64,000 nt of DNA from an uncultured delta proteobacterium (GTDB taxonomy: Bacteria > Myxococcota_A > Polyangia > Polyangiales > Polyangiaceae): assembly GCA_963841435.1 (NCBI GenBank), contig CAWJCS010000003.1, positions 448,001-512,000 on the forward strand. The letters are read 5' to 3'. The translations under genes were made by a program, and so were the position numbers. Below are positions 1-64,000 of the stretch, piece after piece (the first letter of the stretch is position 1; each line of letters starts with the position of its first letter). The notes beneath the pieces are model-generated. The model did no database searches and was not told the origin of the DNA. It saw nothing but the letters and a program-made list of their open reading frames with translations.

Positions 1-161
1 TGTTCGTCAACCTCGAGCCACCACCCGACGACCTAGCGGCAAACTACGTGGTCGATACGACGCAGCTTCTCGGCATTCAGTTTCACGTGCCGCCGCTCAC
101 CCAGCCCGCGCCGCTGAAATACGCGTTCTGCATCAGCCATCTCGCGCTACTCCGCGAGTAG
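1..161 (+). CDS. 3' end of a carbohydrate-binding-like (galactose-binding jelly-roll, CIA30/CBM11-like) protein, partial
   Basis: Frame from nt 3 reads FVNLEPPPDDLAANYVVDTTQLLGIQFHVPPLTQPAPLKYAFCISHLALLRE*, clearly paralogous to the C-terminus of 2362..3252 (YVFDTKRILGIQFHVP...YAFCVENLTLLRH). Confidence 0.7.
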   Translation, partial: FVNLEPPPDDLAANYVVDTTQLLGIQFHVPPLTQPAPLKYAFCISHLALLRE

Positions 162-237
162 CGCGCGCTCGACCGCCGGGGCACGGACTCCCGGAGTCGC
201 ACCGCCCTGCGCGGCGGCGCTCGGCAGCACCCTCGGA

Positions 238-265
238 ACGTCCCGCGGACGTCCGAGGAACGTCC
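238..265 (+). promoter_or_regulatory. Triple direct repeat ACGTCC with 11-bp period upstream of the porin gene; putative regulator site
   Basis: ACGTCC at 238, 249 and 260 in intergenic DNA. Confidence 0.35.
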
Positions 266-360
266 GAAGGGTGCCGGACGATCTCGAAAACCCGCGCTCT
301 CGCAGCGCACCCGGAGCGAGCACGACCAGGCACGTCGGTTGCACCGGGGCACCGCATCCC

Positions 361-2277
361 ATGCGAACCATCGTCCTCGCGAGTCTCTGTCTGCTGCTGC
401 CCGTCACGGCCCGAGCCCAAACCCCCGGCGAGCAGAAGCCGGAGAGCGACACGAGCCCGACGGAGTCCGCGGCCGCGGCGGCGGAGAGCGAAGCGTCCCC
501 CGCGACGCCACCCGACGCGCTGGCGGCACCGGAGCCGAACGCGGGCGGTCCCGCGGGACCCATGCCCGAAAATCCCAGCCGCGCCGAGGCGCCACCGCCG
601 GCGAGCGCCGCCCCTCGCATCCCCACGGAGCCCGAGGACAGCGGTGGCTCTTGGCACTTCGACTACCACGGCTACCTGCGCGCCCCGATGCGCATCGGCA
701 TCGGCAGGCGCCTGCCGGAAGACACGAACGGCTTCGGCGTTTCGGGTCGCAGCGCGACCACGCTTCACCAGCCCGTCGTTCCGGACGATCAATACCTGAG
801 CTTTCAGTCGACCGCCCACAACATGCGCACCTGGGCGGAGGGCTTCTTCAGCTACGGCAACGACTGGGTGAAGGGCGTGATCGGAATCGGCGCCTACAAC
901 CTGACGGAAGCGGGCTTCAGCGATCCCGAGTCGCAGTGGGGCATCTCGCAGGCGTACGTGGAGCTCACGCCGGACCTCGGCTACGAAAACGTGCGCATCC
1001 GTGGCAAAGCGGGCGCCATCGTCAACCGCTATGGCATGGCGGGGCGCTACGACGCGGGCGAGTACGACATGTACATGTTCGGCCGCACGCACGTGATGGG
1101 CGAGACGTTCCACGTCGACTACGACGTGACACCGGCCTGGACGCTCTACCTCGAGCAGGGCTTCGGCACGCACGAGCCGGACCCCAAAGCCGCGAACAAC
1201 GCGCATTTCACGCTGCTGCACCACGAGCACATCGGGCTCAAGCAGGGCCGCGATCTCGAGCTCGGCGCGCACTACCTCATGAGCTGGTCGCAGGAGGAGT
1301 TTCGCAATACGGGCGGCGTCGCGACCGGGAGCAAGGGCGCGCCGCGCAACGGCTTGCCGAACGGGAAGCTGTGGGTCACCGGGGTCGAAGCGCGCGCCGA
1401 GCTCGGAGCCTTCGGCTACGTCTACGGAGCGTTTTCCCACGTCGGATCGGACTATTCGCTCAACGTGTCGCGCGCGATCGAGGTGCTGCACGCCTCGGGC
1501 GGCGGGGAGTTCGAGCTCGGCATCCCCGCGAACTACCTCGACAGCCCGCGCTGTCTCGAGACGCCGCCCACCGTTCAGGTCCCGGTGCCGGCAGGAGCGC
1601 CGCCGAACTGGCAGCCGCTCGACATGAATGGCTGCAGCGACGGCAACGGTTCGATCAACGCAATCCAAGGTCACTACCAGTTCAGCCTCACGAACTTCCG
1701 GCAGCAGATCGCAGGGGGGGAGCGCTTCTGGGGGCGCGGCTTCGACGCCGTGCTCAAGCTCTACGGCTTCGCGGCATTCGTGAACAGCGAGGCCCGCGAC
1801 ACGACGAAGGTCTCGAAGAACGGTGGGCAGCTCACCGAGGCGCCGCAGGGTTACAAGCTCGTCAAGTCCAAGTTCGGCGTCGATCTCTTGGTGCAAGCGC
1901 TGCCCTGGCTCTCGCCGGCATTGCGCTTCGACCGCGTGCTGCCAAACAGCCACGTACCGGAGCAATCGTTCGCGGTTCTCTCGCCGCGCCTCGAGTTCAA
2001 GACGCAGTGGGTGACGCACGAGCGCGTGACGCTCGGCTACTCACACTACTTTTACGACCAGCGCTTGTGCGAGCCGCGTCTCGTCTCCGACGGCAGCGGC
2101 GGAAACGTCCCCAACCCGGATCCACTCTCGCAATACCGCTGCACGCAGCCGCCTCCGTCGGCGGTTCCTTACGACGGTTTCGGAACCAACACGATCGATC
2201 AGGACGGCAAGCGCGCGACGGGCGTAACGCGCCCCGACGAGAACGTGTTCAAGGTCGAAGCGACCATGTGGTGGTGA
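361..2277 (+). CDS. Outer-membrane beta-barrel (porin-like) protein
   Basis: Signal peptide MRTIVLASLCLLLPVTARA, Pro/Ala-rich linker, alternating aromatic beta-strand pattern, C-terminal FKVEATMWW. Confidence 0.7.
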   Translation: MRTIVLASLCLLLPVTARAQTPGEQKPESDTSPTESAAAAAESEASPATPPDALAAPEPNAGGPAGPMPENPSRAEAPPPASAAPRIPTEPEDSGGSWHFDYHGYLRAPMRIGIGRRLPEDTNGFGVSGRSATTLHQPVVPDDQYLSFQSTAHNMRTWAEGFFSYGNDWVKGVIGIGAYNLTEAGFSDPESQWGISQAYVELTPDLGYENVRIRGKAGAIVNRYGMAGRYDAGEYDMYMFGRTHVMGETFHVDYDVTPAWTLYLEQGFGTHEPDPKAANNAHFTLLHHEHIGLKQGRDLELGAHYLMSWSQEEFRNTGGVATGSKGAPRNGLPNGKLWVTGVEARAELGAFGYVYGAFSHVGSDYSLNVSRAIEVLHASGGGEFELGIPANYLDSPRCLETPPTVQVPVPAGAPPNWQPLDMNGCSDGNGSINAIQGHYQFSLTNFRQQIAGGERFWGRGFDAVLKLYGFAAFVNSEARDTTKVSKNGGQLTEAPQGYKLVKSKFGVDLLVQALPWLSPALRFDRVLPNSHVPEQSFAVLSPRLEFKTQWVTHERVTLGYSHYFYDQRLCEPRLVSDGSGGNVPNPDPLSQYRCTQPPPSAVPYDGFGTNTIDQDGKRATGVTRPDENVFKVEATMWW

Positions 2278-2361
2278 GTGCCCGGCGGAGACGACCTTTC
2301 GACGAACGGCGAACGAGGCGAAACGGGGTGACGACGCTCGGACGAAGCACGGAGGTTCAGG

Positions 2362-3252
2362 ATGAAACCCGGAAAATGCTGCAGAGCTTGCGCTAGAATG
2401 CTGATGTTGGGGGCAACGGTCGCGGCTTGCAGCACGCCGCCCGACGAGACCACGCCGTCGGGCACGGGGGGCTCGGGGAGCGGCGGATTCCGCCGGGGAC
2501 GCGAACGCCGACGTGACGATGGTTCCCGACTCGACCGGCTGGCTCGAGGGCGCCGACAATACCTTCGGCGTGCAGGGCGCGTGGTATCCGTACGGCGACC
2601 AGTACGGAGACCGGCCGACCGACGCCAAGTGCATCCGAAGGGGCATGCACGATCCCTCCGAGTGCTCGACCATCGCGACGCCCGCGTTCGATTTGAGGGC
2701 GTTTCCCAACGTGGGGGAAAAATGTGCACCGAGGGCGCCGTCGCGGTCATCCTCCCCTGCGCAGCAGGCATCACCACCTCGGGCTGCCCCGACAAGGACT
2801 ACTCGAACATGTGGGGCGCCGGCATCGGCATGGACCTCAACGCCAAAAAGGCGGAGGACGGCGGCCAGAAGAATAGCTGGGATCCGGCGCTCTTCGGCGT
2901 GATCGGCATCTCGTTCGAAATCGACGCCGTGCCGCTCCCGGGCCTGCGCGTGGAATTTCCCATGCTGCTCACGGACGAAGAGGCCGCGCGCGTAAACCTT
3001 CCGTCGGGCTCCACCACCGACGACCATCCCGACGGCGCGCCGTACTGGGGCGCAACGAGCGTCTTCCCGGCCTCGAACGTGGTGGCCGGCACGAACCGCG
3101 TCGTTTGGTCCGAGGTGCAGCCGCCCCGGACGAACTACGTCTTCGATACCAAGCGCATTCTCGGCATCCAGTTCCACGTGCCCGCGGTGCCCGGCCCGAA
3201 CAAGGGCCCCTACGCGTTCTGCGTCGAGAACCTCACGCTACTCCGGCACTAA
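2362..3252 (+). CDS. Lipoprotein with carbohydrate-binding-like domain; contains two compensating frameshifts (~2488, ~2716)
   Basis: Lipobox VAAC, Gly/Ser linker, WGAGIGMDLN and ILGIQFHV motifs; the plausible middle segment is in the +1 frame (ORF 2513..2902). Confidence 0.65.
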   Translation: MKPGKCCRACARMLMLGATVAACSTPPDETTPSGTGGSGSGGFRRGRERRRDDGSRLDRLARGRRQYLRRAGRVVSVRRPVRRPADRRQVHPKGHARSLRVLDHRDARVRFEGVSQRGGKMCTEGAVAVILPCAAGITTSGCPDKDYSNMWGAGIGMDLNAKKAEDGGQKNSWDPALFGVIGISFEIDAVPLPGLRVEFPMLLTDEEAARVNLPSGSTTDDHPDGAPYWGATSVFPASNVVAGTNRVVWSEVQPPRTNYVFDTKRILGIQFHVPAVPGPNKGPYAFCVENLTLLRH

Positions 3253-3372
3253 CGAGCCGCCCCGGAAGGGCTCCCGGGGGCTCCGCCCGGGCGATGGTCT
3301 GCCCCCGCGCGCCCGAGACCCGGGAGCACCGATTTGGCGCGCCCCGCTCCGACGTGCTTTTCTTGTGCGCGG

Positions 3373-4137
3373 ATGGGACTGGTGCCTTTGGTCGCGCTCG
3401 CGTCGAGCACGAAAGCGCTCGCGCACTTCGGGAGCCCTCACGCGCCGCGCACGCCCGTCGACGCCCTCCCCGTGCGGCACGGTATCGAGTCGCTCGCGGA
3501 GGGCTGGTCCGCATTCGGCGACGGGTGGCTCCTGCTCGACATGTGCGTGGTGATGCTGCTCGCGCTCCTGCTCGGCGGGCTCATCGCGTATCACCCCTCG
3601 GTCAGGCGCGGCATCTCGAACCTCGAGCACGTCGAGCAACCGAAGACGTTGCTCATTTACGCGGTCGTCGCGGCCGTCGTGGCGCTCATCGTCCAGGTGC
3701 AGCCCGCCATGGCCTTCGTGATCTTCGGCATCGGGGGGCTTCTGCGCTTTCGCACCAGGGTGGGCGATGCCAAGGACACCGGCCGCGTGATCCTCGTCAC
3801 GGTGATCGGTTTGTGCTGTGGCCTCAAGATCTACGTGGTCGCCGTTCCCGCGACGCTCATCGGGTGGCTGCTCATCTACGTTTTGGAGCGCGAGGTGATG
3901 GCGGCGATCCGGATTTCCGGCGTCCCCGAGGGGTCGCTTCAGGAATCGGCTCGGGCTCACCGCGCCCTGATCCAGGCCGCCGGCTTCACCGTCATCGGCG
4001 AACAGACGCGCTTCGCGAAGCGCGAGCTGAGCTTCGTCGTGAAAGCGGCCGTGGTGCCCGACCGTGACCGTTTGGGGGCCGCCTTCGACGCGCTGCCCGC
4101 CGAGGTGCGCGGCGTCGTCAACTGGGAGAGGCTCTAG
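3373..4137 (+). CDS. DUF4956-like (MgtC-like) membrane protein
   Basis: Several TM helices; FGIGGLLRFRT..AKDT..VIGLCCG pattern. Confidence 0.7.
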   Translation: MGLVPLVALASSTKALAHFGSPHAPRTPVDALPVRHGIESLAEGWSAFGDGWLLLDMCVVMLLALLLGGLIAYHPSVRRGISNLEHVEQPKTLLIYAVVAAVVALIVQVQPAMAFVIFGIGGLLRFRTRVGDAKDTGRVILVTVIGLCCGLKIYVVAVPATLIGWLLIYVLEREVMAAIRISGVPEGSLQESARAHRALIQAAGFTVIGEQTRFAKRELSFVVKAAVVPDRDRLGAAFDALPAEVRGVVNWERL

Positions 4138-4245
4138 GACGACCCCGAGAGCCCGAAAACCGGCTAGGTCGGCGCCGTTTTGGAGCCGTGCCAGGGGCCG
4201 GGCCGAAAAGTTTTCCAATTTCCGTCGGGCGTGGAGGCTCTGGGC

Positions 4246-5310
4246 GTGTCGCCCCCTCCCCCCTTCACATGGACGCTGCTCGGACTCTCGCTCGCGGGCC
4301 TGTGCCTCGCCGGCACGGCTCAAGCGCGTTTGGCGTCGCAGTCGAGCGCCGGGCAGCCCCCGGGCAAGGCGGCGAGCGCCAAGCACGACCGCGCCCGCGC
4401 CAAGGGCGACGCGGCAAGCGCCCCGCGGCCCAAGCCCGCGAAAGCGAAGAGCAAGGGGCCCGCCGCTCTGAAAGGCCAAAGGCGGTCGAGCGTGGCAAAG
4501 GCGGCCCCAGCGCTGAAGGCGGCGTCGCTCGAAAAGCAGCCGGCAGCCAAGGAGCACGGGGAGCAGCCATCGTCCGCCCGCGCCAGCACCACGAAGGGCA
4601 AGAATGCAAAAGCGCTGACCGACCCGAAGCGGGTCGTCTTACCGCCACACGAAAACCCATACCTGGAGATCCCCGAGCGCAAGGTCGCCGAAGCGACGCT
4701 CGCGTTCCACTACGCGAATCTCTCCAACGAGGAGGCCTTGGAGGAGCTCGACCGCCGGGAGATCGCCTGGGAACCTGCCACACCGCCGATGCCGGGCGTG
4801 CGCGCGCCCATCCGCCTCACGGGGCCGCTCCGGGGCGTCTTCATTCACTCGACCCTACCGCCGGCCGAGCGCGCCACGAGCCCATTCGAGATCCTCGACG
4901 CCCGCCTGGCGCTCGCGCTCGACGATTTCTGCGTCCTGCTCGCCCAGCACGACGTGACTGAAATCGTGCACTACACGATGTACCGGCCGCCAGCCGTGCT
5001 CCCGAAGGACCCCGAGCGCCAGATCCGCCACCCGGCGGGCCTCGCCATCGACATGGGTGCCCTGAAAAAGCGCGATGGTCGCTGGCTCGCCGTGGGCCCG
5101 CACTGGCCGAGCGACATCGGCGCGAAAACCTGCGGCGCGGGGGCCCGCGAGCACTGGACGCCCGAGGCGCGGGAGCTCGTCAGCATCGTCTGCGAGGCAA
5201 CTGACCAGCGCCTCTTTCATTTCGCGCTGACGCCGGACTTCGACGCCGCGCACGCCGACCACGTGCACCTGGAGATCAAGCCCGGGGCCCGCTGGTTCAT
5301 CGTGAACTGA
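4246..5310 (+). CDS. Extensin-family (Extensin-like_C, peptidase M15-like fold) secreted protein; start uncertain (4180-4246)
   Basis: Signal peptide, Lys/Ala-rich linker, HPAGLAID and HADHVHLE metal motifs. Confidence 0.7.
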   Translation: MSPPPPFTWTLLGLSLAGLCLAGTAQARLASQSSAGQPPGKAASAKHDRARAKGDAASAPRPKPAKAKSKGPAALKGQRRSSVAKAAPALKAASLEKQPAAKEHGEQPSSARASTTKGKNAKALTDPKRVVLPPHENPYLEIPERKVAEATLAFHYANLSNEEALEELDRREIAWEPATPPMPGVRAPIRLTGPLRGVFIHSTLPPAERATSPFEILDARLALALDDFCVLLAQHDVTEIVHYTMYRPPAVLPKDPERQIRHPAGLAIDMGALKKRDGRWLAVGPHWPSDIGAKTCGAGAREHWTPEARELVSIVCEATDQRLFHFALTPDFDAAHADHVHLEIKPGARWFIVN

Positions 5311-5404
5311 AGGCGCCCGGGAGCGGCCTCGGCCCACCGCGACGGTTGACAGAAGACCTACGACCGGGGGAGCCTGAACGCGCGCTCATCATCAGATCGT
5401 AAGG

Positions 5405-8164
5405 ATGCCGCTCCTCAGCTCGAGCATCGTCAAGCACCAGCTCGCGACAGTGCAGAAGGTCGAGGAGGCGCTCGCGCGCCAATCGGCCTACGGCGGCGAT
5501 CTGCTCACGAACCTGCTCGAGGTCGCGTCCCTGAGCGAGGAGCGGCTCGCCGGCGCGCTCGCCGACTCGTCCGGGCTCGAACCGGCGCCCATCGGCGAGC
5601 TGCCGCGACCCCCCGAGCGGATCCGGCGCCTGGTTCCCGCCGACGTTGCCGAGCGTTTCGCCTGCCATCCGCTCGAAGAGCGGGACGGTACGCTGACGCT
5701 TGCCGTGAGCGAGCCGCTGCCGACCGAGGTCGAGAGCGACCTCGGTTTCGCGCTCGGCGTCGGCATCGTGCAGCGCGTCGCACCGCTGGTGCGGGTCAAG
5801 CAGGCCGTGGCGCGCGACTACGGGCTCGAGCTCGACGAGCGCACCGCCTCGGCCCTCGCGCGACTCGAGGGGCGCGCGCTGCCGAGCCCGAGCGCGCGCC
5901 CCCGCGCGGAGCCGATTGTCGCCGGGCGACCCGCGACGGTCGCGCCCGCGCCGCACGAACGCGAGGCGGTGAAGCCCGCCGCCGCGGGCCCGGCGCCGAC
6001 GAGCCTGAAAGCCCTCATGAAAGCCGCGCGACCTTCGCAAGCGCGCCCGCGCCGCCTCGGCCCCTTCACGGCGGCCATGGCGGAGCACGACTTGCTCGAT
6101 GCGCCGACCCGCGACGACGTCTTGCGGGCGTTCTTCGACTTTTCCAAGCAATACTTCGACTACGCCGCCCTGTTCGCCGTTCATGCGGATCTGGCCGAGG
6201 GCCGCGACGCGCACGGCCCCGGTGCCCCCCGCGCCAAAGTGCAATCGATTGGCGTGCCGCTCGACCTGCCGGGCGTGCTCGCCACGGCCCGCGACGCGCA
6301 GAGTCACAAGCTCCAGCGGCTCGGCGGCGGGGGGCTCGACGGCGCGCTCGCGAAAGATCTCGAGCGCAGGCCGGGACCCCTCGCGCTGTTCTTGCCAGTG
6401 CGCGTTCGCGGCCGGACCATCTTGATTCTGTACGGCGATCACGGCGACCAAGACATCGACCTTTACGCCGTCGGCGACGTGATCTCGTTTGCCCCGCTCG
6501 TCTCGTCCGCGCTCGAGCGTCTCATCATGCAGCGCAAGCGCGGCAAGGCCGAGGCACACGCGCTCACGTCGCTCGTACCGCCACGCCGGCAGCATCCCGC
6601 GCTGCCCGGACCCGAAGAGCGCGCGCAGGCCCTGGTGTCCATGTTCGGTGGGCGGCCGCGTGGAGCGCCGTCGTCGATCCCTCCCGAGGTCGACTCCGCG
6701 CCAGCGCCGGCCTCGCCGACGCCGCCCGATCAGACGCCCGCACCCGTAGCGGCCGAAACCTCGGCTTCGGAGGCCGCCTCGCTCGCTCGGCCGAGCGAAT
6801 CGCCCGCACCGCCATCACGCGGTGTGCGGCCCCTCGCTCCGACGCTCGGCAGCGATCGGCCGCGCGACAGCACCCCACCGCGCTCGATCGCCGAAGCGCT
6901 CGCACGTCCCGTGATCCCCGTCGGCCCGCGGCCGTCGGAAGCGCCAACCGATCCGGCAGCGTCCTCCGCTCCGGTGGCGCGCCGTTTCGCCTCCGTGCCG
7001 CCCTCGGTCGTCGACGCCGGATGGGAAGCGCTCGCGGGCTTCGCAAGCCGCGAGGGCGGCACGCGACCCGGCGTCGGCAGTGGTCGCGCGGCAACCCCCA
7101 AGCCACCACCGAGCGAGGACGACTCGCCGGACGTCTCCTTCCAAGCCGCGGCGAGGGACGAAGTGCTCGAGGCGCTCGCCGCCGACGAGGCGTCGGGCGT
7201 GCAAGCTATGCCCGGCTCGCGCACCGCCGCGCACAGTGCACGACCCTTGCCGGCGCGTAGCGCGCCGCTCCACGGGGCCCTGCCGACGGTGATCGTCGAT
7301 GGCAGCGCCGATTTCGCGCTGCTCATCGAGCAGCTCCGCGCCGGCGACGCCAGCGCAAGCGACAAGCTCGTCGAGGCGGGCACGCGCGCGATTTCGGCCC
7401 TCGCGGCCGCGTTCCCGGGCCCCATCGAGGCCCCCTCGTCGCGTCGCGGCAACGCCGGGATGCCCCGCGCATCCGAGTGCGGCCCCGTGCTCAAGACCCT
7501 CGTGCGCATCGGTGCCCCCGCCGTGCCGTTCGTCGTGGTGCGCACCAACGACGCCGACCCCACGATCCGCGGCTTCGCGACGCGCGTGCTCGGCGAGATC
7601 CCTTCGACCGACAGCTCGCGCGCCATCGCACGCCGCTTCTTCGATGCCGACATGGACGTGCGTCGCGCGGCGCTGACCGCCGCACGGCTCCTGTCGAGCT
7701 CGCCGGACGCGACGAGCGCGCTCGTCGCCGAGCTCGGGCTCACGGCGGAAGATCGCATGAAGCCGACGACCGTGCGCCTCACGTCGATGGAGGTGCTCGC
7801 GGACCTCAGGCAAGCGCAGGCTGTGCCGTATCTCGTCATGGCACTCGAGGACAACCCGGTGGACATCGTGCAGGCGGCGCGGCGCGCGTTGGTGACGCTC
7901 ACGCGCAACGACTTCGGCATCGACCCCTTGCGCTGGAGCGAGTGGTGGCGTGCAAACTCCAAGCGCCACCGCATCGAGTGGCTGATCGACGCGCTGACTC
8001 ACGAATCGCGCGACCTGAGGCGCGCCGCCGGCGAGGAGCTGAAAGGGCAGACCCGCGAGTACTTCGGCTACTACGACGATCTGCCCCCACTGGAGCGCCG
8101 GCAGGCGCAGGACCAGTACCGCGAGTGGTGGGAAACGCGCGGCAAGGGCCGTTTCAGAAGCTGA
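5405..8164 (+). CDS. GspE/PilB N-terminal (T2SSE_N)-domain protein with GAF-like region, Pro-rich linker and C-terminal HEAT repeats
   Basis: N-terminal EEALARQ..GGDLLTNLLE and VAERFACHPLE pattern; HEAT-like repeats (DVRRAA, IVQAARRAL, DLRRAAGEEL). Confidence 0.65.
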   Translation: MPLLSSSIVKHQLATVQKVEEALARQSAYGGDLLTNLLEVASLSEERLAGALADSSGLEPAPIGELPRPPERIRRLVPADVAERFACHPLEERDGTLTLAVSEPLPTEVESDLGFALGVGIVQRVAPLVRVKQAVARDYGLELDERTASALARLEGRALPSPSARPRAEPIVAGRPATVAPAPHEREAVKPAAAGPAPTSLKALMKAARPSQARPRRLGPFTAAMAEHDLLDAPTRDDVLRAFFDFSKQYFDYAALFAVHADLAEGRDAHGPGAPRAKVQSIGVPLDLPGVLATARDAQSHKLQRLGGGGLDGALAKDLERRPGPLALFLPVRVRGRTILILYGDHGDQDIDLYAVGDVISFAPLVSSALERLIMQRKRGKAEAHALTSLVPPRRQHPALPGPEERAQALVSMFGGRPRGAPSSIPPEVDSAPAPASPTPPDQTPAPVAAETSASEAASLARPSESPAPPSRGVRPLAPTLGSDRPRDSTPPRSIAEALARPVIPVGPRPSEAPTDPAASSAPVARRFASVPPSVVDAGWEALAGFASREGGTRPGVGSGRAATPKPPPSEDDSPDVSFQAAARDEVLEALAADEASGVQAMPGSRTAAHSARPLPARSAPLHGALPTVIVDGSADFALLIEQLRAGDASASDKLVEAGTRAISALAAAFPGPIEAPSSRRGNAGMPRASECGPVLKTLVRIGAPAVPFVVVRTNDADPTIRGFATRVLGEIPSTDSSRAIARRFFDADMDVRRAALTAARLLSSSPDATSALVAELGLTAEDRMKPTTVRLTSMEVLADLRQAQAVPYLVMALEDNPVDIVQAARRALVTLTRNDFGIDPLRWSEWWRANSKRHRIEWLIDALTHESRDLRRAAGEELKGQTREYFGYYDDLPPLERRQAQDQYREWWETRGKGRFRS

Positions 8165-8275
8165 AAGCCCGAGCGCCGTCCCGAAGGCGACGGAAAACCC
8201 ACCTGAACGCGGGTTCGGTGGACTGAAAGACCCCTCGACAGCGTCGCCGGACCCGTGGGAAAACGGCGGCCCTTC

Positions 8276-8479
8276 ATGGCAGCGGAGCCCGACAGCGAAT
8301 TCTCGGCTTTGCGCGCGGCGAACCTCGCGTTCAACGGGCGTAGGAAAGGCAGCGTCTCGACGCTTGCCTCGATCGAGCTCAAGTCGAGCGATCCACGCGC
8401 CAGCGTGTGGGAGGTTGCCGCGATGGCCTCCGTCGGGCTACTCGCCGCGCTCGTCGTCGTCGGCGTCTGGCTGCTCTGA
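8276..8479 (+). CDS. Small hypothetical protein with C-terminal TM helix
   Basis: ATG 8276, hydrophobic C-terminus ASVGLLAALVVVGVWLL. Confidence 0.35.
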   Translation: MAAEPDSEFSALRAANLAFNGRRKGSVSTLASIELKSSDPRASVWEVAAMASVGLLAALVVVGVWLL

Positions 8480-8503
8480 AAAGAGCGCCGGGCGGGGCGC
8501 GTT

Positions 8504-9010
8504 CTACTCGCCCTTCTTGCCGGGGCCGCTCTTCTTGCTGCCGGTGAGATTAACGTCCCACTCCACGGTGTGCTCTTCGCCGTTGTAGGCGGGGACGATG
8601 ACGCTGCCCATCGCGCGTAGCACGCACTTGCCGACGGCCTTGTCCTCGTACTCCGTGCCGATCTTCGCGTCCTTCACGTGACCGTCGTTGGCGAACACGA
8701 GCGTGACGGTCGCCGTGCCCTTCGGGCCCTTTTCGGTGACGGAATCGGGGCACGTTTCGGCGGAGCGACCCGCACGGCGCAGCTCGAGGTCGGCCTGCTT
8801 GTCGTCCCACTCGCGCTTCTTTTCGTCCTCGGTCGTCGTCGGCTCGTCGTAAGCGCCTCCCCGCTTCTTCTCCTCGGCGATCTGTTGGGCGCCTTGTTTC
8901 TCCTGCTCGGCGAGCCACTGGTCCGGGGACTTCACGTCCTGGTGCTCGTCGACCCCACAGGCACCGAGGAGTAGACAGAGGCCGATGGCACTCACGATGG
9001 AACGCGTCAT
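8504..9010 (-). CDS. Lipoprotein with AgmX/PglI-like (TonB-C-like) C-terminal domain
   Basis: Lipobox LGAC; GTATVTLVFANDGHV...VGKCV pattern. Confidence 0.6.
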   Translation of the reverse strand: MTRSIVSAIGLCLLLGACGVDEHQDVKSPDQWLAEQEKQGAQQIAEEKKRGGAYDEPTTTEDEKKREWDDKQADLELRRAGRSAETCPDSVTEKGPKGTATVTLVFANDGHVKDAKIGTEYEDKAVGKCVLRAMGSVIVPAYNGEEHTVEWDVNLTGSKKSGPGKKGE

Positions 9011-9084
9011 GGCGCGCAGCCTAGCGAAGGACAGGCAGGTCTTCAAATGCGACACGCGAGCGCTCCATCGGCGTCGGTCAGCTC

Positions 9085-9150
9085 CAAATAATTGTAATGT
9101 CTATGGATTCATTTTTAAATTGACTTAGTCTATAGGCAGGGTTCACTTAT
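9085..9150 (+). promoter_or_regulatory. AT-rich promoter/operator region of the OprO/P porin gene
   Basis: Conspicuously AT-rich stretch in GC-rich DNA; contains TTGACT and AGTCTATAGGC. Confidence 0.45.
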
Positions 9151-9155
9151 CAGGA

Positions 9156-10628
9156 ATGCGCTGCCGACCATCGAGCACCCAACGCGCGTCGATTCGCCTC
9201 TTGGTGGCCGGTGTTGCGGTCGCCCTCGTCGCAAAATCGGGGCTCGCACAGGAGCTAGCGACCGAAGCGACGCCCCCCGAGCCGGCGGCGCGGGGCGCCA
9301 AGGTGGCGAGCCCCTCCCCGGCAGCCGCACCCGCGGCGCTGCCGGCAACCGGCGCCCCGGCGCTACCGCCCGCGGGTGCGACAGCTGCGCCGACCGCGTC
9401 AGTACCCCCAGCGGAGGGGCCGGCGATCCTGCGGTCGCCACGCGCGCCCGCCACGCCGTTTTCAAACCGCGCCCCCGCGGCGCGCGACGCGGCCTTCGGA
9501 GCGAAGGCGCCAAAGCTCGAGATCGCTTCGGAGGACGGGGCGCATCGCGTCGCGTTCTCGGCGCTCGTGCAGAGTGACGCGCGGCTGTTCCTCGCTGATT
9601 CCGGCAGGAGCGCGTTCGCCATTCGGCGCGCGCGGCCCATCCTCGACGCGCGCGTCTACCGGTACTTCGAGCTCAAGCTCCAGGCGGACTTCTCGAACGG
9701 CAAGCCCACGCTGTTCGACGCCTACGGCAACGTCCATTTCCTCGACGAGATCCAGCTCCTCGCGGGCAAGGCGCGCACCCCCGTGGGCCTCGAGCGGCTC
9801 CAGTCCGCGCGCGACCTCAGCTTCGCCGAGCGCAGCTTTGCGACGGCGCTCGTTCCGAACCGCGACATCGGCGTCAAGCTCTACGGGACACTCCTCGGCG
9901 GAACCGTGGAATGGGCGGCGTCGGTGACCAACGGCGTCCCGAACGGCCAGAGTGCCGACGCCGACACGAACGACGCGAAAAACGTCGCGGCTCGCCTCTT
10001 CGTCTTGCCCTTCCGGCCGCTCGAGGTTGCCGCGCTCGAGGGGCTCGGGCTCGGATTTTCCGTGCTGACAGGCAACGAGCAGGGACCGCTGCCAAGCTAC
10101 TTTTCGTCGGGCCTTCAGCCGTACTTTAGCTACCTCGCGTCTGCGACGGCGCTCGGCCGCCGCACGCTGTTCTCGCCGCAGGGCTACTACTACTTCGGGC
10201 CGCTCGGCGTGATGTCGGAGCTCGTGAGGGTGCGCGAGCACATCGTGGGCCCGGCGACGAGCGCCACCGTGGGCACCACGGCTTTCCAGGTGGCAGGCTC
10301 GTTCGTGCTCGGCGGCAAGCCGGGCTACAAGGGCGTCGTCGTCGAGCACGCGCTCGATCCGGAGCACGGCGGCTTCGGCGCGCTTTCGCTCGACGCACGC
10401 TACCACACGCTACGCGCAGGCAACCTCGCGTTCACTCCCGGTTTCGCCGATCCGGACGTGTCGGCACAGCTCGCACGCGCCTTCACGCTCGGCATGACGT
10501 GGCACCTCGCGAGCGGTCAGAAAGCGCTCGTGGACTACGAGCGCGCGAGCTTCCGCGGCGGCGCTCCGAACGGCGGCAATCGCCCCGCGGAACAGATCGT
10601 CGTCGCGCGGCTACAAGCCTCGCTCTGA
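9156..10628 (+). CDS. OprO/OprP-family phosphate-selective (anion) porin
   Basis: FAIRRARP, DAYGN, GLERLQS, NRDIGV, YYYFGPLG motifs; C-terminal RLQASL. Confidence 0.85.
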   Translation: MRCRPSSTQRASIRLLVAGVAVALVAKSGLAQELATEATPPEPAARGAKVASPSPAAAPAALPATGAPALPPAGATAAPTASVPPAEGPAILRSPRAPATPFSNRAPAARDAAFGAKAPKLEIASEDGAHRVAFSALVQSDARLFLADSGRSAFAIRRARPILDARVYRYFELKLQADFSNGKPTLFDAYGNVHFLDEIQLLAGKARTPVGLERLQSARDLSFAERSFATALVPNRDIGVKLYGTLLGGTVEWAASVTNGVPNGQSADADTNDAKNVAARLFVLPFRPLEVAALEGLGLGFSVLTGNEQGPLPSYFSSGLQPYFSYLASATALGRRTLFSPQGYYYFGPLGVMSELVRVREHIVGPATSATVGTTAFQVAGSFVLGGKPGYKGVVVEHALDPEHGGFGALSLDARYHTLRAGNLAFTPGFADPDVSAQLARAFTLGMTWHLASGQKALVDYERASFRGGAPNGGNRPAEQIVVARLQASL

Positions 10629-10706
10629 GGGCGACCGTGCCGAGGCTCGGTGGCACCCGCGCCTTCACCCCGAGAGCGTCGGCGCGAGCAGGCGACGGCC
10701 GCAGGC

Positions 10707-12068
10707 TCAGAGATCGGTGATCAGGTAGTCCTTGATCTTGTAGAGCAGCGCCCGGTGGCTGATCTCGAGGATCTCGGCGGCGCGCGTGCGGTTGCCCTTG
10801 GTCTTCTGCAGGGCGCGGCGAATCAGGATTTCCTCGATGATGCGCATGGTCTTCTTCACGCTGAGCTCGCCGCTCGCGAGCTGCATTTGCACGGGATCGC
10901 GTGCTTCGCGCACGCGCTCCGGCAGGTCCACCGCCGTGATCACTTCGCCTTCGGTCAGCACCATGGCGCGCTCGACGGTGTTCTCGAGCTCGCGCACGTT
11001 GCCGGGCCAGGCGTACTCGTAGAGCAGACGGCGCGCCTCGGTGTCGAGCCCGCGGATGCTCGTGCCGAGCCGTGCATTGTTGCGCGCCAAAAAATGGTCG
11101 ATGAGCAGCGGGATGTCCTCCCGACGCTCGCGGAGCGCGGGGCAATGAATGAGGAGCACGTTGAGGCGATAGAAGAGATCCTCGCGGAAGCGGCCCGCCT
11201 TCGTCTCCGCCGGGAGGTCGCGGTGCGTCGCCGTGACGATACGCACGTCAACCTGCGTGTCACGCGTATCGCCGAGGCGCCGGATCTTCTCGTCCTCGAG
11301 CACGCGGAGCAGCTTCACCTGCAGTCCCAGTGGCAGCTCGCCGATCTCGTCGAGGAACAGTGTGCCGCAAGTTGCCTCCTCGAAGAGCCCCCGGCGGTCC
11401 TGCACGGCGTCGGTGAAGGCGCCCTTCTTGTGCCCGAAGAGCTCGCTTTCGAGCAGGTTCTCGGGGATGGCGCCACAGTTGACGGCCACGAACGGCCCGC
11501 TGCGCTTGCTGCGGCGGTGGATGGCCCGCGCCACGAGCTCCTTGCCGGCGCCGCTCTCGCCCGTGATGAGCACGGTCGTCTTGTATTCGGCGATCTTCGC
11601 GATCGTGCGAAAGATGTCCTGCATCTTCGCGCTCTTCGCGAGGATGTCTTCGAAGCGGTGCTCCTTTCGGATCTCGTCCTTGAGCGCACGATTTTCGCGC
11701 CGCAGCGCCTCGCGCTCTTCGGCCTTCTTGAGCGCGAGCACGACCTCGTCCGGCTTGAACGGTTTCTGGACGTAGTCGTAGGCACCGGCCTTGATGGCCT
11801 CGAGCGCGAGATCCATGTTGCCGTACGCGCTCATGACGATCACGGTCGCCTCGTTGCGCTTGGCCTTGAGGGTCGCGAGCAGGTCGAGACCGCCCATCTT
11901 GGGCATGCGGACGTCCGTGAGCACGACGTCGGGCCCGAACGAATCGACGAGCGCGAGGGCGTCCTCGCCGGTCGCCGCCGTCTCGACCTCGTAGCCGTGC
12001 CGCTTGAGCAACGTGCGGAGCACGAGGCGCAAGTTCTCCTCGTCGTCGACCACGAGCACCCGGCGCAC
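10707..12068 (-). CDS. Sigma-54-dependent response regulator (REC-AAA+-Fis HTH, NtrC family)
   Basis: VLVVDDE, DVRMP, GESGAGKE, GAFTDA, LFLDEIGE, WPGNVREL, GNRTRAAEIL. Confidence 0.95.
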   Translation of the reverse strand: MRRVLVVDDEENLRLVLRTLLKRHGYEVETAATGEDALALVDSFGPDVVLTDVRMPKMGGLDLLATLKAKRNEATVIVMSAYGNMDLALEAIKAGAYDYVQKPFKPDEVVLALKKAEEREALRRENRALKDEIRKEHRFEDILAKSAKMQDIFRTIAKIAEYKTTVLITGESGAGKELVARAIHRRSKRSGPFVAVNCGAIPENLLESELFGHKKGAFTDAVQDRRGLFEEATCGTLFLDEIGELPLGLQVKLLRVLEDEKIRRLGDTRDTQVDVRIVTATHRDLPAETKAGRFREDLFYRLNVLLIHCPALRERREDIPLLIDHFLARNNARLGTSIRGLDTEARRLLYEYAWPGNVRELENTVERAMVLTEGEVITAVDLPERVREARDPVQMQLASGELSVKKTMRIIEEILIRRALQKTKGNRTRAAEILEISHRALLYKIKDYLITDL

Positions 12069-12150
12069 TGTGCAAAAAATGCTACCAGAGGGGGCCTGGG
12101 TGCGCAACATTTTCTAGCCCCCCCGGACCGCTTCGAAAAGCGGCTGACTT

Positions 12151-13389
12151 ATGGCACTAGTGCAAGCCGTCATGCTTGCCGGAGTCGATCAGCTGCAGGG
12201 TGGACCGCTCTCGACGCTCAGAAAGCGCCTACGCGACGCGCGCGTCGGCGTGCTCACGCACGCCGCGAGCACCGACCGTCGCGGACAGCACGTGCTTGCC
12301 GTGCTCGCCGAGCTCGGCGCATCGGTGCGCGTCGTGTTCGCGCCCGAGCACGGGCTCGACGCGGACGCCCAAGCCGAGGAGGCCGTCGCCACCGTGAGCG
12401 AGAGCGCGAACGAACGGCCGCCCGTCATCAGCCTGTATGGCAAGACGCGCGAGGAGCTCACGCCCACCCCCGAAAAGCTCGCCGAGATCGACCTGCTCGT
12501 CATCGACCTGTGCGACGTGGGCGCGCGCTACTACACGTACGCGTGGACGGCGCTGCTCGCAGCGCGCGCCGCGCGGCAAGCGAACGTGCACACCGTCGTG
12601 CTCGATCGGCCAAACCCGATCTCCGGTGACCCTGCGACGCTCGAAGGAGCGCCGCAGGACCCCGAGTTCCTGTCGTTCGTCGGCCTCGAACCGCTGCCGA
12701 TCCGGCATGCGCTCACGCTGGGCGAAATCCTCGCGCTGTTCGAGGAGCGCGACGGCGCCGCGCTCGGCGCCGAGGGGTCGCTGTCCGTCGTGCCGACGCT
12801 CGGCTGGGAGCGGCACCGCACGGCGGCCGCGTGGGGACGGCCGTTCATCATGCCGAGCCCGAACATGCCGACGCTCGAGACGGCGCTCGTGTACCCCGGC
12901 GGCTGCCTCGTCGAGGGGACGAACCTTTCGGAGGGGCGCGGCACGACGGCGCCATTCCAGCTCGTGGGCGCGCCGTTCATCGACGGCGAAGCGCTCTGCC
13001 GCTCGCTGCTCGAGCTCGGGGCGCCCGGCGTGCTCATCCGCCCGGCGACGTTCCGTCCGATGTTCGACAAGCACGCCGGACAGCGCTGCCGCGGCGTCAT
13101 GCTACACGTCACCAACCCTGCCCTCTTCCGCCCCGTGGCGACGTACCTCGCGCTCATCGCGGTCGCGCGCGCGCAGGCGCCCGAGTCGTTCGAGTTTCGC
13201 GCGACGCCCTACGAGTTCGAAACCACGCGGCCCGCGTTCGACCTTCTCACGGGCTCGGCGCGTGCGCGCGAGGCCTTGCTCGCCGGCGCCGGACCCGAGG
13301 ACGTAGCGCGCCTCGTCGCGCCGCTCGATCCCGTCCTGTGCGACCGCGTGCTCGAAGCCGAAGACCGCCTGACGCGGGCGCACGCCTAG
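12151..13389 (+). CDS. namZ: Exo-beta-N-acetylmuramidase NamZ/YbbC family (DUF1343)
   Basis: FAPEHG, SLYG, DVGARYYTY, LDRPNP, PSPNMP, YPG.CL.EGTNLSEGRGT. Confidence 0.9.
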   Translation: MALVQAVMLAGVDQLQGGPLSTLRKRLRDARVGVLTHAASTDRRGQHVLAVLAELGASVRVVFAPEHGLDADAQAEEAVATVSESANERPPVISLYGKTREELTPTPEKLAEIDLLVIDLCDVGARYYTYAWTALLAARAARQANVHTVVLDRPNPISGDPATLEGAPQDPEFLSFVGLEPLPIRHALTLGEILALFEERDGAALGAEGSLSVVPTLGWERHRTAAAWGRPFIMPSPNMPTLETALVYPGGCLVEGTNLSEGRGTTAPFQLVGAPFIDGEALCRSLLELGAPGVLIRPATFRPMFDKHAGQRCRGVMLHVTNPALFRPVATYLALIAVARAQAPESFEFRATPYEFETTRPAFDLLTGSARAREALLAGAGPEDVARLVAPLDPVLCDRVLEAEDRLTRAHA

Positions 13390-13470
13390 CTGAACGGCGA
13401 CGCACGCCTAGCTGAACGGCGACGCACGCGGACGCACGCGGACGCACGCGAGCCGCACGCGAGCCGCACG
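13379..13470. repeat. Nested tandem repeat between convergent genes
   Basis: 22-bp CGCACGCCTAGCTGAACGGCGA x2 (13379, 13401), then GACGCACGCG x3, then AGCCGCACG x2. Confidence 0.8.
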
Positions 13471-13620
13471 GGCGACCGGCGATGCCGATTTGCGCCCCCG
13501 CGGCGGCGCCAGCCGACGCTTTTCGGGCGCCCGCGCCCGCGCCCGGAGGCCGAGGACGCGGGTCGTTTGGCGCGCCACCGGGCGGGGGCAGCGCTGCCCG
13601 GAACGGGTTCGTGGGGAGCG

Positions 13621-14994
13621 CTATGCGCGCATCGCCGCTTCAACGTCGGCGGGGGTCTTCGGGATGGCTCGGGTGAGCACGTCAGCGCCCGTTTCGGTGA
13701 CGAGCACGTCGTCTTCGATGCGAATGCCGCGCACGTCGGAAAAGCGCGCGAGCACGTTGCGATCGAGCGCGGGCTCGAGGTCGCCGACCTCCTCGGGGCG
13801 CTCGAGGAGGTACGGGATGCGATAAAAGCCTGGCTCGATGGTGACGATCATGCCGGGCTCGAGGTCGCGGTCGAGGCGGAGGTAGCGGTCGCCGAAGCTC
13901 TTCTGGCGCGTGCGGCCGGGCGCGTAGCCGGCGCGGTCGCCGAGGTCTTCCATGTCGTGCACGTCGAGGCCGAGCAGGTGGCCGACGCCGTGCGGGAAGA
14001 ACAGCGCCGCGGCACCGCGGGCGTAGAGGTCGTCGACGTCGCCCTTGAAGATGCCGAGCGCGACGAGCCCTTCGAGGAGGCGTCGACCCGCGGCGCGGTG
14101 CACGTCGAGGTAGCGCACGCCGGGTGCGACGCGCTCGATGGCGGCGGTCTGCGCGGCGAGGACCGCCTCGTAGGCGGCCCGCTGGGTGCCGGAGTAGCTG
14201 CCGGTGACGGGCCAGGTGCGCGTCACGTCGCTCGCCCAGCCTTCGGGCGCTTCGGCGCCCACGTCGGCGAGCAGGAGGTCGCCGCGTTCGAGGGTGCGGT
14301 CGTGGCGCCCGTCGTGCAGCACCTCGCCATGGCGCGTGACGATGGGCTGGTAGGCGTGGGTGCAGCCTGCGGCGACGATCTCGGCGTCCATGGCGGCGAG
14401 CACGGCGGCCTCGCGCAGGCCGGGCCGCGTGGCGCGCATGCCGGCTCGGTGTGCGCGCTCGGTGACGCCCGCGGCGGCGCGCACCTGCGCGATGGCGGCG
14501 GCGTCGTGCACGAGGCGAAGCTGGATCATGACGTCGGCAAGGTCGCGATCGGAGCCCTCGAGCTCCGGCCCCGAGCCCGGCACGATGTCCCGCCCGAGCA
14601 GCGCGCTCTGCAGGTACGCGCTGTCACCGTCCTGTGCGGGCAGCGTCGCGACCTCGGGGCCCACGTCGATCTCGTCGATGGGCCGCGTCTCGATGCCGAG
14701 CTCGGCGGAGAGGTCTTCGAGCGATGGCTCGGGGCCGCTCCACAGGGCTTCCTCGGGGTCTGGTGGATGAGCGTAGAGGACGGCCCCCTCGGGATGGACG
14801 AGCAGCGCCGCGCCTTCGAGCTGACGGCCGACGAGGTAGAGAAAGTGGCTCTCCGCGCGGAAGGGGTACGGATTGCCGGCGTAGTTGCGCGGCTTCGCGA
14901 CCCCCGAGACGAACAGGGCGGGGCCAGCGAGCCGCGCTTGCAGGCGTTTCCGGCGCTCGGAGAAAGCTTCGTTGGGGCTCGGCTCGGGCCACAT
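13621..14994 (-). CDS. pepP: Xaa-Pro aminopeptidase (M24B)
   Basis: PFRAESHFLYL, LLADVGAE, SDVTRTWP, HGVGHLLGLDVHD, TIEPGFY, GIRIEDD. Confidence 0.93.
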   Translation of the reverse strand: MWPEPSPNEAFSERRKRLQARLAGPALFVSGVAKPRNYAGNPYPFRAESHFLYLVGRQLEGAALLVHPEGAVLYAHPPDPEEALWSGPEPSLEDLSAELGIETRPIDEIDVGPEVATLPAQDGDSAYLQSALLGRDIVPGSGPELEGSDRDLADVMIQLRLVHDAAAIAQVRAAAGVTERAHRAGMRATRPGLREAAVLAAMDAEIVAAGCTHAYQPIVTRHGEVLHDGRHDRTLERGDLLLADVGAEAPEGWASDVTRTWPVTGSYSGTQRAAYEAVLAAQTAAIERVAPGVRYLDVHRAAGRRLLEGLVALGIFKGDVDDLYARGAAALFFPHGVGHLLGLDVHDMEDLGDRAGYAPGRTRQKSFGDRYLRLDRDLEPGMIVTIEPGFYRIPYLLERPEEVGDLEPALDRNVLARFSDVRGIRIEDDVLVTETGADVLTRAIPKTPADVEAAMRA

Positions 14995-15177
14995 GGTGCG
15001 GGGTGCCGGCGCGCCACGCTCCGTGGCACCGTTGGGCCTTCCGGCGCCGGTAGCGTAGCAGATAGACTCCGCGCAAAGCCTGCCGGAAACCCTCCGGCCC
15101 CGGCCACCGTAAGCGTCCGGCCGTCGCCTCGGGCGGCGGCACGGTTCTGGAACCAATAAAGGAAGGGAAGCAACAAC

Positions 15178-15516
15178 ATGGCACTCAGACTTTCGAAGAC
15201 TCTCTCCGCGGCGGCCGCAACGGGACTCATGCTGGGCGCGCTCACGGCGTGCGGCGGCAGCACGCCGCCGGCCGAAGCACCGGCCGAGGAATCCGCGCCG
15301 GCCGCCGAAGCAGCGCCCGCGGACATGTCCGCGGAAGCAGCACCGGCCGAGGGTGGTGACATGGCGGGCACCGACGCCGCGGCCGAAGGCAAGGACTGCT
15401 GCAAGGCGAAGAACGAGTGCAAGGGCAAGGGCGGCTGCAAGACCGACACGAACGGCTGCGCCGGAAAGAACGAGTGCAAGGGCAAGGGCGGCTGCAACGC
15501 CCACTGTCCGAAGTGA
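15178..15516 (+). CDS. Cys-rich MNIO precursor peptide (BufA2/bufferin-like) with lipoprotein signal
   Basis: Strong RBS; lipobox LTAC; acidic Ala-rich linker; core with two KNECKGKGGC repeats (8 Cys); directly upstream of DUF692. Confidence 0.85.
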   Translation: MALRLSKTLSAAAATGLMLGALTACGGSTPPAEAPAEESAPAAEAAPADMSAEAAPAEGGDMAGTDAAAEGKDCCKAKNECKGKGGCKTDTNGCAGKNECKGKGGCNAHCPK

Positions 15517-15591
15517 GCCGATGCCGCGGGTGGCCGCGAGCGCCCCTCGTGGGCTCTTGCTGCCACCCGCCGGCGGGCTGAAAAGAGCGCC

Positions 15592-16560
15592 ATGGCGAAA
15601 GAGCGGCTCGGCCTACCGGACCTCGGCGTCGGCGTGGGCTTGCGGGTCCCGCACTACCGGCGCGTGTTCGCCGAACGGCCGGCGCTCGATTTCGTCGAGG
15701 TCATCAGCGAAAACTTCATGCAAGGCGGCGGGCGGCCGCGCTACCACCTCGAACGGGCGCTCGAGTGCTATCCGCTCGTTTTGCACGGTGTGTCGCTCGG
15801 CATCGGCGGGCCCGACGAGCCCGACCGGGCGTACCTCGAGAAGCTTCGCGAGCTCGTGGCCTTCACGCGCACGCCCTGGGTGAGCGACCACTTCTGCTGG
15901 TCGGCAGCGGGCGGCGCGCACTTGCACGATTTGCTGCCGCTACCGCTCACGCCGTCGCTCGTCCGGACGATCGCCGACCGCGCGCGCCGCGTCGAGGACG
16001 TGCTCGACCGCCCCTTCGCCCTCGAGAACGCTTCCACGTACCTCACCTACCGCTCGAGCGTGCTCGCCGAGTGGGAGTTCATCTCCGAGGTCGCCGAGCG
16101 CGCGAACATCGGGTTGCTCTTCGACGTGAACAACGTTTTCGTCACGTCGTACAATCACGGGCTCGATCCGGTCGAGTTCGTGCGGAGCGTGCCCCACGAG
16201 CGCATCGTGCAGATCCACCTCGCGGGCCACACGAACCTCGGCTCGCACATCATCGACACCCACCGCGGGCACGTGATCGACCCCGTGTGGGACCTCTACC
16301 GGCTGACGATCGAGCAAACGGGCCCGGTTTCCACGCTGATCGAGTGGGACGACGAGATCCCGGAGCTCGAAGTGTTGCTCGCCGAAAAGGAGCGAGCCCG
16401 CGCCGAGCGGGACCGCGCGCTCGCGGCGCGCCGCGAGAACAAGAGTTCGGTAGACGACGCCGCCCTCGCGCGCATTCGGGAGGCGGCACGCGCACGCTCG
16501 GCACCCGTCGAGGAGCGCCACGGCTGGCTCCAGGGTGGACCGCGCGAGGCCGCCGAGTGA
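15592..16560 (+). CDS. Multinuclear non-heme iron-dependent oxidase (MNIO, DUF692/BufB-like)
   Basis: GVGLR, EVISENF, LHGVSL, SDHFCW, ALEN, FDVNN, IHLAGH, IDTH, LIEWD. Confidence 0.93.
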   Translation: MAKERLGLPDLGVGVGLRVPHYRRVFAERPALDFVEVISENFMQGGGRPRYHLERALECYPLVLHGVSLGIGGPDEPDRAYLEKLRELVAFTRTPWVSDHFCWSAAGGAHLHDLLPLPLTPSLVRTIADRARRVEDVLDRPFALENASTYLTYRSSVLAEWEFISEVAERANIGLLFDVNNVFVTSYNHGLDPVEFVRSVPHERIVQIHLAGHTNLGSHIIDTHRGHVIDPVWDLYRLTIEQTGPVSTLIEWDDEIPELEVLLAEKERARAERDRALAARRENKSSVDDAALARIREAARARSAPVEERHGWLQGGPREAAE

Positions 16561-17384
16561 CCGACGCCGACGCGCTGTTCGCCAAGATGGCGGTCTTCTT
16601 GCGGCGCCGCCGCGATCTAACGAAGGACGACGAGGCCCGCGCCTTCGCCGACGAGCACCTCGGCGGCAACGAGCGTCTCTTGGGCATCGCCCAGCTCGAG
16701 ATTTACCGCGAGCAGTTCTGGCTCCGGCACACGGGCTCGCTCGTGGAGGATTTTCCCGGCGTGGGCGGTGTCATCGGCGTCGCGTCGTGGAATCGCCTCG
16801 TCGAGGAGTACCTCGTGACCTTTCGCCCGGAGAGCTACTCGCTCAGAAACCTCGGCGACCGATTCCCCGCGTTCGTCGGCGAGCGCGACTGGCTCGAGGA
16901 GCGCCGGCTGGCGTCCGACATGGCGCGCCTCGAATGGGCGCACGTCGAGGTGTTCGACGCGGAAGACGCGCCCCCGCTCGCGCCCAATCGGCTCGCCGCG
17001 GTGCCCGACGACGCGTGGGAAGGAGCGCGGCTCTTGCTCGATCCGGGTCTCCGTGTGCTCGCCTTCGACTATCCCGTCGTGCCGCTCAGGCGGGCGCTGC
17101 TCCGCGCGCGCGATGCCGGCTCGAGCGAGCCCCTGCCGCTGCCCGAGCGCGCACCGTGTCACCTCGCCGTGCACCGGCGTGAGCGCCTGATTCACCACGA
17201 CGCGCTCGAGCCTCTGGCCTTTGCGCTGCTCGAGCGCGTCGCCGGGGGCGCACCGCTCGGCACGGCGTGCGAACGCGCCGCGGAGGCGTCGGGCATCACG
17301 GTCGACGAGATCGGGACGCGCGTCGAGGGGTGGTTTTCCGAGTGGGCACGGCTCGGCTACATCGTCGATGTCGAGACGGGCTGA
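16557..17384 (+). CDS. MNIO partner protein (DUF2063/BufC-like)
   Basis: GTG overlapping the DUF692 stop; LEIYREQF, LVEDFPGV, DMARLEWA motifs. Confidence 0.85.
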   Translation: MTDADALFAKMAVFLRRRRDLTKDDEARAFADEHLGGNERLLGIAQLEIYREQFWLRHTGSLVEDFPGVGGVIGVASWNRLVEEYLVTFRPESYSLRNLGDRFPAFVGERDWLEERRLASDMARLEWAHVEVFDAEDAPPLAPNRLAAVPDDAWEGARLLLDPGLRVLAFDYPVVPLRRALLRARDAGSSEPLPLPERAPCHLAVHRRERLIHHDALEPLAFALLERVAGGAPLGTACERAAEASGITVDEIGTRVEGWFSEWARLGYIVDVETG

Positions 17385-17390
17385 AAACCG

Positions 17391-19022
17391 TCAACCGTGC
17401 CGCTCGAGCAACCGCAAGTAGTGCAGCAGCGCCGTGCCCGCGTGTTGCGGAAAATCGATGCGCACTTTGAGGTCGACGGGCGTGCTCGGAAAGCCGCCGA
17501 ACATCACGGCCGGCGCAGGCATGAGGTAGTCCGGACCGGGGGTGAATTGGAAGCGCATCATGAAGGCGAGCGTTTGCCGGATGCCCGCCTCGAGCGCGGC
17601 GCTCTCTCTCGCTGAAACTCCCGCCTTGCGGGCCGCCTCGAGCGTCGAGACGGCCGCCTCCATGCGACTCGACGATCCCACGAGAGCCGGCAAGACGAGC
17701 GGGCCAGCGCTGGTCGCGCCGTCGAGCTCGGGCCCGGCGTCCCAATCCTCGATGGCGAGGTTTCGCACGGACTCTTGCCAGGCAAGACAGAAGCGGAGGG
17801 CTTTGGGATTCGGCGCGCGGTCCCAGAGCTCGTTCATGGCGTGGCACGTCCAGTGCTCGGCGCCGAAGAAGTAGCGCCAGCCAACGTACCAGGCCGGCAT
17901 GTCAACGAGGCTCGCGAGGGCTCGGCGCGCGGCCTCGAGGTTCTTGCCGTCACGCGTCACGCGCTCGGCGCGCGCGAGCGCGAGGGTCGCCTCCCCGGTG
18001 TAGTAGAGGAGCTGGACGTCGATGGGCGCCTTCGCGCGCCGATCGTAAAGGTGCATGAACTCGCCGTCCGGTCGCTGCATGCTGCGCAAAAACGCCGAGA
18101 GGTCGGCGATGGGCCCCGCGAGGCCCGGCGCGCGGCCCGTCTCGTAGAGCTCAACGAACGCGAGCAACGCGAGCGCCGACGAGCCGAGATCGGCGCGGTC
18201 GTTGCCCGCGATGCAGCGGTGGGTGCCGCAATCCACCAAGGCGTGGCTCACGAGGTGCCCGCCCGCGCGCAGCGCCGCCGACGTGAGCCAAGGATCCTTG
18301 CTGTAGGCGGCGACGTCCGAAAGATACCAGGTGGCGCCCGCGTGGCGCGGCCAGTTGTACTCCGGGGTGTCGGCGCCGGTCGCCGCGTCGGTTTCGTAGC
18401 GGTAGCTACCGTCGGGGCGCACGGCGCGCGCGAGGTAGCTTCCGGCGGCGAGCGCGGCGGCACGCAGCGTCTCCTTCGTGACCTCGGGCCTCTCGCGCTC
18501 GGGCCGGTGCCGGATGACGAGGCGCCGAAAAGTGCCCTCGGTGCGGAGCTCCTCGGGCGTGGCGTGGAGCTCGCGTCCGAGGAACGCGACCACGGCTTCG
18601 GGGTCGATGCTCAGGCAGAGCTTGCTCGTACCGAAGGGCACCCAGCTGTCGTAAGCGCCGAGCTTCACCAGGTCGTCGATCGTCGCGTACGCGACGCGCC
18701 CGCGATAGTGGGCCTCGATGCCGTCGCGACCCGGCACGAAGGCGCTACCGAAGAGCAGCCAGCGCGTCGAGAGCACCGGACCGGTCGCGACAACGTCCTC
18801 GATCACCACGCGCTGAAAGCGCTTCGGCCGGAGGGCGTTTTCGGCGTTCTGCTCGACGACGGCTCGAGCGCCCCGGATGCCACCCTGCCAGACGCTCACG
18901 ATCGAAAACAGCGGCTTTCTGGCGGCGTGAGGGACGCCGAGCCACCACGAGAGCGCGAAGCAGGCGGCGAGTAGGACGAGGAGGTAGACGCGCGCCAGAC
19001 GGAACAGCGCCCGAGGGCTCAT
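17391..19022 (-). CDS. Membrane-anchored hypothetical protein with alpha/alpha-toroid-like C-terminal region
   Basis: N-terminal TM; DGSYRY, YNWPRHAG, MQRPDGEF, YYTGEA, VRIDFPQH motifs; ATGA overlap with upstream gene. Confidence 0.55.
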   Translation of the reverse strand: MSPRALFRLARVYLLVLLAACFALSWWLGVPHAARKPLFSIVSVWQGGIRGARAVVEQNAENALRPKRFQRVVIEDVVATGPVLSTRWLLFGSAFVPGRDGIEAHYRGRVAYATIDDLVKLGAYDSWVPFGTSKLCLSIDPEAVVAFLGRELHATPEELRTEGTFRRLVIRHRPERERPEVTKETLRAAALAAGSYLARAVRPDGSYRYETDAATGADTPEYNWPRHAGATWYLSDVAAYSKDPWLTSAALRAGGHLVSHALVDCGTHRCIAGNDRADLGSSALALLAFVELYETGRAPGLAGPIADLSAFLRSMQRPDGEFMHLYDRRAKAPIDVQLLYYTGEATLALARAERVTRDGKNLEAARRALASLVDMPAWYVGWRYFFGAEHWTCHAMNELWDRAPNPKALRFCLAWQESVRNLAIEDWDAGPELDGATSAGPLVLPALVGSSSRMEAAVSTLEAARKAGVSARESAALEAGIRQTLAFMMRFQFTPGPDYLMPAPAVMFGGFPSTPVDLKVRIDFPQHAGTALLHYLRLLERHG

Positions 19023-19450
19023 GCTGCGGCCCCGAGGCGGCGGTGGATCCAGACGAGCTCGATGACCGGGTACACGAAAGCGTACGGCAGCCCCAAAAGG
19101 AAGATCAGCGACATGAGCAGCACGCCACCGCGACCGAAGTCGCCGTGTACGCCGGAAAGATACGCGACGCTGAGCGCCGCGGCCGCGAGCAACAGGAGCC
19201 CGAAGCCTAAAAGCGCGAGAGCGCCGACGCGCAACGCCGCGAGCGAGAGCGCCGGCCGGCCGATCGCGACGAGGCTCGAGCCGAGTACGGCGAGCACCGT
19301 GGCGCCGATGAGCGCGTCCGCGAGCAAATAGCGCACGGGCAGGCCGTAACCGGCCAGGCCCAGCGCAAGGGCCGGCAGGAGATTGCCGAACGCGAAACCG
19401 AGCTCGGCGCGGCGGCTCCTCGAACCGGACACGAGAGGCGTCGATAGCAT
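19019..19450 (-). CDS. Small 4-TM membrane protein
   Basis: Four hydrophobic segments; stop overlaps the next start. Confidence 0.6.
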   Translation of the reverse strand: MLSTPLVSGSRSRRAELGFAFGNLLPALALGLAGYGLPVRYLLADALIGATVLAVLGSSLVAIGRPALSLAALRVGALALLGFGLLLLAAAALSVAYLSGVHGDFGRGGVLLMSLIFLLGLPYAFVYPVIELVWIHRRLGAAA

Positions 19451-19453
19451 CTT

Positions 19454-19700
19454 TCACGCGATTTCGACATGCCCCGGTCTCGAGCGCGAAGAGCTCGCAA
19501 TCGAGGTCCGGACGGAGCTCCGACGCTGGAACAGCTTGCGCGGGCGCGGCACGCCACGCCGCACTTTGGCCGCATCCCCGAGCACCTGCTCGCCGAAGCG
19601 TGTCGCCGCCATCTTGAGCAGCTCGAGCTCCAGGTGCTCCTTCGAGCCGAAGTGGGCAACGAGCCCGCTCTTCGAGAGGCCGAGCGCCGAGGCCGTGCCC
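19454..19700 (-). pseudogene. TetR-family regulator fragment lacking a start and helix 1
   Basis: Minus frame absent from the ORF track reads ASALGLSKSGLVAHFGSKEHLELELLKMAATRFGEQVL..RGVPR.RKLF; in-frame TAG immediately upstream. Confidence 0.7.
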
Positions 19701-19765
19701 CGGCCCGGGCATGCAGGATTTGGCTAAAACTTGCGTGATCCCGGGGACTTTGCTAGCTTCGGCCG

Positions 19766-20638
19766 GTGGGCGTTCTCGCCGAGTGGCTCGATGCCGTGCG
19801 CGGCGAACGCGGTGCCGCGCTGATGGGTGTCGTCAACACGACGCCCGACTCGTTTTTCGACGGCGGGCGCTACGAGGCACCGGCCGACGCCGAGGCCCAC
19901 GTTGCCGCGCTGCTCGCCGAGGGGGCGGACATCATCGACATCGGCGCCGAGTCGTCGCGGCCCGGCGCGGTCCCCGTGTCGCCACGCGAGCAGATCGAGC
20001 GGCTCGAGCCGGCCCTTTCACGCGCCGTCGCGCTCGAGGCGCTCGTTTCCGTCGATACGACCAGCCCCGAGGTCGCTGACTTCGCGCTCACGCGTGGGGC
20101 GCGCATCGTCAACGACGTTTCGTGCCTCGCCGATCCCGAGCTCGCGCGCGTGGCCGCGCGGCACGGCGCGGCGCTCGTCATCATGCACGCGCGCGGCTCC
20201 ATGCAACACCAGGCCGGCTTCTCCGTCTACCCCGACGGCGGCTACGGCGACGTCGTGCACGACGTGCTCGCCGAGTGGCGCGCTGCCCGCGACCGCGCCG
20301 CCCTGGTCGGGCTCGCCCCCGAGAACGTCTGGCTCGACCCAGGCCTCGGCTTCGCGAAGAACGCGCGCCAATCGTTCGAGCTCATTGCCCGGCTCGAAGA
20401 GCTGACCGGCGAGGGCGTGCCCGTGGTCGTGGGTCCGAGCCGCAAGTCGTTCATCGCGCTCGTCGACGGGGCGGCGCCCGCGGAGCGCCTCGGAGGCACG
20501 GTGGCGGCCTGCCTTTCGTCGGTGGAAAATGGCGCGGCGATCCTGCGTGTCCACGACGTGCGCGCCGTCCGTCAGGCGCTCGGCGTCGCCCGCCTTTCAC
20601 GGCGCGCTTCGGCACGCGAGGTCGCGTCCCATGCCTGA
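19766..20638 (+). CDS. folP: Dihydropteroate synthase
   Basis: MGVVNTTPDSFFDGG, IIDIGAESSRPG, SVDT, DPGLGFAK, SRKSF, RVHDV. Confidence 0.96.
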   Translation: MGVLAEWLDAVRGERGAALMGVVNTTPDSFFDGGRYEAPADAEAHVAALLAEGADIIDIGAESSRPGAVPVSPREQIERLEPALSRAVALEALVSVDTTSPEVADFALTRGARIVNDVSCLADPELARVAARHGAALVIMHARGSMQHQAGFSVYPDGGYGDVVHDVLAEWRAARDRAALVGLAPENVWLDPGLGFAKNARQSFELIARLEELTGEGVPVVVGPSRKSFIALVDGAAPAERLGGTVAACLSSVENGAAILRVHDVRAVRQALGVARLSRRASAREVASHA

Positions 20639-21713
20639 GGCGATCCGCACCTATTTCATGGGTCGCGCGCCGCTCCATCTCCTGCGCGACGCGCTCGACA
20701 TCTTCATCGTCTACTACGTCGTTTACCGCGCGCTTCTGGTCCTACGCGGCACGCGCGCGATGCAGGTGGGCGTCGGACTCGGCGTGCTGTTCGCGCTCTA
20801 CCTCGTCGCGCAGGCGCTCGAGCTCGTCACGGTGCTCACGATCATGGGGGCGCTCATCTCGAGCATGATCCTCATCATCGTCGTCGTGTTCCAGCAGGAC
20901 ATCCGGCGTGGCCTGCAACGGGTCGGCAGCCGCGCGTGGTTCGGCACCTGGACGCGCGCCCAGGAATCGAAGGTCATCGACGAGGTCGTCGAGGCCGCCA
21001 CCGAGCTCGCACGTCACCGCATCGGAGCGCTCATCACCTTCGAGCAGGACGCGAATCTCGACGAATTCGTGGGGGCGCACAAAGGGCACGTCGTCGACGC
21101 CCAGGTCACGGCCGAGCTCCTGGTGTCGTTGTTCGTGCCCGAGGGCATCAACAAGCTGCACGACGGCTCGGTCGTGATCCGCAACTATCGCATCGCCAAG
21201 GCGGGAGTGTTCTTCCCCATGCCCGAGGGCCGCGTCATGGACCAGAGCTTCGGCTCGCGCCATCGCGCTGCGCTCGGCATCACCGAGGAGACCGACGCCG
21301 TCGTCGTGATCGTGAGCGAGGAACGCGGCACCATCAGCTTCTGCTTCAACGGCAACATCGCGACCAATCTCGACGGACCCAAGCTGCACTCCATGCTCGA
21401 GGCGATCTTCAGCCCCAAGGTGCGAAAGAGCGGCCGCAAGCCCAAGCGCCCCGAAGCCGCCGAGGCTCCCGCAAGCGTCCGGCGCGACGCCGACCCCGCC
21501 CCCACGCCCGACTCGGAGACGTTGCGCATCAGCCTCGTGGGAGAGCCCGAGCCGTCGCGCCGCCTCCGCCCGCCGAGCGACCCCCCGGCGCCGCTGCGTG
21601 CGGCCCCGGCGAGCACGAGCACACCGCACCCCCTGCCAGCCGCAGAATCCGAGCCGAGCTCCGTGCCGCCGAAGAAGCCGGAAAATGGTGATCTACCCCG
21701 CGGGGGACACTGA
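20631..21713 (+). CDS. cdaA: Diadenylate cyclase CdaA (3 TM + DisA_N) with Pro-rich C-terminal tail
   Basis: VVVFQQDIRRGL, IGALI, LHDGS, GSRHRAALGITEETDA, VSEERG. Confidence 0.92.
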   Translation: MPEAIRTYFMGRAPLHLLRDALDIFIVYYVVYRALLVLRGTRAMQVGVGLGVLFALYLVAQALELVTVLTIMGALISSMILIIVVVFQQDIRRGLQRVGSRAWFGTWTRAQESKVIDEVVEAATELARHRIGALITFEQDANLDEFVGAHKGHVVDAQVTAELLVSLFVPEGINKLHDGSVVIRNYRIAKAGVFFPMPEGRVMDQSFGSRHRAALGITEETDAVVVIVSEERGTISFCFNGNIATNLDGPKLHSMLEAIFSPKVRKSGRKPKRPEAAEAPASVRRDADPAPTPDSETLRISLVGEPEPSRRLRPPSDPPAPLRAAPASTSTPHPLPAAESEPSSVPPKKPENGDLPRGGH

Positions 21714-22669
21714 TGGCGGCCCCCGCGTTCGGCAGCTTCGTGCGTGGTGCTTTCACGGAGAATCTGGGTCTGAAGGCGCTCTCACTCGTCTTCGCGATCG
21801 GCATGTTCGCCTTCCAGTACGGTCAGCAAGACGAGCAGCAGCGCACCGTCCCGGTGGGGCTGTCGCTCAGGCCTCCCGCGGAAGACTCGCCGCGCGAGCT
21901 GATGTCGCAGCTTCCCGCGACAATCCACGTCACGTTGCGCGGTCCGGCGCGCGTCATCGATCGCATGGTGCAATCGGGCGTGCCCCCCGTCACCATCGAC
22001 CTTCGAAGCGGCGAGCGGGAGAGCATCACGTTCGAGCCCGGCATGTTCTCGCTGCCGCCCGACATCCGCATCACGATGATCGACCCGCCCAGCCTCGAGC
22101 TCGAGTGGGAAGAGGTGATTGCGCGGCAGATCCCGCTGCAGGCGTCGATCGCGGGCCAGGCCGCCGAGGGCTACGTCGTGCGGGGCGAGCCCGAGGTGGA
22201 CCCGAAGCAGATCACGGCGCGCGGACCGTCGAGCCTGGTCGAGGTGCTGCAGTTCGCGCGCCTCGCGGCCTTCGACGTCTCGGGCTTGAGCCAGGGCGTG
22301 CATCGCCGAAGGCTGGCGCTCGACGCGCCCCCGGCGCGCGTTCGCTACCTCGGCCCACCGGCGGCGACCGTGTCCGTCACGATCGCGAGGCGCCTGAGCG
22401 AGGCGAGCTTCCCCGGGCGCCCGGTCGAGCTCATCGGGCTCGCGGCAGGGGCCGTCTCGCCGCGCCAGGTCAACGTGACGGTGGTGGGGCCGCCCGAGGT
22501 CGTGCAAGCGCTGCGCGCCGAGCAGGTCGTGCCGCGCGCCAACGTCGGCAACGTGCCGGGCCTCGACCTGAAGGAAATGCACCATGGCTCCACGGTGGTG
22601 CCCGTCGCGGTCGAGCTGGCCGGCGCCGAAGCCAAGGTCCAGCCACCGAGCGTGACGGTCAAGTGGTGA
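21713..22669 (+). CDS. YbbR/CdaR-like regulator
   Basis: NLGLKALSL.FA N-terminal TM, repeated V.V.GP YbbR domains, follows cdaA. Confidence 0.85.
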   Translation: MAAPAFGSFVRGAFTENLGLKALSLVFAIGMFAFQYGQQDEQQRTVPVGLSLRPPAEDSPRELMSQLPATIHVTLRGPARVIDRMVQSGVPPVTIDLRSGERESITFEPGMFSLPPDIRITMIDPPSLELEWEEVIARQIPLQASIAGQAAEGYVVRGEPEVDPKQITARGPSSLVEVLQFARLAAFDVSGLSQGVHRRRLALDAPPARVRYLGPPAATVSVTIARRLSEASFPGRPVELIGLAAGAVSPRQVNVTVVGPPEVVQALRAEQVVPRANVGNVPGLDLKEMHHGSTVVPVAVELAGAEAKVQPPSVTVKW

Positions 22670-23118
22670 TCCAGCGCACTCTCCTGGTCGCGGTGTTCGC
22701 CGTGCTCGCATGGCTGCTCTGGCGCTCGAGCCGCAAGCACGAGGTGCCCGAGGCGATCGGCGCGGGCGACGACGAGCCTGACCCGCAGCGCGTGTTCGTG
22801 AGCCAGTTTCTGCACGAAGCGGGGCTCGTCGCCGAGCTGCTCCGCGCCGAAGGCATCGAGGTCACGATCAAGAACGAGTACCTCGCGGGTGCGGTCGGCG
22901 AGATCCCGTTCGGCGTCGCCGCACCCGAGCTCTGGGTGAGCGGTCCCCAGCGCATCGACCGCGCGCGCGAGATCGTCGCAGGCTACGAGGCGCGCAAGAA
23001 GAGCGAGCTCGGCCCGGACCGTACCTGCCCCAGCTGCGGTGCCGAGAACCCGTCGACGTTCGAGCTCTGCTGGCGTTGCCGCTCGCCCCTCGAAGTTCCC
23101 GAACCCTCGAAGCCCTGA
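22666..23118 (+). CDS. DUF2007 (putative signal-transducing) protein with C-terminal zinc ribbon
   Basis: N-terminal TM; EAGLVAELLRAEGI..GEIPF; CPSCG..FELCWRC. Confidence 0.75.
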   Translation: MIQRTLLVAVFAVLAWLLWRSSRKHEVPEAIGAGDDEPDPQRVFVSQFLHEAGLVAELLRAEGIEVTIKNEYLAGAVGEIPFGVAAPELWVSGPQRIDRAREIVAGYEARKKSELGPDRTCPSCGAENPSTFELCWRCRSPLEVPEPSKP

Positions 23119-23200
23119 CGTCGCAGGTCGAAAGGTGCGCCACCGGTGGCGTGCTCGACGCGAACCGCCGGCCGGGCCGAGGCCGCCCGGCGCCCACGGG

Positions 23201-24169
23201 TCACGCGTTGGGGGCGCTCGGCGCGAGCGGGCGCTCGGGGTCGCGCCCCGCGTCGTAGTCACCGTCGGGCTCGACGAAGATGCGCTTCATCTCCGGCACG
23301 GCTGCGCGGACGCGCTCCTCGAGCTGATCGATGGTGCGCTCGACCTCGGCGAGGGGGCTCTCTGCCGCGAACCGCACCTTGAGCGCGAGCAGGATCGAGC
23401 TCGGGCCGAGCTGCAGCGTGATGAGCTGCGTCACGGCCTCCACGCCGGGGGTCGCCCGGGCCTCGGCGAGGGCGCGCTCTGACAGCTCCGGCGGGGCGCT
23501 CTCGCCGATCAGCAGGCCGTGGGTGTCGACGGCGAGCAGGAGCCCGATGACACAGAGCAAAAGTCCGATGACGATCGACCCGACGGCGTCGGCCACGGGG
23601 CTGCCCGTGAGCGCCGTGACGCCGAGCGCGAGGAGCGCGACGACGAGGCCGAGCACGGCGCCCGTGTCTTCGAGCAAGACGACCGGGATCGTGGGATCCT
23701 TCGAGGCGAACAGCGCCCGAAAAAGCGGGCGCCCGCGACGCTCGCGCTGGAACTCGCGCACGGCGACCACGAAGCTCGTCCCCTCGAGCGCGAGCGCCAC
23801 GGCGAGCACGGCAAGCGGCAAGAAAAGCGAGCCGTGCGGGTGCTCGCTCGCGGCGAAAAGCTTCTCGATCCCCTCGACGACCGCGAACACACCGCCGAGC
23901 AAAAACAGCGTCACCGACACGATGAACGCCCAGAAGTAGCGTTCGGCTTCACGCCCGAGCGGGTATCGCTCGGGGTCCTTGCGCTGCGCGAGCGCCATGC
24001 CGACGAGCAAAAGCCCCTGATTGGCCGTGTCGGCGAGCGAGTGGACGCCCTCGGCGAGCATGGTGGCGCTGCCCGACAGCGCCGCCGCAATCAGCTTCAC
24101 GACTGCAATGCCGGCGTTGGCCGAGAGCGCGGCCACCACGACCTTCCTGGAGTCGCCGGGTTTTTCCAT
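23201..24169 (-). CDS. Cation diffusion facilitator family transporter
   Basis: SATMLAEGVHSLADT, VLLEDTG, DAVGSIVIG, IFVEP. Confidence 0.9.
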   Translation of the reverse strand: MEKPGDSRKVVVAALSANAGIAVVKLIAAALSGSATMLAEGVHSLADTANQGLLLVGMALAQRKDPERYPLGREAERYFWAFIVSVTLFLLGGVFAVVEGIEKLFAASEHPHGSLFLPLAVLAVALALEGTSFVVAVREFQRERRGRPLFRALFASKDPTIPVVLLEDTGAVLGLVVALLALGVTALTGSPVADAVGSIVIGLLLCVIGLLLAVDTHGLLIGESAPPELSERALAEARATPGVEAVTQLITLQLGPSSILLALKVRFAAESPLAEVERTIDQLEERVRAAVPEMKRIFVEPDGDYDAGRDPERPLAPSAPNA

Positions 24170-24184
24170 GCTCCATCCCGGGCT

Positions 24185-24844
24185 TCACAGAATGACGATT
24201 CGAAGGCGCGAGCGGGCGTTCTGGTAGTACGCAGCGAGCGCCGCCTGCAAGCGCGTAGAAACGTACCAGCGCCGGAGGCCCGGCAGGATGGTCTCGAAGG
24301 GTGCGTCGCGAAACGGCGTGCGCTCGTTGCGGTAAAGGGCGCGCAGCTCGGCGTCGCTCGGCGAGAGCATGGGCGACACCATGCGGTCGAGGTAGAGGCT
24401 CGCGCGCGCCTGCCGTTGCCAGAGCACGGCGAGCTCGCGGCGGCTCACGCCTTCGGCTGCCGCCGCCTCGTCGAGCCGCTCGACGCCGCCGCAGCGCTCT
24501 TCCATCAACCGGCGCGCCGCGGCACTCTGCGCAACGAGCTCGGCCGCCGTGGGCTCGGGATCGATGCGCAACCCTGCGAGCAGCGTCTCCGCGACGTGCC
24601 GCTCGAGCGCCGCGGAAACGTGGCGCTCGCGGTAGGCGGCGCCCACGCGATCGGGATCGGCGAGCGCCTCGACGCGCGCTTCGAAAGCGAGCACGCGGCC
24701 GAGCACGAAGTGTGGCGAGCGCGTCCCACCGAGCTCGGGCGCACTGAACCGCGCGACGGCGCGATCCACGATCGTCGGCTCTGCGCGCGCCGGCAAGGCC
24801 GAAAGCGCGAGCGCGCAGGCCAAAAGTAGCCCCCGCGCCCGCAC
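24185..24844 (-). CDS. Exported SurA-N-like protein
   Basis: Signal peptide, IVDRAVA start, PSDAELRALY and RIVIL end typical of SurA-like chaperone domains. Confidence 0.55.
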   Translation of the reverse strand: MRARGLLLACALALSALPARAEPTIVDRAVARFSAPELGGTRSPHFVLGRVLAFEARVEALADPDRVGAAYRERHVSAALERHVAETLLAGLRIDPEPTAAELVAQSAAARRLMEERCGGVERLDEAAAAEGVSRRELAVLWQRQARASLYLDRMVSPMLSPSDAELRALYRNERTPFRDAPFETILPGLRRWYVSTRLQAALAAYYQNARSRLRIVIL

Positions 24845-24847
24845 GCC

Positions 24848-25624
24848 CTAACCTCCGCGCGTGGCCGTTCGCTGCTGCGACGAGGGCGGCTCGAAGTCCA
24901 CGGCGCTGTCCTCGGGCGGCGGAGGAGCGGCAACGGGACCCGGGGCCCTTTGCTGGGCCTCGGTGCGAGCCAGCGTCTTGGCGGCGCGACGCGCGCGCAC
25001 GAACTCGGCGAACGTGAGCACCTTGTCGAGGTCCCGGCTGCCGAGCCCTTCGACGATCTCGTCGAGCTGCTTCCTGATCGTTTCCAGCGTGCGACCTCGT
25101 CGGGCGCCGAGCGCCTCGGTAGGAATCGGATTCTGCGGGCGCGACGCGGGCTCGGGCTGCCGGATCGGGCGCTGGATGGGCCGCAGCGCGTTGGCGGCGA
25201 GCCAGGCCTCCATGAACACCCTGAGCCGCTCGCTCCGAAACGCAAACCATCGTTCGCGCTCGGTCGTGAACGCGATCAGCACGTCCTTGAAACGGCGAAA
25301 GGCGCCCTTGCCGTCGATGGCCTGCGAAAGCTGACCGCGGAGCCCAGTGTCGTCGACCATGGGAATGAAGCGCTCCATCCAGCGGTACTGCTCGCGCGAG
25401 CTCACGGGCTCGATGCGCAGATAGCCCGGGTCCGAAGCGATGCGCGCATGCATCTCCGGATCGGCGAGCCCGTCAACCACCCGCAGCACTTCCCCCGAGA
25501 CGACGTGTAGGTAGCTGTGAACCTCGGGCGCGTTGTTCTCGAAGGCGTCTTCGAGCGCTTCCCAGTCCACGGGCACGTCCCGAATCGTCTGGCCCGCCCC
25601 CGCGCGTTGTTCCAGATCTGACAT
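24848..25624 (-). CDS. UPF0158 family protein
   Basis: VDWEALEDAFE, YRWMERF, AIDGKGAFRRFKDVL, ERWFAF. Confidence 0.88.
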   Translation of the reverse strand: MSDLEQRAGAGQTIRDVPVDWEALEDAFENNAPEVHSYLHVVSGEVLRVVDGLADPEMHARIASDPGYLRIEPVSSREQYRWMERFIPMVDDTGLRGQLSQAIDGKGAFRRFKDVLIAFTTERERWFAFRSERLRVFMEAWLAANALRPIQRPIRQPEPASRPQNPIPTEALGARRGRTLETIRKQLDEIVEGLGSRDLDKVLTFAEFVRARRAAKTLARTEAQQRAPGPVAAPPPPEDSAVDFEPPSSQQRTATRGG

Positions 25625-25654
25625 GTTCCTCTAAGAGCCGTTGGTTCGAATATC

Positions 25655-27163
25655 CTACCCCGTTTTCTTGGAACGCGCCCGCGCGACGGCTTGTTCCCAG
25701 CCCGTCCTCGCGAAGCTCCGCGCCGCAGGGTCGATCCTGGGACGAAAGTCGCGTTCGAGTGGTGAAAACGACGAAACGTCCGCCAGGGTGCGAAACAGTC
25801 CGGCGCCGACGCCCGCGAGCATGGCGGCCCCGCGCGCCGTGGACTCGAGCTCCGTCGGCCGCTCGACCGAAAGCGCAGAAAAATCGCTCTGGAGCTCTAG
25901 CAATAGGTCATTTTGCGCGGCCCCTCCGTCGACGCGCATGCGCCTGAGCGGCGCGCCGAGATCGCGACTCATGGCGCGGAGCACGTCGTCGACCTGTAGG
26001 GCGATCGCCTCGAGTGTCGCGCGGGCGATGTGCGCCTTGGTGGTTCCGCGTGTGATGCCGCAAATCAGCCCCCGCGCACCAGCGTCCCAGTAGGGCGCCC
26101 CGAGGCCTGCGAGCGCGGGCACGAACGACACGCCTTCCGACGAGGGCACGCTGCGGGCAAGCGCCTCGATCTCCGGAGCGGCGCCGATGATGCCGAGTCC
26201 GTCCCGCAGCCATTGCACGGCAGCCCCCGCGATGAACACGCTGCCCTCGAGCGCATAAGTCACCTCATTGCCGATCTGCCACGCCACGGTCGACACCAGA
26301 CCCTCGCGGCTCGGCCGCGGCGCCTGCCCGGTGTTCACGAGCACGAACGCCCCGGTGCCATAGGTGCATTTGCTGTCACCCGGCTCGAAACACGCCTGCC
26401 CGAACAGCGCGGCGTGCTGATCGCCTGCGATACCGGCGATCGGCACCCCGTCGGGCAGCCCCGGCACGCCCTGTGTCGTTGCGACCCGCGCGGCGCTCGG
26501 GACGATGCGCGGTAGCACGGCCTCGGGCACCCCGAGGAGCTGGCAAAGCTCGGGGTCCCAGCGGCAGCCCGCGAGGTTCATGAGCAGCGTGCGGGACGCG
26601 TTCGTTACGTCGGTGACGTGCGGCGCGGCGGCGCTCGCGCCGCCGGCGAGTCGAAACACTAGGTACGAATCGACCGTGCCGAACATGAGCTCGCCGGCCT
26701 GGGCGCGCGCTCGCGCGTTCGGTACTTCGTCGAGCAGCCAAGCCAGCTTGGTGCCCGCAAAGTACGGGTCGATGACCAGGCCCGTGAGCTCACGCACGCG
26801 GGGCTCGTGCCCGGCGTCGCGCAGGGCGCTGCAGCGGTCGTCGGTGCGCCGGTCCTGCCAGACGATCGCGCGGTGGACGGGCACCCCGCTCGCCCGGTCC
26901 CAGAGCAGGGTCGTCTCGCGCTGATTGGTGATCCCGACCGCCGCAATGGCGTCGCCCCGGAGGCCCGCCGCCCCCAGGGCTCGGCCCACCGCCCCAACCA
27001 CGCTCTGCCAGATCTCCTCCGGATCGTGCTCGACCCACCCCGGCTGGGGAAAATGCTGCGGGAACTCCAAGGTGGCGCGCCCGAGGGTGCGGCCGTCCGT
27101 GGCAAGAACGAGGGCCGTGGAGCCCGTCGTCCCCTGATCGATCGCGAGAAGGTGCCCGGCCAT
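25655..27163 (-). CDS. glpK: Glycerol kinase
   Basis: AIDQGTTG, GITNQRET, IVWQDRR, TDVTNASRT, GDQHAALFG, KCTYGTG, YALEGS. Confidence 0.97.
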   Translation of the reverse strand: MAGHLLAIDQGTTGSTALVLATDGRTLGRATLEFPQHFPQPGWVEHDPEEIWQSVVGAVGRALGAAGLRGDAIAAVGITNQRETTLLWDRASGVPVHRAIVWQDRRTDDRCSALRDAGHEPRVRELTGLVIDPYFAGTKLAWLLDEVPNARARAQAGELMFGTVDSYLVFRLAGGASAAAPHVTDVTNASRTLLMNLAGCRWDPELCQLLGVPEAVLPRIVPSAARVATTQGVPGLPDGVPIAGIAGDQHAALFGQACFEPGDSKCTYGTGAFVLVNTGQAPRPSREGLVSTVAWQIGNEVTYALEGSVFIAGAAVQWLRDGLGIIGAAPEIEALARSVPSSEGVSFVPALAGLGAPYWDAGARGLICGITRGTTKAHIARATLEAIALQVDDVLRAMSRDLGAPLRRMRVDGGAAQNDLLLELQSDFSALSVERPTELESTARGAAMLAGVGAGLFRTLADVSSFSPLERDFRPRIDPAARSFARTGWEQAVARARSKKTG

Positions 27164-27243
27164 GTCGAGATCCTAGCGGAACCGAGCCCGCGAGAGGCCC
27201 CCTTGTGGCGTGCGGCGAGCACGGGTACCCTCTTTTTTGGCCC

Positions 27244-29061
27244 ATGGCGCGCCTCTTGCTCGTCTCACCGGACGGCCAGCAGGTGGTCGACCTCAGGGAT
27301 TTCAACTCCCTGGGCCGGCACCCGAGCAACACCATCCAGCTCCTGGACAAGATCGTGTCCAAGGAGCACTGCATCGTCGAGCGGCGCGGGCCGAGCTACG
27401 TGCTGCGCGATCTCGGTAGCCTCAACGGCACCTACGTGAACGGCGAGCGCGTCAACGGCGAGCGCGAGCTGCGTCACGGCGACGACCTCGCGCTCGGCGG
27501 CACGCGCGGCCGCTACGACGACGGCTCGGGCCGGCCGATGCCGACGCCGCAGGTGCAACCGCATCAGTTCACGCAGCCCGTGCAGCAGATGGGCTGGCAG
27601 CCGCAACCTCAGAGCCTCGGTCAGCCGCCCTACGGCGTGCCGTCCGGTCCCGCGACGGGACCGTTCACGCCCGCGGCGCCCGCGACACCCGCGGCGCCGC
27701 GCTCCCCCTACCCGCCGGGTCCTCCCGCACAAGTCACGGCACCCGTGCCCATGGCCGCGGGGACGCGCGTCGACGTGAACGACAAGGCGCGCGCGATCGG
27801 CACGCAAATCGCGGCGATCCAGAAGGGATTCCTCCCCTACGATCAGCTCGCGCAAAACCCCCCGCAGCTCGCGCAGGACTACGAACGGCTGCGACTGTCG
27901 CACGAGCTTTCGCGCGAAATCGCCCTCGAGCGCGATCTACCCACCCTTCTCACGAAGATCCTGCTGACGATCTTCAAGTTCGTGCGCGCCGATCGCGGCG
28001 TGATCTTCCTCATGGATTCCAAGGGGGAGCTCGTGCCGAGCGCGAGCCAGCGTCGCGACGGCACCGATTCGCCGATTCAGGTGTCGTCCACGATCATGAG
28101 CCACGTGATCAAGGAGCGCGCGAGCGTGTTGACCCACGACGCGGCCATGGATTTCGCCGCGTCCAAGGGGCGCAGCATGATCCTGAACCGCATCGGCTCG
28201 GCCATCGTGGCGCCGCTTTTACACAACGACGAGATCCTCGGGGTGTTGTGGCTCGACAGCGAGACGCTCGCCCAGTTTCAGCCCAAGGACATCGAGATCG
28301 TCACGGCCATCGCCGCGCAGGCCGCGATGTTCATCGAGATCACCATCCTCGGTAAGAAGATCGAGCAGGAGATCGTCAACCGCGAGCGCTTCAGCCGGCT
28401 CCTGTCGCCGAACGTCGCCAAGCGCGTGCTCTCCGGCGAGCTCGAGGTGAAGAAGGGCGGCGAGCTCGTCGAAGAGTGCACGGTGTTCAATTCGGACATC
28501 CGAGGCTTCACTCGCATGGCCGAGAGCGCTCACCCGGCCGTCGTCGTCGACATGATGAACGAGTACTTCGAGCTCATGGTCGAGACGCTATTCAAGTACG
28601 AGGGCACGCTCGACAAGTTCATGGGCGACGGCATCATGGCGCTCTGGGGTGCACCGGTGCTGCATCCGGACGACGCGCTGCGGAGCGTCTCGTGCGCACT
28701 CGAACAGATGGATGTGCTCGCGCGCTTCAATCGCAAGCGCATTGAGGAGGGGCATCCCCCGCTCGCCATCGGCATCGGCATCCACACGGGCCCGCTCGTG
28801 GCCGGGTACATCGGCAGCTCCAAGGCGCTCTCCTACACGGTGATCGGCGACACCGCGAACACCAGCGCACGCGTCTGCGGCATCGCCGCGGCCGGCCAGG
28901 TGCTCATCAGCGAAGCCACGCTCGCCAAGGTCGAAAGCAAGATCGAGTGCGACGAGCTTCCGCCCGCGAACCTCAAGGGCAAGGAGAAGCCGTTCCGTAT
29001 CTTCAACGTCAAGCGGCTCGTGCCGAGCGTTCAGGTGCCCGCGAGCATCACGCCCAGCTGA
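27244..29061 (+). CDS. FHA-GAF-class III adenylate cyclase
   Basis: FHA (LGR, SKEH, DLGSLNGTYVNG), Pro/Gln linker, GAF, cyclase (SDIRGFT, DKFMGDGIMA, YTVIGDTANTSAR). Confidence 0.92.
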   Translation: MARLLLVSPDGQQVVDLRDFNSLGRHPSNTIQLLDKIVSKEHCIVERRGPSYVLRDLGSLNGTYVNGERVNGERELRHGDDLALGGTRGRYDDGSGRPMPTPQVQPHQFTQPVQQMGWQPQPQSLGQPPYGVPSGPATGPFTPAAPATPAAPRSPYPPGPPAQVTAPVPMAAGTRVDVNDKARAIGTQIAAIQKGFLPYDQLAQNPPQLAQDYERLRLSHELSREIALERDLPTLLTKILLTIFKFVRADRGVIFLMDSKGELVPSASQRRDGTDSPIQVSSTIMSHVIKERASVLTHDAAMDFAASKGRSMILNRIGSAIVAPLLHNDEILGVLWLDSETLAQFQPKDIEIVTAIAAQAAMFIEITILGKKIEQEIVNRERFSRLLSPNVAKRVLSGELEVKKGGELVEECTVFNSDIRGFTRMAESAHPAVVVDMMNEYFELMVETLFKYEGTLDKFMGDGIMALWGAPVLHPDDALRSVSCALEQMDVLARFNRKRIEEGHPPLAIGIGIHTGPLVAGYIGSSKALSYTVIGDTANTSARVCGIAAAGQVLISEATLAKVESKIECDELPPANLKGKEKPFRIFNVKRLVPSVQVPASITPS

Positions 29062-29217
29062 TCGTTCGTGAAGTCGCCGCTGGTCTGACCACGCACCGCT
29101 CGAGCCGAACGGCAGCGTAACCGCGACGGCGCGAACCCGAGTACGCGCCGAGACGGCGCAGTGCGTCACTCGGCGACGCTCGACTTCGGCTCTGAATTCG
29201 ACAAGATCCGCCGCAAA

Positions 29218-30171
29218 ATGGCAGCGCACGTTCTGGCGTTCGAGCGCCCCGTCGTCGAGCTCGTCACGCGCGTGCGCGAGCTCCGAGCGCTCGCGGCGAC
29301 GGACGAGCGCTTCGCGCCCGAGCTCGAACGGCTCGAGGAGAAGGCGGCGGGCCTCGCGCGCAGGGTGTTCGCAAACCTCTCGCCGATGCAGAAGGTGCAG
29401 CTCTCGCGCCACCCTAATCGCCCCTACACCGCTGACTACGTGACGCGACTGTTCAAGGATTTCGTCGAGCTGCGGGGCGACCGCCGCTACTCGAACGATG
29501 CCTCGGTCCTCGCGGGGATCGGGCGCTTCCACGGCCGCAGCGTCGCCATCGTCGGTCACCAGAAGGGCCGCTCCACGAAGGAGAACGTGCAGAGAAACTT
29601 CGGGATGCCCCACCCCGAGGGCTACCGGAAGGCCATGCGGCTCTACCAGCTCGCGAATCGCTTCGATCTGCCGGTGCTCACCTTCATCGACACGCCGGGC
29701 GCATTTCCCGGCATCGGCGCCGAGGAGCGCGGCCAGAGCGAGGCCATCGCCGCCGCGATCGAGGTCATGGCTGGTCTCGGCGTCCCCGTGATCACCACGG
29801 TCATCGGCGAGGGAGGCTCGGGTGGCGCCCTGGCGCTCGGCGTCGGCAACCGCGTGCTCGTGCTCGAATTCGGCTACTACTCCGTGATCACCCCCGAGGG
29901 TTGCGCGGCCATCCTATGGAAGGGTGCCGAAAACGCGCCCGAAGCCGCGGCCCGCTTGCGGATCACCGCGCCCAATCTGCTCGAGCTCGGCATCGTCGAC
30001 GTCATCGTCGACGAGCCCCCGGGAGGCGCCCACCAGGATCACGACGCTGCCGCGCGCCTGCTCGACCAGGCGCTCTTCGGCCAGCTCTCGGCGCTGTCGC
30101 ATCTCGGTCCCGACGACCTACGCGACGACCGCTACCAGCGCTTCCGGCGCCTCGGCGCCTTCGTCGCCTGA
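29218..30171 (+). CDS. accA: Acetyl-CoA carboxylase carboxyltransferase alpha subunit
   Basis: RHPNRP, NFGMPHPEGYRKA, IDTPGA, GEGGSGGALA, VITPEGCA. Confidence 0.97.
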   Translation: MAAHVLAFERPVVELVTRVRELRALAATDERFAPELERLEEKAAGLARRVFANLSPMQKVQLSRHPNRPYTADYVTRLFKDFVELRGDRRYSNDASVLAGIGRFHGRSVAIVGHQKGRSTKENVQRNFGMPHPEGYRKAMRLYQLANRFDLPVLTFIDTPGAFPGIGAEERGQSEAIAAAIEVMAGLGVPVITTVIGEGGSGGALALGVGNRVLVLEFGYYSVITPEGCAAILWKGAENAPEAAARLRITAPNLLELGIVDVIVDEPPGGAHQDHDAAARLLDQALFGQLSALSHLGPDDLRDDRYQRFRRLGAFVA

Positions 30172-30173
30172 CG

Positions 30174-30635
30174 TCAGATCGAGTAGCGCGCGGGGAACGG
30201 CGTCTCGGGCTGGAGCGAGCGGCTGCGCTCGGCCATGTCGGCGAGCGTCGTCGCCTCGAGCGCGCCGAGGCTCGCGGCGTGCGCGTCCTTGAGCACGATG
30301 CGCACCGCGCAGGTCGCCTCGTCGCGACAACCTTCGCAGCGCCGATACGCCGTCCGGCTCAGGCACGGCACCGGAGCGATGGGCCCATCCACCACACGCA
30401 GCACGGCTGCCACGGTGATCGTCTCGGCGGGCCGCGCGAGCAAGTACCCGCCGCCTCGCCCCTTGCGGCTGCGCAGCATCCCGTGCTGCTTGAGCTCGGC
30501 GAGGATGGCCTCCAAAAACTTCTTGGGGATGTCTTCCCGCTCCGCAATGTCGGCGATCAAGAGCGGCTCCCCGGGCGGGGCCAAGGCCAAGCGGGCGAGT
30601 GCCTTGAGCGCGTACTTCGCCTTCATCGTGATCAA
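30174..30635 (-). CDS. Rrf2-family transcriptional regulator (CymR/IscR-like, Cys-containing)
   Basis: KAKYALKAL, IPKKFLEAIL, SRKGRGGGY, DGPIAPVPC..RCEGC..C. Confidence 0.92.
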   Translation of the reverse strand: MITMKAKYALKALARLALAPPGEPLLIADIAEREDIPKKFLEAILAELKQHGMLRSRKGRGGGYLLARPAETITVAAVLRVVDGPIAPVPCLSRTAYRRCEGCRDEATCAVRIVLKDAHAASLGALEATTLADMAERSRSLQPETPFPARYSI

Positions 30636-30826
30636 AGCTCCACGAGTCTAGCGAGGGCGGCGAGCGCAAGCGATACGGTAGCGGAGCCCGCGCCGACGAG
30701 CCCGGGAGTCCAGAGCGAGGAAATAACTGAAATTGTTGATGATTTTGGTGTCCCCGAGACACCGTGGGCCCCCAAGCCGCCTTACGAGCGTCCCGCACCC
30801 GCGCCCGAAAGGGACCGGGTCGCTCC

Positions 30827-32779
30827 TCAGAGGCCGTAGTCGCGCACGGGCCGGCGAGCCTTTCCCGCCGCGCGGCCAGCAGCATCGCGGGAGACGGCAC
30901 CTGACGAACGCTCGCCACGACGGACGGCTGGCCGCCGCGCGGGCTGCGCGCCATCGACGACCGGCTCCGCGCGGCTCGTTGCCGCGTCCAGCACATCGCG
31001 CCCCTGGAGGCTCGGGACGAGACGCCCCTGGGCGAGCAGCCTTTTGCCCGTGGGGCTGAGCACGAACCGCAACCAGGAGCGCGCGAGATCGCGAGGAGCC
31101 CCCACGGTGTAGGCGTAGAGGGGGCGAACCGCTCCGTAGCTTCCGTCTTGAACCGTCATCGCACTCGGGAGGACGGGCATGTCATGCGGGCCGCGCGCGA
31201 GCGGGACAATCTTCACGCCCGCTGCCGCAAAGCCGAGCCCAACGCTGCCCACGGCGAGCGGATCGTCCCTGACGCGAGCCACGACCTCCTCGAATCCCAA
31301 CGCTTCGCTTCCTTCGTCTTCCGAGCCGTCGCTCCACTGCAGGGGACGCACGGGACCGTGGCCGGCGCCGAGCGTCGACCAGTCATGCGTCGTCCGGTCG
31401 AAGAGCCCCGTCGCTTGCGCGACGGTTAGCGAGCGCAGAGGGTTCTTCTGATGGACGACGATCACGGCGGTGTCGAAGCCGAAGACGAGCTCGGTGAGCG
31501 TGACGCCGAGACGCCTCGCGACGTCGCGCTCTTCGGTCGTCAGCGGGCGCGTCGCCGTCGCAAGATCCGCAGAACCAGCCAGCATCATCGCGATGGCTTC
31601 GGTGGACGTCTGCGGGGCGAGTCGAAGCTCGGCGCCCGTTTCCGCTTCGAACCTACTACGCAGCTCACGGGACAGCGCTTCTAGGATCACGGGCGGACCG
31701 GCGAGCCGAAAGCCGGCTCGAGCTCGCGGCGCCCCGAAGCTCATGGGGTACGTGAGCGAAGCCGCCGTCGGGACACCACCGCGCATTGCCGGGCGGAACT
31801 TCAGCGAGCGCGCGGCGGTGAGCGCCGCATCTTCGTACGTCCGGAGCTCCGAGCGTGGTCGCGCGACGGTTGCTCGCGCCACGCTGCCGTCCGCGCCAAT
31901 GAAGAGCGTCAGCAAAATGGTGGGGATCAACCCCACGGGATCGTCGGGGAGGTTCGGGATCACGGCCTCCTTTAGCGACGGCGGGGAGTCGACTGGCTCT
32001 GGCCTGGCGAAAGGCGCCACGGCCGGCGCCCGCGGGACGCCGGCAACCGGGGGCCGGCGTCCCGACGATCCCTGCACGACGACACCGAGCAGGACTCCTG
32101 TGATGGCCGCCGAACCGAGGAGGAGGAAGGCCTGACTCGTCGACCAGCGCGTGGAACCGGGGGCCTGGCGGCGACTTCGAGTGCCGGGCACCCACGAGCG
32201 GTTCGAGCCCGTTGTGGAGGCGGGGGGCGCGCTCTTCGCGGGCGCCGCGCTCTTCGCGGGCGCCGCGCTCTTCGCGGGCGCCGCGCTCGGCGCCCGTGGC
32301 GGCGGCGTCTGTGATGGGGCGAAGGGGCCAACGAAGTCCGGCGGCGGGAGCGGCCTCGACGTCCTGGACGGTGGCGGCAACAGTGGGCCCGCTGGCGAGG
32401 GCAGCGTGCGCAACTTCAGCGTCGTCGGGGACTCCGGAGGCGCGGAGGAACGCGAGCGGGGTGGCGGCGGGGGAACGGAAGGACGTGGGGGTGGGACCGA
32501 AGAGGGACGGCGCTGTGAGGCCGGCACGACGGCCGCCGGGGTCCCTCCCGCATGGGCGATACGAGGAGACGCCCTGATCGAGCCGTCGGCACCGAGCAAC
32601 CCGCTGACGGCGGCCGTCCCGAGCAGCTTGCCGTAAACCGCATGCAATACCTCGCCGGCGTTCAGGTAAATCTTGCCGACGCCGTCGCTCGTCGTCACTT
32701 CGATCGCGCCGCTCGTTCGATTTTGCACGGCGAATTCGAGCAACTTCGAAAGAGTCGCCTCCGGGAGACAGATCAGCAT
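30827..32779 (-). CDS. Fusion protein: DUF4388/PATAN-like N-domain, Pro-rich linker, TM, TonB C-terminal domain, PstS-like periplasmic binding domain
   Basis: NRTSGAIEV..GKIYLNAGEVLHA; IGADGSV..AALTAARSLKFRPAMRGGVP; ADLATATRPL, VIVVHQKNPLRSLT, VQDGSY..VRPLYAY. Confidence 0.75.
   Translation of the reverse strand: MLICLPEATLSKLLEFAVQNRTSGAIEVTTSDGVGKIYLNAGEVLHAVYGKLLGTAAVSGLLGADGSIRASPRIAHAGGTPAAVVPASQRRPSSVPPPRPSVPPPPPRSRSSAPPESPTTLKLRTLPSPAGPLLPPPSRTSRPLPPPDFVGPFAPSQTPPPRAPSAAPAKSAAPAKSAAPAKSAPPASTTGSNRSWVPGTRSRRQAPGSTRWSTSQAFLLLGSAAITGVLLGVVVQGSSGRRPPVAGVPRAPAVAPFARPEPVDSPPSLKEAVIPNLPDDPVGLIPTILLTLFIGADGSVARATVARPRSELRTYEDAALTAARSLKFRPAMRGGVPTAASLTYPMSFGAPRARAGFRLAGPPVILEALSRELRSRFEAETGAELRLAPQTSTEAIAMMLAGSADLATATRPLTTEERDVARRLGVTLTELVFGFDTAVIVVHQKNPLRSLTVAQATGLFDRTTHDWSTLGAGHGPVRPLQWSDGSEDEGSEALGFEEVVARVRDDPLAVGSVGLGFAAAGVKIVPLARGPHDMPVLPSAMTVQDGSYGAVRPLYAYTVGAPRDLARSWLRFVLSPTGKRLLAQGRLVPSLQGRDVLDAATSRAEPVVDGAQPARRPAVRRGERSSGAVSRDAAGRAAGKARRPVRDYGL
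32227..32288. repeat. 18-bp coding tandem repeat x3 (SAAPAK)
   Basis: CGCGCTCTTCGCGGGCGC repeated three times. Confidence 0.8.
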
Positions 32780-32868
32780 GGCGTCGGGGCGGAGCACTGT
32801 GCCGACTCTGGATTGCCTTGGCGTGCCTCTCGCATGACGGTGGAGTGAGAACGCCGAGAGCAGTTATC

Positions 32869-32899
32869 CGGTCATCGACTAGTTGCCGAACGGTCACGA
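32869..32899 (+). promoter_or_regulatory. Pho-box-like 11-bp periodic repeat in a divergent promoter region
   Basis: CGGTCAT at 32869 and CGGTCAC at 32891 (22 bp apart) with a degenerate middle unit. Confidence 0.3.
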
Positions 32900-32939
32900 T
32901 TTTCGCGCAACCGTTCGTGCGATGTGTGTCGCAAAAGCG

Positions 32940-33476
32940 ATGCGAAGCTGGAACTCGTCCGCCTGGGGCACGGCCGTGGCCTGCGCGCTGGCGTTACTCG
33001 CGTGCATGGACAGCGGGCCCGCCGTGGCGGAACATTTCGATCCTGCGCGCTTCCAGGGGCACTGGTACGAAATCGCGCGCATCCCCCGCGATTACGACGC
33101 GCGGTGCGAAGACACGACCGCCGACTACCGCCTTGTCGAATCCGGGTCGCTCGAGCTCGTGCACCGGTGCCGCCTCGGGTCGAAAAGCGGCTCCGTGTCG
33201 GAGCTTCGCGCCACCCTCGATTCTGACGACCCGGATGCCGAGGCGAAGCTCACGATAGAGCTCGGCCTGTATCGCGGCGCCTACTGGGTACTGGACGTCG
33301 GCAACGACTACGAATACGCGGTGATCGGCCATCCCTCTCGGGCCATGGCGTGGATCCTCGCCCGCACACCCGAGATGGAGGACGACAGCTATGCTCGTGC
33401 GCTCGATCTGCTCACCCGGCAGGGGTTTGCCACGCAACAGCTCAGGCTCACGCCCCAGTCGGACACACCGCACTGA
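32940..33476 (+). CDS. blc: Bacterial lipocalin lipoprotein
   Basis: Lipobox LLAC; FDPARFQGHWYEIAR, YWVL, YEYAVIG, WILAR. Confidence 0.88.
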   Translation: MRSWNSSAWGTAVACALALLACMDSGPAVAEHFDPARFQGHWYEIARIPRDYDARCEDTTADYRLVESGSLELVHRCRLGSKSGSVSELRATLDSDDPDAEAKLTIELGLYRGAYWVLDVGNDYEYAVIGHPSRAMAWILARTPEMEDDSYARALDLLTRQGFATQQLRLTPQSDTPH

Positions 33477-33485
33477 GCGCACGGC

Positions 33486-34601
33486 ATGACCCCGCGACCG
33501 CGTCGTTGGATCCGCCTGGCGAAATGCGCAACCGCCGGCGCGCTCGTCGCTCTCGTCGTTACCGCGCCGGCATTCGCTCGGGACGGGACACCGGAACAGC
33601 CTGCAAATACGGATGATCCACCGCTCGCCGCCGTGCGGGCGGACGAGGCAAAGCGCCTATTTTCGGAAGCCGCGGTGCTCTACGACGCCGGACAGATCCC
33701 TCTAGCGTGCAAGAAATTCGAAACGAGTGAAAGGCTTCACTCCGGCCTCGGTACCAAGTTTCGCCTGGCGGACTGTTGGGAGCGCATCGGACGGATCGCA
33801 AGCGCGCGGGCCGGATTCATCGAGGTCGCCAACGGGGCGCAGCGGCTCGGGCAACCGGAGCGGGAACGCGCCGCACGGGAACGCGCCGAGCAACTCACGC
33901 CGCGTCTTTCGTACCTCGTCGTCCAAAGCGAGCCGTCGGAAGGGCTCGAGGTCCGAAGGGAGGGAACGCTCGTCGAGGACGTCGATCTCGGCAGAGCCCT
34001 GCCGGTCGACCCCGGTTCGTACGAGATCACACTCAAGCGGCAAGGCGCGACGATCTGGTCAACCACGGCTCGTGTCCACGAGGCAGAGCGGACGGTCGTG
34101 ATAGCTCCGCTGCCCGCGACGACCGGTGCACCGGTCGCTGCGTCGGAGCCGGTCGCCGCGGTGGCGCCCGCCGAACGTCCACGAGCGCAGCCAGCGGTCG
34201 AGCCGACCGCGACGGAGTCCGAGCGACCGGGACCCTTGCGACGCGGGGTGACGTTGGCCCTGGCGGGAACCGGCGTCGGTGCCTTGCTCGCCGGGACCGC
34301 GCTCATCGCCCATTCCGTGAGCAGCACCCGCGACGCGGACGCCCCTTGTCTTTCGGGTCCGGTCTGCAGCCCCTCGGAGGCGGCGCAACGCGCGGAGCTT
34401 CGAGATGACGCTCATCGGGAGCGGCTGCTCGGCATCGTGGGCGTCTCGGTCGGCGCGGTCGCCGTGCTGTCGGCAACGTACCTCTACGCAACCGCACCGC
34501 ATGGTGGCGACCAGGAAGCGGCGGCGAGAGGTCCCGCGGTGGATTTCACTGCTTCCGTAGGTCCGAATCGTTGCGTGGCCAGCGTTCGCGGCAAATTCTG
34601 A
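33486..34601 (+). CDS. Exported TPR + PEGA-like protein with C-terminal hydrophobic hairpin
   Basis: ACKKFETS..GTKFRLADCWERIGR.ASA, LPVDPG; myxobacterial family; paralog of 38058..39191. Confidence 0.75.
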   Translation: MTPRPRRWIRLAKCATAGALVALVVTAPAFARDGTPEQPANTDDPPLAAVRADEAKRLFSEAAVLYDAGQIPLACKKFETSERLHSGLGTKFRLADCWERIGRIASARAGFIEVANGAQRLGQPERERAARERAEQLTPRLSYLVVQSEPSEGLEVRREGTLVEDVDLGRALPVDPGSYEITLKRQGATIWSTTARVHEAERTVVIAPLPATTGAPVAASEPVAAVAPAERPRAQPAVEPTATESERPGPLRRGVTLALAGTGVGALLAGTALIAHSVSSTRDADAPCLSGPVCSPSEAAQRAELRDDAHRERLLGIVGVSVGAVAVLSATYLYATAPHGGDQEAAARGPAVDFTASVGPNRCVASVRGKF

Positions 34602-34645
34602 CGCCACCGCCCTCGTACCCCGTGATGTCGGCACCGCGTGCTGGT

Positions 34646-34743
34646 TTCCGAAAAGCGGAATCGCTGCGTGGCGCTGCCGTCATGAATTCCGATCGAGAGC
34701 GTGACGTCTCGATCCCGGCAAGCGGGTGCTCCGATTTTCGGAA
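34646..34743. promoter_or_regulatory. Palindromic sites TTCCG-N5-CGGAA (34646; variants at 34713 and 34729)
   Basis: TTCCGaaaagCGGAA, TCCCGgcaagCGGGT, CTCCGattttCGGAA. Confidence 0.6.
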
Positions 34744-35011
34744 AGGAGCAGAACCCGGGCGCGATGAAACCGCACGTGCACCGCAGCCGAGACGACACCG
34801 CTCGGACGCGACACAAGATGCCGAATCGTCACACCGGACGGGCGATCGAGGCTGTAAAAAGCGGCTGGCGTCCGCGTCATCTCTTCCGCCCTAGCGGCGC
34901 CCTCGGTCGATGCAGGCCTCATTGCACGCCTCCCAGAACGACCCCACGCGGGGGTGCGACGCATCACGCCCGGGGCCCTTCGACATCGACATCCATGCCA
35001 AGCGGGTACCG

Positions 35012-36043
35012 ATGCAAGGTTCGTCGCCCCATTCATCAGAGGATGCCCTTCTCGATGGCAACGAAGCGCCTGGCGGTTCGTCGATCGAGCGATTCGCCTC
35101 GGGGGGGTCGGGGCCGGGTCGCTCGGTGGGTCAACTCACAACGGAGTCGACCGCGATGCGCCAGCTTTTCGTCGAGCTCGAGCGCCTAGCAGCGACCACG
35201 ACCACCGTCACTTTGGTCGGAGAAACAGGCACGGGCAAGGAGGCGCTGGCTCGCGCGACCCACGCAGTTGGCCCACGAGCGGGGGAGGCGTTCGTCAAGT
35301 TCGACTGCTCGGGCATTTCGCCCTGCGTCGTCGCGCGGGAGCTTTTCGGAGAGGAACCGCCAGCGTCGATGGACGCCCCGACGAGGGAGCCCGGTGCCCT
35401 CGAGCGAGCTGCGGCAGGAACGCTCTATTTGGAGTGCATCGCCGAGCTGTCGCTCGAAGTGCAGGGTCTACTCGCGGCCGAGTTCCAGCGGCGGGCGGCC
35501 CGCCACGCGGCCGGAAGCATCGTGCCGTCTTTTCACGCTCGCGTCATCGCTTCAACGCATCGCGACCTGAAGTCACTCGTATCGCTAAATCTGTTTCGAG
35601 AGGACCTGTACGTTCACCTGTTGGGCGCTGTCGTCAACGTGCCGCCCCTTCGCGCCCGGCTCGACGACCTCCCCCTAGTCGTTCCACAACTGCTCGCGTT
35701 GCTCGGCCGGAGCGACCTCACGCTGGAGCCGCACGCGTACGAAGCGCTGCGCGCCGAGGGCTGGCGTGGCAACTTTCGCCAGCTCGAAAAAACTCTCACA
35801 ATTGCGCTCTATCGCTCCGAAGGAGGCGCACTCGACGCCGAAGCGCTGCGCGCCGCAATGAGCGAGGCACAGGACGCCGAGCTCGACACGCTACCGCTGG
35901 GCGGCCAGCCTCTTGCTCGAATCGAGCGCGCCGCCATCCGGCAGACGCTGGCGCAGAGTGGTGGCATGAAGAGTCGTGCGGCGCAGACGCTCGGCATTGC
36001 ACTCTCGACGCTCTACGACAAGCTCAAGAAGTACGATCTTTGA
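35012..36043 (+). CDS. Degenerate sigma-54-type AAA+ regulator with Fis HTH and no input domain
   Basis: GETGTGKE, FREDLY, WRGNFRQL, AAQTLGIALSTLYDKL; GAFTGA replaced by PASMDA; Walker B reads LYLEC. Confidence 0.85.
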   Translation: MQGSSPHSSEDALLDGNEAPGGSSIERFASGGSGPGRSVGQLTTESTAMRQLFVELERLAATTTTVTLVGETGTGKEALARATHAVGPRAGEAFVKFDCSGISPCVVARELFGEEPPASMDAPTREPGALERAAAGTLYLECIAELSLEVQGLLAAEFQRRAARHAAGSIVPSFHARVIASTHRDLKSLVSLNLFREDLYVHLLGAVVNVPPLRARLDDLPLVVPQLLALLGRSDLTLEPHAYEALRAEGWRGNFRQLEKTLTIALYRSEGGALDAEALRAAMSEAQDAELDTLPLGGQPLARIERAAIRQTLAQSGGMKSRAAQTLGIALSTLYDKLKKYDL

Positions 36044-36103
36044 GCGGTGCAAACAGCGTTTTTCGAGAGCTTTTCCGGGCGAGACGCGACGAGTCGTCCA
36101 GCG

Positions 36104-37328
36104 ATGCAGGCCGTTCCCATCAAGCGCTGCCTACCGTCCGTCTCGATCCTGTGGGGCATCGCGTTCGGGCTCCTGACGTTGCTGTGCGCCCCACATGCGC
36201 ACGCGTACACGTGGATGATCCGGCACGGCTACGCGACCTGCACGCCGTGCCACCTGGACCCGTCGGGCGGCAGCGTCCTCACGCAATACGGCCGTACCGT
36301 GGGAGGCCTGCTTCTCACGACCGACTACGTCAACCGGAACGCCGAGGAGAGCGAACCCTCCGCCATCCACGACTTCGCGTTCGGCGTGATCCCTCTGCCC
36401 GAACAGCTGATGCTCGGCGGTGATACTCGACTGCTCTACTATTCGAACAAGCTCCAGGGCGTGACGCCGAGGAACGAATTTTTGCTGATGCAGGCCGACA
36501 TGACGGCCGGCGTGTCCTGGAACAACGTTCTGGCCGGCGCGAGCCTCGGATACGCGGCTCAGGGGGCCTTTGCCGCGTCGCTCACGCGCGGCGACGATCA
36601 CAATCTGGTTTCGAGACACCACTGGATCGGCTACCAAATCAGCGAATCTCAGGGGCTCGTGTTGCGCGCGGGGCGCATGAACCTGCCCTTCGGGATCCGC
36701 GACGTGGCGCACACGCTTTTCGTCCGCGAGAACACGGCAACGCGCATCGACAGCGACCAGCAGCATGGCGTCGCCGCGAGCTGGTCTCCCGGATGGTGTC
36801 ACGCGGAGCTCATGGCCATTGTCGGCAACTTCCAGCTACGGCCCGACGAGTACCGGGAACGCGGGTACAGCGGCGTCTTCGAGTGGTTTCCGACGAGCCG
36901 GCTCGGCATCGGCGCGAGCTCCCTCGTCACTCATCGCGGCCTCGACGATCTCTTCCTCAAGGAGGCGTGGCGCCAGGCCCATGGCATTTTCGCCCGCTGG
37001 GCCACGGGGTGGGAGCCGCTCGTGGTGATGGGAGAAGCGGACTACGTGCTCCGCTCCGCCAAGCAAGAGTTCCGCCGCCGGGGATTCGCGGGGTATCTCC
37101 AAGCAGATCTCGAGCCGCTGCAGGGTCTTCACGTCGTCTTGACCGGCGAAGCGGAGAACGTCGGCGTGCGCGGTACCCCGCTCTCCTTCGGCGCTTGGCT
37201 CTCGGAGATCTCGGTTCCTCGCCCCACACGCCGACGTCCGAGTTGACAATGTCTACCAGCGCTTCGCGGATGAATTCGGCACCCTGGACTCCTTGACGCT
37301 GCTTCTCCAGGCCCACCTCTATCTCTAG
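36104..37328 (+). CDS. Outer-membrane beta-barrel with N-terminal CxxCH (Cyc2-like cytochrome-porin architecture); frameshift near 37212
   Basis: Signal peptide (AHA), YTWMIRHGYATCTPCHLDPSGG..LTQYGR; barrel pattern; +1 frame continues FLAPHADVRVD..LLLQAHLYL* to 37328. Confidence 0.7.
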
Positions 37329-37336
37329 AACCAACC

Positions 37337-38032
37337 ATGCGCCGTCCAACCGAGCAAACGTCGCCCTCTGGCGCTCCGGGCGAAGCGCTGCCCTGGGCCG
37401 TGCAAACAGGCCGCGGCTCGTGCCGTCGAGCCACCGGCGCATGCGCCGCTGTCGTCGCGCTCGGCGCTTGGCTCGTGGCGGGCCCCGCCGTGGCGTCCCC
37501 GACCTTCCCGGCCGTCGTCGAAGGGTATTGGCACGTGAGCAGCCTGCCCGTACCGGGCCAAGGCTGTCGTCTGTGTCATTCGACCGATGCCGGGGTCACC
37601 GTCACGCAGCCCTTCGGCAAGACGGTCCGCGCCCTCGGCGCGCGCGACAAGGACAATGCTTCGCTGCGATCCGCACTCGATAGGGTGCGCGTGAACGGCT
37701 ACGACAGCGACGGCGACGGCATCGCCGACTATCAGGAGCTTGCGATCGACGAGACGAACCCCAGCGATCCACACTCTTTCGTCGCGCCACCCGTCATGAT
37801 CGGTGAAGGCGGGGCTGGAGGCGCAGGCGAAGGAGGCTTCGGGGGCGAGGCTCCCCGGCCCCCCGCGCCACCAACCCCACCCCCATTGCCGCCGCTGCTC
37901 GAGCATGGTTGCTCGTTCGGAGCCGCGGGCAAAATGGACACCGGCGTCGAGCTTGTTCTCGCCTTTTTGTTCTTACCTGCGCTCCTCCGCGCGCGCCGCG
38001 AAGCACGGCGCGACCCACGCCCTCGAGGGTGA
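37337..38032 (+). CDS. Exported monoheme (CRLCH) protein with TSP3-like Ca-binding repeat and MYXO-CTERM-like tail
   Basis: Signal peptide, CRLCH, DSDGDGIADYQEL, Gly/Pro linker, GCS + hydrophobic helix + RARR. Confidence 0.7.
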   Translation: MRRPTEQTSPSGAPGEALPWAVQTGRGSCRRATGACAAVVALGAWLVAGPAVASPTFPAVVEGYWHVSSLPVPGQGCRLCHSTDAGVTVTQPFGKTVRALGARDKDNASLRSALDRVRVNGYDSDGDGIADYQELAIDETNPSDPHSFVAPPVMIGEGGAGGAGEGGFGGEAPRPPAPPTPPPLPPLLEHGCSFGAAGKMDTGVELVLAFLFLPALLRARREARRDPRPRG

Positions 38033-38057
38033 CGGCCGGGGCGTTTTTCGCCGCGAC

Positions 38058-39191
38058 CTAGAATGCGCCGCGAAGCGCGGCTCCCCAGGTGCCGCGCTCC
38101 CCGACAATGGGCTCGGCGCTGAAATGGAGCGAGCGGCTTGCGCTCCTCGCCTTTTCGCCTCCGTGTCCGGAGAGGAAAAGGTAGCTTGCGCTCGCGAGCG
38201 CCGCGACCCCGACGCTCGCACCGACGAAGGCCCAGGTCCGAGCCGTGCGCGCTTCATCCACGAGCCGCGCGTGCTCTATGATTTCGTACTGGGTGCACCC
38301 CACCCCGCTCGGGCAAAGGTCCTGCGCGTCTCCGTTGGAGGTGCGATACCTGACACCGAACCAGACGCCGGCGGCGACCCCAACGACGCCGGCCGTGCCG
38401 AGCGTGTAAGCCGCAATGCGGCGACCGGGTCCGGACGAACGCGCGTCCTCTCGTTTCCGCTGCGCTGGCGGAGCCATCCGCGCTGGTGCGGCGCTCGGTG
38501 TCTGATGTGCGTCCTCGAGCGAGGGAATCGCGAGGGCATACGTCGTGCCGGGATCCTTCACCTCGAACGTCTTGGACCAGCTGCGCTTTTCTTCGGCGGA
38601 GACCGCGACGACGTAGTGACCCGGGTTGACCGGCAGGGACTTTCCCCAGTCGGCAGGCGCGATCGGCTCGTCGTTCATCTTCACCTCGGGACTCTGCGCG
38701 CGGGTCTTTTCGTCGACGTCGACGCGGACACGCGAGAGAGTGGGAGCAACGGCCAGCATGCGTTCCCTGGCGACCGCGGCGCGGTCGAGCTGTCCTGCCT
38801 TGAACGAGCGCAGTGCTACCTTCTCGAAAAGCTCGTAGGCGCTCGCCGTGCGACCGAGGGCCTGCCAGCAGCTCGCGAGGTGGAACGAGGTCCCGAGCGC
38901 GTCGTAAAGCGTAAGGCTCGCCTCGAGCTTCTGACAACCGAGCTCGTAGCTACCGCTCTCGACGAGAGCGACCCCCGCATTGAAGAGGGTCTCCGCCCGA
39001 GCCTTGTCTTCGGCCGGAGCCGCGGTACTGGCCGCGCCATCACGAACCCGTTCCGCGCTCGCCGGCGCGCTGCTCTCGGCGCGACCTGGCCGCGCGCAAA
39101 ACAGGGTCGCCCCGACCGCAACGACACTCGCAAGTCGCACGACGCTTCCCTGGGTGCCGGCTCGGCGCCCGTACCACTTTCGGATCGTCAT
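38058..39191 (-). CDS. Exported TPR + PEGA-like protein
   Basis: GCQKLEAS..GTSFHLASCWQALGRTASA, LPVNPG; start coupled to the kinase stop. Confidence 0.75.
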   Translation of the reverse strand: MTIRKWYGRRAGTQGSVVRLASVVAVGATLFCARPGRAESSAPASAERVRDGAASTAAPAEDKARAETLFNAGVALVESGSYELGCQKLEASLTLYDALGTSFHLASCWQALGRTASAYELFEKVALRSFKAGQLDRAAVARERMLAVAPTLSRVRVDVDEKTRAQSPEVKMNDEPIAPADWGKSLPVNPGHYVVAVSAEEKRSWSKTFEVKDPGTTYALAIPSLEDAHQTPSAAPARMAPPAQRKREDARSSGPGRRIAAYTLGTAGVVGVAAGVWFGVRYRTSNGDAQDLCPSGVGCTQYEIIEHARLVDEARTARTWAFVGASVGVAALASASYLFLSGHGGEKARSASRSLHFSAEPIVGERGTWGAALRGAF

Positions 39192-40803
39192 CAATCCATT
39201 CCGGAGAAAAGAGCGTTGGCGTCCAGCGTTGCGGACGGCCTTTCAGTGGCGGGCCGGGGAGCCAGATCGAGGTCAGGCGCCGGGTTTGCCGATTTGGTCT
39301 GCAGACGCGGCGACGGCGCGCGCGCGACGGGTGCCGGGGCGGGCGGCAGCTCCGCAACAGCGGGGTGAGGCGCGCGCGGGCGAGCAACGGGAGCGCCCCG
39401 AGGAGCCGACGCCGGCGCAGGTGCGGTCACGGACGCGGTCGGCGTGGCCGCGGCGGCGAGAGCGGTCGACACGGGCGCGGGGGCAACCGCCGGCTCACCA
39501 ACGCGCGCCGCGGGCGGCATGGCGGGGATCATGCTGCGCATGAGCAACATCGTGATCGCGGCCGCACCGATCCCGATGCTCGCGCCGGCGAACAGCAGCG
39601 TGAGACCCTGCGTGCCGGAGCTCGCCGATCGCGCGTTGTCGTCGGGAGGCGGCGGCCGCGAGCGCACGAGCGCCGTGCTGCGCCTGTGAGAGGCCGGCGG
39701 CGGCATGCTGCCCGGAAGTGGCGGTGGCCGCGTCGTCCTGGCGATGATCCGCTCCATGCGGCTCACGGATGCGCGTGCTTCCGAGGATGCGAAGGGCGAC
39801 AGCGCTACCGCGAGGTCCACGACGCTGCGCGGTCGGGCCTCGGGGTCCTTCTCCAGGCAGGCGAGCACGAGCTCTTCCAGTTCGGGTGGGAACGTCCTGC
39901 CGGAAGAGGTGCAAGGGGCTCGCCATGTCCGCCGCAATCATGGCCAGGAGCGCCATCGGCGTCTCTGCACGGAACGGAGGCGTGCCCGTGATGAGCTCGT
40001 AGAGGATGGCGCCGAGTGCCCAGAACGTCCACGCGCGCGTCGAGCCCCGCTGGGTTGCGGATTTGCTCCGGCGCCATGTACGCTAGCGACGCCTGTGCCC
40101 CCGTGCCGAGCGGCATGCTCAGCCCATCGGTACCGAGCCAGTCCGGAACGAACGGATCGGACACTCCAAAGTCGAGCACTCGCACGAGCGGAGCACCGTC
40201 GGGACGACGCTCGACGAAGATGTTCGACGTGCTCAGCGTTCGATGCAAGACGCCCGCTGCATGGGCTTCCGCAAGGGTCTCGCAGACCGCGAGCGCCACG
40301 TCGGTCGCCTCGGAGACCGGCAGCGGACCCCGCACGCGCAGGATCTCGCTGAGCTCGGGACCATTCGGTAGCTCCGCCGCGCGGTACGGTGCCCCCGAGT
40401 CGAGATGGCCGAAATCGACGATGCGCTCAGCGTGGTCGCTGCGCATCTCGCGAGCCTTTCGCGCGCCGCGCTGAAAGCGGGCGACGGCCTCCGGAGACGC
40501 TGCGGCCTCGGCCGTGAGATGGCGGAGCTGCACCTTGAGGCCGAGCTCGGAGTGTCGTGCCTGGAGGACAACCTCGTGCGCAGTTCGCGCGATCTCGCGT
40601 TCGACCAGGTAGCGGCCGACGATCATGCTGCCGACATCGGACGGTCGTGTCGTGCTCCGCGGCACGCGTTGGGACGGGCGTACGCGCTGCGCGTTTTCCC
40701 GCGGCGGGTCCGTCAAGAGCTCGTGGTCGAAAACCTTCTCCCCCTCGTCCTCGTAGTCACGAGCGCCCGCGGGGTGCAGCGGGTCGTGTTGGTCGGGCGA
40801 CAT
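39191..40803 (-). CDS. Membrane-anchored Ser/Thr kinase-like protein (pseudokinase); two frameshifts (~40024, ~39889)
   Basis: RFQR.AR, HRTLSTSNIF, VLDFG, YMAPEQ; shifted frames give DVWALGAILYELITG.PPF and ELEELVLACLEKDPEARP; C-terminal TM. Confidence 0.8.
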
Positions 40804-40946
40804 GCGGTACACCATCACTCCGCGGCCAACCTACACCACCGATCGGCGCCCGCCAGCGACAAATCGGCGTCAGAAACGCCGCGGGAAGGGTCGCTGTTTG
40901 GCCTCGACCGGCACTCCAAGTTCACAATGGACGGCAAGCCGTCACT

Positions 40947-40961
40947 TTCCGGAATACGGAA
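40947..40961. promoter_or_regulatory. Palindrome TTCCG-N5-CGGAA
   Basis: TTCCGgaataCGGAA in the divergent kinase/TBDR intergenic region. Confidence 0.6.
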
Positions 40962-41070
40962 ATAGGGACGAGTGATCACGCGTGGTCCCGAGTCTGGAGT
41001 TGCGGGCAGTCCACCAGCCCGTAGTCGGCTAATGGCTCGTCCCGACACAGCGGTAGAGAGTTTTCCCTCG

Positions 41071-41090
41071 ATTCACCGCACCGTCACGGA
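41071..41090 (+). promoter_or_regulatory. Pho-box-like direct repeat
   Basis: TTCAC (41072) and GTCAC (41083), 11 bp apart, ~30 bp before the TBDR start. Confidence 0.4.
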
Positions 41091-41117
41091 GAGCGTGCAA
41101 GGGTGCGGGCCCCTCGG

Positions 41118-44100
41118 ATGGCGCCGACGCGTTCCATCGCCGCTTTCACTTGCTTCATCGCCACCGCGATGCTGTCGCACTCATTGCGTGCAGAGAACGA
41201 ACCGCCCAAGGGCGCGCCGCCCGCGAGCTCCGACAAGGCGCCCAGCGGCTCGGCGCCCGCTCTACCCGAACCGGGAGCTACCGGAGAGGACGAAGTCGGG
41301 GAGGATGACGTGGCCGACGGCGAGGGGGACGAAGTCACGGTGGGCGCGGACGAAGGAAAAGCCGCACCCGACCAGCACGAGGACGATTCGAGCGACAGAG
41401 GAGACTTGGACGACGAAGCGCTTCTAGAAGGCGAAGACCCGGCGCGCCCGCCGCCGAAGGGCAAGGGTGCGGTGTGGGGGGTGGTCACGGAGGATGAGTT
41501 CAAGGAGACGCTCGTCGAGGCGACCGTTCAGGTGCTCGGCAACAAGACGACGACGTACACGGACGTGGACGGGCGCTTTCGCCTGGAATTACCGCCAGGT
41601 ACGTACAGCCTTCGCGTTTCCTACGAGCTCCACAAATCCACGCGCATCGACGGCGTCACCATCGTCCCGGGCAAGGTCATCCGCCTGGATACCGAGCTCG
41701 TACACGATCAGGGCGCCGTCAACGTGTTCGAGGTCGCGGAGGAAGCCGACAAGAGCACGCTCGAGGGGTTGATCCTGGCTCGGCAGAAAGCGACGATCGT
41801 CGGCGACAGCGTCGGGCGCAGCGACATCAGCAAGACGCCCGACCGCAACGCCGCTCAGGCGGCGCAGCGCGTGGTTGGCGCGACCATCGTGGGCGGCCGT
41901 TTCGTCTATGTGCGCGGTTTGGGTGATCGCTACACGGACGCGCTGTTGAACGGCGTCCCGCTCCCGAGCCCCGAGCCCGATCGCACTGCCGTGCCGCTCG
42001 ACCTGTTCCCGACGAGCGTTCTCAACAGCATCACCATCGCCAAAACGTTCACCCCGGACTATCCTGCCGATTTCGCGGGCGGCTCGATCCGGATCGAGAC
42101 CCGCGAGATCCCCCGCGAGCCGCTGTTCGAACTGTCCCTGAGGGGGGGCTACAACACGAACACCACATTTCGCGAGCGCCTCACGTATCGAGGTGGGGGG
42201 CTCGATTGGCTGGGAATCGACGACGGGACGCGAGCCCTTCCGGACGGTTTCCCCAAGGATTTCGTCGGCCCGAGCTACCCGGCCGACCAGCGTACCGCCG
42301 CCGGGCGCAGCATCAACACGTACATGAGCACCACGAAGAGCGGGACCCCTCCGGATCACTCGCTGTCCGTGGTGGCCGGCAACTCCTGGGACTTCGGCAA
42401 CGATCGCAAGCTCGGCGCGCTCGGGACGGTCAACTGGGGACGTTCCTACACCGTGCGGCGCGGCGAAATCGTGCGCATCTTCACCCCGAAGACGCCGAGC
42501 GACACGACCGAATACCACCTCGCGCGCGACTACAAGGCGAGCAGCGGCAACGTCCGAGTCAACTGGGGTGGCTTCGGTAGCGTGACGTACGGCTTCTCGG
42601 CGCAGCACCGGTTTTCCTTGACCGGCATCCACACGACGACCACCGACGACCGCGCGCAGATCCTCACGGGGTTTCACAACGTCCGCAACGCCTACGTCTA
42701 CTCGTCGCGCCTCGCCTTCGTCTCGCGCAACCTCAACGTCGGAATCTTACGCGGTGAGCACCGCTTCCCGAGCCTCAACCACGCAGAGCTCGACTGGAAC
42801 CTCGTGCTCTCGTCGGCGACGCGCAACGAACCGAACCGGCGCGACACCGTCTGGTCCGATGCGGCGGACACCGCACAGCGCACGTACGTCTACGTCGACG
42901 CCGCCGAAAGCGGCCGCCACTTCCACGCCGATCAGACCGAGATTCAGCGCGGCGGCGGCGTCGACTGGAGCCAGCCGATCGGACGCGCCGAGTCGAAGCT
43001 CAAGCTCGGGGGCCTCGTGAGCCTTAGAGATCGCGACTTCAATTCCCGCGTGCTCTCGCTACGCCATCGCCCGGGCGCATCGCCTCTGAACAACCCCGTG
43101 CTGGCCTGCCGCACGGGTAACGTCAACGCCTGCAACGACACGCTGTTCGTCAACAACGACATCGGCAGCACCTCGGCGGAGGCGCTGCAGCTGGTCGAGG
43201 CGCGCAACGACGGCGATCGCTACGACGCGTCGCTCGACGTCCACGCGGGGTACGTGATGGCCGACCTCGAGCTCGGCAAAGCCTTTCGGGTTCTCGTCGG
43301 CGAGCGCATCGAGCACACCCGGCAGGTGATCGAACCGTACAACGCTTCTGGTGTGAAGGATCCGACGCTGAGGGCGGACATCAACCAAAGCGACCTCCTG
43401 CCCGCCGCGAGCGGGAGCTGGAGCGTCAGCGCCAAATCCAAGCTTCGGCTCGCGGTCGCCCGCACGCTCGCTCGCCCGCAGCTTCGCGAGCTCGCGCCGT
43501 TCACCTTCCAGGACTACTTCGGTGGCCGGGTAGAGGGTGGAAACCCGGATCTGAAGCTCACCAACATCACCAACCTCGACGCGCGCTTCGAGCATTTTCC
43601 TACCCTGCGCGAGGTGCTGGCCTGCAGCATCTTCTTCAAGGACTTTCGCAACCCCATAGAGCAGATCATCAAGGCCGGTGGCGACGAAGGCTCCGTCACC
43701 TACCAAAACGCAGAAGGGGCAACACTCTTCGGTATCGAGCTCGAGGCTCGCAAAGGGTTGGGCTTCCTGCACGAAGCCCTCTCGAATTTCAGTGCCTCCA
43801 CCAATCTCACGTTCGCGCGGTCGAAAATCGCGCTGAGGCCGCAAGAGTCGATCGCGCTCGCCAACCTGTCCCGAGCGATGGTCAACCAGGCGCCATGGGT
43901 GCTCAACCTCTCCTTGAACTACCTCGGAGAGAAGACCAGAACGAGCGCCACGCTGCTCTTCAACGTAGCCGGCCCGCGGATCGCGACCGTTGGTCCAGTC
44001 GGCCTCGACGACGTCTACGAGCACGCGCGGAGCATGCTCGACGCAAGCGTGCAGCAGGGCATCGTCGACCACCTAGACGTCAAGCTCGAAGCAAGAAACC

Positions 44101-44255
44101 TGCTAAACTCTGCCGTGCTGCTGACGCAGGGGTGCGGCAACGACGGGCTGTTCCAGAACACCTGGCATTTCAGCTGCTCGAAGGGGAAAGGCGAGGCCGT
44201 CAGCTATTACACCGAAGGCGCGACGTTCGACGTCACGGCCAGCTACGGGTTTTAG
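41118..44255 (+). CDS. TonB-dependent receptor with acidic N-terminal extension and carboxypeptidase-regulatory-like domain
   Basis: TDVDGRFRLELPPGTY; plug FVYVRGLGDRY..LNG..LPSPEPDR.AVPLDLFP; GNPDLK; C-terminal YGF. Confidence 0.93.
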   Translation: MAPTRSIAAFTCFIATAMLSHSLRAENEPPKGAPPASSDKAPSGSAPALPEPGATGEDEVGEDDVADGEGDEVTVGADEGKAAPDQHEDDSSDRGDLDDEALLEGEDPARPPPKGKGAVWGVVTEDEFKETLVEATVQVLGNKTTTYTDVDGRFRLELPPGTYSLRVSYELHKSTRIDGVTIVPGKVIRLDTELVHDQGAVNVFEVAEEADKSTLEGLILARQKATIVGDSVGRSDISKTPDRNAAQAAQRVVGATIVGGRFVYVRGLGDRYTDALLNGVPLPSPEPDRTAVPLDLFPTSVLNSITIAKTFTPDYPADFAGGSIRIETREIPREPLFELSLRGGYNTNTTFRERLTYRGGGLDWLGIDDGTRALPDGFPKDFVGPSYPADQRTAAGRSINTYMSTTKSGTPPDHSLSVVAGNSWDFGNDRKLGALGTVNWGRSYTVRRGEIVRIFTPKTPSDTTEYHLARDYKASSGNVRVNWGGFGSVTYGFSAQHRFSLTGIHTTTTDDRAQILTGFHNVRNAYVYSSRLAFVSRNLNVGILRGEHRFPSLNHAELDWNLVLSSATRNEPNRRDTVWSDAADTAQRTYVYVDAAESGRHFHADQTEIQRGGGVDWSQPIGRAESKLKLGGLVSLRDRDFNSRVLSLRHRPGASPLNNPVLACRTGNVNACNDTLFVNNDIGSTSAEALQLVEARNDGDRYDASLDVHAGYVMADLELGKAFRVLVGERIEHTRQVIEPYNASGVKDPTLRADINQSDLLPAASGSWSVSAKSKLRLAVARTLARPQLRELAPFTFQDYFGGRVEGGNPDLKLTNITNLDARFEHFPTLREVLACSIFFKDFRNPIEQIIKAGGDEGSVTYQNAEGATLFGIELEARKGLGFLHEALSNFSASTNLTFARSKIALRPQESIALANLSRAMVNQAPWVLNLSLNYLGEKTRTSATLLFNVAGPRIATVGPVGLDDVYEHARSMLDASVQQGIVDHLDVKLEARNLLNSAVLLTQGCGNDGLFQNTWHFSCSKGKGEAVSYYTEGATFDVTASYGF

Positions 44256-44455
44256 CGGCACGACCGCGGTCAAGAGTGGTCGCGAAGGGTCCGTGATCGA
44301 CACGAGGCCGTCGGGCGCTCGCGCGCCGACCGGTGTTCATCCAAGTATCATCGCGTCGACGCCATCCGGAACCGAAAAAGTTTCAGCGACTGACGCACCG
44401 GTCGCCCCGAGTCCGCGGTAAGAGGCTGCCTCGCATCGGCGAAAGGGAAACATTC

Positions 44456-46009
44456 ATGGTCACCGCTCGAGCTTTGGCGATGGTGCTTGCGATCACTTCC
44501 ACCGTGGCGTTCGTTGCTTGTGGAGACAACAGCGACGACAAGCCGCCGTCCGGCACGGGCGGTAGTGGGGGTAGCGGCGGCAAAGGCGGCTCGTCGAGCG
44601 GCGGCAAGGGCGGCTCGACCTCGAGTGGCGGCAAAGGCGGCGGTTCCTCGAGCGGTGGCAAGGGCGGCTCGGGCGGTGGCTCGAACTCGAGCGCCGGCAA
44701 GGGCGGCTCGGGCGGTGGCTCGAACTCGAGCGGCGGCAAGGGCGGCTCGGGCGGCCAGGCGGGCGTGCCGGACAACCAGGGCGGCACGGGGAACGTGCCG
44801 AGCGGCGAATGTGACTTGAGCGGCGAAGGCCTCCCCACCGAGACGCTCCCGACCGACATCGACTCGGACCTGGAGTTGACGAACGACAAGGTGTGGATCA
44901 TCGAGGGCTTCGTCAAAATCCACCCGGGCGCGACGCTCAAGATCCCGGCGTGCACTCGTCTCGAGGGGACGGAGGCGCCGAATCCCGGCGTCCTCGTCGC
45001 CATGCGCGGCGGGCGCCTCGAGGCCGTGGGAACCGCCGACGAGCCGATTCTGTTCACGACTCAGAAGCCGCCAGGTTCGCGCGCGGAGGGACAGTGGGGC
45101 GGCGTCGTCCTGCTTGGTCGCGCCAAGATCGGCGCGGGAACGCCCACCAAGATTTACGAAGGCCTGACCGACGACGACTACACGTACGGCGGCACCAACG
45201 ACGAGGACGACAGCGGTATCCTCCAATACGTGCGCATCGAGTTCGGCGGTTACGAGATCCTGCCCGACAAGGAAGTGAACGGCCTCTCGATGGGGGCGGT
45301 CGGGAGCGGCACCACGATCGATCACATCATGGTGACGAACACCTCGGACGACTGCTACGAGTGGTGGGGCGGCAGCGTCCGCGCCGACTACCTCATCTGC
45401 AACAATGCGGGTGACGACATGTTCGACACCGACGAGGGCTACCTGGGCGGTGGCCAACACTGGTTCGGACGGCGCACGACCGTGGGCGTCATCAGCTCCC
45501 TCGATCCGAACGGCTTCGAGTGGGATGGGACCGAAGGCGGCGTCACCCTCGAACCCGTCACGCACGTGACCGCGACCGACGTGACGCTGTGTGGGACGGG
45601 CGAGCCCATCGGAGAAGGTGGTGGCTCGAGCCCGGAATACGGCATGGTGCTTCGCGAGCTCGTGACGGGCGACATCGACGACCTCGCGCTGCTCGGCTTC
45701 GAGTACGGCATCGACGCCCGCGACAACTTCCAGGCAGACCAAGTCACGATCAAGAACTCCGTGTTCTTCGGCCTGGGAAATGCGGTTGGCGCGCCCGACG
45801 TTGACGACAACGACGGCATGTTCGACGACGCCACGATCTTCACCGGGGACGCCAGCAACGAGCTCGATCCCGATCCGCTACCCTTCACCCTCGATCAGTG
45901 CAACGCGCAAGGTGGCCCGAGCTCCGAAGTCTTGGAATCGGACATCGGCGCCTTCGCTGGCGACGCCGACTGGATGAAGGGGGCGTGGGTCGACTGGGCG
46001 GAGGACTGA
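44456..46009 (+). CDS. Acidic lipoprotein partner of the TBDR (beta-helix-like domain) with Gly/Ser/Lys linker
   Basis: Lipobox VAC; (GGKGGS)n linker; WGGVVLLGRA, DDSGILQYVRIEFGG, EVNGLSMGAVGSGTTIDHI, DDCYEWWGG. Confidence 0.75.
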   Translation: MVTARALAMVLAITSTVAFVACGDNSDDKPPSGTGGSGGSGGKGGSSSGGKGGSTSSGGKGGGSSSGGKGGSGGGSNSSAGKGGSGGGSNSSGGKGGSGGQAGVPDNQGGTGNVPSGECDLSGEGLPTETLPTDIDSDLELTNDKVWIIEGFVKIHPGATLKIPACTRLEGTEAPNPGVLVAMRGGRLEAVGTADEPILFTTQKPPGSRAEGQWGGVVLLGRAKIGAGTPTKIYEGLTDDDYTYGGTNDEDDSGILQYVRIEFGGYEILPDKEVNGLSMGAVGSGTTIDHIMVTNTSDDCYEWWGGSVRADYLICNNAGDDMFDTDEGYLGGGQHWFGRRTTVGVISSLDPNGFEWDGTEGGVTLEPVTHVTATDVTLCGTGEPIGEGGGSSPEYGMVLRELVTGDIDDLALLGFEYGIDARDNFQADQVTIKNSVFFGLGNAVGAPDVDDNDGMFDDATIFTGDASNELDPDPLPFTLDQCNAQGGPSSEVLESDIGAFAGDADWMKGAWVDWAED

Positions 46010-46015
46010 CTCCGG

Positions 46016-46044
46016 ATCCCAAAAACGGATTCCGAAAATCGGAA
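46016..46044. promoter_or_regulatory. Palindrome TTCCG-N5-CGGAA (46030) with an adjacent degenerate copy
   Basis: TTCCGaaaatCGGAA preceded by ATCCCaaaaaCGGAT. Confidence 0.6.
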
Positions 46045-46192
46045 GCGGCCGAGCGGTGTGTGCCGTGGGGCCTCGAGAGCCCCGACCCGGCGCAGGACGA
46101 CGCGCTGCGCCGCGTCTCATTCACGATCATGTTGCGTGCGCGGTGCGGCGTGCACGGGTACTCGGTGCAAACACCATGCGAGGTCTCTCACG

Positions 46193-49100
46193 ATGACCCG
46201 GCGGGGAAACGCATCGACGAGGGGCGCGCGCTTTCCGGCGGCGCTCGTCTGGCTCTTCGGGATTGTGCTCCCGGCGAGCCATGCTTGTTTCGCAGAACCG
46301 AGTACCCACGACACGCCACCGGTCGCAGAGGCCGGCTCAGGGGGAACTTCGGGGTCATCGCACGCTGGGTCGACGACCAGCGGCAGCGGGGGAAATCCCG
46401 GCACCAACCCTCCCCCGTTTTCGGACGGTGGCGAAGATTCGGGCCCACCGGGCCCGGGTGCAGGCGGCGAACCAGAGACGATTGGCTTTTCGTGCCACAA
46501 GCCGTCGGGGGAGCCGTTGCCTGCGCGCAAATCCGTCACGTCGAACGATGCACCTGCCACTCCAACGGATGAAACGATCACCGTCACGAAAGCGAGCCTG
46601 TTCGCCGAATTCCAAAACCTGACCTGCGGCACGGAGGGTTGTCACGGCGGTGGCAACGACCCGAACGCCCAGTCGCCCGACGCGTTCACGACGACCATCG
46701 CTTCGTTCGACGAGCGCCCCACGCTCGGCACCGACGCGCTCGAAAGGATCCTGTCGCCCGACCTCGATGTGGTGATGCCCCCAGGCTCGGAGGACGGCTC
46801 GAAGCGGGGACCGAACGATCGCTACCGGCGCTTCGGGGAGCGCTTGCTCGCATGGCAAGCGGCGGGCTTCCCGGATGCGTTCGAAGTCAGCGCCACCGGC
46901 GATCCGATCGACACCAACCTACCGACCGATCCATACGTTCTGGCGCCGCGGGTCGCCACCGCGCTCACGAACATCGGAAGTTGCGTCCCGAGTCAACCAA
47001 CCTCGCTGACGACGGCCGGCGACGAGATGCGGGCGAAGGATGCGCTGTTCGCGGCGGCGCGCACTATCGACGACCTACCGGATACGATCTTCGAGACCGA
47101 CCTCGTGAGCCTGGATTCGTCCGTGCTCGCTCGCCGAGGCGTGTGGAGCTACGCGCCCACCTATCCGCTGTTTTCGGACAACGCCGGCAAAATGCGCTAC
47201 GTCCGCGTGCCCGTCGGCGAGTCCATCCGCTACGACAGCGACCGGCGCGACTTCGTCATCCCCGACAACACGAGGTTCTACAAGACGTTCCTCAAATCGG
47301 TCACCGACAAGGCCGGCAACGTCGGCTATCGAAAAATGGAGACGCGGCTGATCGTCGTCCGGCAGGACGAGAAGCTTGCAGATGGCGGCTATCGCCAGCA
47401 CGCGCTCTTCGCCTCCTATGCCTGGGACAAAGACGAGCGCATGGCACGCCGCGTGACGGACCCGCTCAGGAATGGTCAGCCGTTTGCCGACCGCCTCTGC
47501 CCCTACGTCGTGGACGAACGGGTGACGCGCGACCCCGAAAAGAACCCCATCAGCCCACAGATCAGCGAGACGTGCACCTACATGACCCAGGCGGAGCTGG
47601 CGGATCCAGGCTCCGGACGGATCCGGCACTACGCCATTCCGGGCACGGATCGCTGCCAGCAGTGTCACATGGGCTCGAGCAGCCACTCCTTCATCCTCGG
47701 TTTCAACCCGTATCAGGTCGACCGCCGTCGCGACGGCGAGGGCGGCATCTACGAAACGCCGCACGACGACGAGCTGTCGCAGCTCTCCCGCCTCCTCGAC
47801 TACGGGGTGGTGTCGGGCATCGAGCCGGGCGAGGTGAAGCTCGAAGAGTCGCAAGGGTCGCGCACGCCCCGCAACGACTACGAGCTCAAGGCGCAGGGCT
47901 ACATGATGGGCAACTGCGCCTTCTGCCACATTCCGCACGGCTATCCGGTGGTGCAAAATCCGGTCTTGAAAGGCTTCGAGCTTTTCCCCAATCCAACCAC
48001 CGGCGGCATTTTCCAGTTCTCGCTCGAACGTTACTCACCCCGAGCCAAGGGCGGGGCGGAGCAGCTCGTTAAGATCCCGTACGTCTCGCCCGCCTTCGGT
48101 GACCTGAGCTTCGCCGATACCACGAATGTATCCGGTGCCACCGAAAAGACGTTCGAGCTCTCCGTCGCCCCCGTGATCGACGCGGACTCTTATCCCATCG
48201 ATTGGGATCCCGTCACTTTCCAGTTCACCCTCCTCGGACCCTGGCGAAGCTTGATCTGGCGGAACACCTACACGCCGTTCACCTACCAGGAAGACGGGGC
48301 CATTTACGTTCATATGCCGCGCAATGCGCCAGGCTTCGACTGTCGCGTGCAGCACATCATGGCCGAGTGGATGCTCAGCATCCCCACTCAGCCGAAGCCG
48401 CTCGGGCTTTTGACTCGCGACTACGACCAGCCAGTCGTCGAGGTCACAGAAGAAAACGCCGACGACTACAATTACAAGGCCGCGATCTACGACGCCGCGC
48501 GCCGCGTCAAGGAATACAACCAGGGGGTCACGGGGAACTGGTGCCCGAACGACGACGATATTCTCGACCCCAGAGTCGTTCTCACTCCGATCGATGCTGT
48601 CACCGGGAAGCCCAAAATCGTCTCGCCCCCGGACGAAGGCATCGGCGGGCCGCGCATCGTACCGGACTATCCGGACCCGGGCAGGCTCGCCGACAACGTT
48701 CCGGATCACGCCCACTGGGTCGTCACGGACATCACCGATCCCGCAGATCGCTGGACTCCTCGGCTGCCAACTTGGAGCAAGCTCATCGCCACCCGTGAGC
48801 AGGCCCCACCCGAGGCACTCGTGGGAGTGGTCGACGAGCTCCAGAAAGTGCACGCTTCCGACGAGTTCCGTGACTTCGCGCGTGAGCCGTTGCCCATGGG
48901 CCTTTGGCACGAAGACTGCCAGTCGCAACCGGAGGTCGCTGCCTTCCCGGAGGTGCGCGAGGTGTCTCTCGACGAGCAGGGCGGCGCGCTGCGGCGCTGG
49001 CTCAACGGCGGCGTGTTCGAAGAAGACGCCGGTGCGCCGGGGACGAAGAAAGTGCACTTCCAGAGCCGCGGGGAGGCGGTGTTCCGCGCGATCTGCCAGA

Positions 49101-50062
49101 ACTGCCACGGCAGGGAGGCCGACTCGCGGAGCCCCCTCGCTTCGACGATCCTCGAGATCACGGGCGGCAAGACCCGCGTTGCAAACTTCGTCGCTGGCCT
49201 CTTGGGCCCCAAGAGCGCGCCGGGAGCGTTCGCCCGGGAGGAGTTCCTGGTCGACCTCGGCGCAACGCCCGAGGACTGGCTCACGCGCTACGTCCTTTAC
49301 ATGGGCCTCGGCGGTACGACGGCGCAGATCCCGCAGGTGGTGCTCAACCTGGTCGCAACGAGCCCGTTTTACGGCAACGCCGTGATCGCTCCCGGCGGCG
49401 ACAATCCGAACATGCTCGGGTCCGCTCAGAAGCAGTGCGCCGCGGTCTTGTCGGCGCCGCGAGGGCTACCCGACCGGTCCCCGCCGGCGCCCTGGCTGCT
49501 TCAGGCGGAGTTCGCCAAAGGCACCGCGCACTACGAGCTTTGGGAATCCCTGTGCGGGCACGACAATCTTCCGGTCGTGCACGTCTTCGAACATGGGACA
49601 GACAAATTCAGTCCGTGGGTATCGGGCTACGCCAACATCTTTCGTGCCGTGGACGACACGGGCGGCTGGATCTACCCGACGGACTGGCCCGTGGGCAATC
49701 AGCGCGGCAGCGTCGATACGGGGATCAACGCCAACAACGTACTTCCCTGGTGCATCCATCCCACCTCCGACGCAGAGCTCGATCTTATCACGGCTTGGGC
49801 CGCGGACGTCGGGCTGAGCCCCTCGACGGTACCGCTCTGTCCCTCCACGTTGTTCGCACAGGCTGCCGGACTGCCCGTTTACCACCTTGCCCTGGACTAC
49901 AACGGTCCTCTCAAGGATGTGCCCTTCGGTAACCAGGACTACTCGCGGCGCTTCCTCCTGGCAGGCGCCATGAACGCGGGCAAGGCCGCGCTCGAGCACC
50001 TCAAGGGTCTGACCCGCGGTGAGCTCGAACCGGCGCTCCCCTACGACTTCTGTGTTCAGTGA
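46193..50062 (+). CDS. Large multiheme c-type cytochrome lipoprotein containing an SO2930-like diheme module
   Basis: Lipobox-like SHAC; CGTEGCH, CQQCH, CAFCH, CQNCH; PLFSDNAGKMRY..KTF..ETRL..YAW pattern of SO2930-like proteins. Confidence 0.75.
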   Translation: MTRRGNASTRGARFPAALVWLFGIVLPASHACFAEPSTHDTPPVAEAGSGGTSGSSHAGSTTSGSGGNPGTNPPPFSDGGEDSGPPGPGAGGEPETIGFSCHKPSGEPLPARKSVTSNDAPATPTDETITVTKASLFAEFQNLTCGTEGCHGGGNDPNAQSPDAFTTTIASFDERPTLGTDALERILSPDLDVVMPPGSEDGSKRGPNDRYRRFGERLLAWQAAGFPDAFEVSATGDPIDTNLPTDPYVLAPRVATALTNIGSCVPSQPTSLTTAGDEMRAKDALFAAARTIDDLPDTIFETDLVSLDSSVLARRGVWSYAPTYPLFSDNAGKMRYVRVPVGESIRYDSDRRDFVIPDNTRFYKTFLKSVTDKAGNVGYRKMETRLIVVRQDEKLADGGYRQHALFASYAWDKDERMARRVTDPLRNGQPFADRLCPYVVDERVTRDPEKNPISPQISETCTYMTQAELADPGSGRIRHYAIPGTDRCQQCHMGSSSHSFILGFNPYQVDRRRDGEGGIYETPHDDELSQLSRLLDYGVVSGIEPGEVKLEESQGSRTPRNDYELKAQGYMMGNCAFCHIPHGYPVVQNPVLKGFELFPNPTTGGIFQFSLERYSPRAKGGAEQLVKIPYVSPAFGDLSFADTTNVSGATEKTFELSVAPVIDADSYPIDWDPVTFQFTLLGPWRSLIWRNTYTPFTYQEDGAIYVHMPRNAPGFDCRVQHIMAEWMLSIPTQPKPLGLLTRDYDQPVVEVTEENADDYNYKAAIYDAARRVKEYNQGVTGNWCPNDDDILDPRVVLTPIDAVTGKPKIVSPPDEGIGGPRIVPDYPDPGRLADNVPDHAHWVVTDITDPADRWTPRLPTWSKLIATREQAPPEALVGVVDELQKVHASDEFRDFAREPLPMGLWHEDCQSQPEVAAFPEVREVSLDEQGGALRRWLNGGVFEEDAGAPGTKKVHFQSRGEAVFRAICQNCHGREADSRSPLASTILEITGGKTRVANFVAGLLGPKSAPGAFAREEFLVDLGATPEDWLTRYVLYMGLGGTTAQIPQVVLNLVATSPFYGNAVIAPGGDNPNMLGSAQKQCAAVLSAPRGLPDRSPPAPWLLQAEFAKGTAHYELWESLCGHDNLPVVHVFEHGTDKFSPWVSGYANIFRAVDDTGGWIYPTDWPVGNQRGSVDTGINANNVLPWCIHPTSDAELDLITAWAADVGLSPSTVPLCPSTLFAQAAGLPVYHLALDYNGPLKDVPFGNQDYSRRFLLAGAMNAGKAALEHLKGLTRGELEPALPYDFCVQ

Positions 50063-50080
50063 CCGGCTCCTCTACTCGCC

Positions 50081-52915
50081 ATGCCTCACGCACCAAACCC
50101 CCTGTCCCGAAGCGCGCGCCTGCTGAGAACCCTTCTCTTGGCAGGCTCGGTCGCTGTCCTCGGCTACGGGTGCGGTGAATCCCCCACGCGACCGGAAAAC
50201 ACGAGTGGAGGCGGGAGCGGTGGCGGTGGAAGCGGCGGCCGCGGCGGGACCGCGGAAGCCGGGTCGTCCGACGAGCAAGCGGGGCATGCACAGGGTGGCG
50301 AAACCGCGGCATCGACCTGTGGCAACGGAGAGCGCGAGGGCGACGAAGAGTGCGACGACGGCAACCTCCAAGCGGGTGACGGCTGCGATTCGGCGTGTCG
50401 CGCCGAGTCGGGGGCGCCGGCGTGCGGCGACAGCCTCCGAGAGGGCAACGAGGAATGCGACGACGGCAACCTCCGGTCGGGTGACGGTTGCGACGACCAA
50501 TGCCAGAAGGAGCTTTGCGGCAATGGTCGCGTCGATTCCGGCGAAGAGTGTGATCCGCCGCAGTCGGGCAGCTGCACGGAGAATTGTTCGCTCGTTCGAG
50601 CCAACTGCGGCAACGCCCAAGTCGACGGCGACGAGGAATGCGACGACGGTAACGACGAGAAAGGCGACGGCTGTTTCGAGTGTCGCATGGAGTGTGGAGA
50701 CAAGCGCATCGACGCGTCCATCGGTGAGGAATGCGACTACGGTCTCTCCCCCGCGGTTTGTTCGGAGGACTGCAAGTGGTTGCCGGCGTGCGGCGATGGC
50801 GTGGTGCAAAGCGAGACGGGCGAGGAGTGCGATCCGAGCAACGGCGTGACTTGTGTGGCCTGCCACAAGGTCGCGCCTGATCCGCGGGGCTGCGGCGCTG
50901 GCGGCTCGCAGGGTGAGGGCGGCTGCGGGGGAGCGCCGACCGAATGCGTGCCCCAGGGGGCCGTGCAGTCCGTTCAAAACGGCAATTTCGATACGGACAC
51001 CACGAGCTGGGCACCCCACAGCACCATCATCACGCTCACGTCGGTGAGCGACGGTGACCCGGCGCCGAAGTCCGTCGACGTGGCGATCGCGCTCGGCGAC
51101 GTCCGCGCGGTTTCCGGCGCCTACCAATGTGTCCCCATCGGACCGAGCGCTCGGTTCGTGGTGGAGGGCCGCTATCGCGTACCGACCGACGCTCCGAGCG
51201 GCGTCGGTGCGAGCCTCACCCTGGCCCTCTACCAGGGGACACTCTGTGAAGGCACCTACCTCACCGCCGGTTCCGGTCCGCTCGGCACCGTGCGCGACGC
51301 TTGGACGCCGTATCAATACTCCATCGACGGTTCCGCGCTCGCGGGTGAGGGGCGGCTTTTGGTGCGATTGAACGTGCTCCGGCCGGGGGCTGTTTCGGGG
51401 AGCCACGTTCTCTGGGACAGCGTGGCACTCGCGGGCTCTCAGAGCGCCTGCGGCAATTGCATGCTCGACGCAAGCGAGGAGTGCGACGACGGCAACCAGG
51501 TCTCCGGGGACGGCTGCACCAGCGTCTGCACGCTCGAACGCTGCGGCGATGGAGCAAAGAGCCAGGGCGAGGAGTGCGACGACGGGAACGTCGCCTTCGG
51601 TGCGACCAACGACGATTGCACCCCGAGCTGTCGAACACCCACGGCATGCGACCTCTGCGCGCGGAGCAGCTGCACGAGCGAGACGCTCGACTGCCTCGGG
51701 CTCGAGGGCGACGCGAAGTCGGGGCCGGCACGCGGGGCGCCCCGCAGCGGGCTCTGCGATGCGCTCAGGACCTGCGTTCAGGACACGTCCTGCGACCGGG
51801 TGAGCCGCGACATCGGCGGGGTAAAGGGCGCCTTCCTCGAGGGCTGCTATTGCGGCACCGCTGGAGGGGACTGCTTCACCGAGCCAGGTCTTGCCAATGG
51901 GAGCTGCCGGCAGGAGGTCGAAGCCGCGCTCGAGACCACGGACCCGACGGTGCTCGTGGGACGGCTGAGCGGGGCGGACGCGCGGTATCCTTTGTTCCGG
52001 GCGCTGAACGATTTGCTTGCCTGCGAAGGCACCGGCTGCGGCAACACCTGTGTCCGCGATCCGGTCTGTGGCGACGGCACCCGGCAAGATCGGGACCTCA
52101 CCGTCCTTTTGTCGGTCGGGGGTCGGGACGTGCCCTGCCAAGACGACCTCACCGTGACCGGCAGAGGTTGCTCGTTCGAGGAATGCGACGACGGCAACAC
52201 GACGCCTGGCGACGGCTGCGACGAGCACTGCCTGCTCGAGCAGTGCGGCGACGGCATCGTCGGGAGCATCGAGCAATGCGACGACGGCAACACCAACGAC
52301 GACGACGGTTGCAGCAAGACCTGCCGGTGGGAGTTTACCTGCGGCGACAGCGTCACGGAATCCATCGAGCAGTGCGATCCGCCGGGTGGCGACCACGCGT
52401 GCACTCCCGCTGAGTACCAGAGTGACCCTTCCGCGTGCGGCTGCAGTGAGACATGCCAGCGCGCCGTGTGCGGAGACGGCAAAATCCAAAAGCCCATCGA
52501 AGAATGCGACCCTCCGGACGGGGTCAAATGCAGCGCTGACTGCAAGCGCCTCGACCAAGGGCCCTGCGAACGCTGCATCAGCGAAGTGGATGGCTTTCCG
52601 TACGATGAAGAGTGCGAAGCTGACCCGGCCTGTTTGGCGGTCGAGCGATGCGTCCTCGACGCCGGTTGCTACCTACCCGTCAGCGCCGCCTGCTACTGCG
52701 GGGTAGATACCTCGAGCAATTGCGAAGACCCCAAGTTCAAGCCGATTGGGCCGTGCCACGAGCTCATCGCGACGGCGGCAGGGCCTCCCGGCCTCGAAAA
52801 CTCGCAAGTGCTGTTCGCGATGGGTGACCTCTTCAACCCCGCTGGCCTGGCCTTCTTGGTCGTCAGCGTTGGAGCCGATGATTGTCACGACGAGTGCTTC
52901 GGGACATCGCCCTGA
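50081..52915 (+). CDS. Lipoprotein with many DUF4215 (myxobacterial Cys-rich) repeats, a CBM-like domain and two CYCG domains
   Basis: Lipobox LGYGC; repeated CGNG..EECDDGN..GDGC. Confidence 0.85.
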   Translation: MPHAPNPLSRSARLLRTLLLAGSVAVLGYGCGESPTRPENTSGGGSGGGGSGGRGGTAEAGSSDEQAGHAQGGETAASTCGNGEREGDEECDDGNLQAGDGCDSACRAESGAPACGDSLREGNEECDDGNLRSGDGCDDQCQKELCGNGRVDSGEECDPPQSGSCTENCSLVRANCGNAQVDGDEECDDGNDEKGDGCFECRMECGDKRIDASIGEECDYGLSPAVCSEDCKWLPACGDGVVQSETGEECDPSNGVTCVACHKVAPDPRGCGAGGSQGEGGCGGAPTECVPQGAVQSVQNGNFDTDTTSWAPHSTIITLTSVSDGDPAPKSVDVAIALGDVRAVSGAYQCVPIGPSARFVVEGRYRVPTDAPSGVGASLTLALYQGTLCEGTYLTAGSGPLGTVRDAWTPYQYSIDGSALAGEGRLLVRLNVLRPGAVSGSHVLWDSVALAGSQSACGNCMLDASEECDDGNQVSGDGCTSVCTLERCGDGAKSQGEECDDGNVAFGATNDDCTPSCRTPTACDLCARSSCTSETLDCLGLEGDAKSGPARGAPRSGLCDALRTCVQDTSCDRVSRDIGGVKGAFLEGCYCGTAGGDCFTEPGLANGSCRQEVEAALETTDPTVLVGRLSGADARYPLFRALNDLLACEGTGCGNTCVRDPVCGDGTRQDRDLTVLLSVGGRDVPCQDDLTVTGRGCSFEECDDGNTTPGDGCDEHCLLEQCGDGIVGSIEQCDDGNTNDDDGCSKTCRWEFTCGDSVTESIEQCDPPGGDHACTPAEYQSDPSACGCSETCQRAVCGDGKIQKPIEECDPPDGVKCSADCKRLDQGPCERCISEVDGFPYDEECEADPACLAVERCVLDAGCYLPVSAACYCGVDTSSNCEDPKFKPIGPCHELIATAAGPPGLENSQVLFAMGDLFNPAGLAFLVVSVGADDCHDECFGTSP

Positions 52916-53006
52916 GCCAGCGGAGAAATCCGAGGAGCTACCCACCATGCCCCAGTTTCATCCCTTCCGTCAGGTCGTCACACGTTGACGAGCCAGGGGC
53001 CGCCAC

Positions 53007-54071
53007 GTGGCTCGGCTCGTAGGCCTCACGACGATCGTTTGGTGGGCCTCGATCGCCACTGCTGGCAGCGACCTCTCGACCGTCTTCAAGGTCAACGAGG
53101 AAGACCCCGCCGGGCACATTCCGACCATCGAGCAGCGCAACGCCAATCCGCTGCAGTTCGGATACTACCTTCAGGATCTGTACACGCGGGGCCAGCTAGC
53201 CCTCGAGAAGAAGGATTACGCAAAGGCGGTCAAATACTTCGAGACGCTGACGAAGATCTTGCCTGATCGCGCGCTCTCGTTCGGCGCCTTGTGCCAGAGC
53301 TATCAGCATCTCGGCAAGCTGGACCTCGCCGCAGCCAGTTGCGCCCGGGCGATCAGCCTCGAGGGCGCGACGCTCGTGGACCATCTCAGATTTTTGGACG
53401 TGACCTTGAGCGGCAAGGCGCCGACGAAGGAGGTGGTTGCGGACCTCGACGCGAGCATTGCTCACGTGCGAGAGCACCTCGCGGCTCAGCCGAAAGACGG
53501 GCCGCTGCCGCCGGAGTCCACGCGGCCTTCGCACCCACCCGACTACCAGCCCACCTCCGAGGAAGTCGCTGCGGACGTAGCTGCCGCCAGAGAGGCGCAC
53601 CGGATTCGGAAGGCGGAGATCGCGAGGCGCGATCAGCGAAGTTCCTTCCTGGTCGAGTTCGAGATCACCGTGTGCCGGCTGGCGCAGCGGCTACGGGATG
53701 GGAAGCGGCTCGGCGAATGCGTGGAACGCTTACGGGGCCAGAACGTCAACGAACCGATAGTGCTGACGTATGAGTGGTCGAAAGCCGTCGTCCAGGGCGA
53801 CGTCGCGGGCGCTTCGACTCTGCTCACCAAGGCCAAGAAGCTCGGGATCCCAGCTGCGACGCTGGACGCCATGGCAGACGAACAGGCGAAGGCGTTCGCC
53901 CCGAAGGGATTCCGAGGATTCGTTCGGCGCTGGGGTTTGCCGCTGTTCGCCGTGGTTACCGGCCTTGTGCTCGCGCTGCGATGGTTCGTTCGGCGCCGGG
54001 CCAGGCTCGGCAAGCCGGCGCTCGCCACACCGAGCCTTCCGGCGGACTCGACTGAGTCCGCGGAAGCGTAG
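53007..54071 (+). CDS. Exported TPR protein with C-terminal TM anchor
   Basis: Signal-like N-terminus; TPR helices (YAKAVKYF, ALCQSY.HLG); C-terminal TM followed by RRRAR. Confidence 0.7.
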   Translation: MARLVGLTTIVWWASIATAGSDLSTVFKVNEEDPAGHIPTIEQRNANPLQFGYYLQDLYTRGQLALEKKDYAKAVKYFETLTKILPDRALSFGALCQSYQHLGKLDLAAASCARAISLEGATLVDHLRFLDVTLSGKAPTKEVVADLDASIAHVREHLAAQPKDGPLPPESTRPSHPPDYQPTSEEVAADVAAAREAHRIRKAEIARRDQRSSFLVEFEITVCRLAQRLRDGKRLGECVERLRGQNVNEPIVLTYEWSKAVVQGDVAGASTLLTKAKKLGIPAATLDAMADEQAKAFAPKGFRGFVRRWGLPLFAVVTGLVLALRWFVRRRARLGKPALATPSLPADSTESAEA

Positions 54072-54081
54072 CGCCCGAGCA

Positions 54082-54115
54082 TTCCGAATTTCGGAGAGCA
54101 TTCCGGAATTCGGAA
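54082..54115. promoter_or_regulatory. Tandem palindromes TTCCG-N5-CGGA(G/A)
   Basis: TTCCGaatttCGGAG at 54082 and TTCCGgaattCGGAA at 54101. Confidence 0.65.
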
Positions 54116-54362
54116 GAGTGATACTCATTCGCTCGACGCGCGCATCGGGTTCCAACGCGAGCGTCTGCGTGATCGCGAATCGAGCCGCAAATGACCTTGA
54201 TTTCGCGGTGACCATTGTGAACACACACGGGCGCAAACGCCCCGACATTGTCACCCCCTGAAACGTACCCGTGTTGTAGCGTCCGGCCGCCGCTCGGAGT
54301 TCACCTTGCAACGTGACTCGGCGTAGTGGCCTCTGACAACGGGTTAACGAAAGGGAGCTCAT

Positions 54363-55863
54363 ATGAAGATGCATAGGGTAGGCGCCTTCGCCGCGATACT
54401 TGCGGCTGGCGCATTCTTTGGCTGTTCTCAGGACAAGGGCGCGATCCCGGGTGACGACACCGCGACGGTGTCATTCCAGGTCAAGGGCACCGGTCCAAAC
54501 GGCGAGATCGTTCAGATTGACTCGGTCAACTACGACCTGAACACCGGCGGAGGTGCGGACGTTCCTCGCGGGCAGCCTCAGTGTCCCGAACGACACCGAC
54601 GTGGTCTCCCTCAACATCCAGAGCTTGCACGCCGGCGACTACGCCTTGGCGTTTTCGGCAACGGGCATGTACATGGGGAACGCCGTTCCCTGCGTGAGCA
54701 ACCCGGTTAGCTTCACGATCGTTGCAGGGCAGACGCTGACGCTGCCGGCGGTCACGCTGCTCTGCACCATCCAAGGCGGCCAGACCGACGACACGGGCGG
54801 CTTCAACGCGAGCGTCAGTGTCCAGGTCGAGACCATCACGGTGGCGAACATCGTAGAGACGTTCATCTACGCTCCGTCCACGTCCAATGGCCACCTGGTC
54901 GGCGGTGCTTGCGTGTACCAGCCGATCTCACTGCAGATCGCCAACACCGACCCCTCGATCAGCTACAGCTGGTCGGCGACGCCCGATGGATCGTTCACGG
55001 GTACGGCTCTCAACGGCACGTACGTGTGTGCCTCCGGCGGCTCGAAGAGCCTGACGCTCACCGCCACCATGGGCTCGACGACGTTGACGAAGAGCATCAC
55101 GGTCACCTGCGACGACACCGCCTGCGGCTACGTCTGCGGCAACGGTACCGTCGAGCCGGGTGAGCAGTGCGACGAAGTCAGCCAGCGCTGCGCGAACTGT
55201 CAGATCGTTCCGACCTGCGGCGACGGCGTCGTTGACGCTCCGGAACAGTGCGACAGCATCAGCCCGCCGCTGCCGACGAGCACCTGTGACATCAACTGCC
55301 ACACGATCAGCCAGGCTGTCTGCGGCAACGGAGTCAAGGAAGGCACCGAGCAGTGCGACAACGGTACCGCGAACAGCGACACGGCGGCGGACGCTTGCCG
55401 CACGAACTGCACGAACGCCACCTGCGGCGACGGCGTGGTCGACACCGGTGAACAGTGCGACGGTGGCTCCGCCTGCGACGCCAACTGCCAGACGGTCGTG
55501 ACCGCGAAGTGGCCGGCCTGCCTCACCTGCCTCAACCAGGACATCGACACGTCGTACCTGCAGAGTGCGTACTGCACCTCGCAGGCGTGCGTGGACATCG
55601 AGGCGTGCGTGGTCAACTCGGGTTGCTATCTGCCGGTCTCCGCCGCGTGCTACTGCGGTCCCGACACGAGTGCTAACTGCGAGGATCCGAACTTCGTGCC
55701 GACCGGCGCTTGTGCGGGTCTCATCCGCGCGGCAACCGGCAACCTCACGAACGCGGAAACCCTCACGGCCGCGCAAGACTTCTCCAACGCGTCCGGTCAA
55801 GCGCTCCTGGTGCTGAGCGAAGCGTCACAGCCCACGAACACTTGCGTCAGCACCTGCTTCTGA
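54363..55863 (+). CDS. Lipoprotein with Ig/PKD-like region, DUF4215-like repeats and C-terminal CYCG domain; frameshift near 54564
   Basis: RBS, lipobox FFGC; ORFs 54363..54710 and 54553..55863 join as GGGADVLAGSLSVP if one C is removed. Confidence 0.75.
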
Positions 55864-55918
55864 GAGGCAGTCGCTCTACTCTCGCAGTAGGGCTGCGCTG
55901 AAGAAGTGAAGCGTCGTC

Positions 55919-55945
55919 CTGGCTCCCCCACGATGGGGGAGCCGG
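55919..55945 (+). terminator. GC-rich hairpin (terminator or mRNA stabiliser)
   Basis: GGCTCCCCCA-CGA-TGGGGGAGCC; no U-tract. Confidence 0.5.
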
Positions 55946-56101
55946 GGCGTCGCGCCAACGTTCAAAACGGCGCTCCGTGCACTCGCCAGGCACAGCGCGT
56001 GTTCGCCCTGCGGCACGCGCGAGGGCGGAGCCGCACCAAGACAACGACACAATCGGTCTTCCCAGCCAATAGATAACCCGCTGTTATCTAAGGAGTTTTT
56101 C

Positions 56102-58495
56102 GTGAAATACCTCAATCCCCTTCGGACGGGCGCGCTGCTCGGATTCGGATTGCTCGTCGGAGCAACCGAGGCGGCCGCGGACCCCTCCGTCCAGCTCACC
56201 ACCGCTCAGAATCAAACCTCCAGCCTCGGCGACCTCATCGGCTCCGACACGCTCGAGGACATCGCGCGAGACGTCATCGCGAACGCCCCGGCCATCTCGG
56301 CAGACAACGCCGCACAGGGTGGCATCGGCATCATCGGCTACCTCGGCCTCGGTTCTTCCGCCGGCCAGCGGCAGCTGATTGGCGCGCCCAGCACGGGCGA
56401 GCCGACCTGCACCACCACCGCGGGCACCGTCAACGGCGATACCAACTGGGGCTGCGAAGAAGTGGCGCCCATGTCTCGCCAGTTCAACAGCGCCATCTGC
56501 AGCCACGACGCCGACGACCCGCGCGACGCGGACGACTCGACGACGGTGAACAGCACCGCGGAAGGCATCTCCGTCGGCCTGGACGGCCTATCGGTGATCG
56601 CGGACAACGCGGGCCACCGTCAGTACGCCACGGGCACGTGCGTTACGCCCGACACCTCGACCCCCGAGAGCACGGTTTTTGGCCCGAGCAGCGACAACAG
56701 CGCCGGGATCCCGGGTGCCAACGGCTACGGCGGCACCGGCACGCTGCGCAACTCGGGCAATATCGGCGCCTACCAACTCGGCGGCGGCGCCCTCGCTGGT
56801 GACGGTTGGAAGGACGTTCTGCGGCTCATCTACACGGGCTGCAGGAACGACCAGGGCACCTGCGCGGCCACGATCACGCGCTTCGATCGGTGCAGCCCGA
56901 CCGTGAACACGGTGCGCCGTGACCTGGTCAACAGCTACGCCAACATCTTCGAAGGTACGGACTGCCCCGAAGCCAACCATTGCACGCAGCTTCGCGCGGC
57001 CTACCGCCGTGACGACGCGTCGGGCACGACGGGCTTCATCCTCGACACGCTCGGCCTTCGCAGCGGCGGCAGCGACCTCGCCGCGCGAACCCGCGTCTCC
57101 AATCCCGGCGGCGCCGGTACGAACGGGTTCCAGACCGTGCCGGAGAACATCTTCTGCGACGGCGGGCAATACGAGGGCCTGTGGCCCGTGCCTTACACGA
57201 CGGGCACGGTTCCGGTCCTCACTGCTGTCGCCGCCGGAGAAACGTACATCGGCGATCCGCTCCAGCGCGCCTGCGCACCGGAGGACGACCTCTGCGGTCC
57301 CACCGGTACCATCGGCCTCGTCCGACCGATCCGCAGCCCGCGAGACTTTGCCTACCCGGCGGTCCAGTGCACCCGCAACGCCTTCGATCGCAAGCCCTGG
57401 CCGAACACGGGTACGGTTCCGACCTGCCCCGACGGCACGGCTCCGACGCTGCGCGGCTGCTATGCCCCGTACTACAACGCGGGCGGCGGCAGCCAGAACT
57501 TCGACTGCATGAACCCGGCCAACAGCCGCAACTCGCAGAGCCCGACCGCGCTCGACGGTCGCGTGTTCAACTTCATCTGGAGGCTTCCGAACGGCGACTT
57601 GTCGAACATCAACCACCAGCAGGCAAACAGCGTGAATCTGCCTGAGATTGCCCAGTGGCGCCAGAACATGGCGACGGTCAATCCCGGCGCAACGGCGGTG
57701 GCCGGCGGTGCGTTCGGCTCGACCACGCCGCTCAGCACGCAGTCGTACCTCCCGTCGGGCTCGCTCAGCGCGAGCTTCAACAAGACCTACGCTGGCGGCG
57801 TCGTTTGCCAGCAGGGTTCTGCGACGGACGTGATCGGTTGCGCGGTGGCCAACACGCGCTGTGTCATCGGCTACAGCGGTCGCGAGACGGGCACGAACCA
57901 GCCGCAGGACGATGGCAACGAGTTCATCCGGCTCGGTGGCTTCGTCCCGTCGAACGAAGACGTCATCGCCGGCAACTACCCGATCACTCGCTCGCTGTTC
58001 GTCAACGCGATTGGCGGCTTCGAGAGCGTCTTCGAGGATTGCCTCGCGCGTCAGTCCAACCCGAGCGACCCGACTTGGGAGTATTGTCAGGACGAGCTCG
58101 AGTTCGCCAGGCGCTTCTACATCATGAACTCGGCCACGCAGGCCTCGGTCTCCAAGTTCGGGTTCATCCCGATCGCGGCAAACTCGGCGGCACTCTGCGC
58201 CGGCTCCACGAACATCGCTCAGTGCGTGGCCAACATGGACAAGCGCTGGGCGGCCCGCTGCGTCGGTGCCACGAGCGGCCAGCCCGGTACGTCGGTGGCC
58301 GGCTGCGGTCGCCTCAACACCACCACTGAGACGCTCAGCAGTGGTATCCAGCTACCGCACCAGGACATCGAGCGTTGCGATCCGGACCACGTTACGTGGG
58401 GTACTCCGGAGGGACCCGCCGCGGGTCTGAGCTGCGAGGCTTCGGTGAGCACCTCGTCCGGTCCTGCGATCGGCGCGAACAACACCTGCGGCTGA
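56102..58495 (+). CDS. Secreted Cys-rich PstS-family (phosphate-binding-like) protein, 797 aa
   Basis: RBS AAGGAG; signal peptide; GSDTL, PMSRQ, VGLDGLSV, RRDDASGTT, IGYSG, NYPITRSLFV; about 28 Cys in insertions. Confidence 0.7.
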   Translation: MKYLNPLRTGALLGFGLLVGATEAAADPSVQLTTAQNQTSSLGDLIGSDTLEDIARDVIANAPAISADNAAQGGIGIIGYLGLGSSAGQRQLIGAPSTGEPTCTTTAGTVNGDTNWGCEEVAPMSRQFNSAICSHDADDPRDADDSTTVNSTAEGISVGLDGLSVIADNAGHRQYATGTCVTPDTSTPESTVFGPSSDNSAGIPGANGYGGTGTLRNSGNIGAYQLGGGALAGDGWKDVLRLIYTGCRNDQGTCAATITRFDRCSPTVNTVRRDLVNSYANIFEGTDCPEANHCTQLRAAYRRDDASGTTGFILDTLGLRSGGSDLAARTRVSNPGGAGTNGFQTVPENIFCDGGQYEGLWPVPYTTGTVPVLTAVAAGETYIGDPLQRACAPEDDLCGPTGTIGLVRPIRSPRDFAYPAVQCTRNAFDRKPWPNTGTVPTCPDGTAPTLRGCYAPYYNAGGGSQNFDCMNPANSRNSQSPTALDGRVFNFIWRLPNGDLSNINHQQANSVNLPEIAQWRQNMATVNPGATAVAGGAFGSTTPLSTQSYLPSGSLSASFNKTYAGGVVCQQGSATDVIGCAVANTRCVIGYSGRETGTNQPQDDGNEFIRLGGFVPSNEDVIAGNYPITRSLFVNAIGGFESVFEDCLARQSNPSDPTWEYCQDELEFARRFYIMNSATQASVSKFGFIPIAANSAALCAGSTNIAQCVANMDKRWAARCVGATSGQPGTSVAGCGRLNTTTETLSSGIQLPHQDIERCDPDHVTWGTPEGPAAGLSCEASVSTSSGPAIGANNTCG

Positions 58496-58566
58496 GCGCA
58501 GGAGCGCCGTCGTGTCGGGCCCGGACTCGGTTCGGGCTTAGCCTCGGCACCTCGGCCTAACGTCGA

Positions 58567-58606
58567 ACCAAGGCCGGAGTGGCAACGCTCCGGCCTTGGT
58601 CTTTTT
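58567..58606 (+). terminator. Rho-independent terminator
   Basis: ACCAAGGCCGGAG..GCAA..CTCCGGCCTTGGT followed by CTTTTT. Confidence 0.85.
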
Positions 58607-58667
58607 GTGGCACGCGAGTTCGAGTTCTCGTTGCCGGAGGGAGAGAGAGAGAGCACCGTCTGGAGCG

Positions 58668-60746
58668 ATGAAGCGCCCCGACTCCCGCGCCAGCGTCGAG
58701 GTCGCGTTCGGGCACTACCAGGCGGGCAGCCGCGACAAGGCGAGGGTCGAATGCGAACGCGTGCTCAAGCGCGATCCGCGCGAGGCACGTGCGCTGTTCT
58801 TGCTCGGAACCATCGACCTGGACGACGGGCGCGCCGAGCGCGCCGTCGAGCGTCTCAAGAAGGCGGTCGGGCTCGCCCCGAGCGCGGGGCCGTTCTGGTC
58901 GAACCTCGGCCTCGCCCATGCGAAGTCGCGCGATTTCGAGCGCGCCGAGAAGGCCCTGACGCGGGCGCTCGAGCTTGCTCCCAACTTGGTCGAGGCGACC
59001 TTCAATCTCGGCCTCGTGCACCTGGACCGCGGAGATCCCGGTGCGGCGCTGCCGTACCTCGGACGCGCCGCCGAGCAGCGCCCGGGCGTGCTCGTCGTGC
59101 AACGTGCCTACGCCCGTGCGCTCGTGCGTGCAGGCCAGGTCGATGAGGGCCTCGCACGGTTTCGCTCGACGCTGGGGCTCGCCGGAGGCTCCACGGAAAC
59201 GCACCTCGAGTTCTTCTCCCTGCTCGAGCTGCATGGTCGCCACGCCGAGGCCGAAGCAATCGCGAGCTCGCTGGTGGCGGAGCACCCCACCCTCGCCGAG
59301 GCCCACGTTCGCCTCGGCCAGGCGCTCGCGCAAAAAGACGAGAACGACGCGGCACTCGCTTGCTTCCAGCGCGCCGTGGAGCTCGATCCGACTCACGCCG
59401 CGGCGCGGCGTGGGAGCGCGCTCACGCTGCTCGAGCTCGGTTGCCTGGAAGAAGCCATCCCCGAGCTCGAACGCGCCGTCGAGCTCGACCCCGCGGTCGA
59501 ACGCCCACATAGCAATCTCGTTTTCTACGCCGCGTTCAGTCCGGCCCACGATGCGGCGCGTATCCTCGAAGCCGCCCGCCGCTTCGACGAACGCCATACC
59601 CGGCCCCTCGCGGCCCGACGGCAGCCTCATGAAAATGATCCCTCTCCCGACAGGCGCCTGAGAATCGGCTACGTGTCGCCCGAGCTCCGCGACCACTCGC
59701 AGCGGCTGTTCACGCTGCCCGTCCTGCGCGAGCACGACCACGAACGCTTCGAGATCGTCTGCTACTCGAGCACGCGCCCCGAAGACGCGTGGACCGACCG
59801 TCTGCGTGACTTCGCCGACGCGTGGCACGACGTGGCAAACATGAGCAACGAGAAGCTCGCCGCGCAGATCCGCGACCAGCGCATCGACGTGCTGGTGGAC
59901 CTCACCATGCACATGAGCGGGCAACGTTTGAAGCTCTTCGCCGAAAAGCCCGCACCGGTGCAGATGGCGTGGCTCGCATACCCCGGCACGACCGGCGTCG
60001 GTGGAATCGACTATCGCCTGACCGATCCGCACCTGGATCCTCCGGCCGGTCCTCTGCCGTATTCGGAGCAGTCGCTGTGGCTACCTTCGACTTTTTGGTG
60101 CTACGACCCCGCGAGCACCGAACCGGCCGCCAATGAGCTGCCGGCGCTGTCGAACGGGTACGTGACGTTCGGCTGCCTGAACAATTTCTTGAAGGTGAAT
60201 CGCGGTGTGCTCGAGCTGTGGGCACGGGTGCTCCAGGCCCTGCCGACTTCCCGACTACTCTTGCTCGCACCCTCCGAACGCGCCCGGGCCTTTGCGCTCC
60301 GTGTCCTCGAGTCCAATGGGGTCGATCCCGGGCGCGTGGAGCTAACGGGCCTGGCGTGGCGAAAGGACTACCTTCGGACCTACCACCGCATCGATGTCGC
60401 GCTGGATTGTGTTCCGTACAACGGCCACACGACGAGTCTCGACGCCTTTTGGATGGGCGTGCCCGTGGTGTCGCTCGTCGGACAAACCGTCGTGGGCCGC
60501 GCTGGTCTTTGCCAGGCGCAAAACCTCGCGCTCCCCGAGCTCGCGGTCGACACCGCGCAAGAGTTCGTCGCGCGAAGTGTCGAGCTCGCCGCCGATCTGC
60601 CGCGCCTCGCCACGCTGCGCCGGCGCCTCCGGTCACGGCTCGAAACGTCGCCGCTCATGGATGCGCGGAGCTTCACGCGTGCGCTGGAGGCCGCGTATCG
60701 CGAGGCTTGGGAGCGCTGGTGCTCCCGCGTCACTCCAGGCGCTTGA
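58668..60746 (+). CDS. TPR-containing GT41 glycosyltransferase (SPINDLY/OGT-like)
   Basis: N-terminal TPRs; [51 protein letters not shown]. Confidence 0.92.
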
Positions 60747-61335
60747 TGACATGAAACCCGAACTGGGTTTCGACCAACGGCGATACCTCTCCGGGCTTGA
60801 GTGCCGCCGCGGCGTCGCCAAAGGCCTTGATCGCCTGCCGCCGCCGAAACTTCAGTTTTCCGCCGCGCGTGGCGGCTTCGGGCTCATCGGAGTACTCGGC
60901 AACGAGCGCGTCGAAATCCTGGCCTTTGAGAGCACGCGCGCGCGCTTCCTCCGCACGAGCCCGCGCCTCCTCCTTGGTGCGCTGGATCTGGCGCACTCTC
61001 CCCAGGGGAGACGCTCCGTAGCTCACGACGAGCTCGGCCACCGCAAGCGTTTCCTCCGCGGCAGCCAAGGCTGCGCTCGCGGCGGCAGCGGCGCGAGGCT
61101 GCGTCTCCACCGTGCTCTCCTTCGCAGCGATCTCGATCTTCGGCTTGGCTTCTGCTGCGCCGGCGCGAGGCGATTGAACGAGCCCGAAACCACCCACGAG
61201 GGCGAGAAGAAGCAGCCCGCCGAGCACGGCGCCGGGGGCCCAGTCCGGGAGGCCGCTTTTCGTGGGCCGCGCCGGGACGACGGGGGGCGCCTTGCTCTCC
61301 GCAGTGTCGGCATTCGTCTTTTCGTCTGGTTGCAT
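60730..61335 (-). CDS. Membrane-anchored parvulin-type peptidyl-prolyl isomerase
   Basis: N-terminal [37 protein letters not shown]. Confidence 0.85.
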
Positions 61336-61443
61336 GAGAAGAACTCCGTTCGCCCGCCCGCGCGAAGCCGTGTTCGTGCGTTTGACCGCAGCCTCGTGAC
61401 GAACGTGCACGCGTCCCGAGGCGTTTCGAGCAATTCGGACCAC

Positions 61444-62463
61444 TCAGGGCGTCTCGTCCGCGCGAACGAGCACGTTGTCGAAAAGCACCGCGACGGGTGC
61501 CTGGCGAAACGGCTTGATTTGGGCGAGCCGAACCGCAATCGACTTTGCCGTGGTCGGGGTCAGGTAGATGATCTCGGCGACCTGCCACTCGGGCCCCTTG
61601 ACGAGGTTCGTGGTCGGCGAATCCAGCACCGTGCCGGCGCACGAGGGTGTGTCGAGGACGATGATTTGGATCCCCGCCTTCGTTTCGCCCGCGTAGTTCG
61701 GCACGGAGACTTGCGCGGCAAAGCGATACACCGTCCCGCCGCTCACGTTGATGCACTGGCGCGCGCCGACGATTTGCGTCCCAACCAGATTTTCTTCGAT
61801 GTCGTTCTTGACGGCGAGAGACCCCGACTGGTCGTGCCCCTGCGCGTCCAGGTTGCTCCAGGAAAGCACGAGGCCGGTCTCGATGGACCAAGCCGCAACA
61901 CTCGCGTCCGTGTCGAATGCAGCCTTGTCGATGAGCGTCTCGTCGCAGTCGAGAACACCGTTGTGATCCAGGTCCGGGCACCGCGTGTTGACCGGACCGC
62001 CGGCAGTTCCGGAGCTGCCCCCTCCCGTCTCGCTGCTACCCCCGGTTCCCCCTCCCGAGCCGCCCCGCCCCGTTCCCGCGCTCCCGCTGTACCCCGCGCC
62101 AACCCCACCCGTGCCCGACCCGCCAGCGCCGCCACCGAGAGAAGTGCCAGCGGTCCCGCCGTCACCCGGCTCGGCCCCACCGCCATCGTCCTCTCCTGCG
62201 TTCCCCGCGCCCGCCTCGAAGCTCGAACGCCCGGACGCCCCCCCGGTTCCCGTGATGACGACGACCTGGGCACCTTCGAGCGTGCGATCGTCGATCGGGC
62301 AGGCGGTCAACCCAGCGGCAGCGAGCGCCACCAGCAGAAGCGCATTTCGACCAGGACCCCGCGCCACCGGCGCGCGCCGCACGCGCCCCCGCCGAAGCGA
62401 AGCATCTCTGAAATCGTGGTCCGACACGGCTTTCTCGGGCAGGAGGTTAGCGCAGCGCCCCAT
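61444..62463 (-). CDS. Lipoprotein with Gly-rich linker, Ca-binding-like DxDxNG motif and CBM-like domain; start uncertain
   Basis: Lipobox LTAC; CPDLDHNGVLDC; AFDTD..W..GARQCINV..VLFDNV. Confidence 0.7.
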   Translation of the reverse strand: MGRCANLLPEKAVSDHDFRDASLRRGRVRRAPVARGPGRNALLLVALAAAGLTACPIDDRTLEGAQVVVITGTGGASGRSSFEAGAGNAGEDDGGGAEPGDGGTAGTSLGGGAGGSGTGGVGAGYSGSAGTGRGGSGGGTGGSSETGGGSSGTAGGPVNTRCPDLDHNGVLDCDETLIDKAAFDTDASVAAWSIETGLVLSWSNLDAQGHDQSGSLAVKNDIEENLVGTQIVGARQCINVSGGTVYRFAAQVSVPNYAGETKAGIQIIVLDTPSCAGTVLDSPTTNLVKGPEWQVAEIIYLTPTTAKSIAVRLAQIKPFRQAPVAVLFDNVLVRADETP

Positions 62464-62470
62464 GCGGAAT

Positions 62471-62490
62471 CTGTGACATGATGGTTACAG
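62471..62490 (-). promoter_or_regulatory. Pho box-like site
   Basis: Minus strand CTGTAAC-CATC-ATGTCAC, 11-bp period, matches the PhoB-type CTGTCAT-N4-CTGTCAY consensus; lies upstream of phoX. Confidence 0.55.
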
Positions 62491-62605
62491 GCAGTTGCTC
62501 GTCATGGCGACCTCGCGGTGAGTCTATAGGCGGCATGCACGGGCAGAATGCGTGGCACGCTCGAAGTTGGGCCGCCTCGATACAAGCTGGCCGGCGGCGT
62601 TGGTG

Positions 62606-64000
62606 ATGACGTTCGGCGACGACGACGAGACCTCGAACCCCTCCGGTAGTCCGTCGCTCGAACAGATCTCGACCGGGCTCGTAACGCGTCGCTTCGCGCT
62701 GTCGGTCGGCATCGGAGTGGTGTCGCTACCGTTCTTGAGTTGCCGGAGCCGCTCGTCGCCTCGGCCAGCTCTCGCAGAGCGGCGGGTGGTCCGAGCGAAA
62801 ACGTTGCTTGGCTTCGAACAGCTGCCCACGTTGACGCGCGACGAGGTCGTCGTGCCCAAGGGCTACCGCGTGAGCGTGCTCTACGCGTGGGGCGACCCGG
62901 TCTCGGACGGTCCGGCTTTCGCGCAGGACGCGTCGAACGCCTCCGAAGATCAAGCGCAGCAGGCCGGAATGCACCACGACGGCTTGCATTTCTTTCCGCT
63001 GGGCACGCTCGCGAGCTCCGAGCGCGGCATCCTGGTGGTCAACCACGAGTACACGGACGACGGCCTGCTCCACACGACGGGCATGGATCCCTGGACGCCA
63101 GAGAAGGTCGCAAAGTCGCAGGCGTCCCACGGTGTCAGCGTGATCGAGATCGCGCGCAAGGACGGGCGTTTCGAGGTCGAGAGGCCGTCGCGCTTCGCGC
63201 GCCGCATCACCGCGCGCACACCCATTCGCGTGGGTGGTCCGCTCGCCGGACACGCGCGGCTTCGTACCCAGGCCGACCGGGAAGGCAGCTTGGTCCTCGG
63301 CACCATCGCCAACTGCGCGTGCGGGAACACGCCGTGGGGGACGTACCTTACTTGTGAAGAGAACTGGCACGGCTACTTCGTCAACCCGAAGGGTGAAGCC
63401 AAGGACCTGAAGGGCGCGGAGAAAGCACGCGTCCTGCGTGACCAGGCGCGCTACGGCATCGGACGCGATGGCGCGGGCTACCGCTGGCACGAGCACGATC
63501 AGCGCTTCGACGCGTCGCTGCACCCGAACGAGCCCTATCGCTTCGGCTGGGTCGTCGAGATCGATCCGTTCGATCGGGAGGCAGCGCCGGTGAAACGCAC
63601 GGCACTCGGTCGCTTCAAACACGAGGGCGCTTGCACCGTGGAAACTCGTGCCCGGCACGTGGCGGTCTACATGGCTGACGACGAGCGCTTCGAGTACATT
63701 TACAAATTCGTGAGCAAGGAGCCGTGGCCAGCGGCACGTGACGCGAAAAGAAACCCGCTCGACCAAGGAACGCTGTTCGTCGCCCGCTTCGACGCAGACA
63801 AGACGGGGGAGTGGCTCGCGCTAGTTTTCGGTACCCGTGGCCTCGACCCGGAGCATGGATTTTCCGACCAAAACAACGTCCTCCTGGAGACGAGACGCGC
63901 GGCCGACGTTCTCGGCGCGACGAAGATGGACCGCCCCGAGTGGATCGCGGCACGCAAGCGCGGTGAGCTCTTCGTCAATCTCACGAACAACACGAAGCGC
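62606..64000 (+). CDS. phoX: PhoX alkaline phosphatase (Tat-exported), truncated by the window end
   Basis: TRRFAL Tat motif; AWGDP, GMHHDG, VNHEY, NCACGNTPWGTYLTCEEN, FGWVVEIDP, KRTALGRFKHE, MDRPEW, LTNN; absent from the ORF track because no stop lies in the window. Confidence 0.93.
   Translation, partial: MTFGDDDETSNPSGSPSLEQISTGLVTRRFALSVGIGVVSLPFLSCRSRSSPRPALAERRVVRAKTLLGFEQLPTLTRDEVVVPKGYRVSVLYAWGDPVSDGPAFAQDASNASEDQAQQAGMHHDGLHFFPLGTLASSERGILVVNHEYTDDGLLHTTGMDPWTPEKVAKSQASHGVSVIEIARKDGRFEVERPSRFARRITARTPIRVGGPLAGHARLRTQADREGSLVLGTIANCACGNTPWGTYLTCEENWHGYFVNPKGEAKDLKGAEKARVLRDQARYGIGRDGAGYRWHEHDQRFDASLHPNEPYRFGWVVEIDPFDREAAPVKRTALGRFKHEGACTVETRARHVAVYMADDERFEYIYKFVSKEPWPAARDAKRNPLDQGTLFVARFDADKTGEWLALVFGTRGLDPEHGFSDQNNVLLETRRAADVLGATKMDRPEWIAARKRGELFVNLTNNTKR

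Follow-up and report, generated by a model that had tools for sequence, protein, structure and literature searches.

A clustered palindrome, very likely bound by myxobacterial gene activators of one family, beside a degenerate member of that family

Myxobacterial gene activators of one family very likely dock at the palindrome TTCCG-N5-CGGAA, and the switch has probably been rewired in the genome studied here, because the local activator has lost parts needed for its usual working. The motif clusters in a 20-kb island of our window (the whole stretch of DNA analyzed, 64,000 nucleotides), is associated across genomes with one subfamily of enhancer-binding proteins (EBPs), and lies in this genome beside a degenerate EBP homologue, P0001. 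We lean towards the reading that a sigma-54-independent pseudo-activator, in the manner of TyrR, DhaR and HupR, now drives or blocks what was ancestrally a sigma-54 enhancer regulon.

Four perfect matches to TTCCG-N5-CGGAA were observed in the window, against a mean of 0.16 in dinucleotide shuffles, with four or more in none of 100 shuffles (Table 1). An earlier note on this DNA had placed perfect copies at 34646, 40947, 46030 and 54101 and near-perfect copies at 34729 and 54082; a motif search confirmed all of these, the latter two with one mismatch each. Two further copies it had called weaker (34713 and 46016) have three mismatches in the ten specified bases and are indistinguishable from chance, while a one-mismatch copy at 34553 had been overlooked. 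The six good copies are all intergenic, as had been claimed (a codon-phase plot lacked coding signal at 34600-34840, and the ORF maps concur), and the A/T-rich spacers were confirmed for all four perfect island copies. Judged from the sequence, the consensus is YTCCGAWWWTCGGAR, made up of two TTCCGA(A/T) half-sites. The copies have only the 15-bp core in common, so the palindrome is not a mobile repeat, and a 27-nt direct repeat holds the 34553 site in its first copy and the 34646 site in its second. No match to TTCCGA-N3-TCGGAA, in several spellings, was found in the literature searched.

Table 1. Palindrome copies and genes of the island, in window coordinates.
Feature	Position	Strand	Remarks
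One-mismatch copy TTCCGTAGGTCCGAA	34553..34567		within last 50 bp (3' end) of ORF 33486-34601
Perfect copy TTCCGAAAAGCGGAA	34646..34660		250 bp upstream of regulator start 34910
One-mismatch copy CTCCGATTTTCGGAA	34729..34743		83 bp from copy at 34646
Degenerate EBP homologue P0001	34910..36043	+	Sigma54_activat, AAA_lid_14 and HTH_8 domains
Two genes downstream of regulator	36047-37246, 37337-38032	+	one CXXCH motif each
Gene after pseudokinase, same strand	38058-39194	-
Membrane pseudokinase gene	39191..40818	-	two frameshifts, giving ORFs 39805-40818 and 39191-39937
Perfect copy TTCCGGAATACGGAA	40947..40961		divergent intergenic region; ~130 bp to pseudokinase start, ~164 bp to likely TBDR ATG 41118
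TonB-dependent receptor (TBDR)	41103-44255	+	CarboxypepD_reg, Plug and barrel domains; likely ATG 41118
Gly/Ser-rich lipoprotein	44333-46009	+	no known family
Perfect copy TTCCGAAAATCGGAA	46030..46044		20 bp past preceding gene's stop, ~156 bp upstream of ATG 46193
Secreted 1289-aa protein	46193-50062	+	3 CXXCH motifs; weak SO2930-type dihaem domain
DUF4215/myxo Cys-rich repeat protein	50081-52915	+
TPR protein	53007-54071	+
Tandem pair TTCCGAATTTCGGAG and TTCCGGAATTCGGAA	54082..54115		inside 19-bp tandem repeat; 262-281 bp upstream of ATG 54363
Cys-rich lipoprotein gene, frameshifted	54363-54710, then frame of 54553-55863	+	one ORF in G060
Cys-rich secreted protein, 797 aa	56102-58495	+	no known family

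The whole genome (7,783,927 bp) contained six perfect copies, the two outside the island having G+C-rich spacers and both lying inside ORFs (rough ORF caller). The remaining four perfect copies are intergenic and lie within 20 kb. Sites with at most one mismatch numbered 204 genome-wide; in 19 of these at least four of the five spacer bases were A/T, and six of the 19 were in the island. When sites were counted as either perfect or with one mismatch and an A/T-rich spacer, 13 were observed outside the island in 7.76 Mb. Versions with spacings of N3, N4, N6 or N7 had 4-7 copies in the whole genome, all outside the window. When every 5-N5-5 palindrome type observed (733 in all) was scanned without bias for clustering within 20 kb, TTCCG-N5-CGGAA came fourth; two of the three types ahead of it were homopolymer runs and the third was a different palindrome.

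Using the same definition of a site, we searched other genomes around the sensor-less AAA+/Fis-HTH subfamily of the local regulator, covering 78 of the 79 subfamily places outside this genome (73 loci, 787,765 bp, ±6 kb; the unpublished G355 place was excluded). Twelve sites were observed in 9 of the 73 loci, representing five genera, with about 1.3-2 expected, while the other 64 loci were site-free within 6 kb. As controls, random regions from the same genomes (400 kb) gave one site and the surroundings of unrelated EBPs (622 kb) gave four; 12 versus 1 against the matched 400-kb control alone corresponds to p ~0.04 (binomial estimate), and stronger figures lean on the background of this genome. 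Eleven or twelve of the 12 sites are intergenic, and the 19-bp pair in the window has similar counterparts in G360 (tandem at 21 bp) and G285 (tandem at 20 bp). Positions shared with the window include one directly upstream of the regulator gene itself (G548 and G360), one ~300 bp upstream of a haem-protein homologue (G360) and one 180 bp upstream of a Cys-rich lipoprotein homologue (G060). These positions, together with the enrichment near the subfamily, support a connection of the regulator with the motif. The proposal of the earlier note that the motif belongs with the local regulator was strengthened by its enrichment within 6 kb of canonical subfamily members elsewhere, while its description of the palindrome as island-specific had to be given up, as the motif occurs family-wide.

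Conservation in orthologous loci was partial. An initial look at the 11 closest loci (±1.5 kb) found no sites. The syntenic island is present in G053, G060 and G453, and the same-genus orthologous islands of G053 and G060 contain 1-2 copies each, but the TBDR and haem genes there have no site upstream. Site positions therefore appear not to be conserved beyond the few shared upstream positions above, and the TBDR and haem-gene promoters may be recent recruits.

The two genes downstream of the regulator are syntenic with it in G053, G060 and G453. Earlier labels for the neighboring genes fared unevenly. The pseudokinase has HRT in place of HRD and no Gly-rich loop, and the catalytic Asp is missing in relatives too, in agreement with its label; its homologues in relatives are single ORFs of 576-706 aa. 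In the supposed multiheme cytochrome, "multiheme" amounts to three CXXCH motifs in 1289 aa, and the name PstS for the gene at 56102-58495 found no support in Pfam or NCBIfam. The frameshifts in the pseudokinase and lipoprotein genes fit decay as well as rewiring and could be assembly errors.

P0001 has the AAA+ sigma-54 interaction domain (PF00158, E=1.6e-35) and C-terminal Fis-type HTH (HTH_8, E=1.2e-12; PF02954 in the class definition) of bacterial EBPs, with AAA_lid_14 (E=2.5e-8), but it lacks the GAFTGA motif, the ATP-hydrolysis residues (Walker B, arginine finger) and the target promoters of that class. Alternative starts are at 35012, as used in the earlier note, and 35156 (public gene call, 295 aa). 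Walker A (GETGTGKE) is intact. The GAFTGA position reads EEPPASMDAP (aligned segment EEPPASMDAPTREP), Walker B reads LYLEC where the canonical sequence is LFLDE, with loss of Asp-Glu, and YVHL and RQLEK replace YFRL, whose R we take to be an arginine finger, and RELKN; the arginine finger that is lost is the second. No GAFTGA was found in other reading frames of the gene, so its loss is not a frameshift artefact. Identity to the canonical P0004 is 40/49 (82%) in the HTH and 119/246 (48%) in the ATPase part. GAFTGA or GSFTGA is present in all 13 nearest genus homologues, and ten of ten regulators adjoining sites in relatives keep it along with the Walker B DE, whereas P0001 keeps neither. Among the 120 closest database relatives, six lack GAFTGA and keep the HTH; these form one clade (support 0.949), which may in part reflect long-branch attraction, and most, though not all, of its members also lack the Walker B Asp-Glu. 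No second subfamily member was observed in this genome, the window copy standing alone at E<=1e-90 with 5% of the genome unassembled, and profile searches between 33.4 and 58.5 kb found no other DNA-binding genes.

Such a regulator might simply belong to a decaying island, once sigma-54-dependent, in which the genes for the regulator, the pseudokinase and the lipoprotein have become pseudogenes and the palindromes functionless leftovers. The terminal branch of P0001 (1.18 versus a median of 0.13, nine times the median), the frameshifts (two in the gene for the pseudokinase, one in that for the lipoprotein), and the reduced GC3 of genes at 33.5-41 kb all point this way. We nevertheless consider decay unlikely, as neutral decay that brought the ATPase domain down to 48% identity would have damaged the perfect 15-bp sites too, and the four perfect and two to three near-perfect copies of the window exceed those of any relative examined (mostly single one-mismatch sites). 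The regulator ORF is intact with its HTH 82% conserved, GAFTGA-less relatives survive in at least five other protein clusters, and the large adjacent ORFs are intact.

Sigma-54 promoters (-24/-12, GG-N10-GC) were scored with an ad hoc measure, not a curated model. In relatives, an outward-facing promoter-like sequence scoring ≥17.5, a score reached by 6.4% of random centers, was observed 70-120 bp from the site in four of ten clusters, and sigma-54-like promoters lie about 50-120 bp from several sites. None of the five clusters in the window scored above 16.2, and 15.5 is reached by 62% of random centers; the best scores after the sites in the four regions (14.7-16.2) were within background. 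These include a weak candidate, CGGAGTTCACCTTGCA, at 54295 (score 15.7), which lies 53 bp upstream of the lipoprotein ATG. A scan that covers myxobacterial promoters poorly found no consensus sigma-70 promoter in the four regions. Under a classic sigma-54 enhancer, an ATP-hydrolyzing EBP hexamer on the sites would remodel the sigma-54 holoenzyme at a -24/-12 promoter in front of each of the four operons. Such a layout is apparent in relatives with canonical regulators, and in this genome sigma-54 is encoded (rpoN), the site-to-ATG distances of 130-280 bp are suitable and the candidate at 54295 is available. However, with P0001 devoid of GAFTGA, the Walker B catalytic Glu and an arginine finger, no other subfamily member in the genome and promoter candidates above background in none of the four regions, we find this arrangement distinctly improbable here, and the earlier description of the palindromes as enhancer sites of an activator does not hold for this genome in the sigma-54 sense.

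Another transcription factor could also bind the palindrome, e.g. the Rrf2-family regulator at 30174-30635 or one encoded elsewhere, leaving the EBP homologue as a bystander. Rrf2 proteins bind palindromes, this one lies 4 kb upstream, and most EBP-subfamily loci (64/73) are site-free. We think this very doubtful, since no motif copies occur near the Rrf2 operon, tblastn searches with the Rrf2 protein among the queries (E<=1e-6 to 1e-10) gave no homologue of it in the site-bearing loci or syntenic islands of relatives, and the cross-genome association is with EBP genes, twice inside their own promoter region. An RNA hairpin, terminator or chance cluster merits almost no credence: copies 46030 and 54082 do come shortly after stop codons, and one terminator-like prediction was made (minus strand, 46044-46030), but the stems are only 5 bp, the coding strand has no T-tract, the symmetric spacer (A-rich then T-rich) fits a duplex site and not a loop, there are no Rfam matches, the sites of relatives lie upstream of promoters, and chance is excluded by the shuffles, the genome-wide count and the clustering scan.

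In the pseudo-activator reading that we prefer, the palindrome would be the site of the Fis-type HTH of one short EBP subfamily of this myxobacterial family, without an N-terminal sensor domain. The subfamily protein of relatives would act as a normal sigma-54 activator, with the palindrome, single or in tandem two helical turns apart, as its upstream activating sequence (UAS). In this genome the sole subfamily member (34910-36043) has kept its DNA-binding domain and lost the sigma-54 contact loop and catalytic ATPase residues, with the promoters behind the sites apparently devoid of sigma-54 elements. Dimers of the degenerate regulator would bind the sites upstream of the regulator gene itself, of the pseudokinase/TBDR pair and of the operons for the haem protein and the Cys-rich lipoprotein, and the four targets would run as one local regulon without sigma-54, under a repressor or a sigma-70-type activator, a sign not readable from sequence. 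We infer both the binding of the sites by P0001, extrapolated from the similarity of its HTH to canonical relatives, and any effect it may have on transcription. A tentative extension is that the whole regulon has been converted: a GAFTGA-less lineage with a nearly unchanged HTH would have become an enhancer-occupying repressor or sigma-70 activator while sigma-54 promoters disappeared and sites were multiplied, perfected and spread to the pseudokinase/TBDR and haem-protein promoters, with the ancestral state kept in same-genus relatives.

Known systems offer parallels to this reading. The UASs of the NtrC family (NtrC, LuxO and others) are palindromes of ~15-17 bp that a dimer of C-terminal Fis-type HTHs recognizes; they lie ~70-150 bp upstream of a -24/-12 promoter, in many cases as tandem copies on the same helix face. 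The motif has the same layout in relatives of this genome, but here the partner promoters and the catalytic and contact residues of the activator are missing. PspF shares the architecture of P0001, an AAA+ domain and HTH with the sensory domain absent, and is a fully active sigma-54 activator; P0001 differs in its catalytic state, and no PspA-like gene is present here. As a sensory domain is absent, control of P0001 must come in trans, with the syntenic membrane pseudokinase as one candidate for the partner. VpsR of Vibrio cholerae depends on c-di-GMP. It is, like P0001, an atypical GAFTGA-less EBP, and controls a gene cluster for secreted or surface products, but it has a receiver domain, and P0001 has no sign of a nucleotide ligand. 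An extract of PMC3162934 describes the GAFTGA of VpsR as deleted, and TyrR and DhaR (E. coli) and HupR (Rhodobacter capsulatus) as EBP homologues with defective GAFTGA acting with sigma-70. These three combine, like P0001, an AAA+ sigma-54-activator fold and HTH with a non-functional GAFTGA loop, and regulate via palindromic boxes without sigma-54, a likeness that is predicted for P0001. On its predicted domains, P0001 is of this type, with an EBP fold, defective GAFTGA and retained DNA-binding domain. It differs in having no N-terminal ligand or receiver domain and in the additional loss of Walker B and an arginine finger. P0001 was rejected as an orthologue of TyrR, DhaR or HupR, its best NCBIfam scores being far below every cut-off; it descends from a canonical myxobacterial subfamily, with the sites apparently inherited from it.

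The palindrome provides a concrete, testable DNA motif for an uncharacterized, widespread subfamily of sensor-less EBPs in Polyangia-type myxobacteria, which have dozens of such regulators with uncharacterized targets. Should the regulator prove not to bind, the result would still be a well-defined orphan cis-element. The target genes, i.e. a TonB-dependent receptor, haem proteins and Cys-rich secreted proteins, point to a putative surface and nutrient-acquisition program, and in relatives PhoX and a PstS-like binding protein are further targets. Same-genus genomes with canonical activators, the palindrome and sigma-54-like promoters, set against this genome, where the copy is GAFTGA-less and catalytically dead, palindromes are more numerous and such promoters are missing, form a natural before-and-after pair that allows the rewiring of a sigma-54 regulon to be studied.

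The four perfect copies of the palindrome TTCCG-N5-CGGAA claimed by the earlier note, at 34646, 40947, 46030 and 54101, were borne out, against an expectation of 0.16 from dinucleotide-preserving shuffles of the window, none of 100 of which reached four copies. Eight matches were found in the window when up to one mismatch was allowed, seven of them within 34553-54115. Both copies described as near-perfect (34729 and 54082) were recovered as one-mismatch matches, together with a one-mismatch copy at 34553 that had not been listed, and the two described as weaker (34713 and 46016) had three mismatches each and were set aside. All six good copies were intergenic, as had been claimed. Outside the 15-bp core the copies were alike only through local duplications: a repeat of 27 nt that precedes the regulator gene, and a tandem of 19 nt at 54077-54114. 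With every site split into two halves of consensus TTCCGA(A/T), the full palindrome consensus was YTCCGAWWWTCGGAR. Neither a further shared motif nor a consensus sigma-70 promoter was found in the four palindrome-bearing intergenic regions. A literature search with four spellings of the palindrome did not find it in print, and the papers listed for its half-site words contained only primers and sequences unrelated to it.

Across the 7.78-Mb genome (68.7% G+C, six contigs; the window is C3:448001-512000) only six perfect copies were observed, and the two outside the island had G+C-rich spacers and were located within ORFs according to a rough ORF caller. Sites with at most one mismatch numbered 204 genome-wide; 19 of these had A/T at four or more of the five spacer positions, and the island holds 6 of the 19. 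The alternative spacings N3, N4, N6 and N7 gave 4-7 copies each genome-wide and zero in the window. In an unbiased count of every 5-N5-5 palindrome in the genome, TTCCG-N5-CGGAA ranked fourth of 733 types for clustering within 20 kb, surpassed by two homopolymer runs and by AACGG-N5-CCGTT, which is on a different contig. The latter clusters more strongly, with five of the 13 copies in the genome falling in a 9-kb stretch (C5:361945-370793), and may represent another local regulon. Among the one-mismatch sites outside the island, C4:508229 was coding and C5:1567066 overlapped a ribosome-binding site. A one-mismatch site at C6:1664430 (TTCCGAATTTCGGCA) was observed with several TCCGAAAC half-sites in a divergent intergenic region (C6:1664300-1664460), flanked by genes for a class-II amidotransferase-like protein and a 735-aa secreted protein; this site may be real and a further target of the window regulator.

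Genes of the island, in gene-list order
Feature	Position	Remarks
Secreted protein	33486-34601	no known family
AAA+/HTH_8 regulator	34910-36043	
Two small CXXCH proteins		
Kinase-like gene and two further ORFs	39191-40818 (kinase-like gene)	minus strand
TonB-dependent receptor (TBDR)		
Lipoprotein		no known family
1289-aa secreted protein (haem protein)	46193-50062	three CXXCH motifs, weak SO2930-type dihaem domain
DUF4215/myxo Cys-rich repeat protein		
TPR protein		
Cys-rich lipoprotein	54363-55863	
797-aa Cys-rich protein	56102-58495	no known family

Several gene labels in the earlier note were revised. "Multiheme cytochrome" was generous for the haem protein, with its three CXXCH motifs in 1289 aa. 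"PstS" for the 797-aa protein had no Pfam or NCBIfam support, and the sole PBP_like_2 protein in the window is encoded at 30827-32797, outside the motif span. The label "pseudokinase" was correct, with HRD replaced by HRT and no glycine loop; homologues in relatives also lacked the catalytic Asp. Genes in 33486-41000 had a third-position G+C bias of ~0.70-0.80, compared with 0.82-0.90 in the rest of the window, and overall G+C was slightly lower across 33-58 kb.

The regulator belongs to a subfamily of sensor-less enhancer-binding proteins (EBPs), and related loci were examined for the palindrome. No copy, nor any other shared palindrome, was found in the ±1.5 kb around the 11 closest regulator homologues (L002-L012). 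A genus-wide scan of 47 genomes with the bare pattern gave no clusters, with counts similar to a control pattern and G+C-rich spacers, and an order-wide scan of 401 genomes requiring an A/T spacer gave no other cluster, with four scattered copies each in G154 and G408 (these tallies include the unpublished G046, G355 and G430). Haem-protein homologues from other families, present in 14 of 151 genomes, lacked A/T-spacer sites in the adjoining 1.5 kb. The exact sequence TTCCGCAAAGCGGAA (or its complement) recurs in many genomes of the family, with three identical copies at a 115-bp period in G400 (C627:2652-2896) and scattered copies in G154, G408, G382 and others; it appears to be some other repeat or hairpin and not the operator of the window.

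A family scan with P0004, a canonical relative of the window regulator, identified subfamily members in 57 of 383 genomes (E<=1e-90; unpublished G355 counted). Of the 79 places outside the genome studied, we took 78 (G355 left out) with ±6 kb of flanking sequence, giving 73 loci and 787,765 bp, and counted as sites only perfect copies or those with one mismatch and an A/T-rich spacer. Twelve sites were observed in nine of the 73 loci, from five genera. Controls yielded a single site in 400 kb drawn at random from eight of the same genomes, 4 in 622 kb flanking unrelated EBPs from other phyla, and 13 in 7.76 Mb of the studied genome outside the island; pooled, they predict ~1.6 sites near subfamily loci, and against the 400-kb control alone the enrichment had p ~0.04 (binomial estimate).

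Eleven or all twelve of these sites were intergenic, and some were in tandem (21 bp apart in G360, 20 bp in G285), resembling the 19-bp pair in the window. Sites were observed in the regulator's own promoter region (G548 and G360), ~300 bp before a haem-protein homologue (G360) and 180 bp before a Cys-rich lipoprotein homologue (G060). Other adjacent genes encoded PhoX, a PBP_like_2 protein, a dihaem peroxidase, and secreted Cys-rich, PKD or beta-propeller proteins. The syntenic island was present in G053 and G060, of the same genus, and in G453, with only one to four motif copies. Those of G053 (C127) and G060 (C3) contained two canonical EBP paralogues, adjacent to the TBDR gene and the pseudokinase gene respectively (L158, L159, L179, L184, L226-L230), compared with the single degenerate one in the window. 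In G053 and G060 neither the TBDR gene nor the haem gene was preceded by a copy, and with so few copies in the syntenic islands we therefore consider the motif conserved and its positions only partly so. Two perfect matches in G172 (48276 and 50934, in C13:47980-53022, locus L132) were rejected as regulatory; they lie in a conserved coding segment of two paralogous Cys-rich genes homologous to the 797-aa protein gene, and illustrate that perfect palindrome matches can be coding coincidences. In G548 (C62:967570-968628, L136) the second of two tandem regulators had an Arg-rich tail and no recognisable HTH, its C-terminus seemingly frameshifted.

The proposal that the local regulator is a working sigma-54 activator did not hold, as both GAFTGA and the Walker B Asp-Glu are lost. 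In an alignment with its 13 nearest genus homologues (42-51% identity), all 13 read ELFGHERGAFTGA...GGTLFLDE...YFRL...GNVRELKN, while the window regulator reads ELFGEEPPASMDAP...AGTLYLEC...YVHL...GNFRQLEK, with Walker A intact. GAFTGA was not encoded in either alternative reading frame of the gene, and its loss is therefore no frameshift artefact. The HTH was 82% identical to that of P0004 (40/49), compared with 48% (119/246) for the ATPase part. The closest relatives among 5.8 billion proteins searched reached 54% identity, and five of the best 120 (P0025, P0043, P0056, P0111, P0023) also lacked GAFTGA; the Walker B Asp was missing in four of the five and the HTH was kept in all. The six GAFTGA-less proteins formed one clade in a FastTree tree (support 0.949), with the caveat of long-branch attraction, since the window regulator's branch is nine times the median length. 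Metagenome contigs searched with the window regulator (P0001) contained no close relative (best only 34%), and a contig scan with P0025 gave nothing closer than 44%.

Sigma-54-type promoters near sites were scored with a simple weight score for TGGCACG-N4-TTGCW of our own construction. In relatives, 4 of 10 site clusters had a hit 70-120 bp away that pointed outward and scored 17.5 or more (G053, 18.9; G453, 18.7; G492, 18.2; G285, 17.5), a score reached by only 6.4% of 3000 random centres in the genome studied, a null that is mostly coding DNA; two further clusters scored 16.9-17.0. All ten regulators beside these sites were canonical, with 55-74% identity to one another and only 42-47% to the window protein. 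For the five site clusters of the window, the highest scores among outward hits were 14.7-16.2, the 16.2 hit being inside the haem gene, and 15.5 was reached by 62% of random centres.

On the sequence evidence, the HTH of the EBP subfamily most likely recognises the palindrome, a reading that fits its use as a sigma-54 enhancer in relatives, where it would work like an NtrC-type upstream activating sequence. The sole remaining subfamily member in the genome studied is predicted from its sequence to be incapable of ATP hydrolysis and of contact with sigma-54, and -24/-12 elements appear to be absent from the promoters behind the sites. Yet the window's sites outnumber, and match the palindrome better than, those of any relative examined. 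We therefore lean somewhat towards a sigma-54-independent regulon in which the degenerate protein acts as a repressor or a sigma-70-type activator; we infer both the binding and the transcriptional effect of the window regulator.

It is unlikely that the sites are a decaying relic. In favour of such decay are three frameshifts in the pseudokinase and lipoprotein genes, which could also be assembly errors. The pseudokinase gene spans three reading frames and therefore contains two frameshifts, from either a pseudogene or assembly indels, and its homologue is a single 576-706 aa ORF in G060, G053 and G453. The Cys-rich lipoprotein gene changes frame at ~54545-54560, where the Cys-rich body is read in a different frame from the signal peptide and the initial ~60 aa, and its G060 homologue is one ORF. 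A classic enhancer served by some unseen activator is rather improbable; the genome encodes sigma-54, and no second subfamily member or paralogous degenerate EBP was found in it. We give similarly little credence to binding of the palindrome by another factor, such as the nearby Rrf2 protein (30174-30635, 4 kb upstream of the motif span). The regulator is the only DNA-binding gene within that span, no palindrome copy was observed near the Rrf2/DUF4388 genes (30174-32797), and tblastn found no Rrf2 homologue in the relatives' site-bearing loci or syntenic islands. The Rrf2 gene lies downstream of a gene for an unusual one-protein fusion of DUF4388, TonB C-terminal and PBP_like_2 domains (30174-32797, minus strand). 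An RNA element or chance is very improbable: the spacer is symmetric, A-rich and then T-rich, which fits a duplex site read by a dimer and not an RNA loop, and no Rfam match was found. The search for tRNA genes also found none.

The favoured sigma-54-independent regulon has parallels in a study of sigma-54 regulons (PMC3162934), in which EBP homologues with defective GAFTGA (TyrR, DhaR, HupR) are described as sigma-70-dependent and VpsR and YplP are listed as probably so. The window regulator resembles the TyrR/DhaR/HupR/VpsR class of GAFTGA-less homologues but is not an orthologue of these proteins. What is distinctive here is that what would be the ancestral and derived states of the regulon occur within the same genus.
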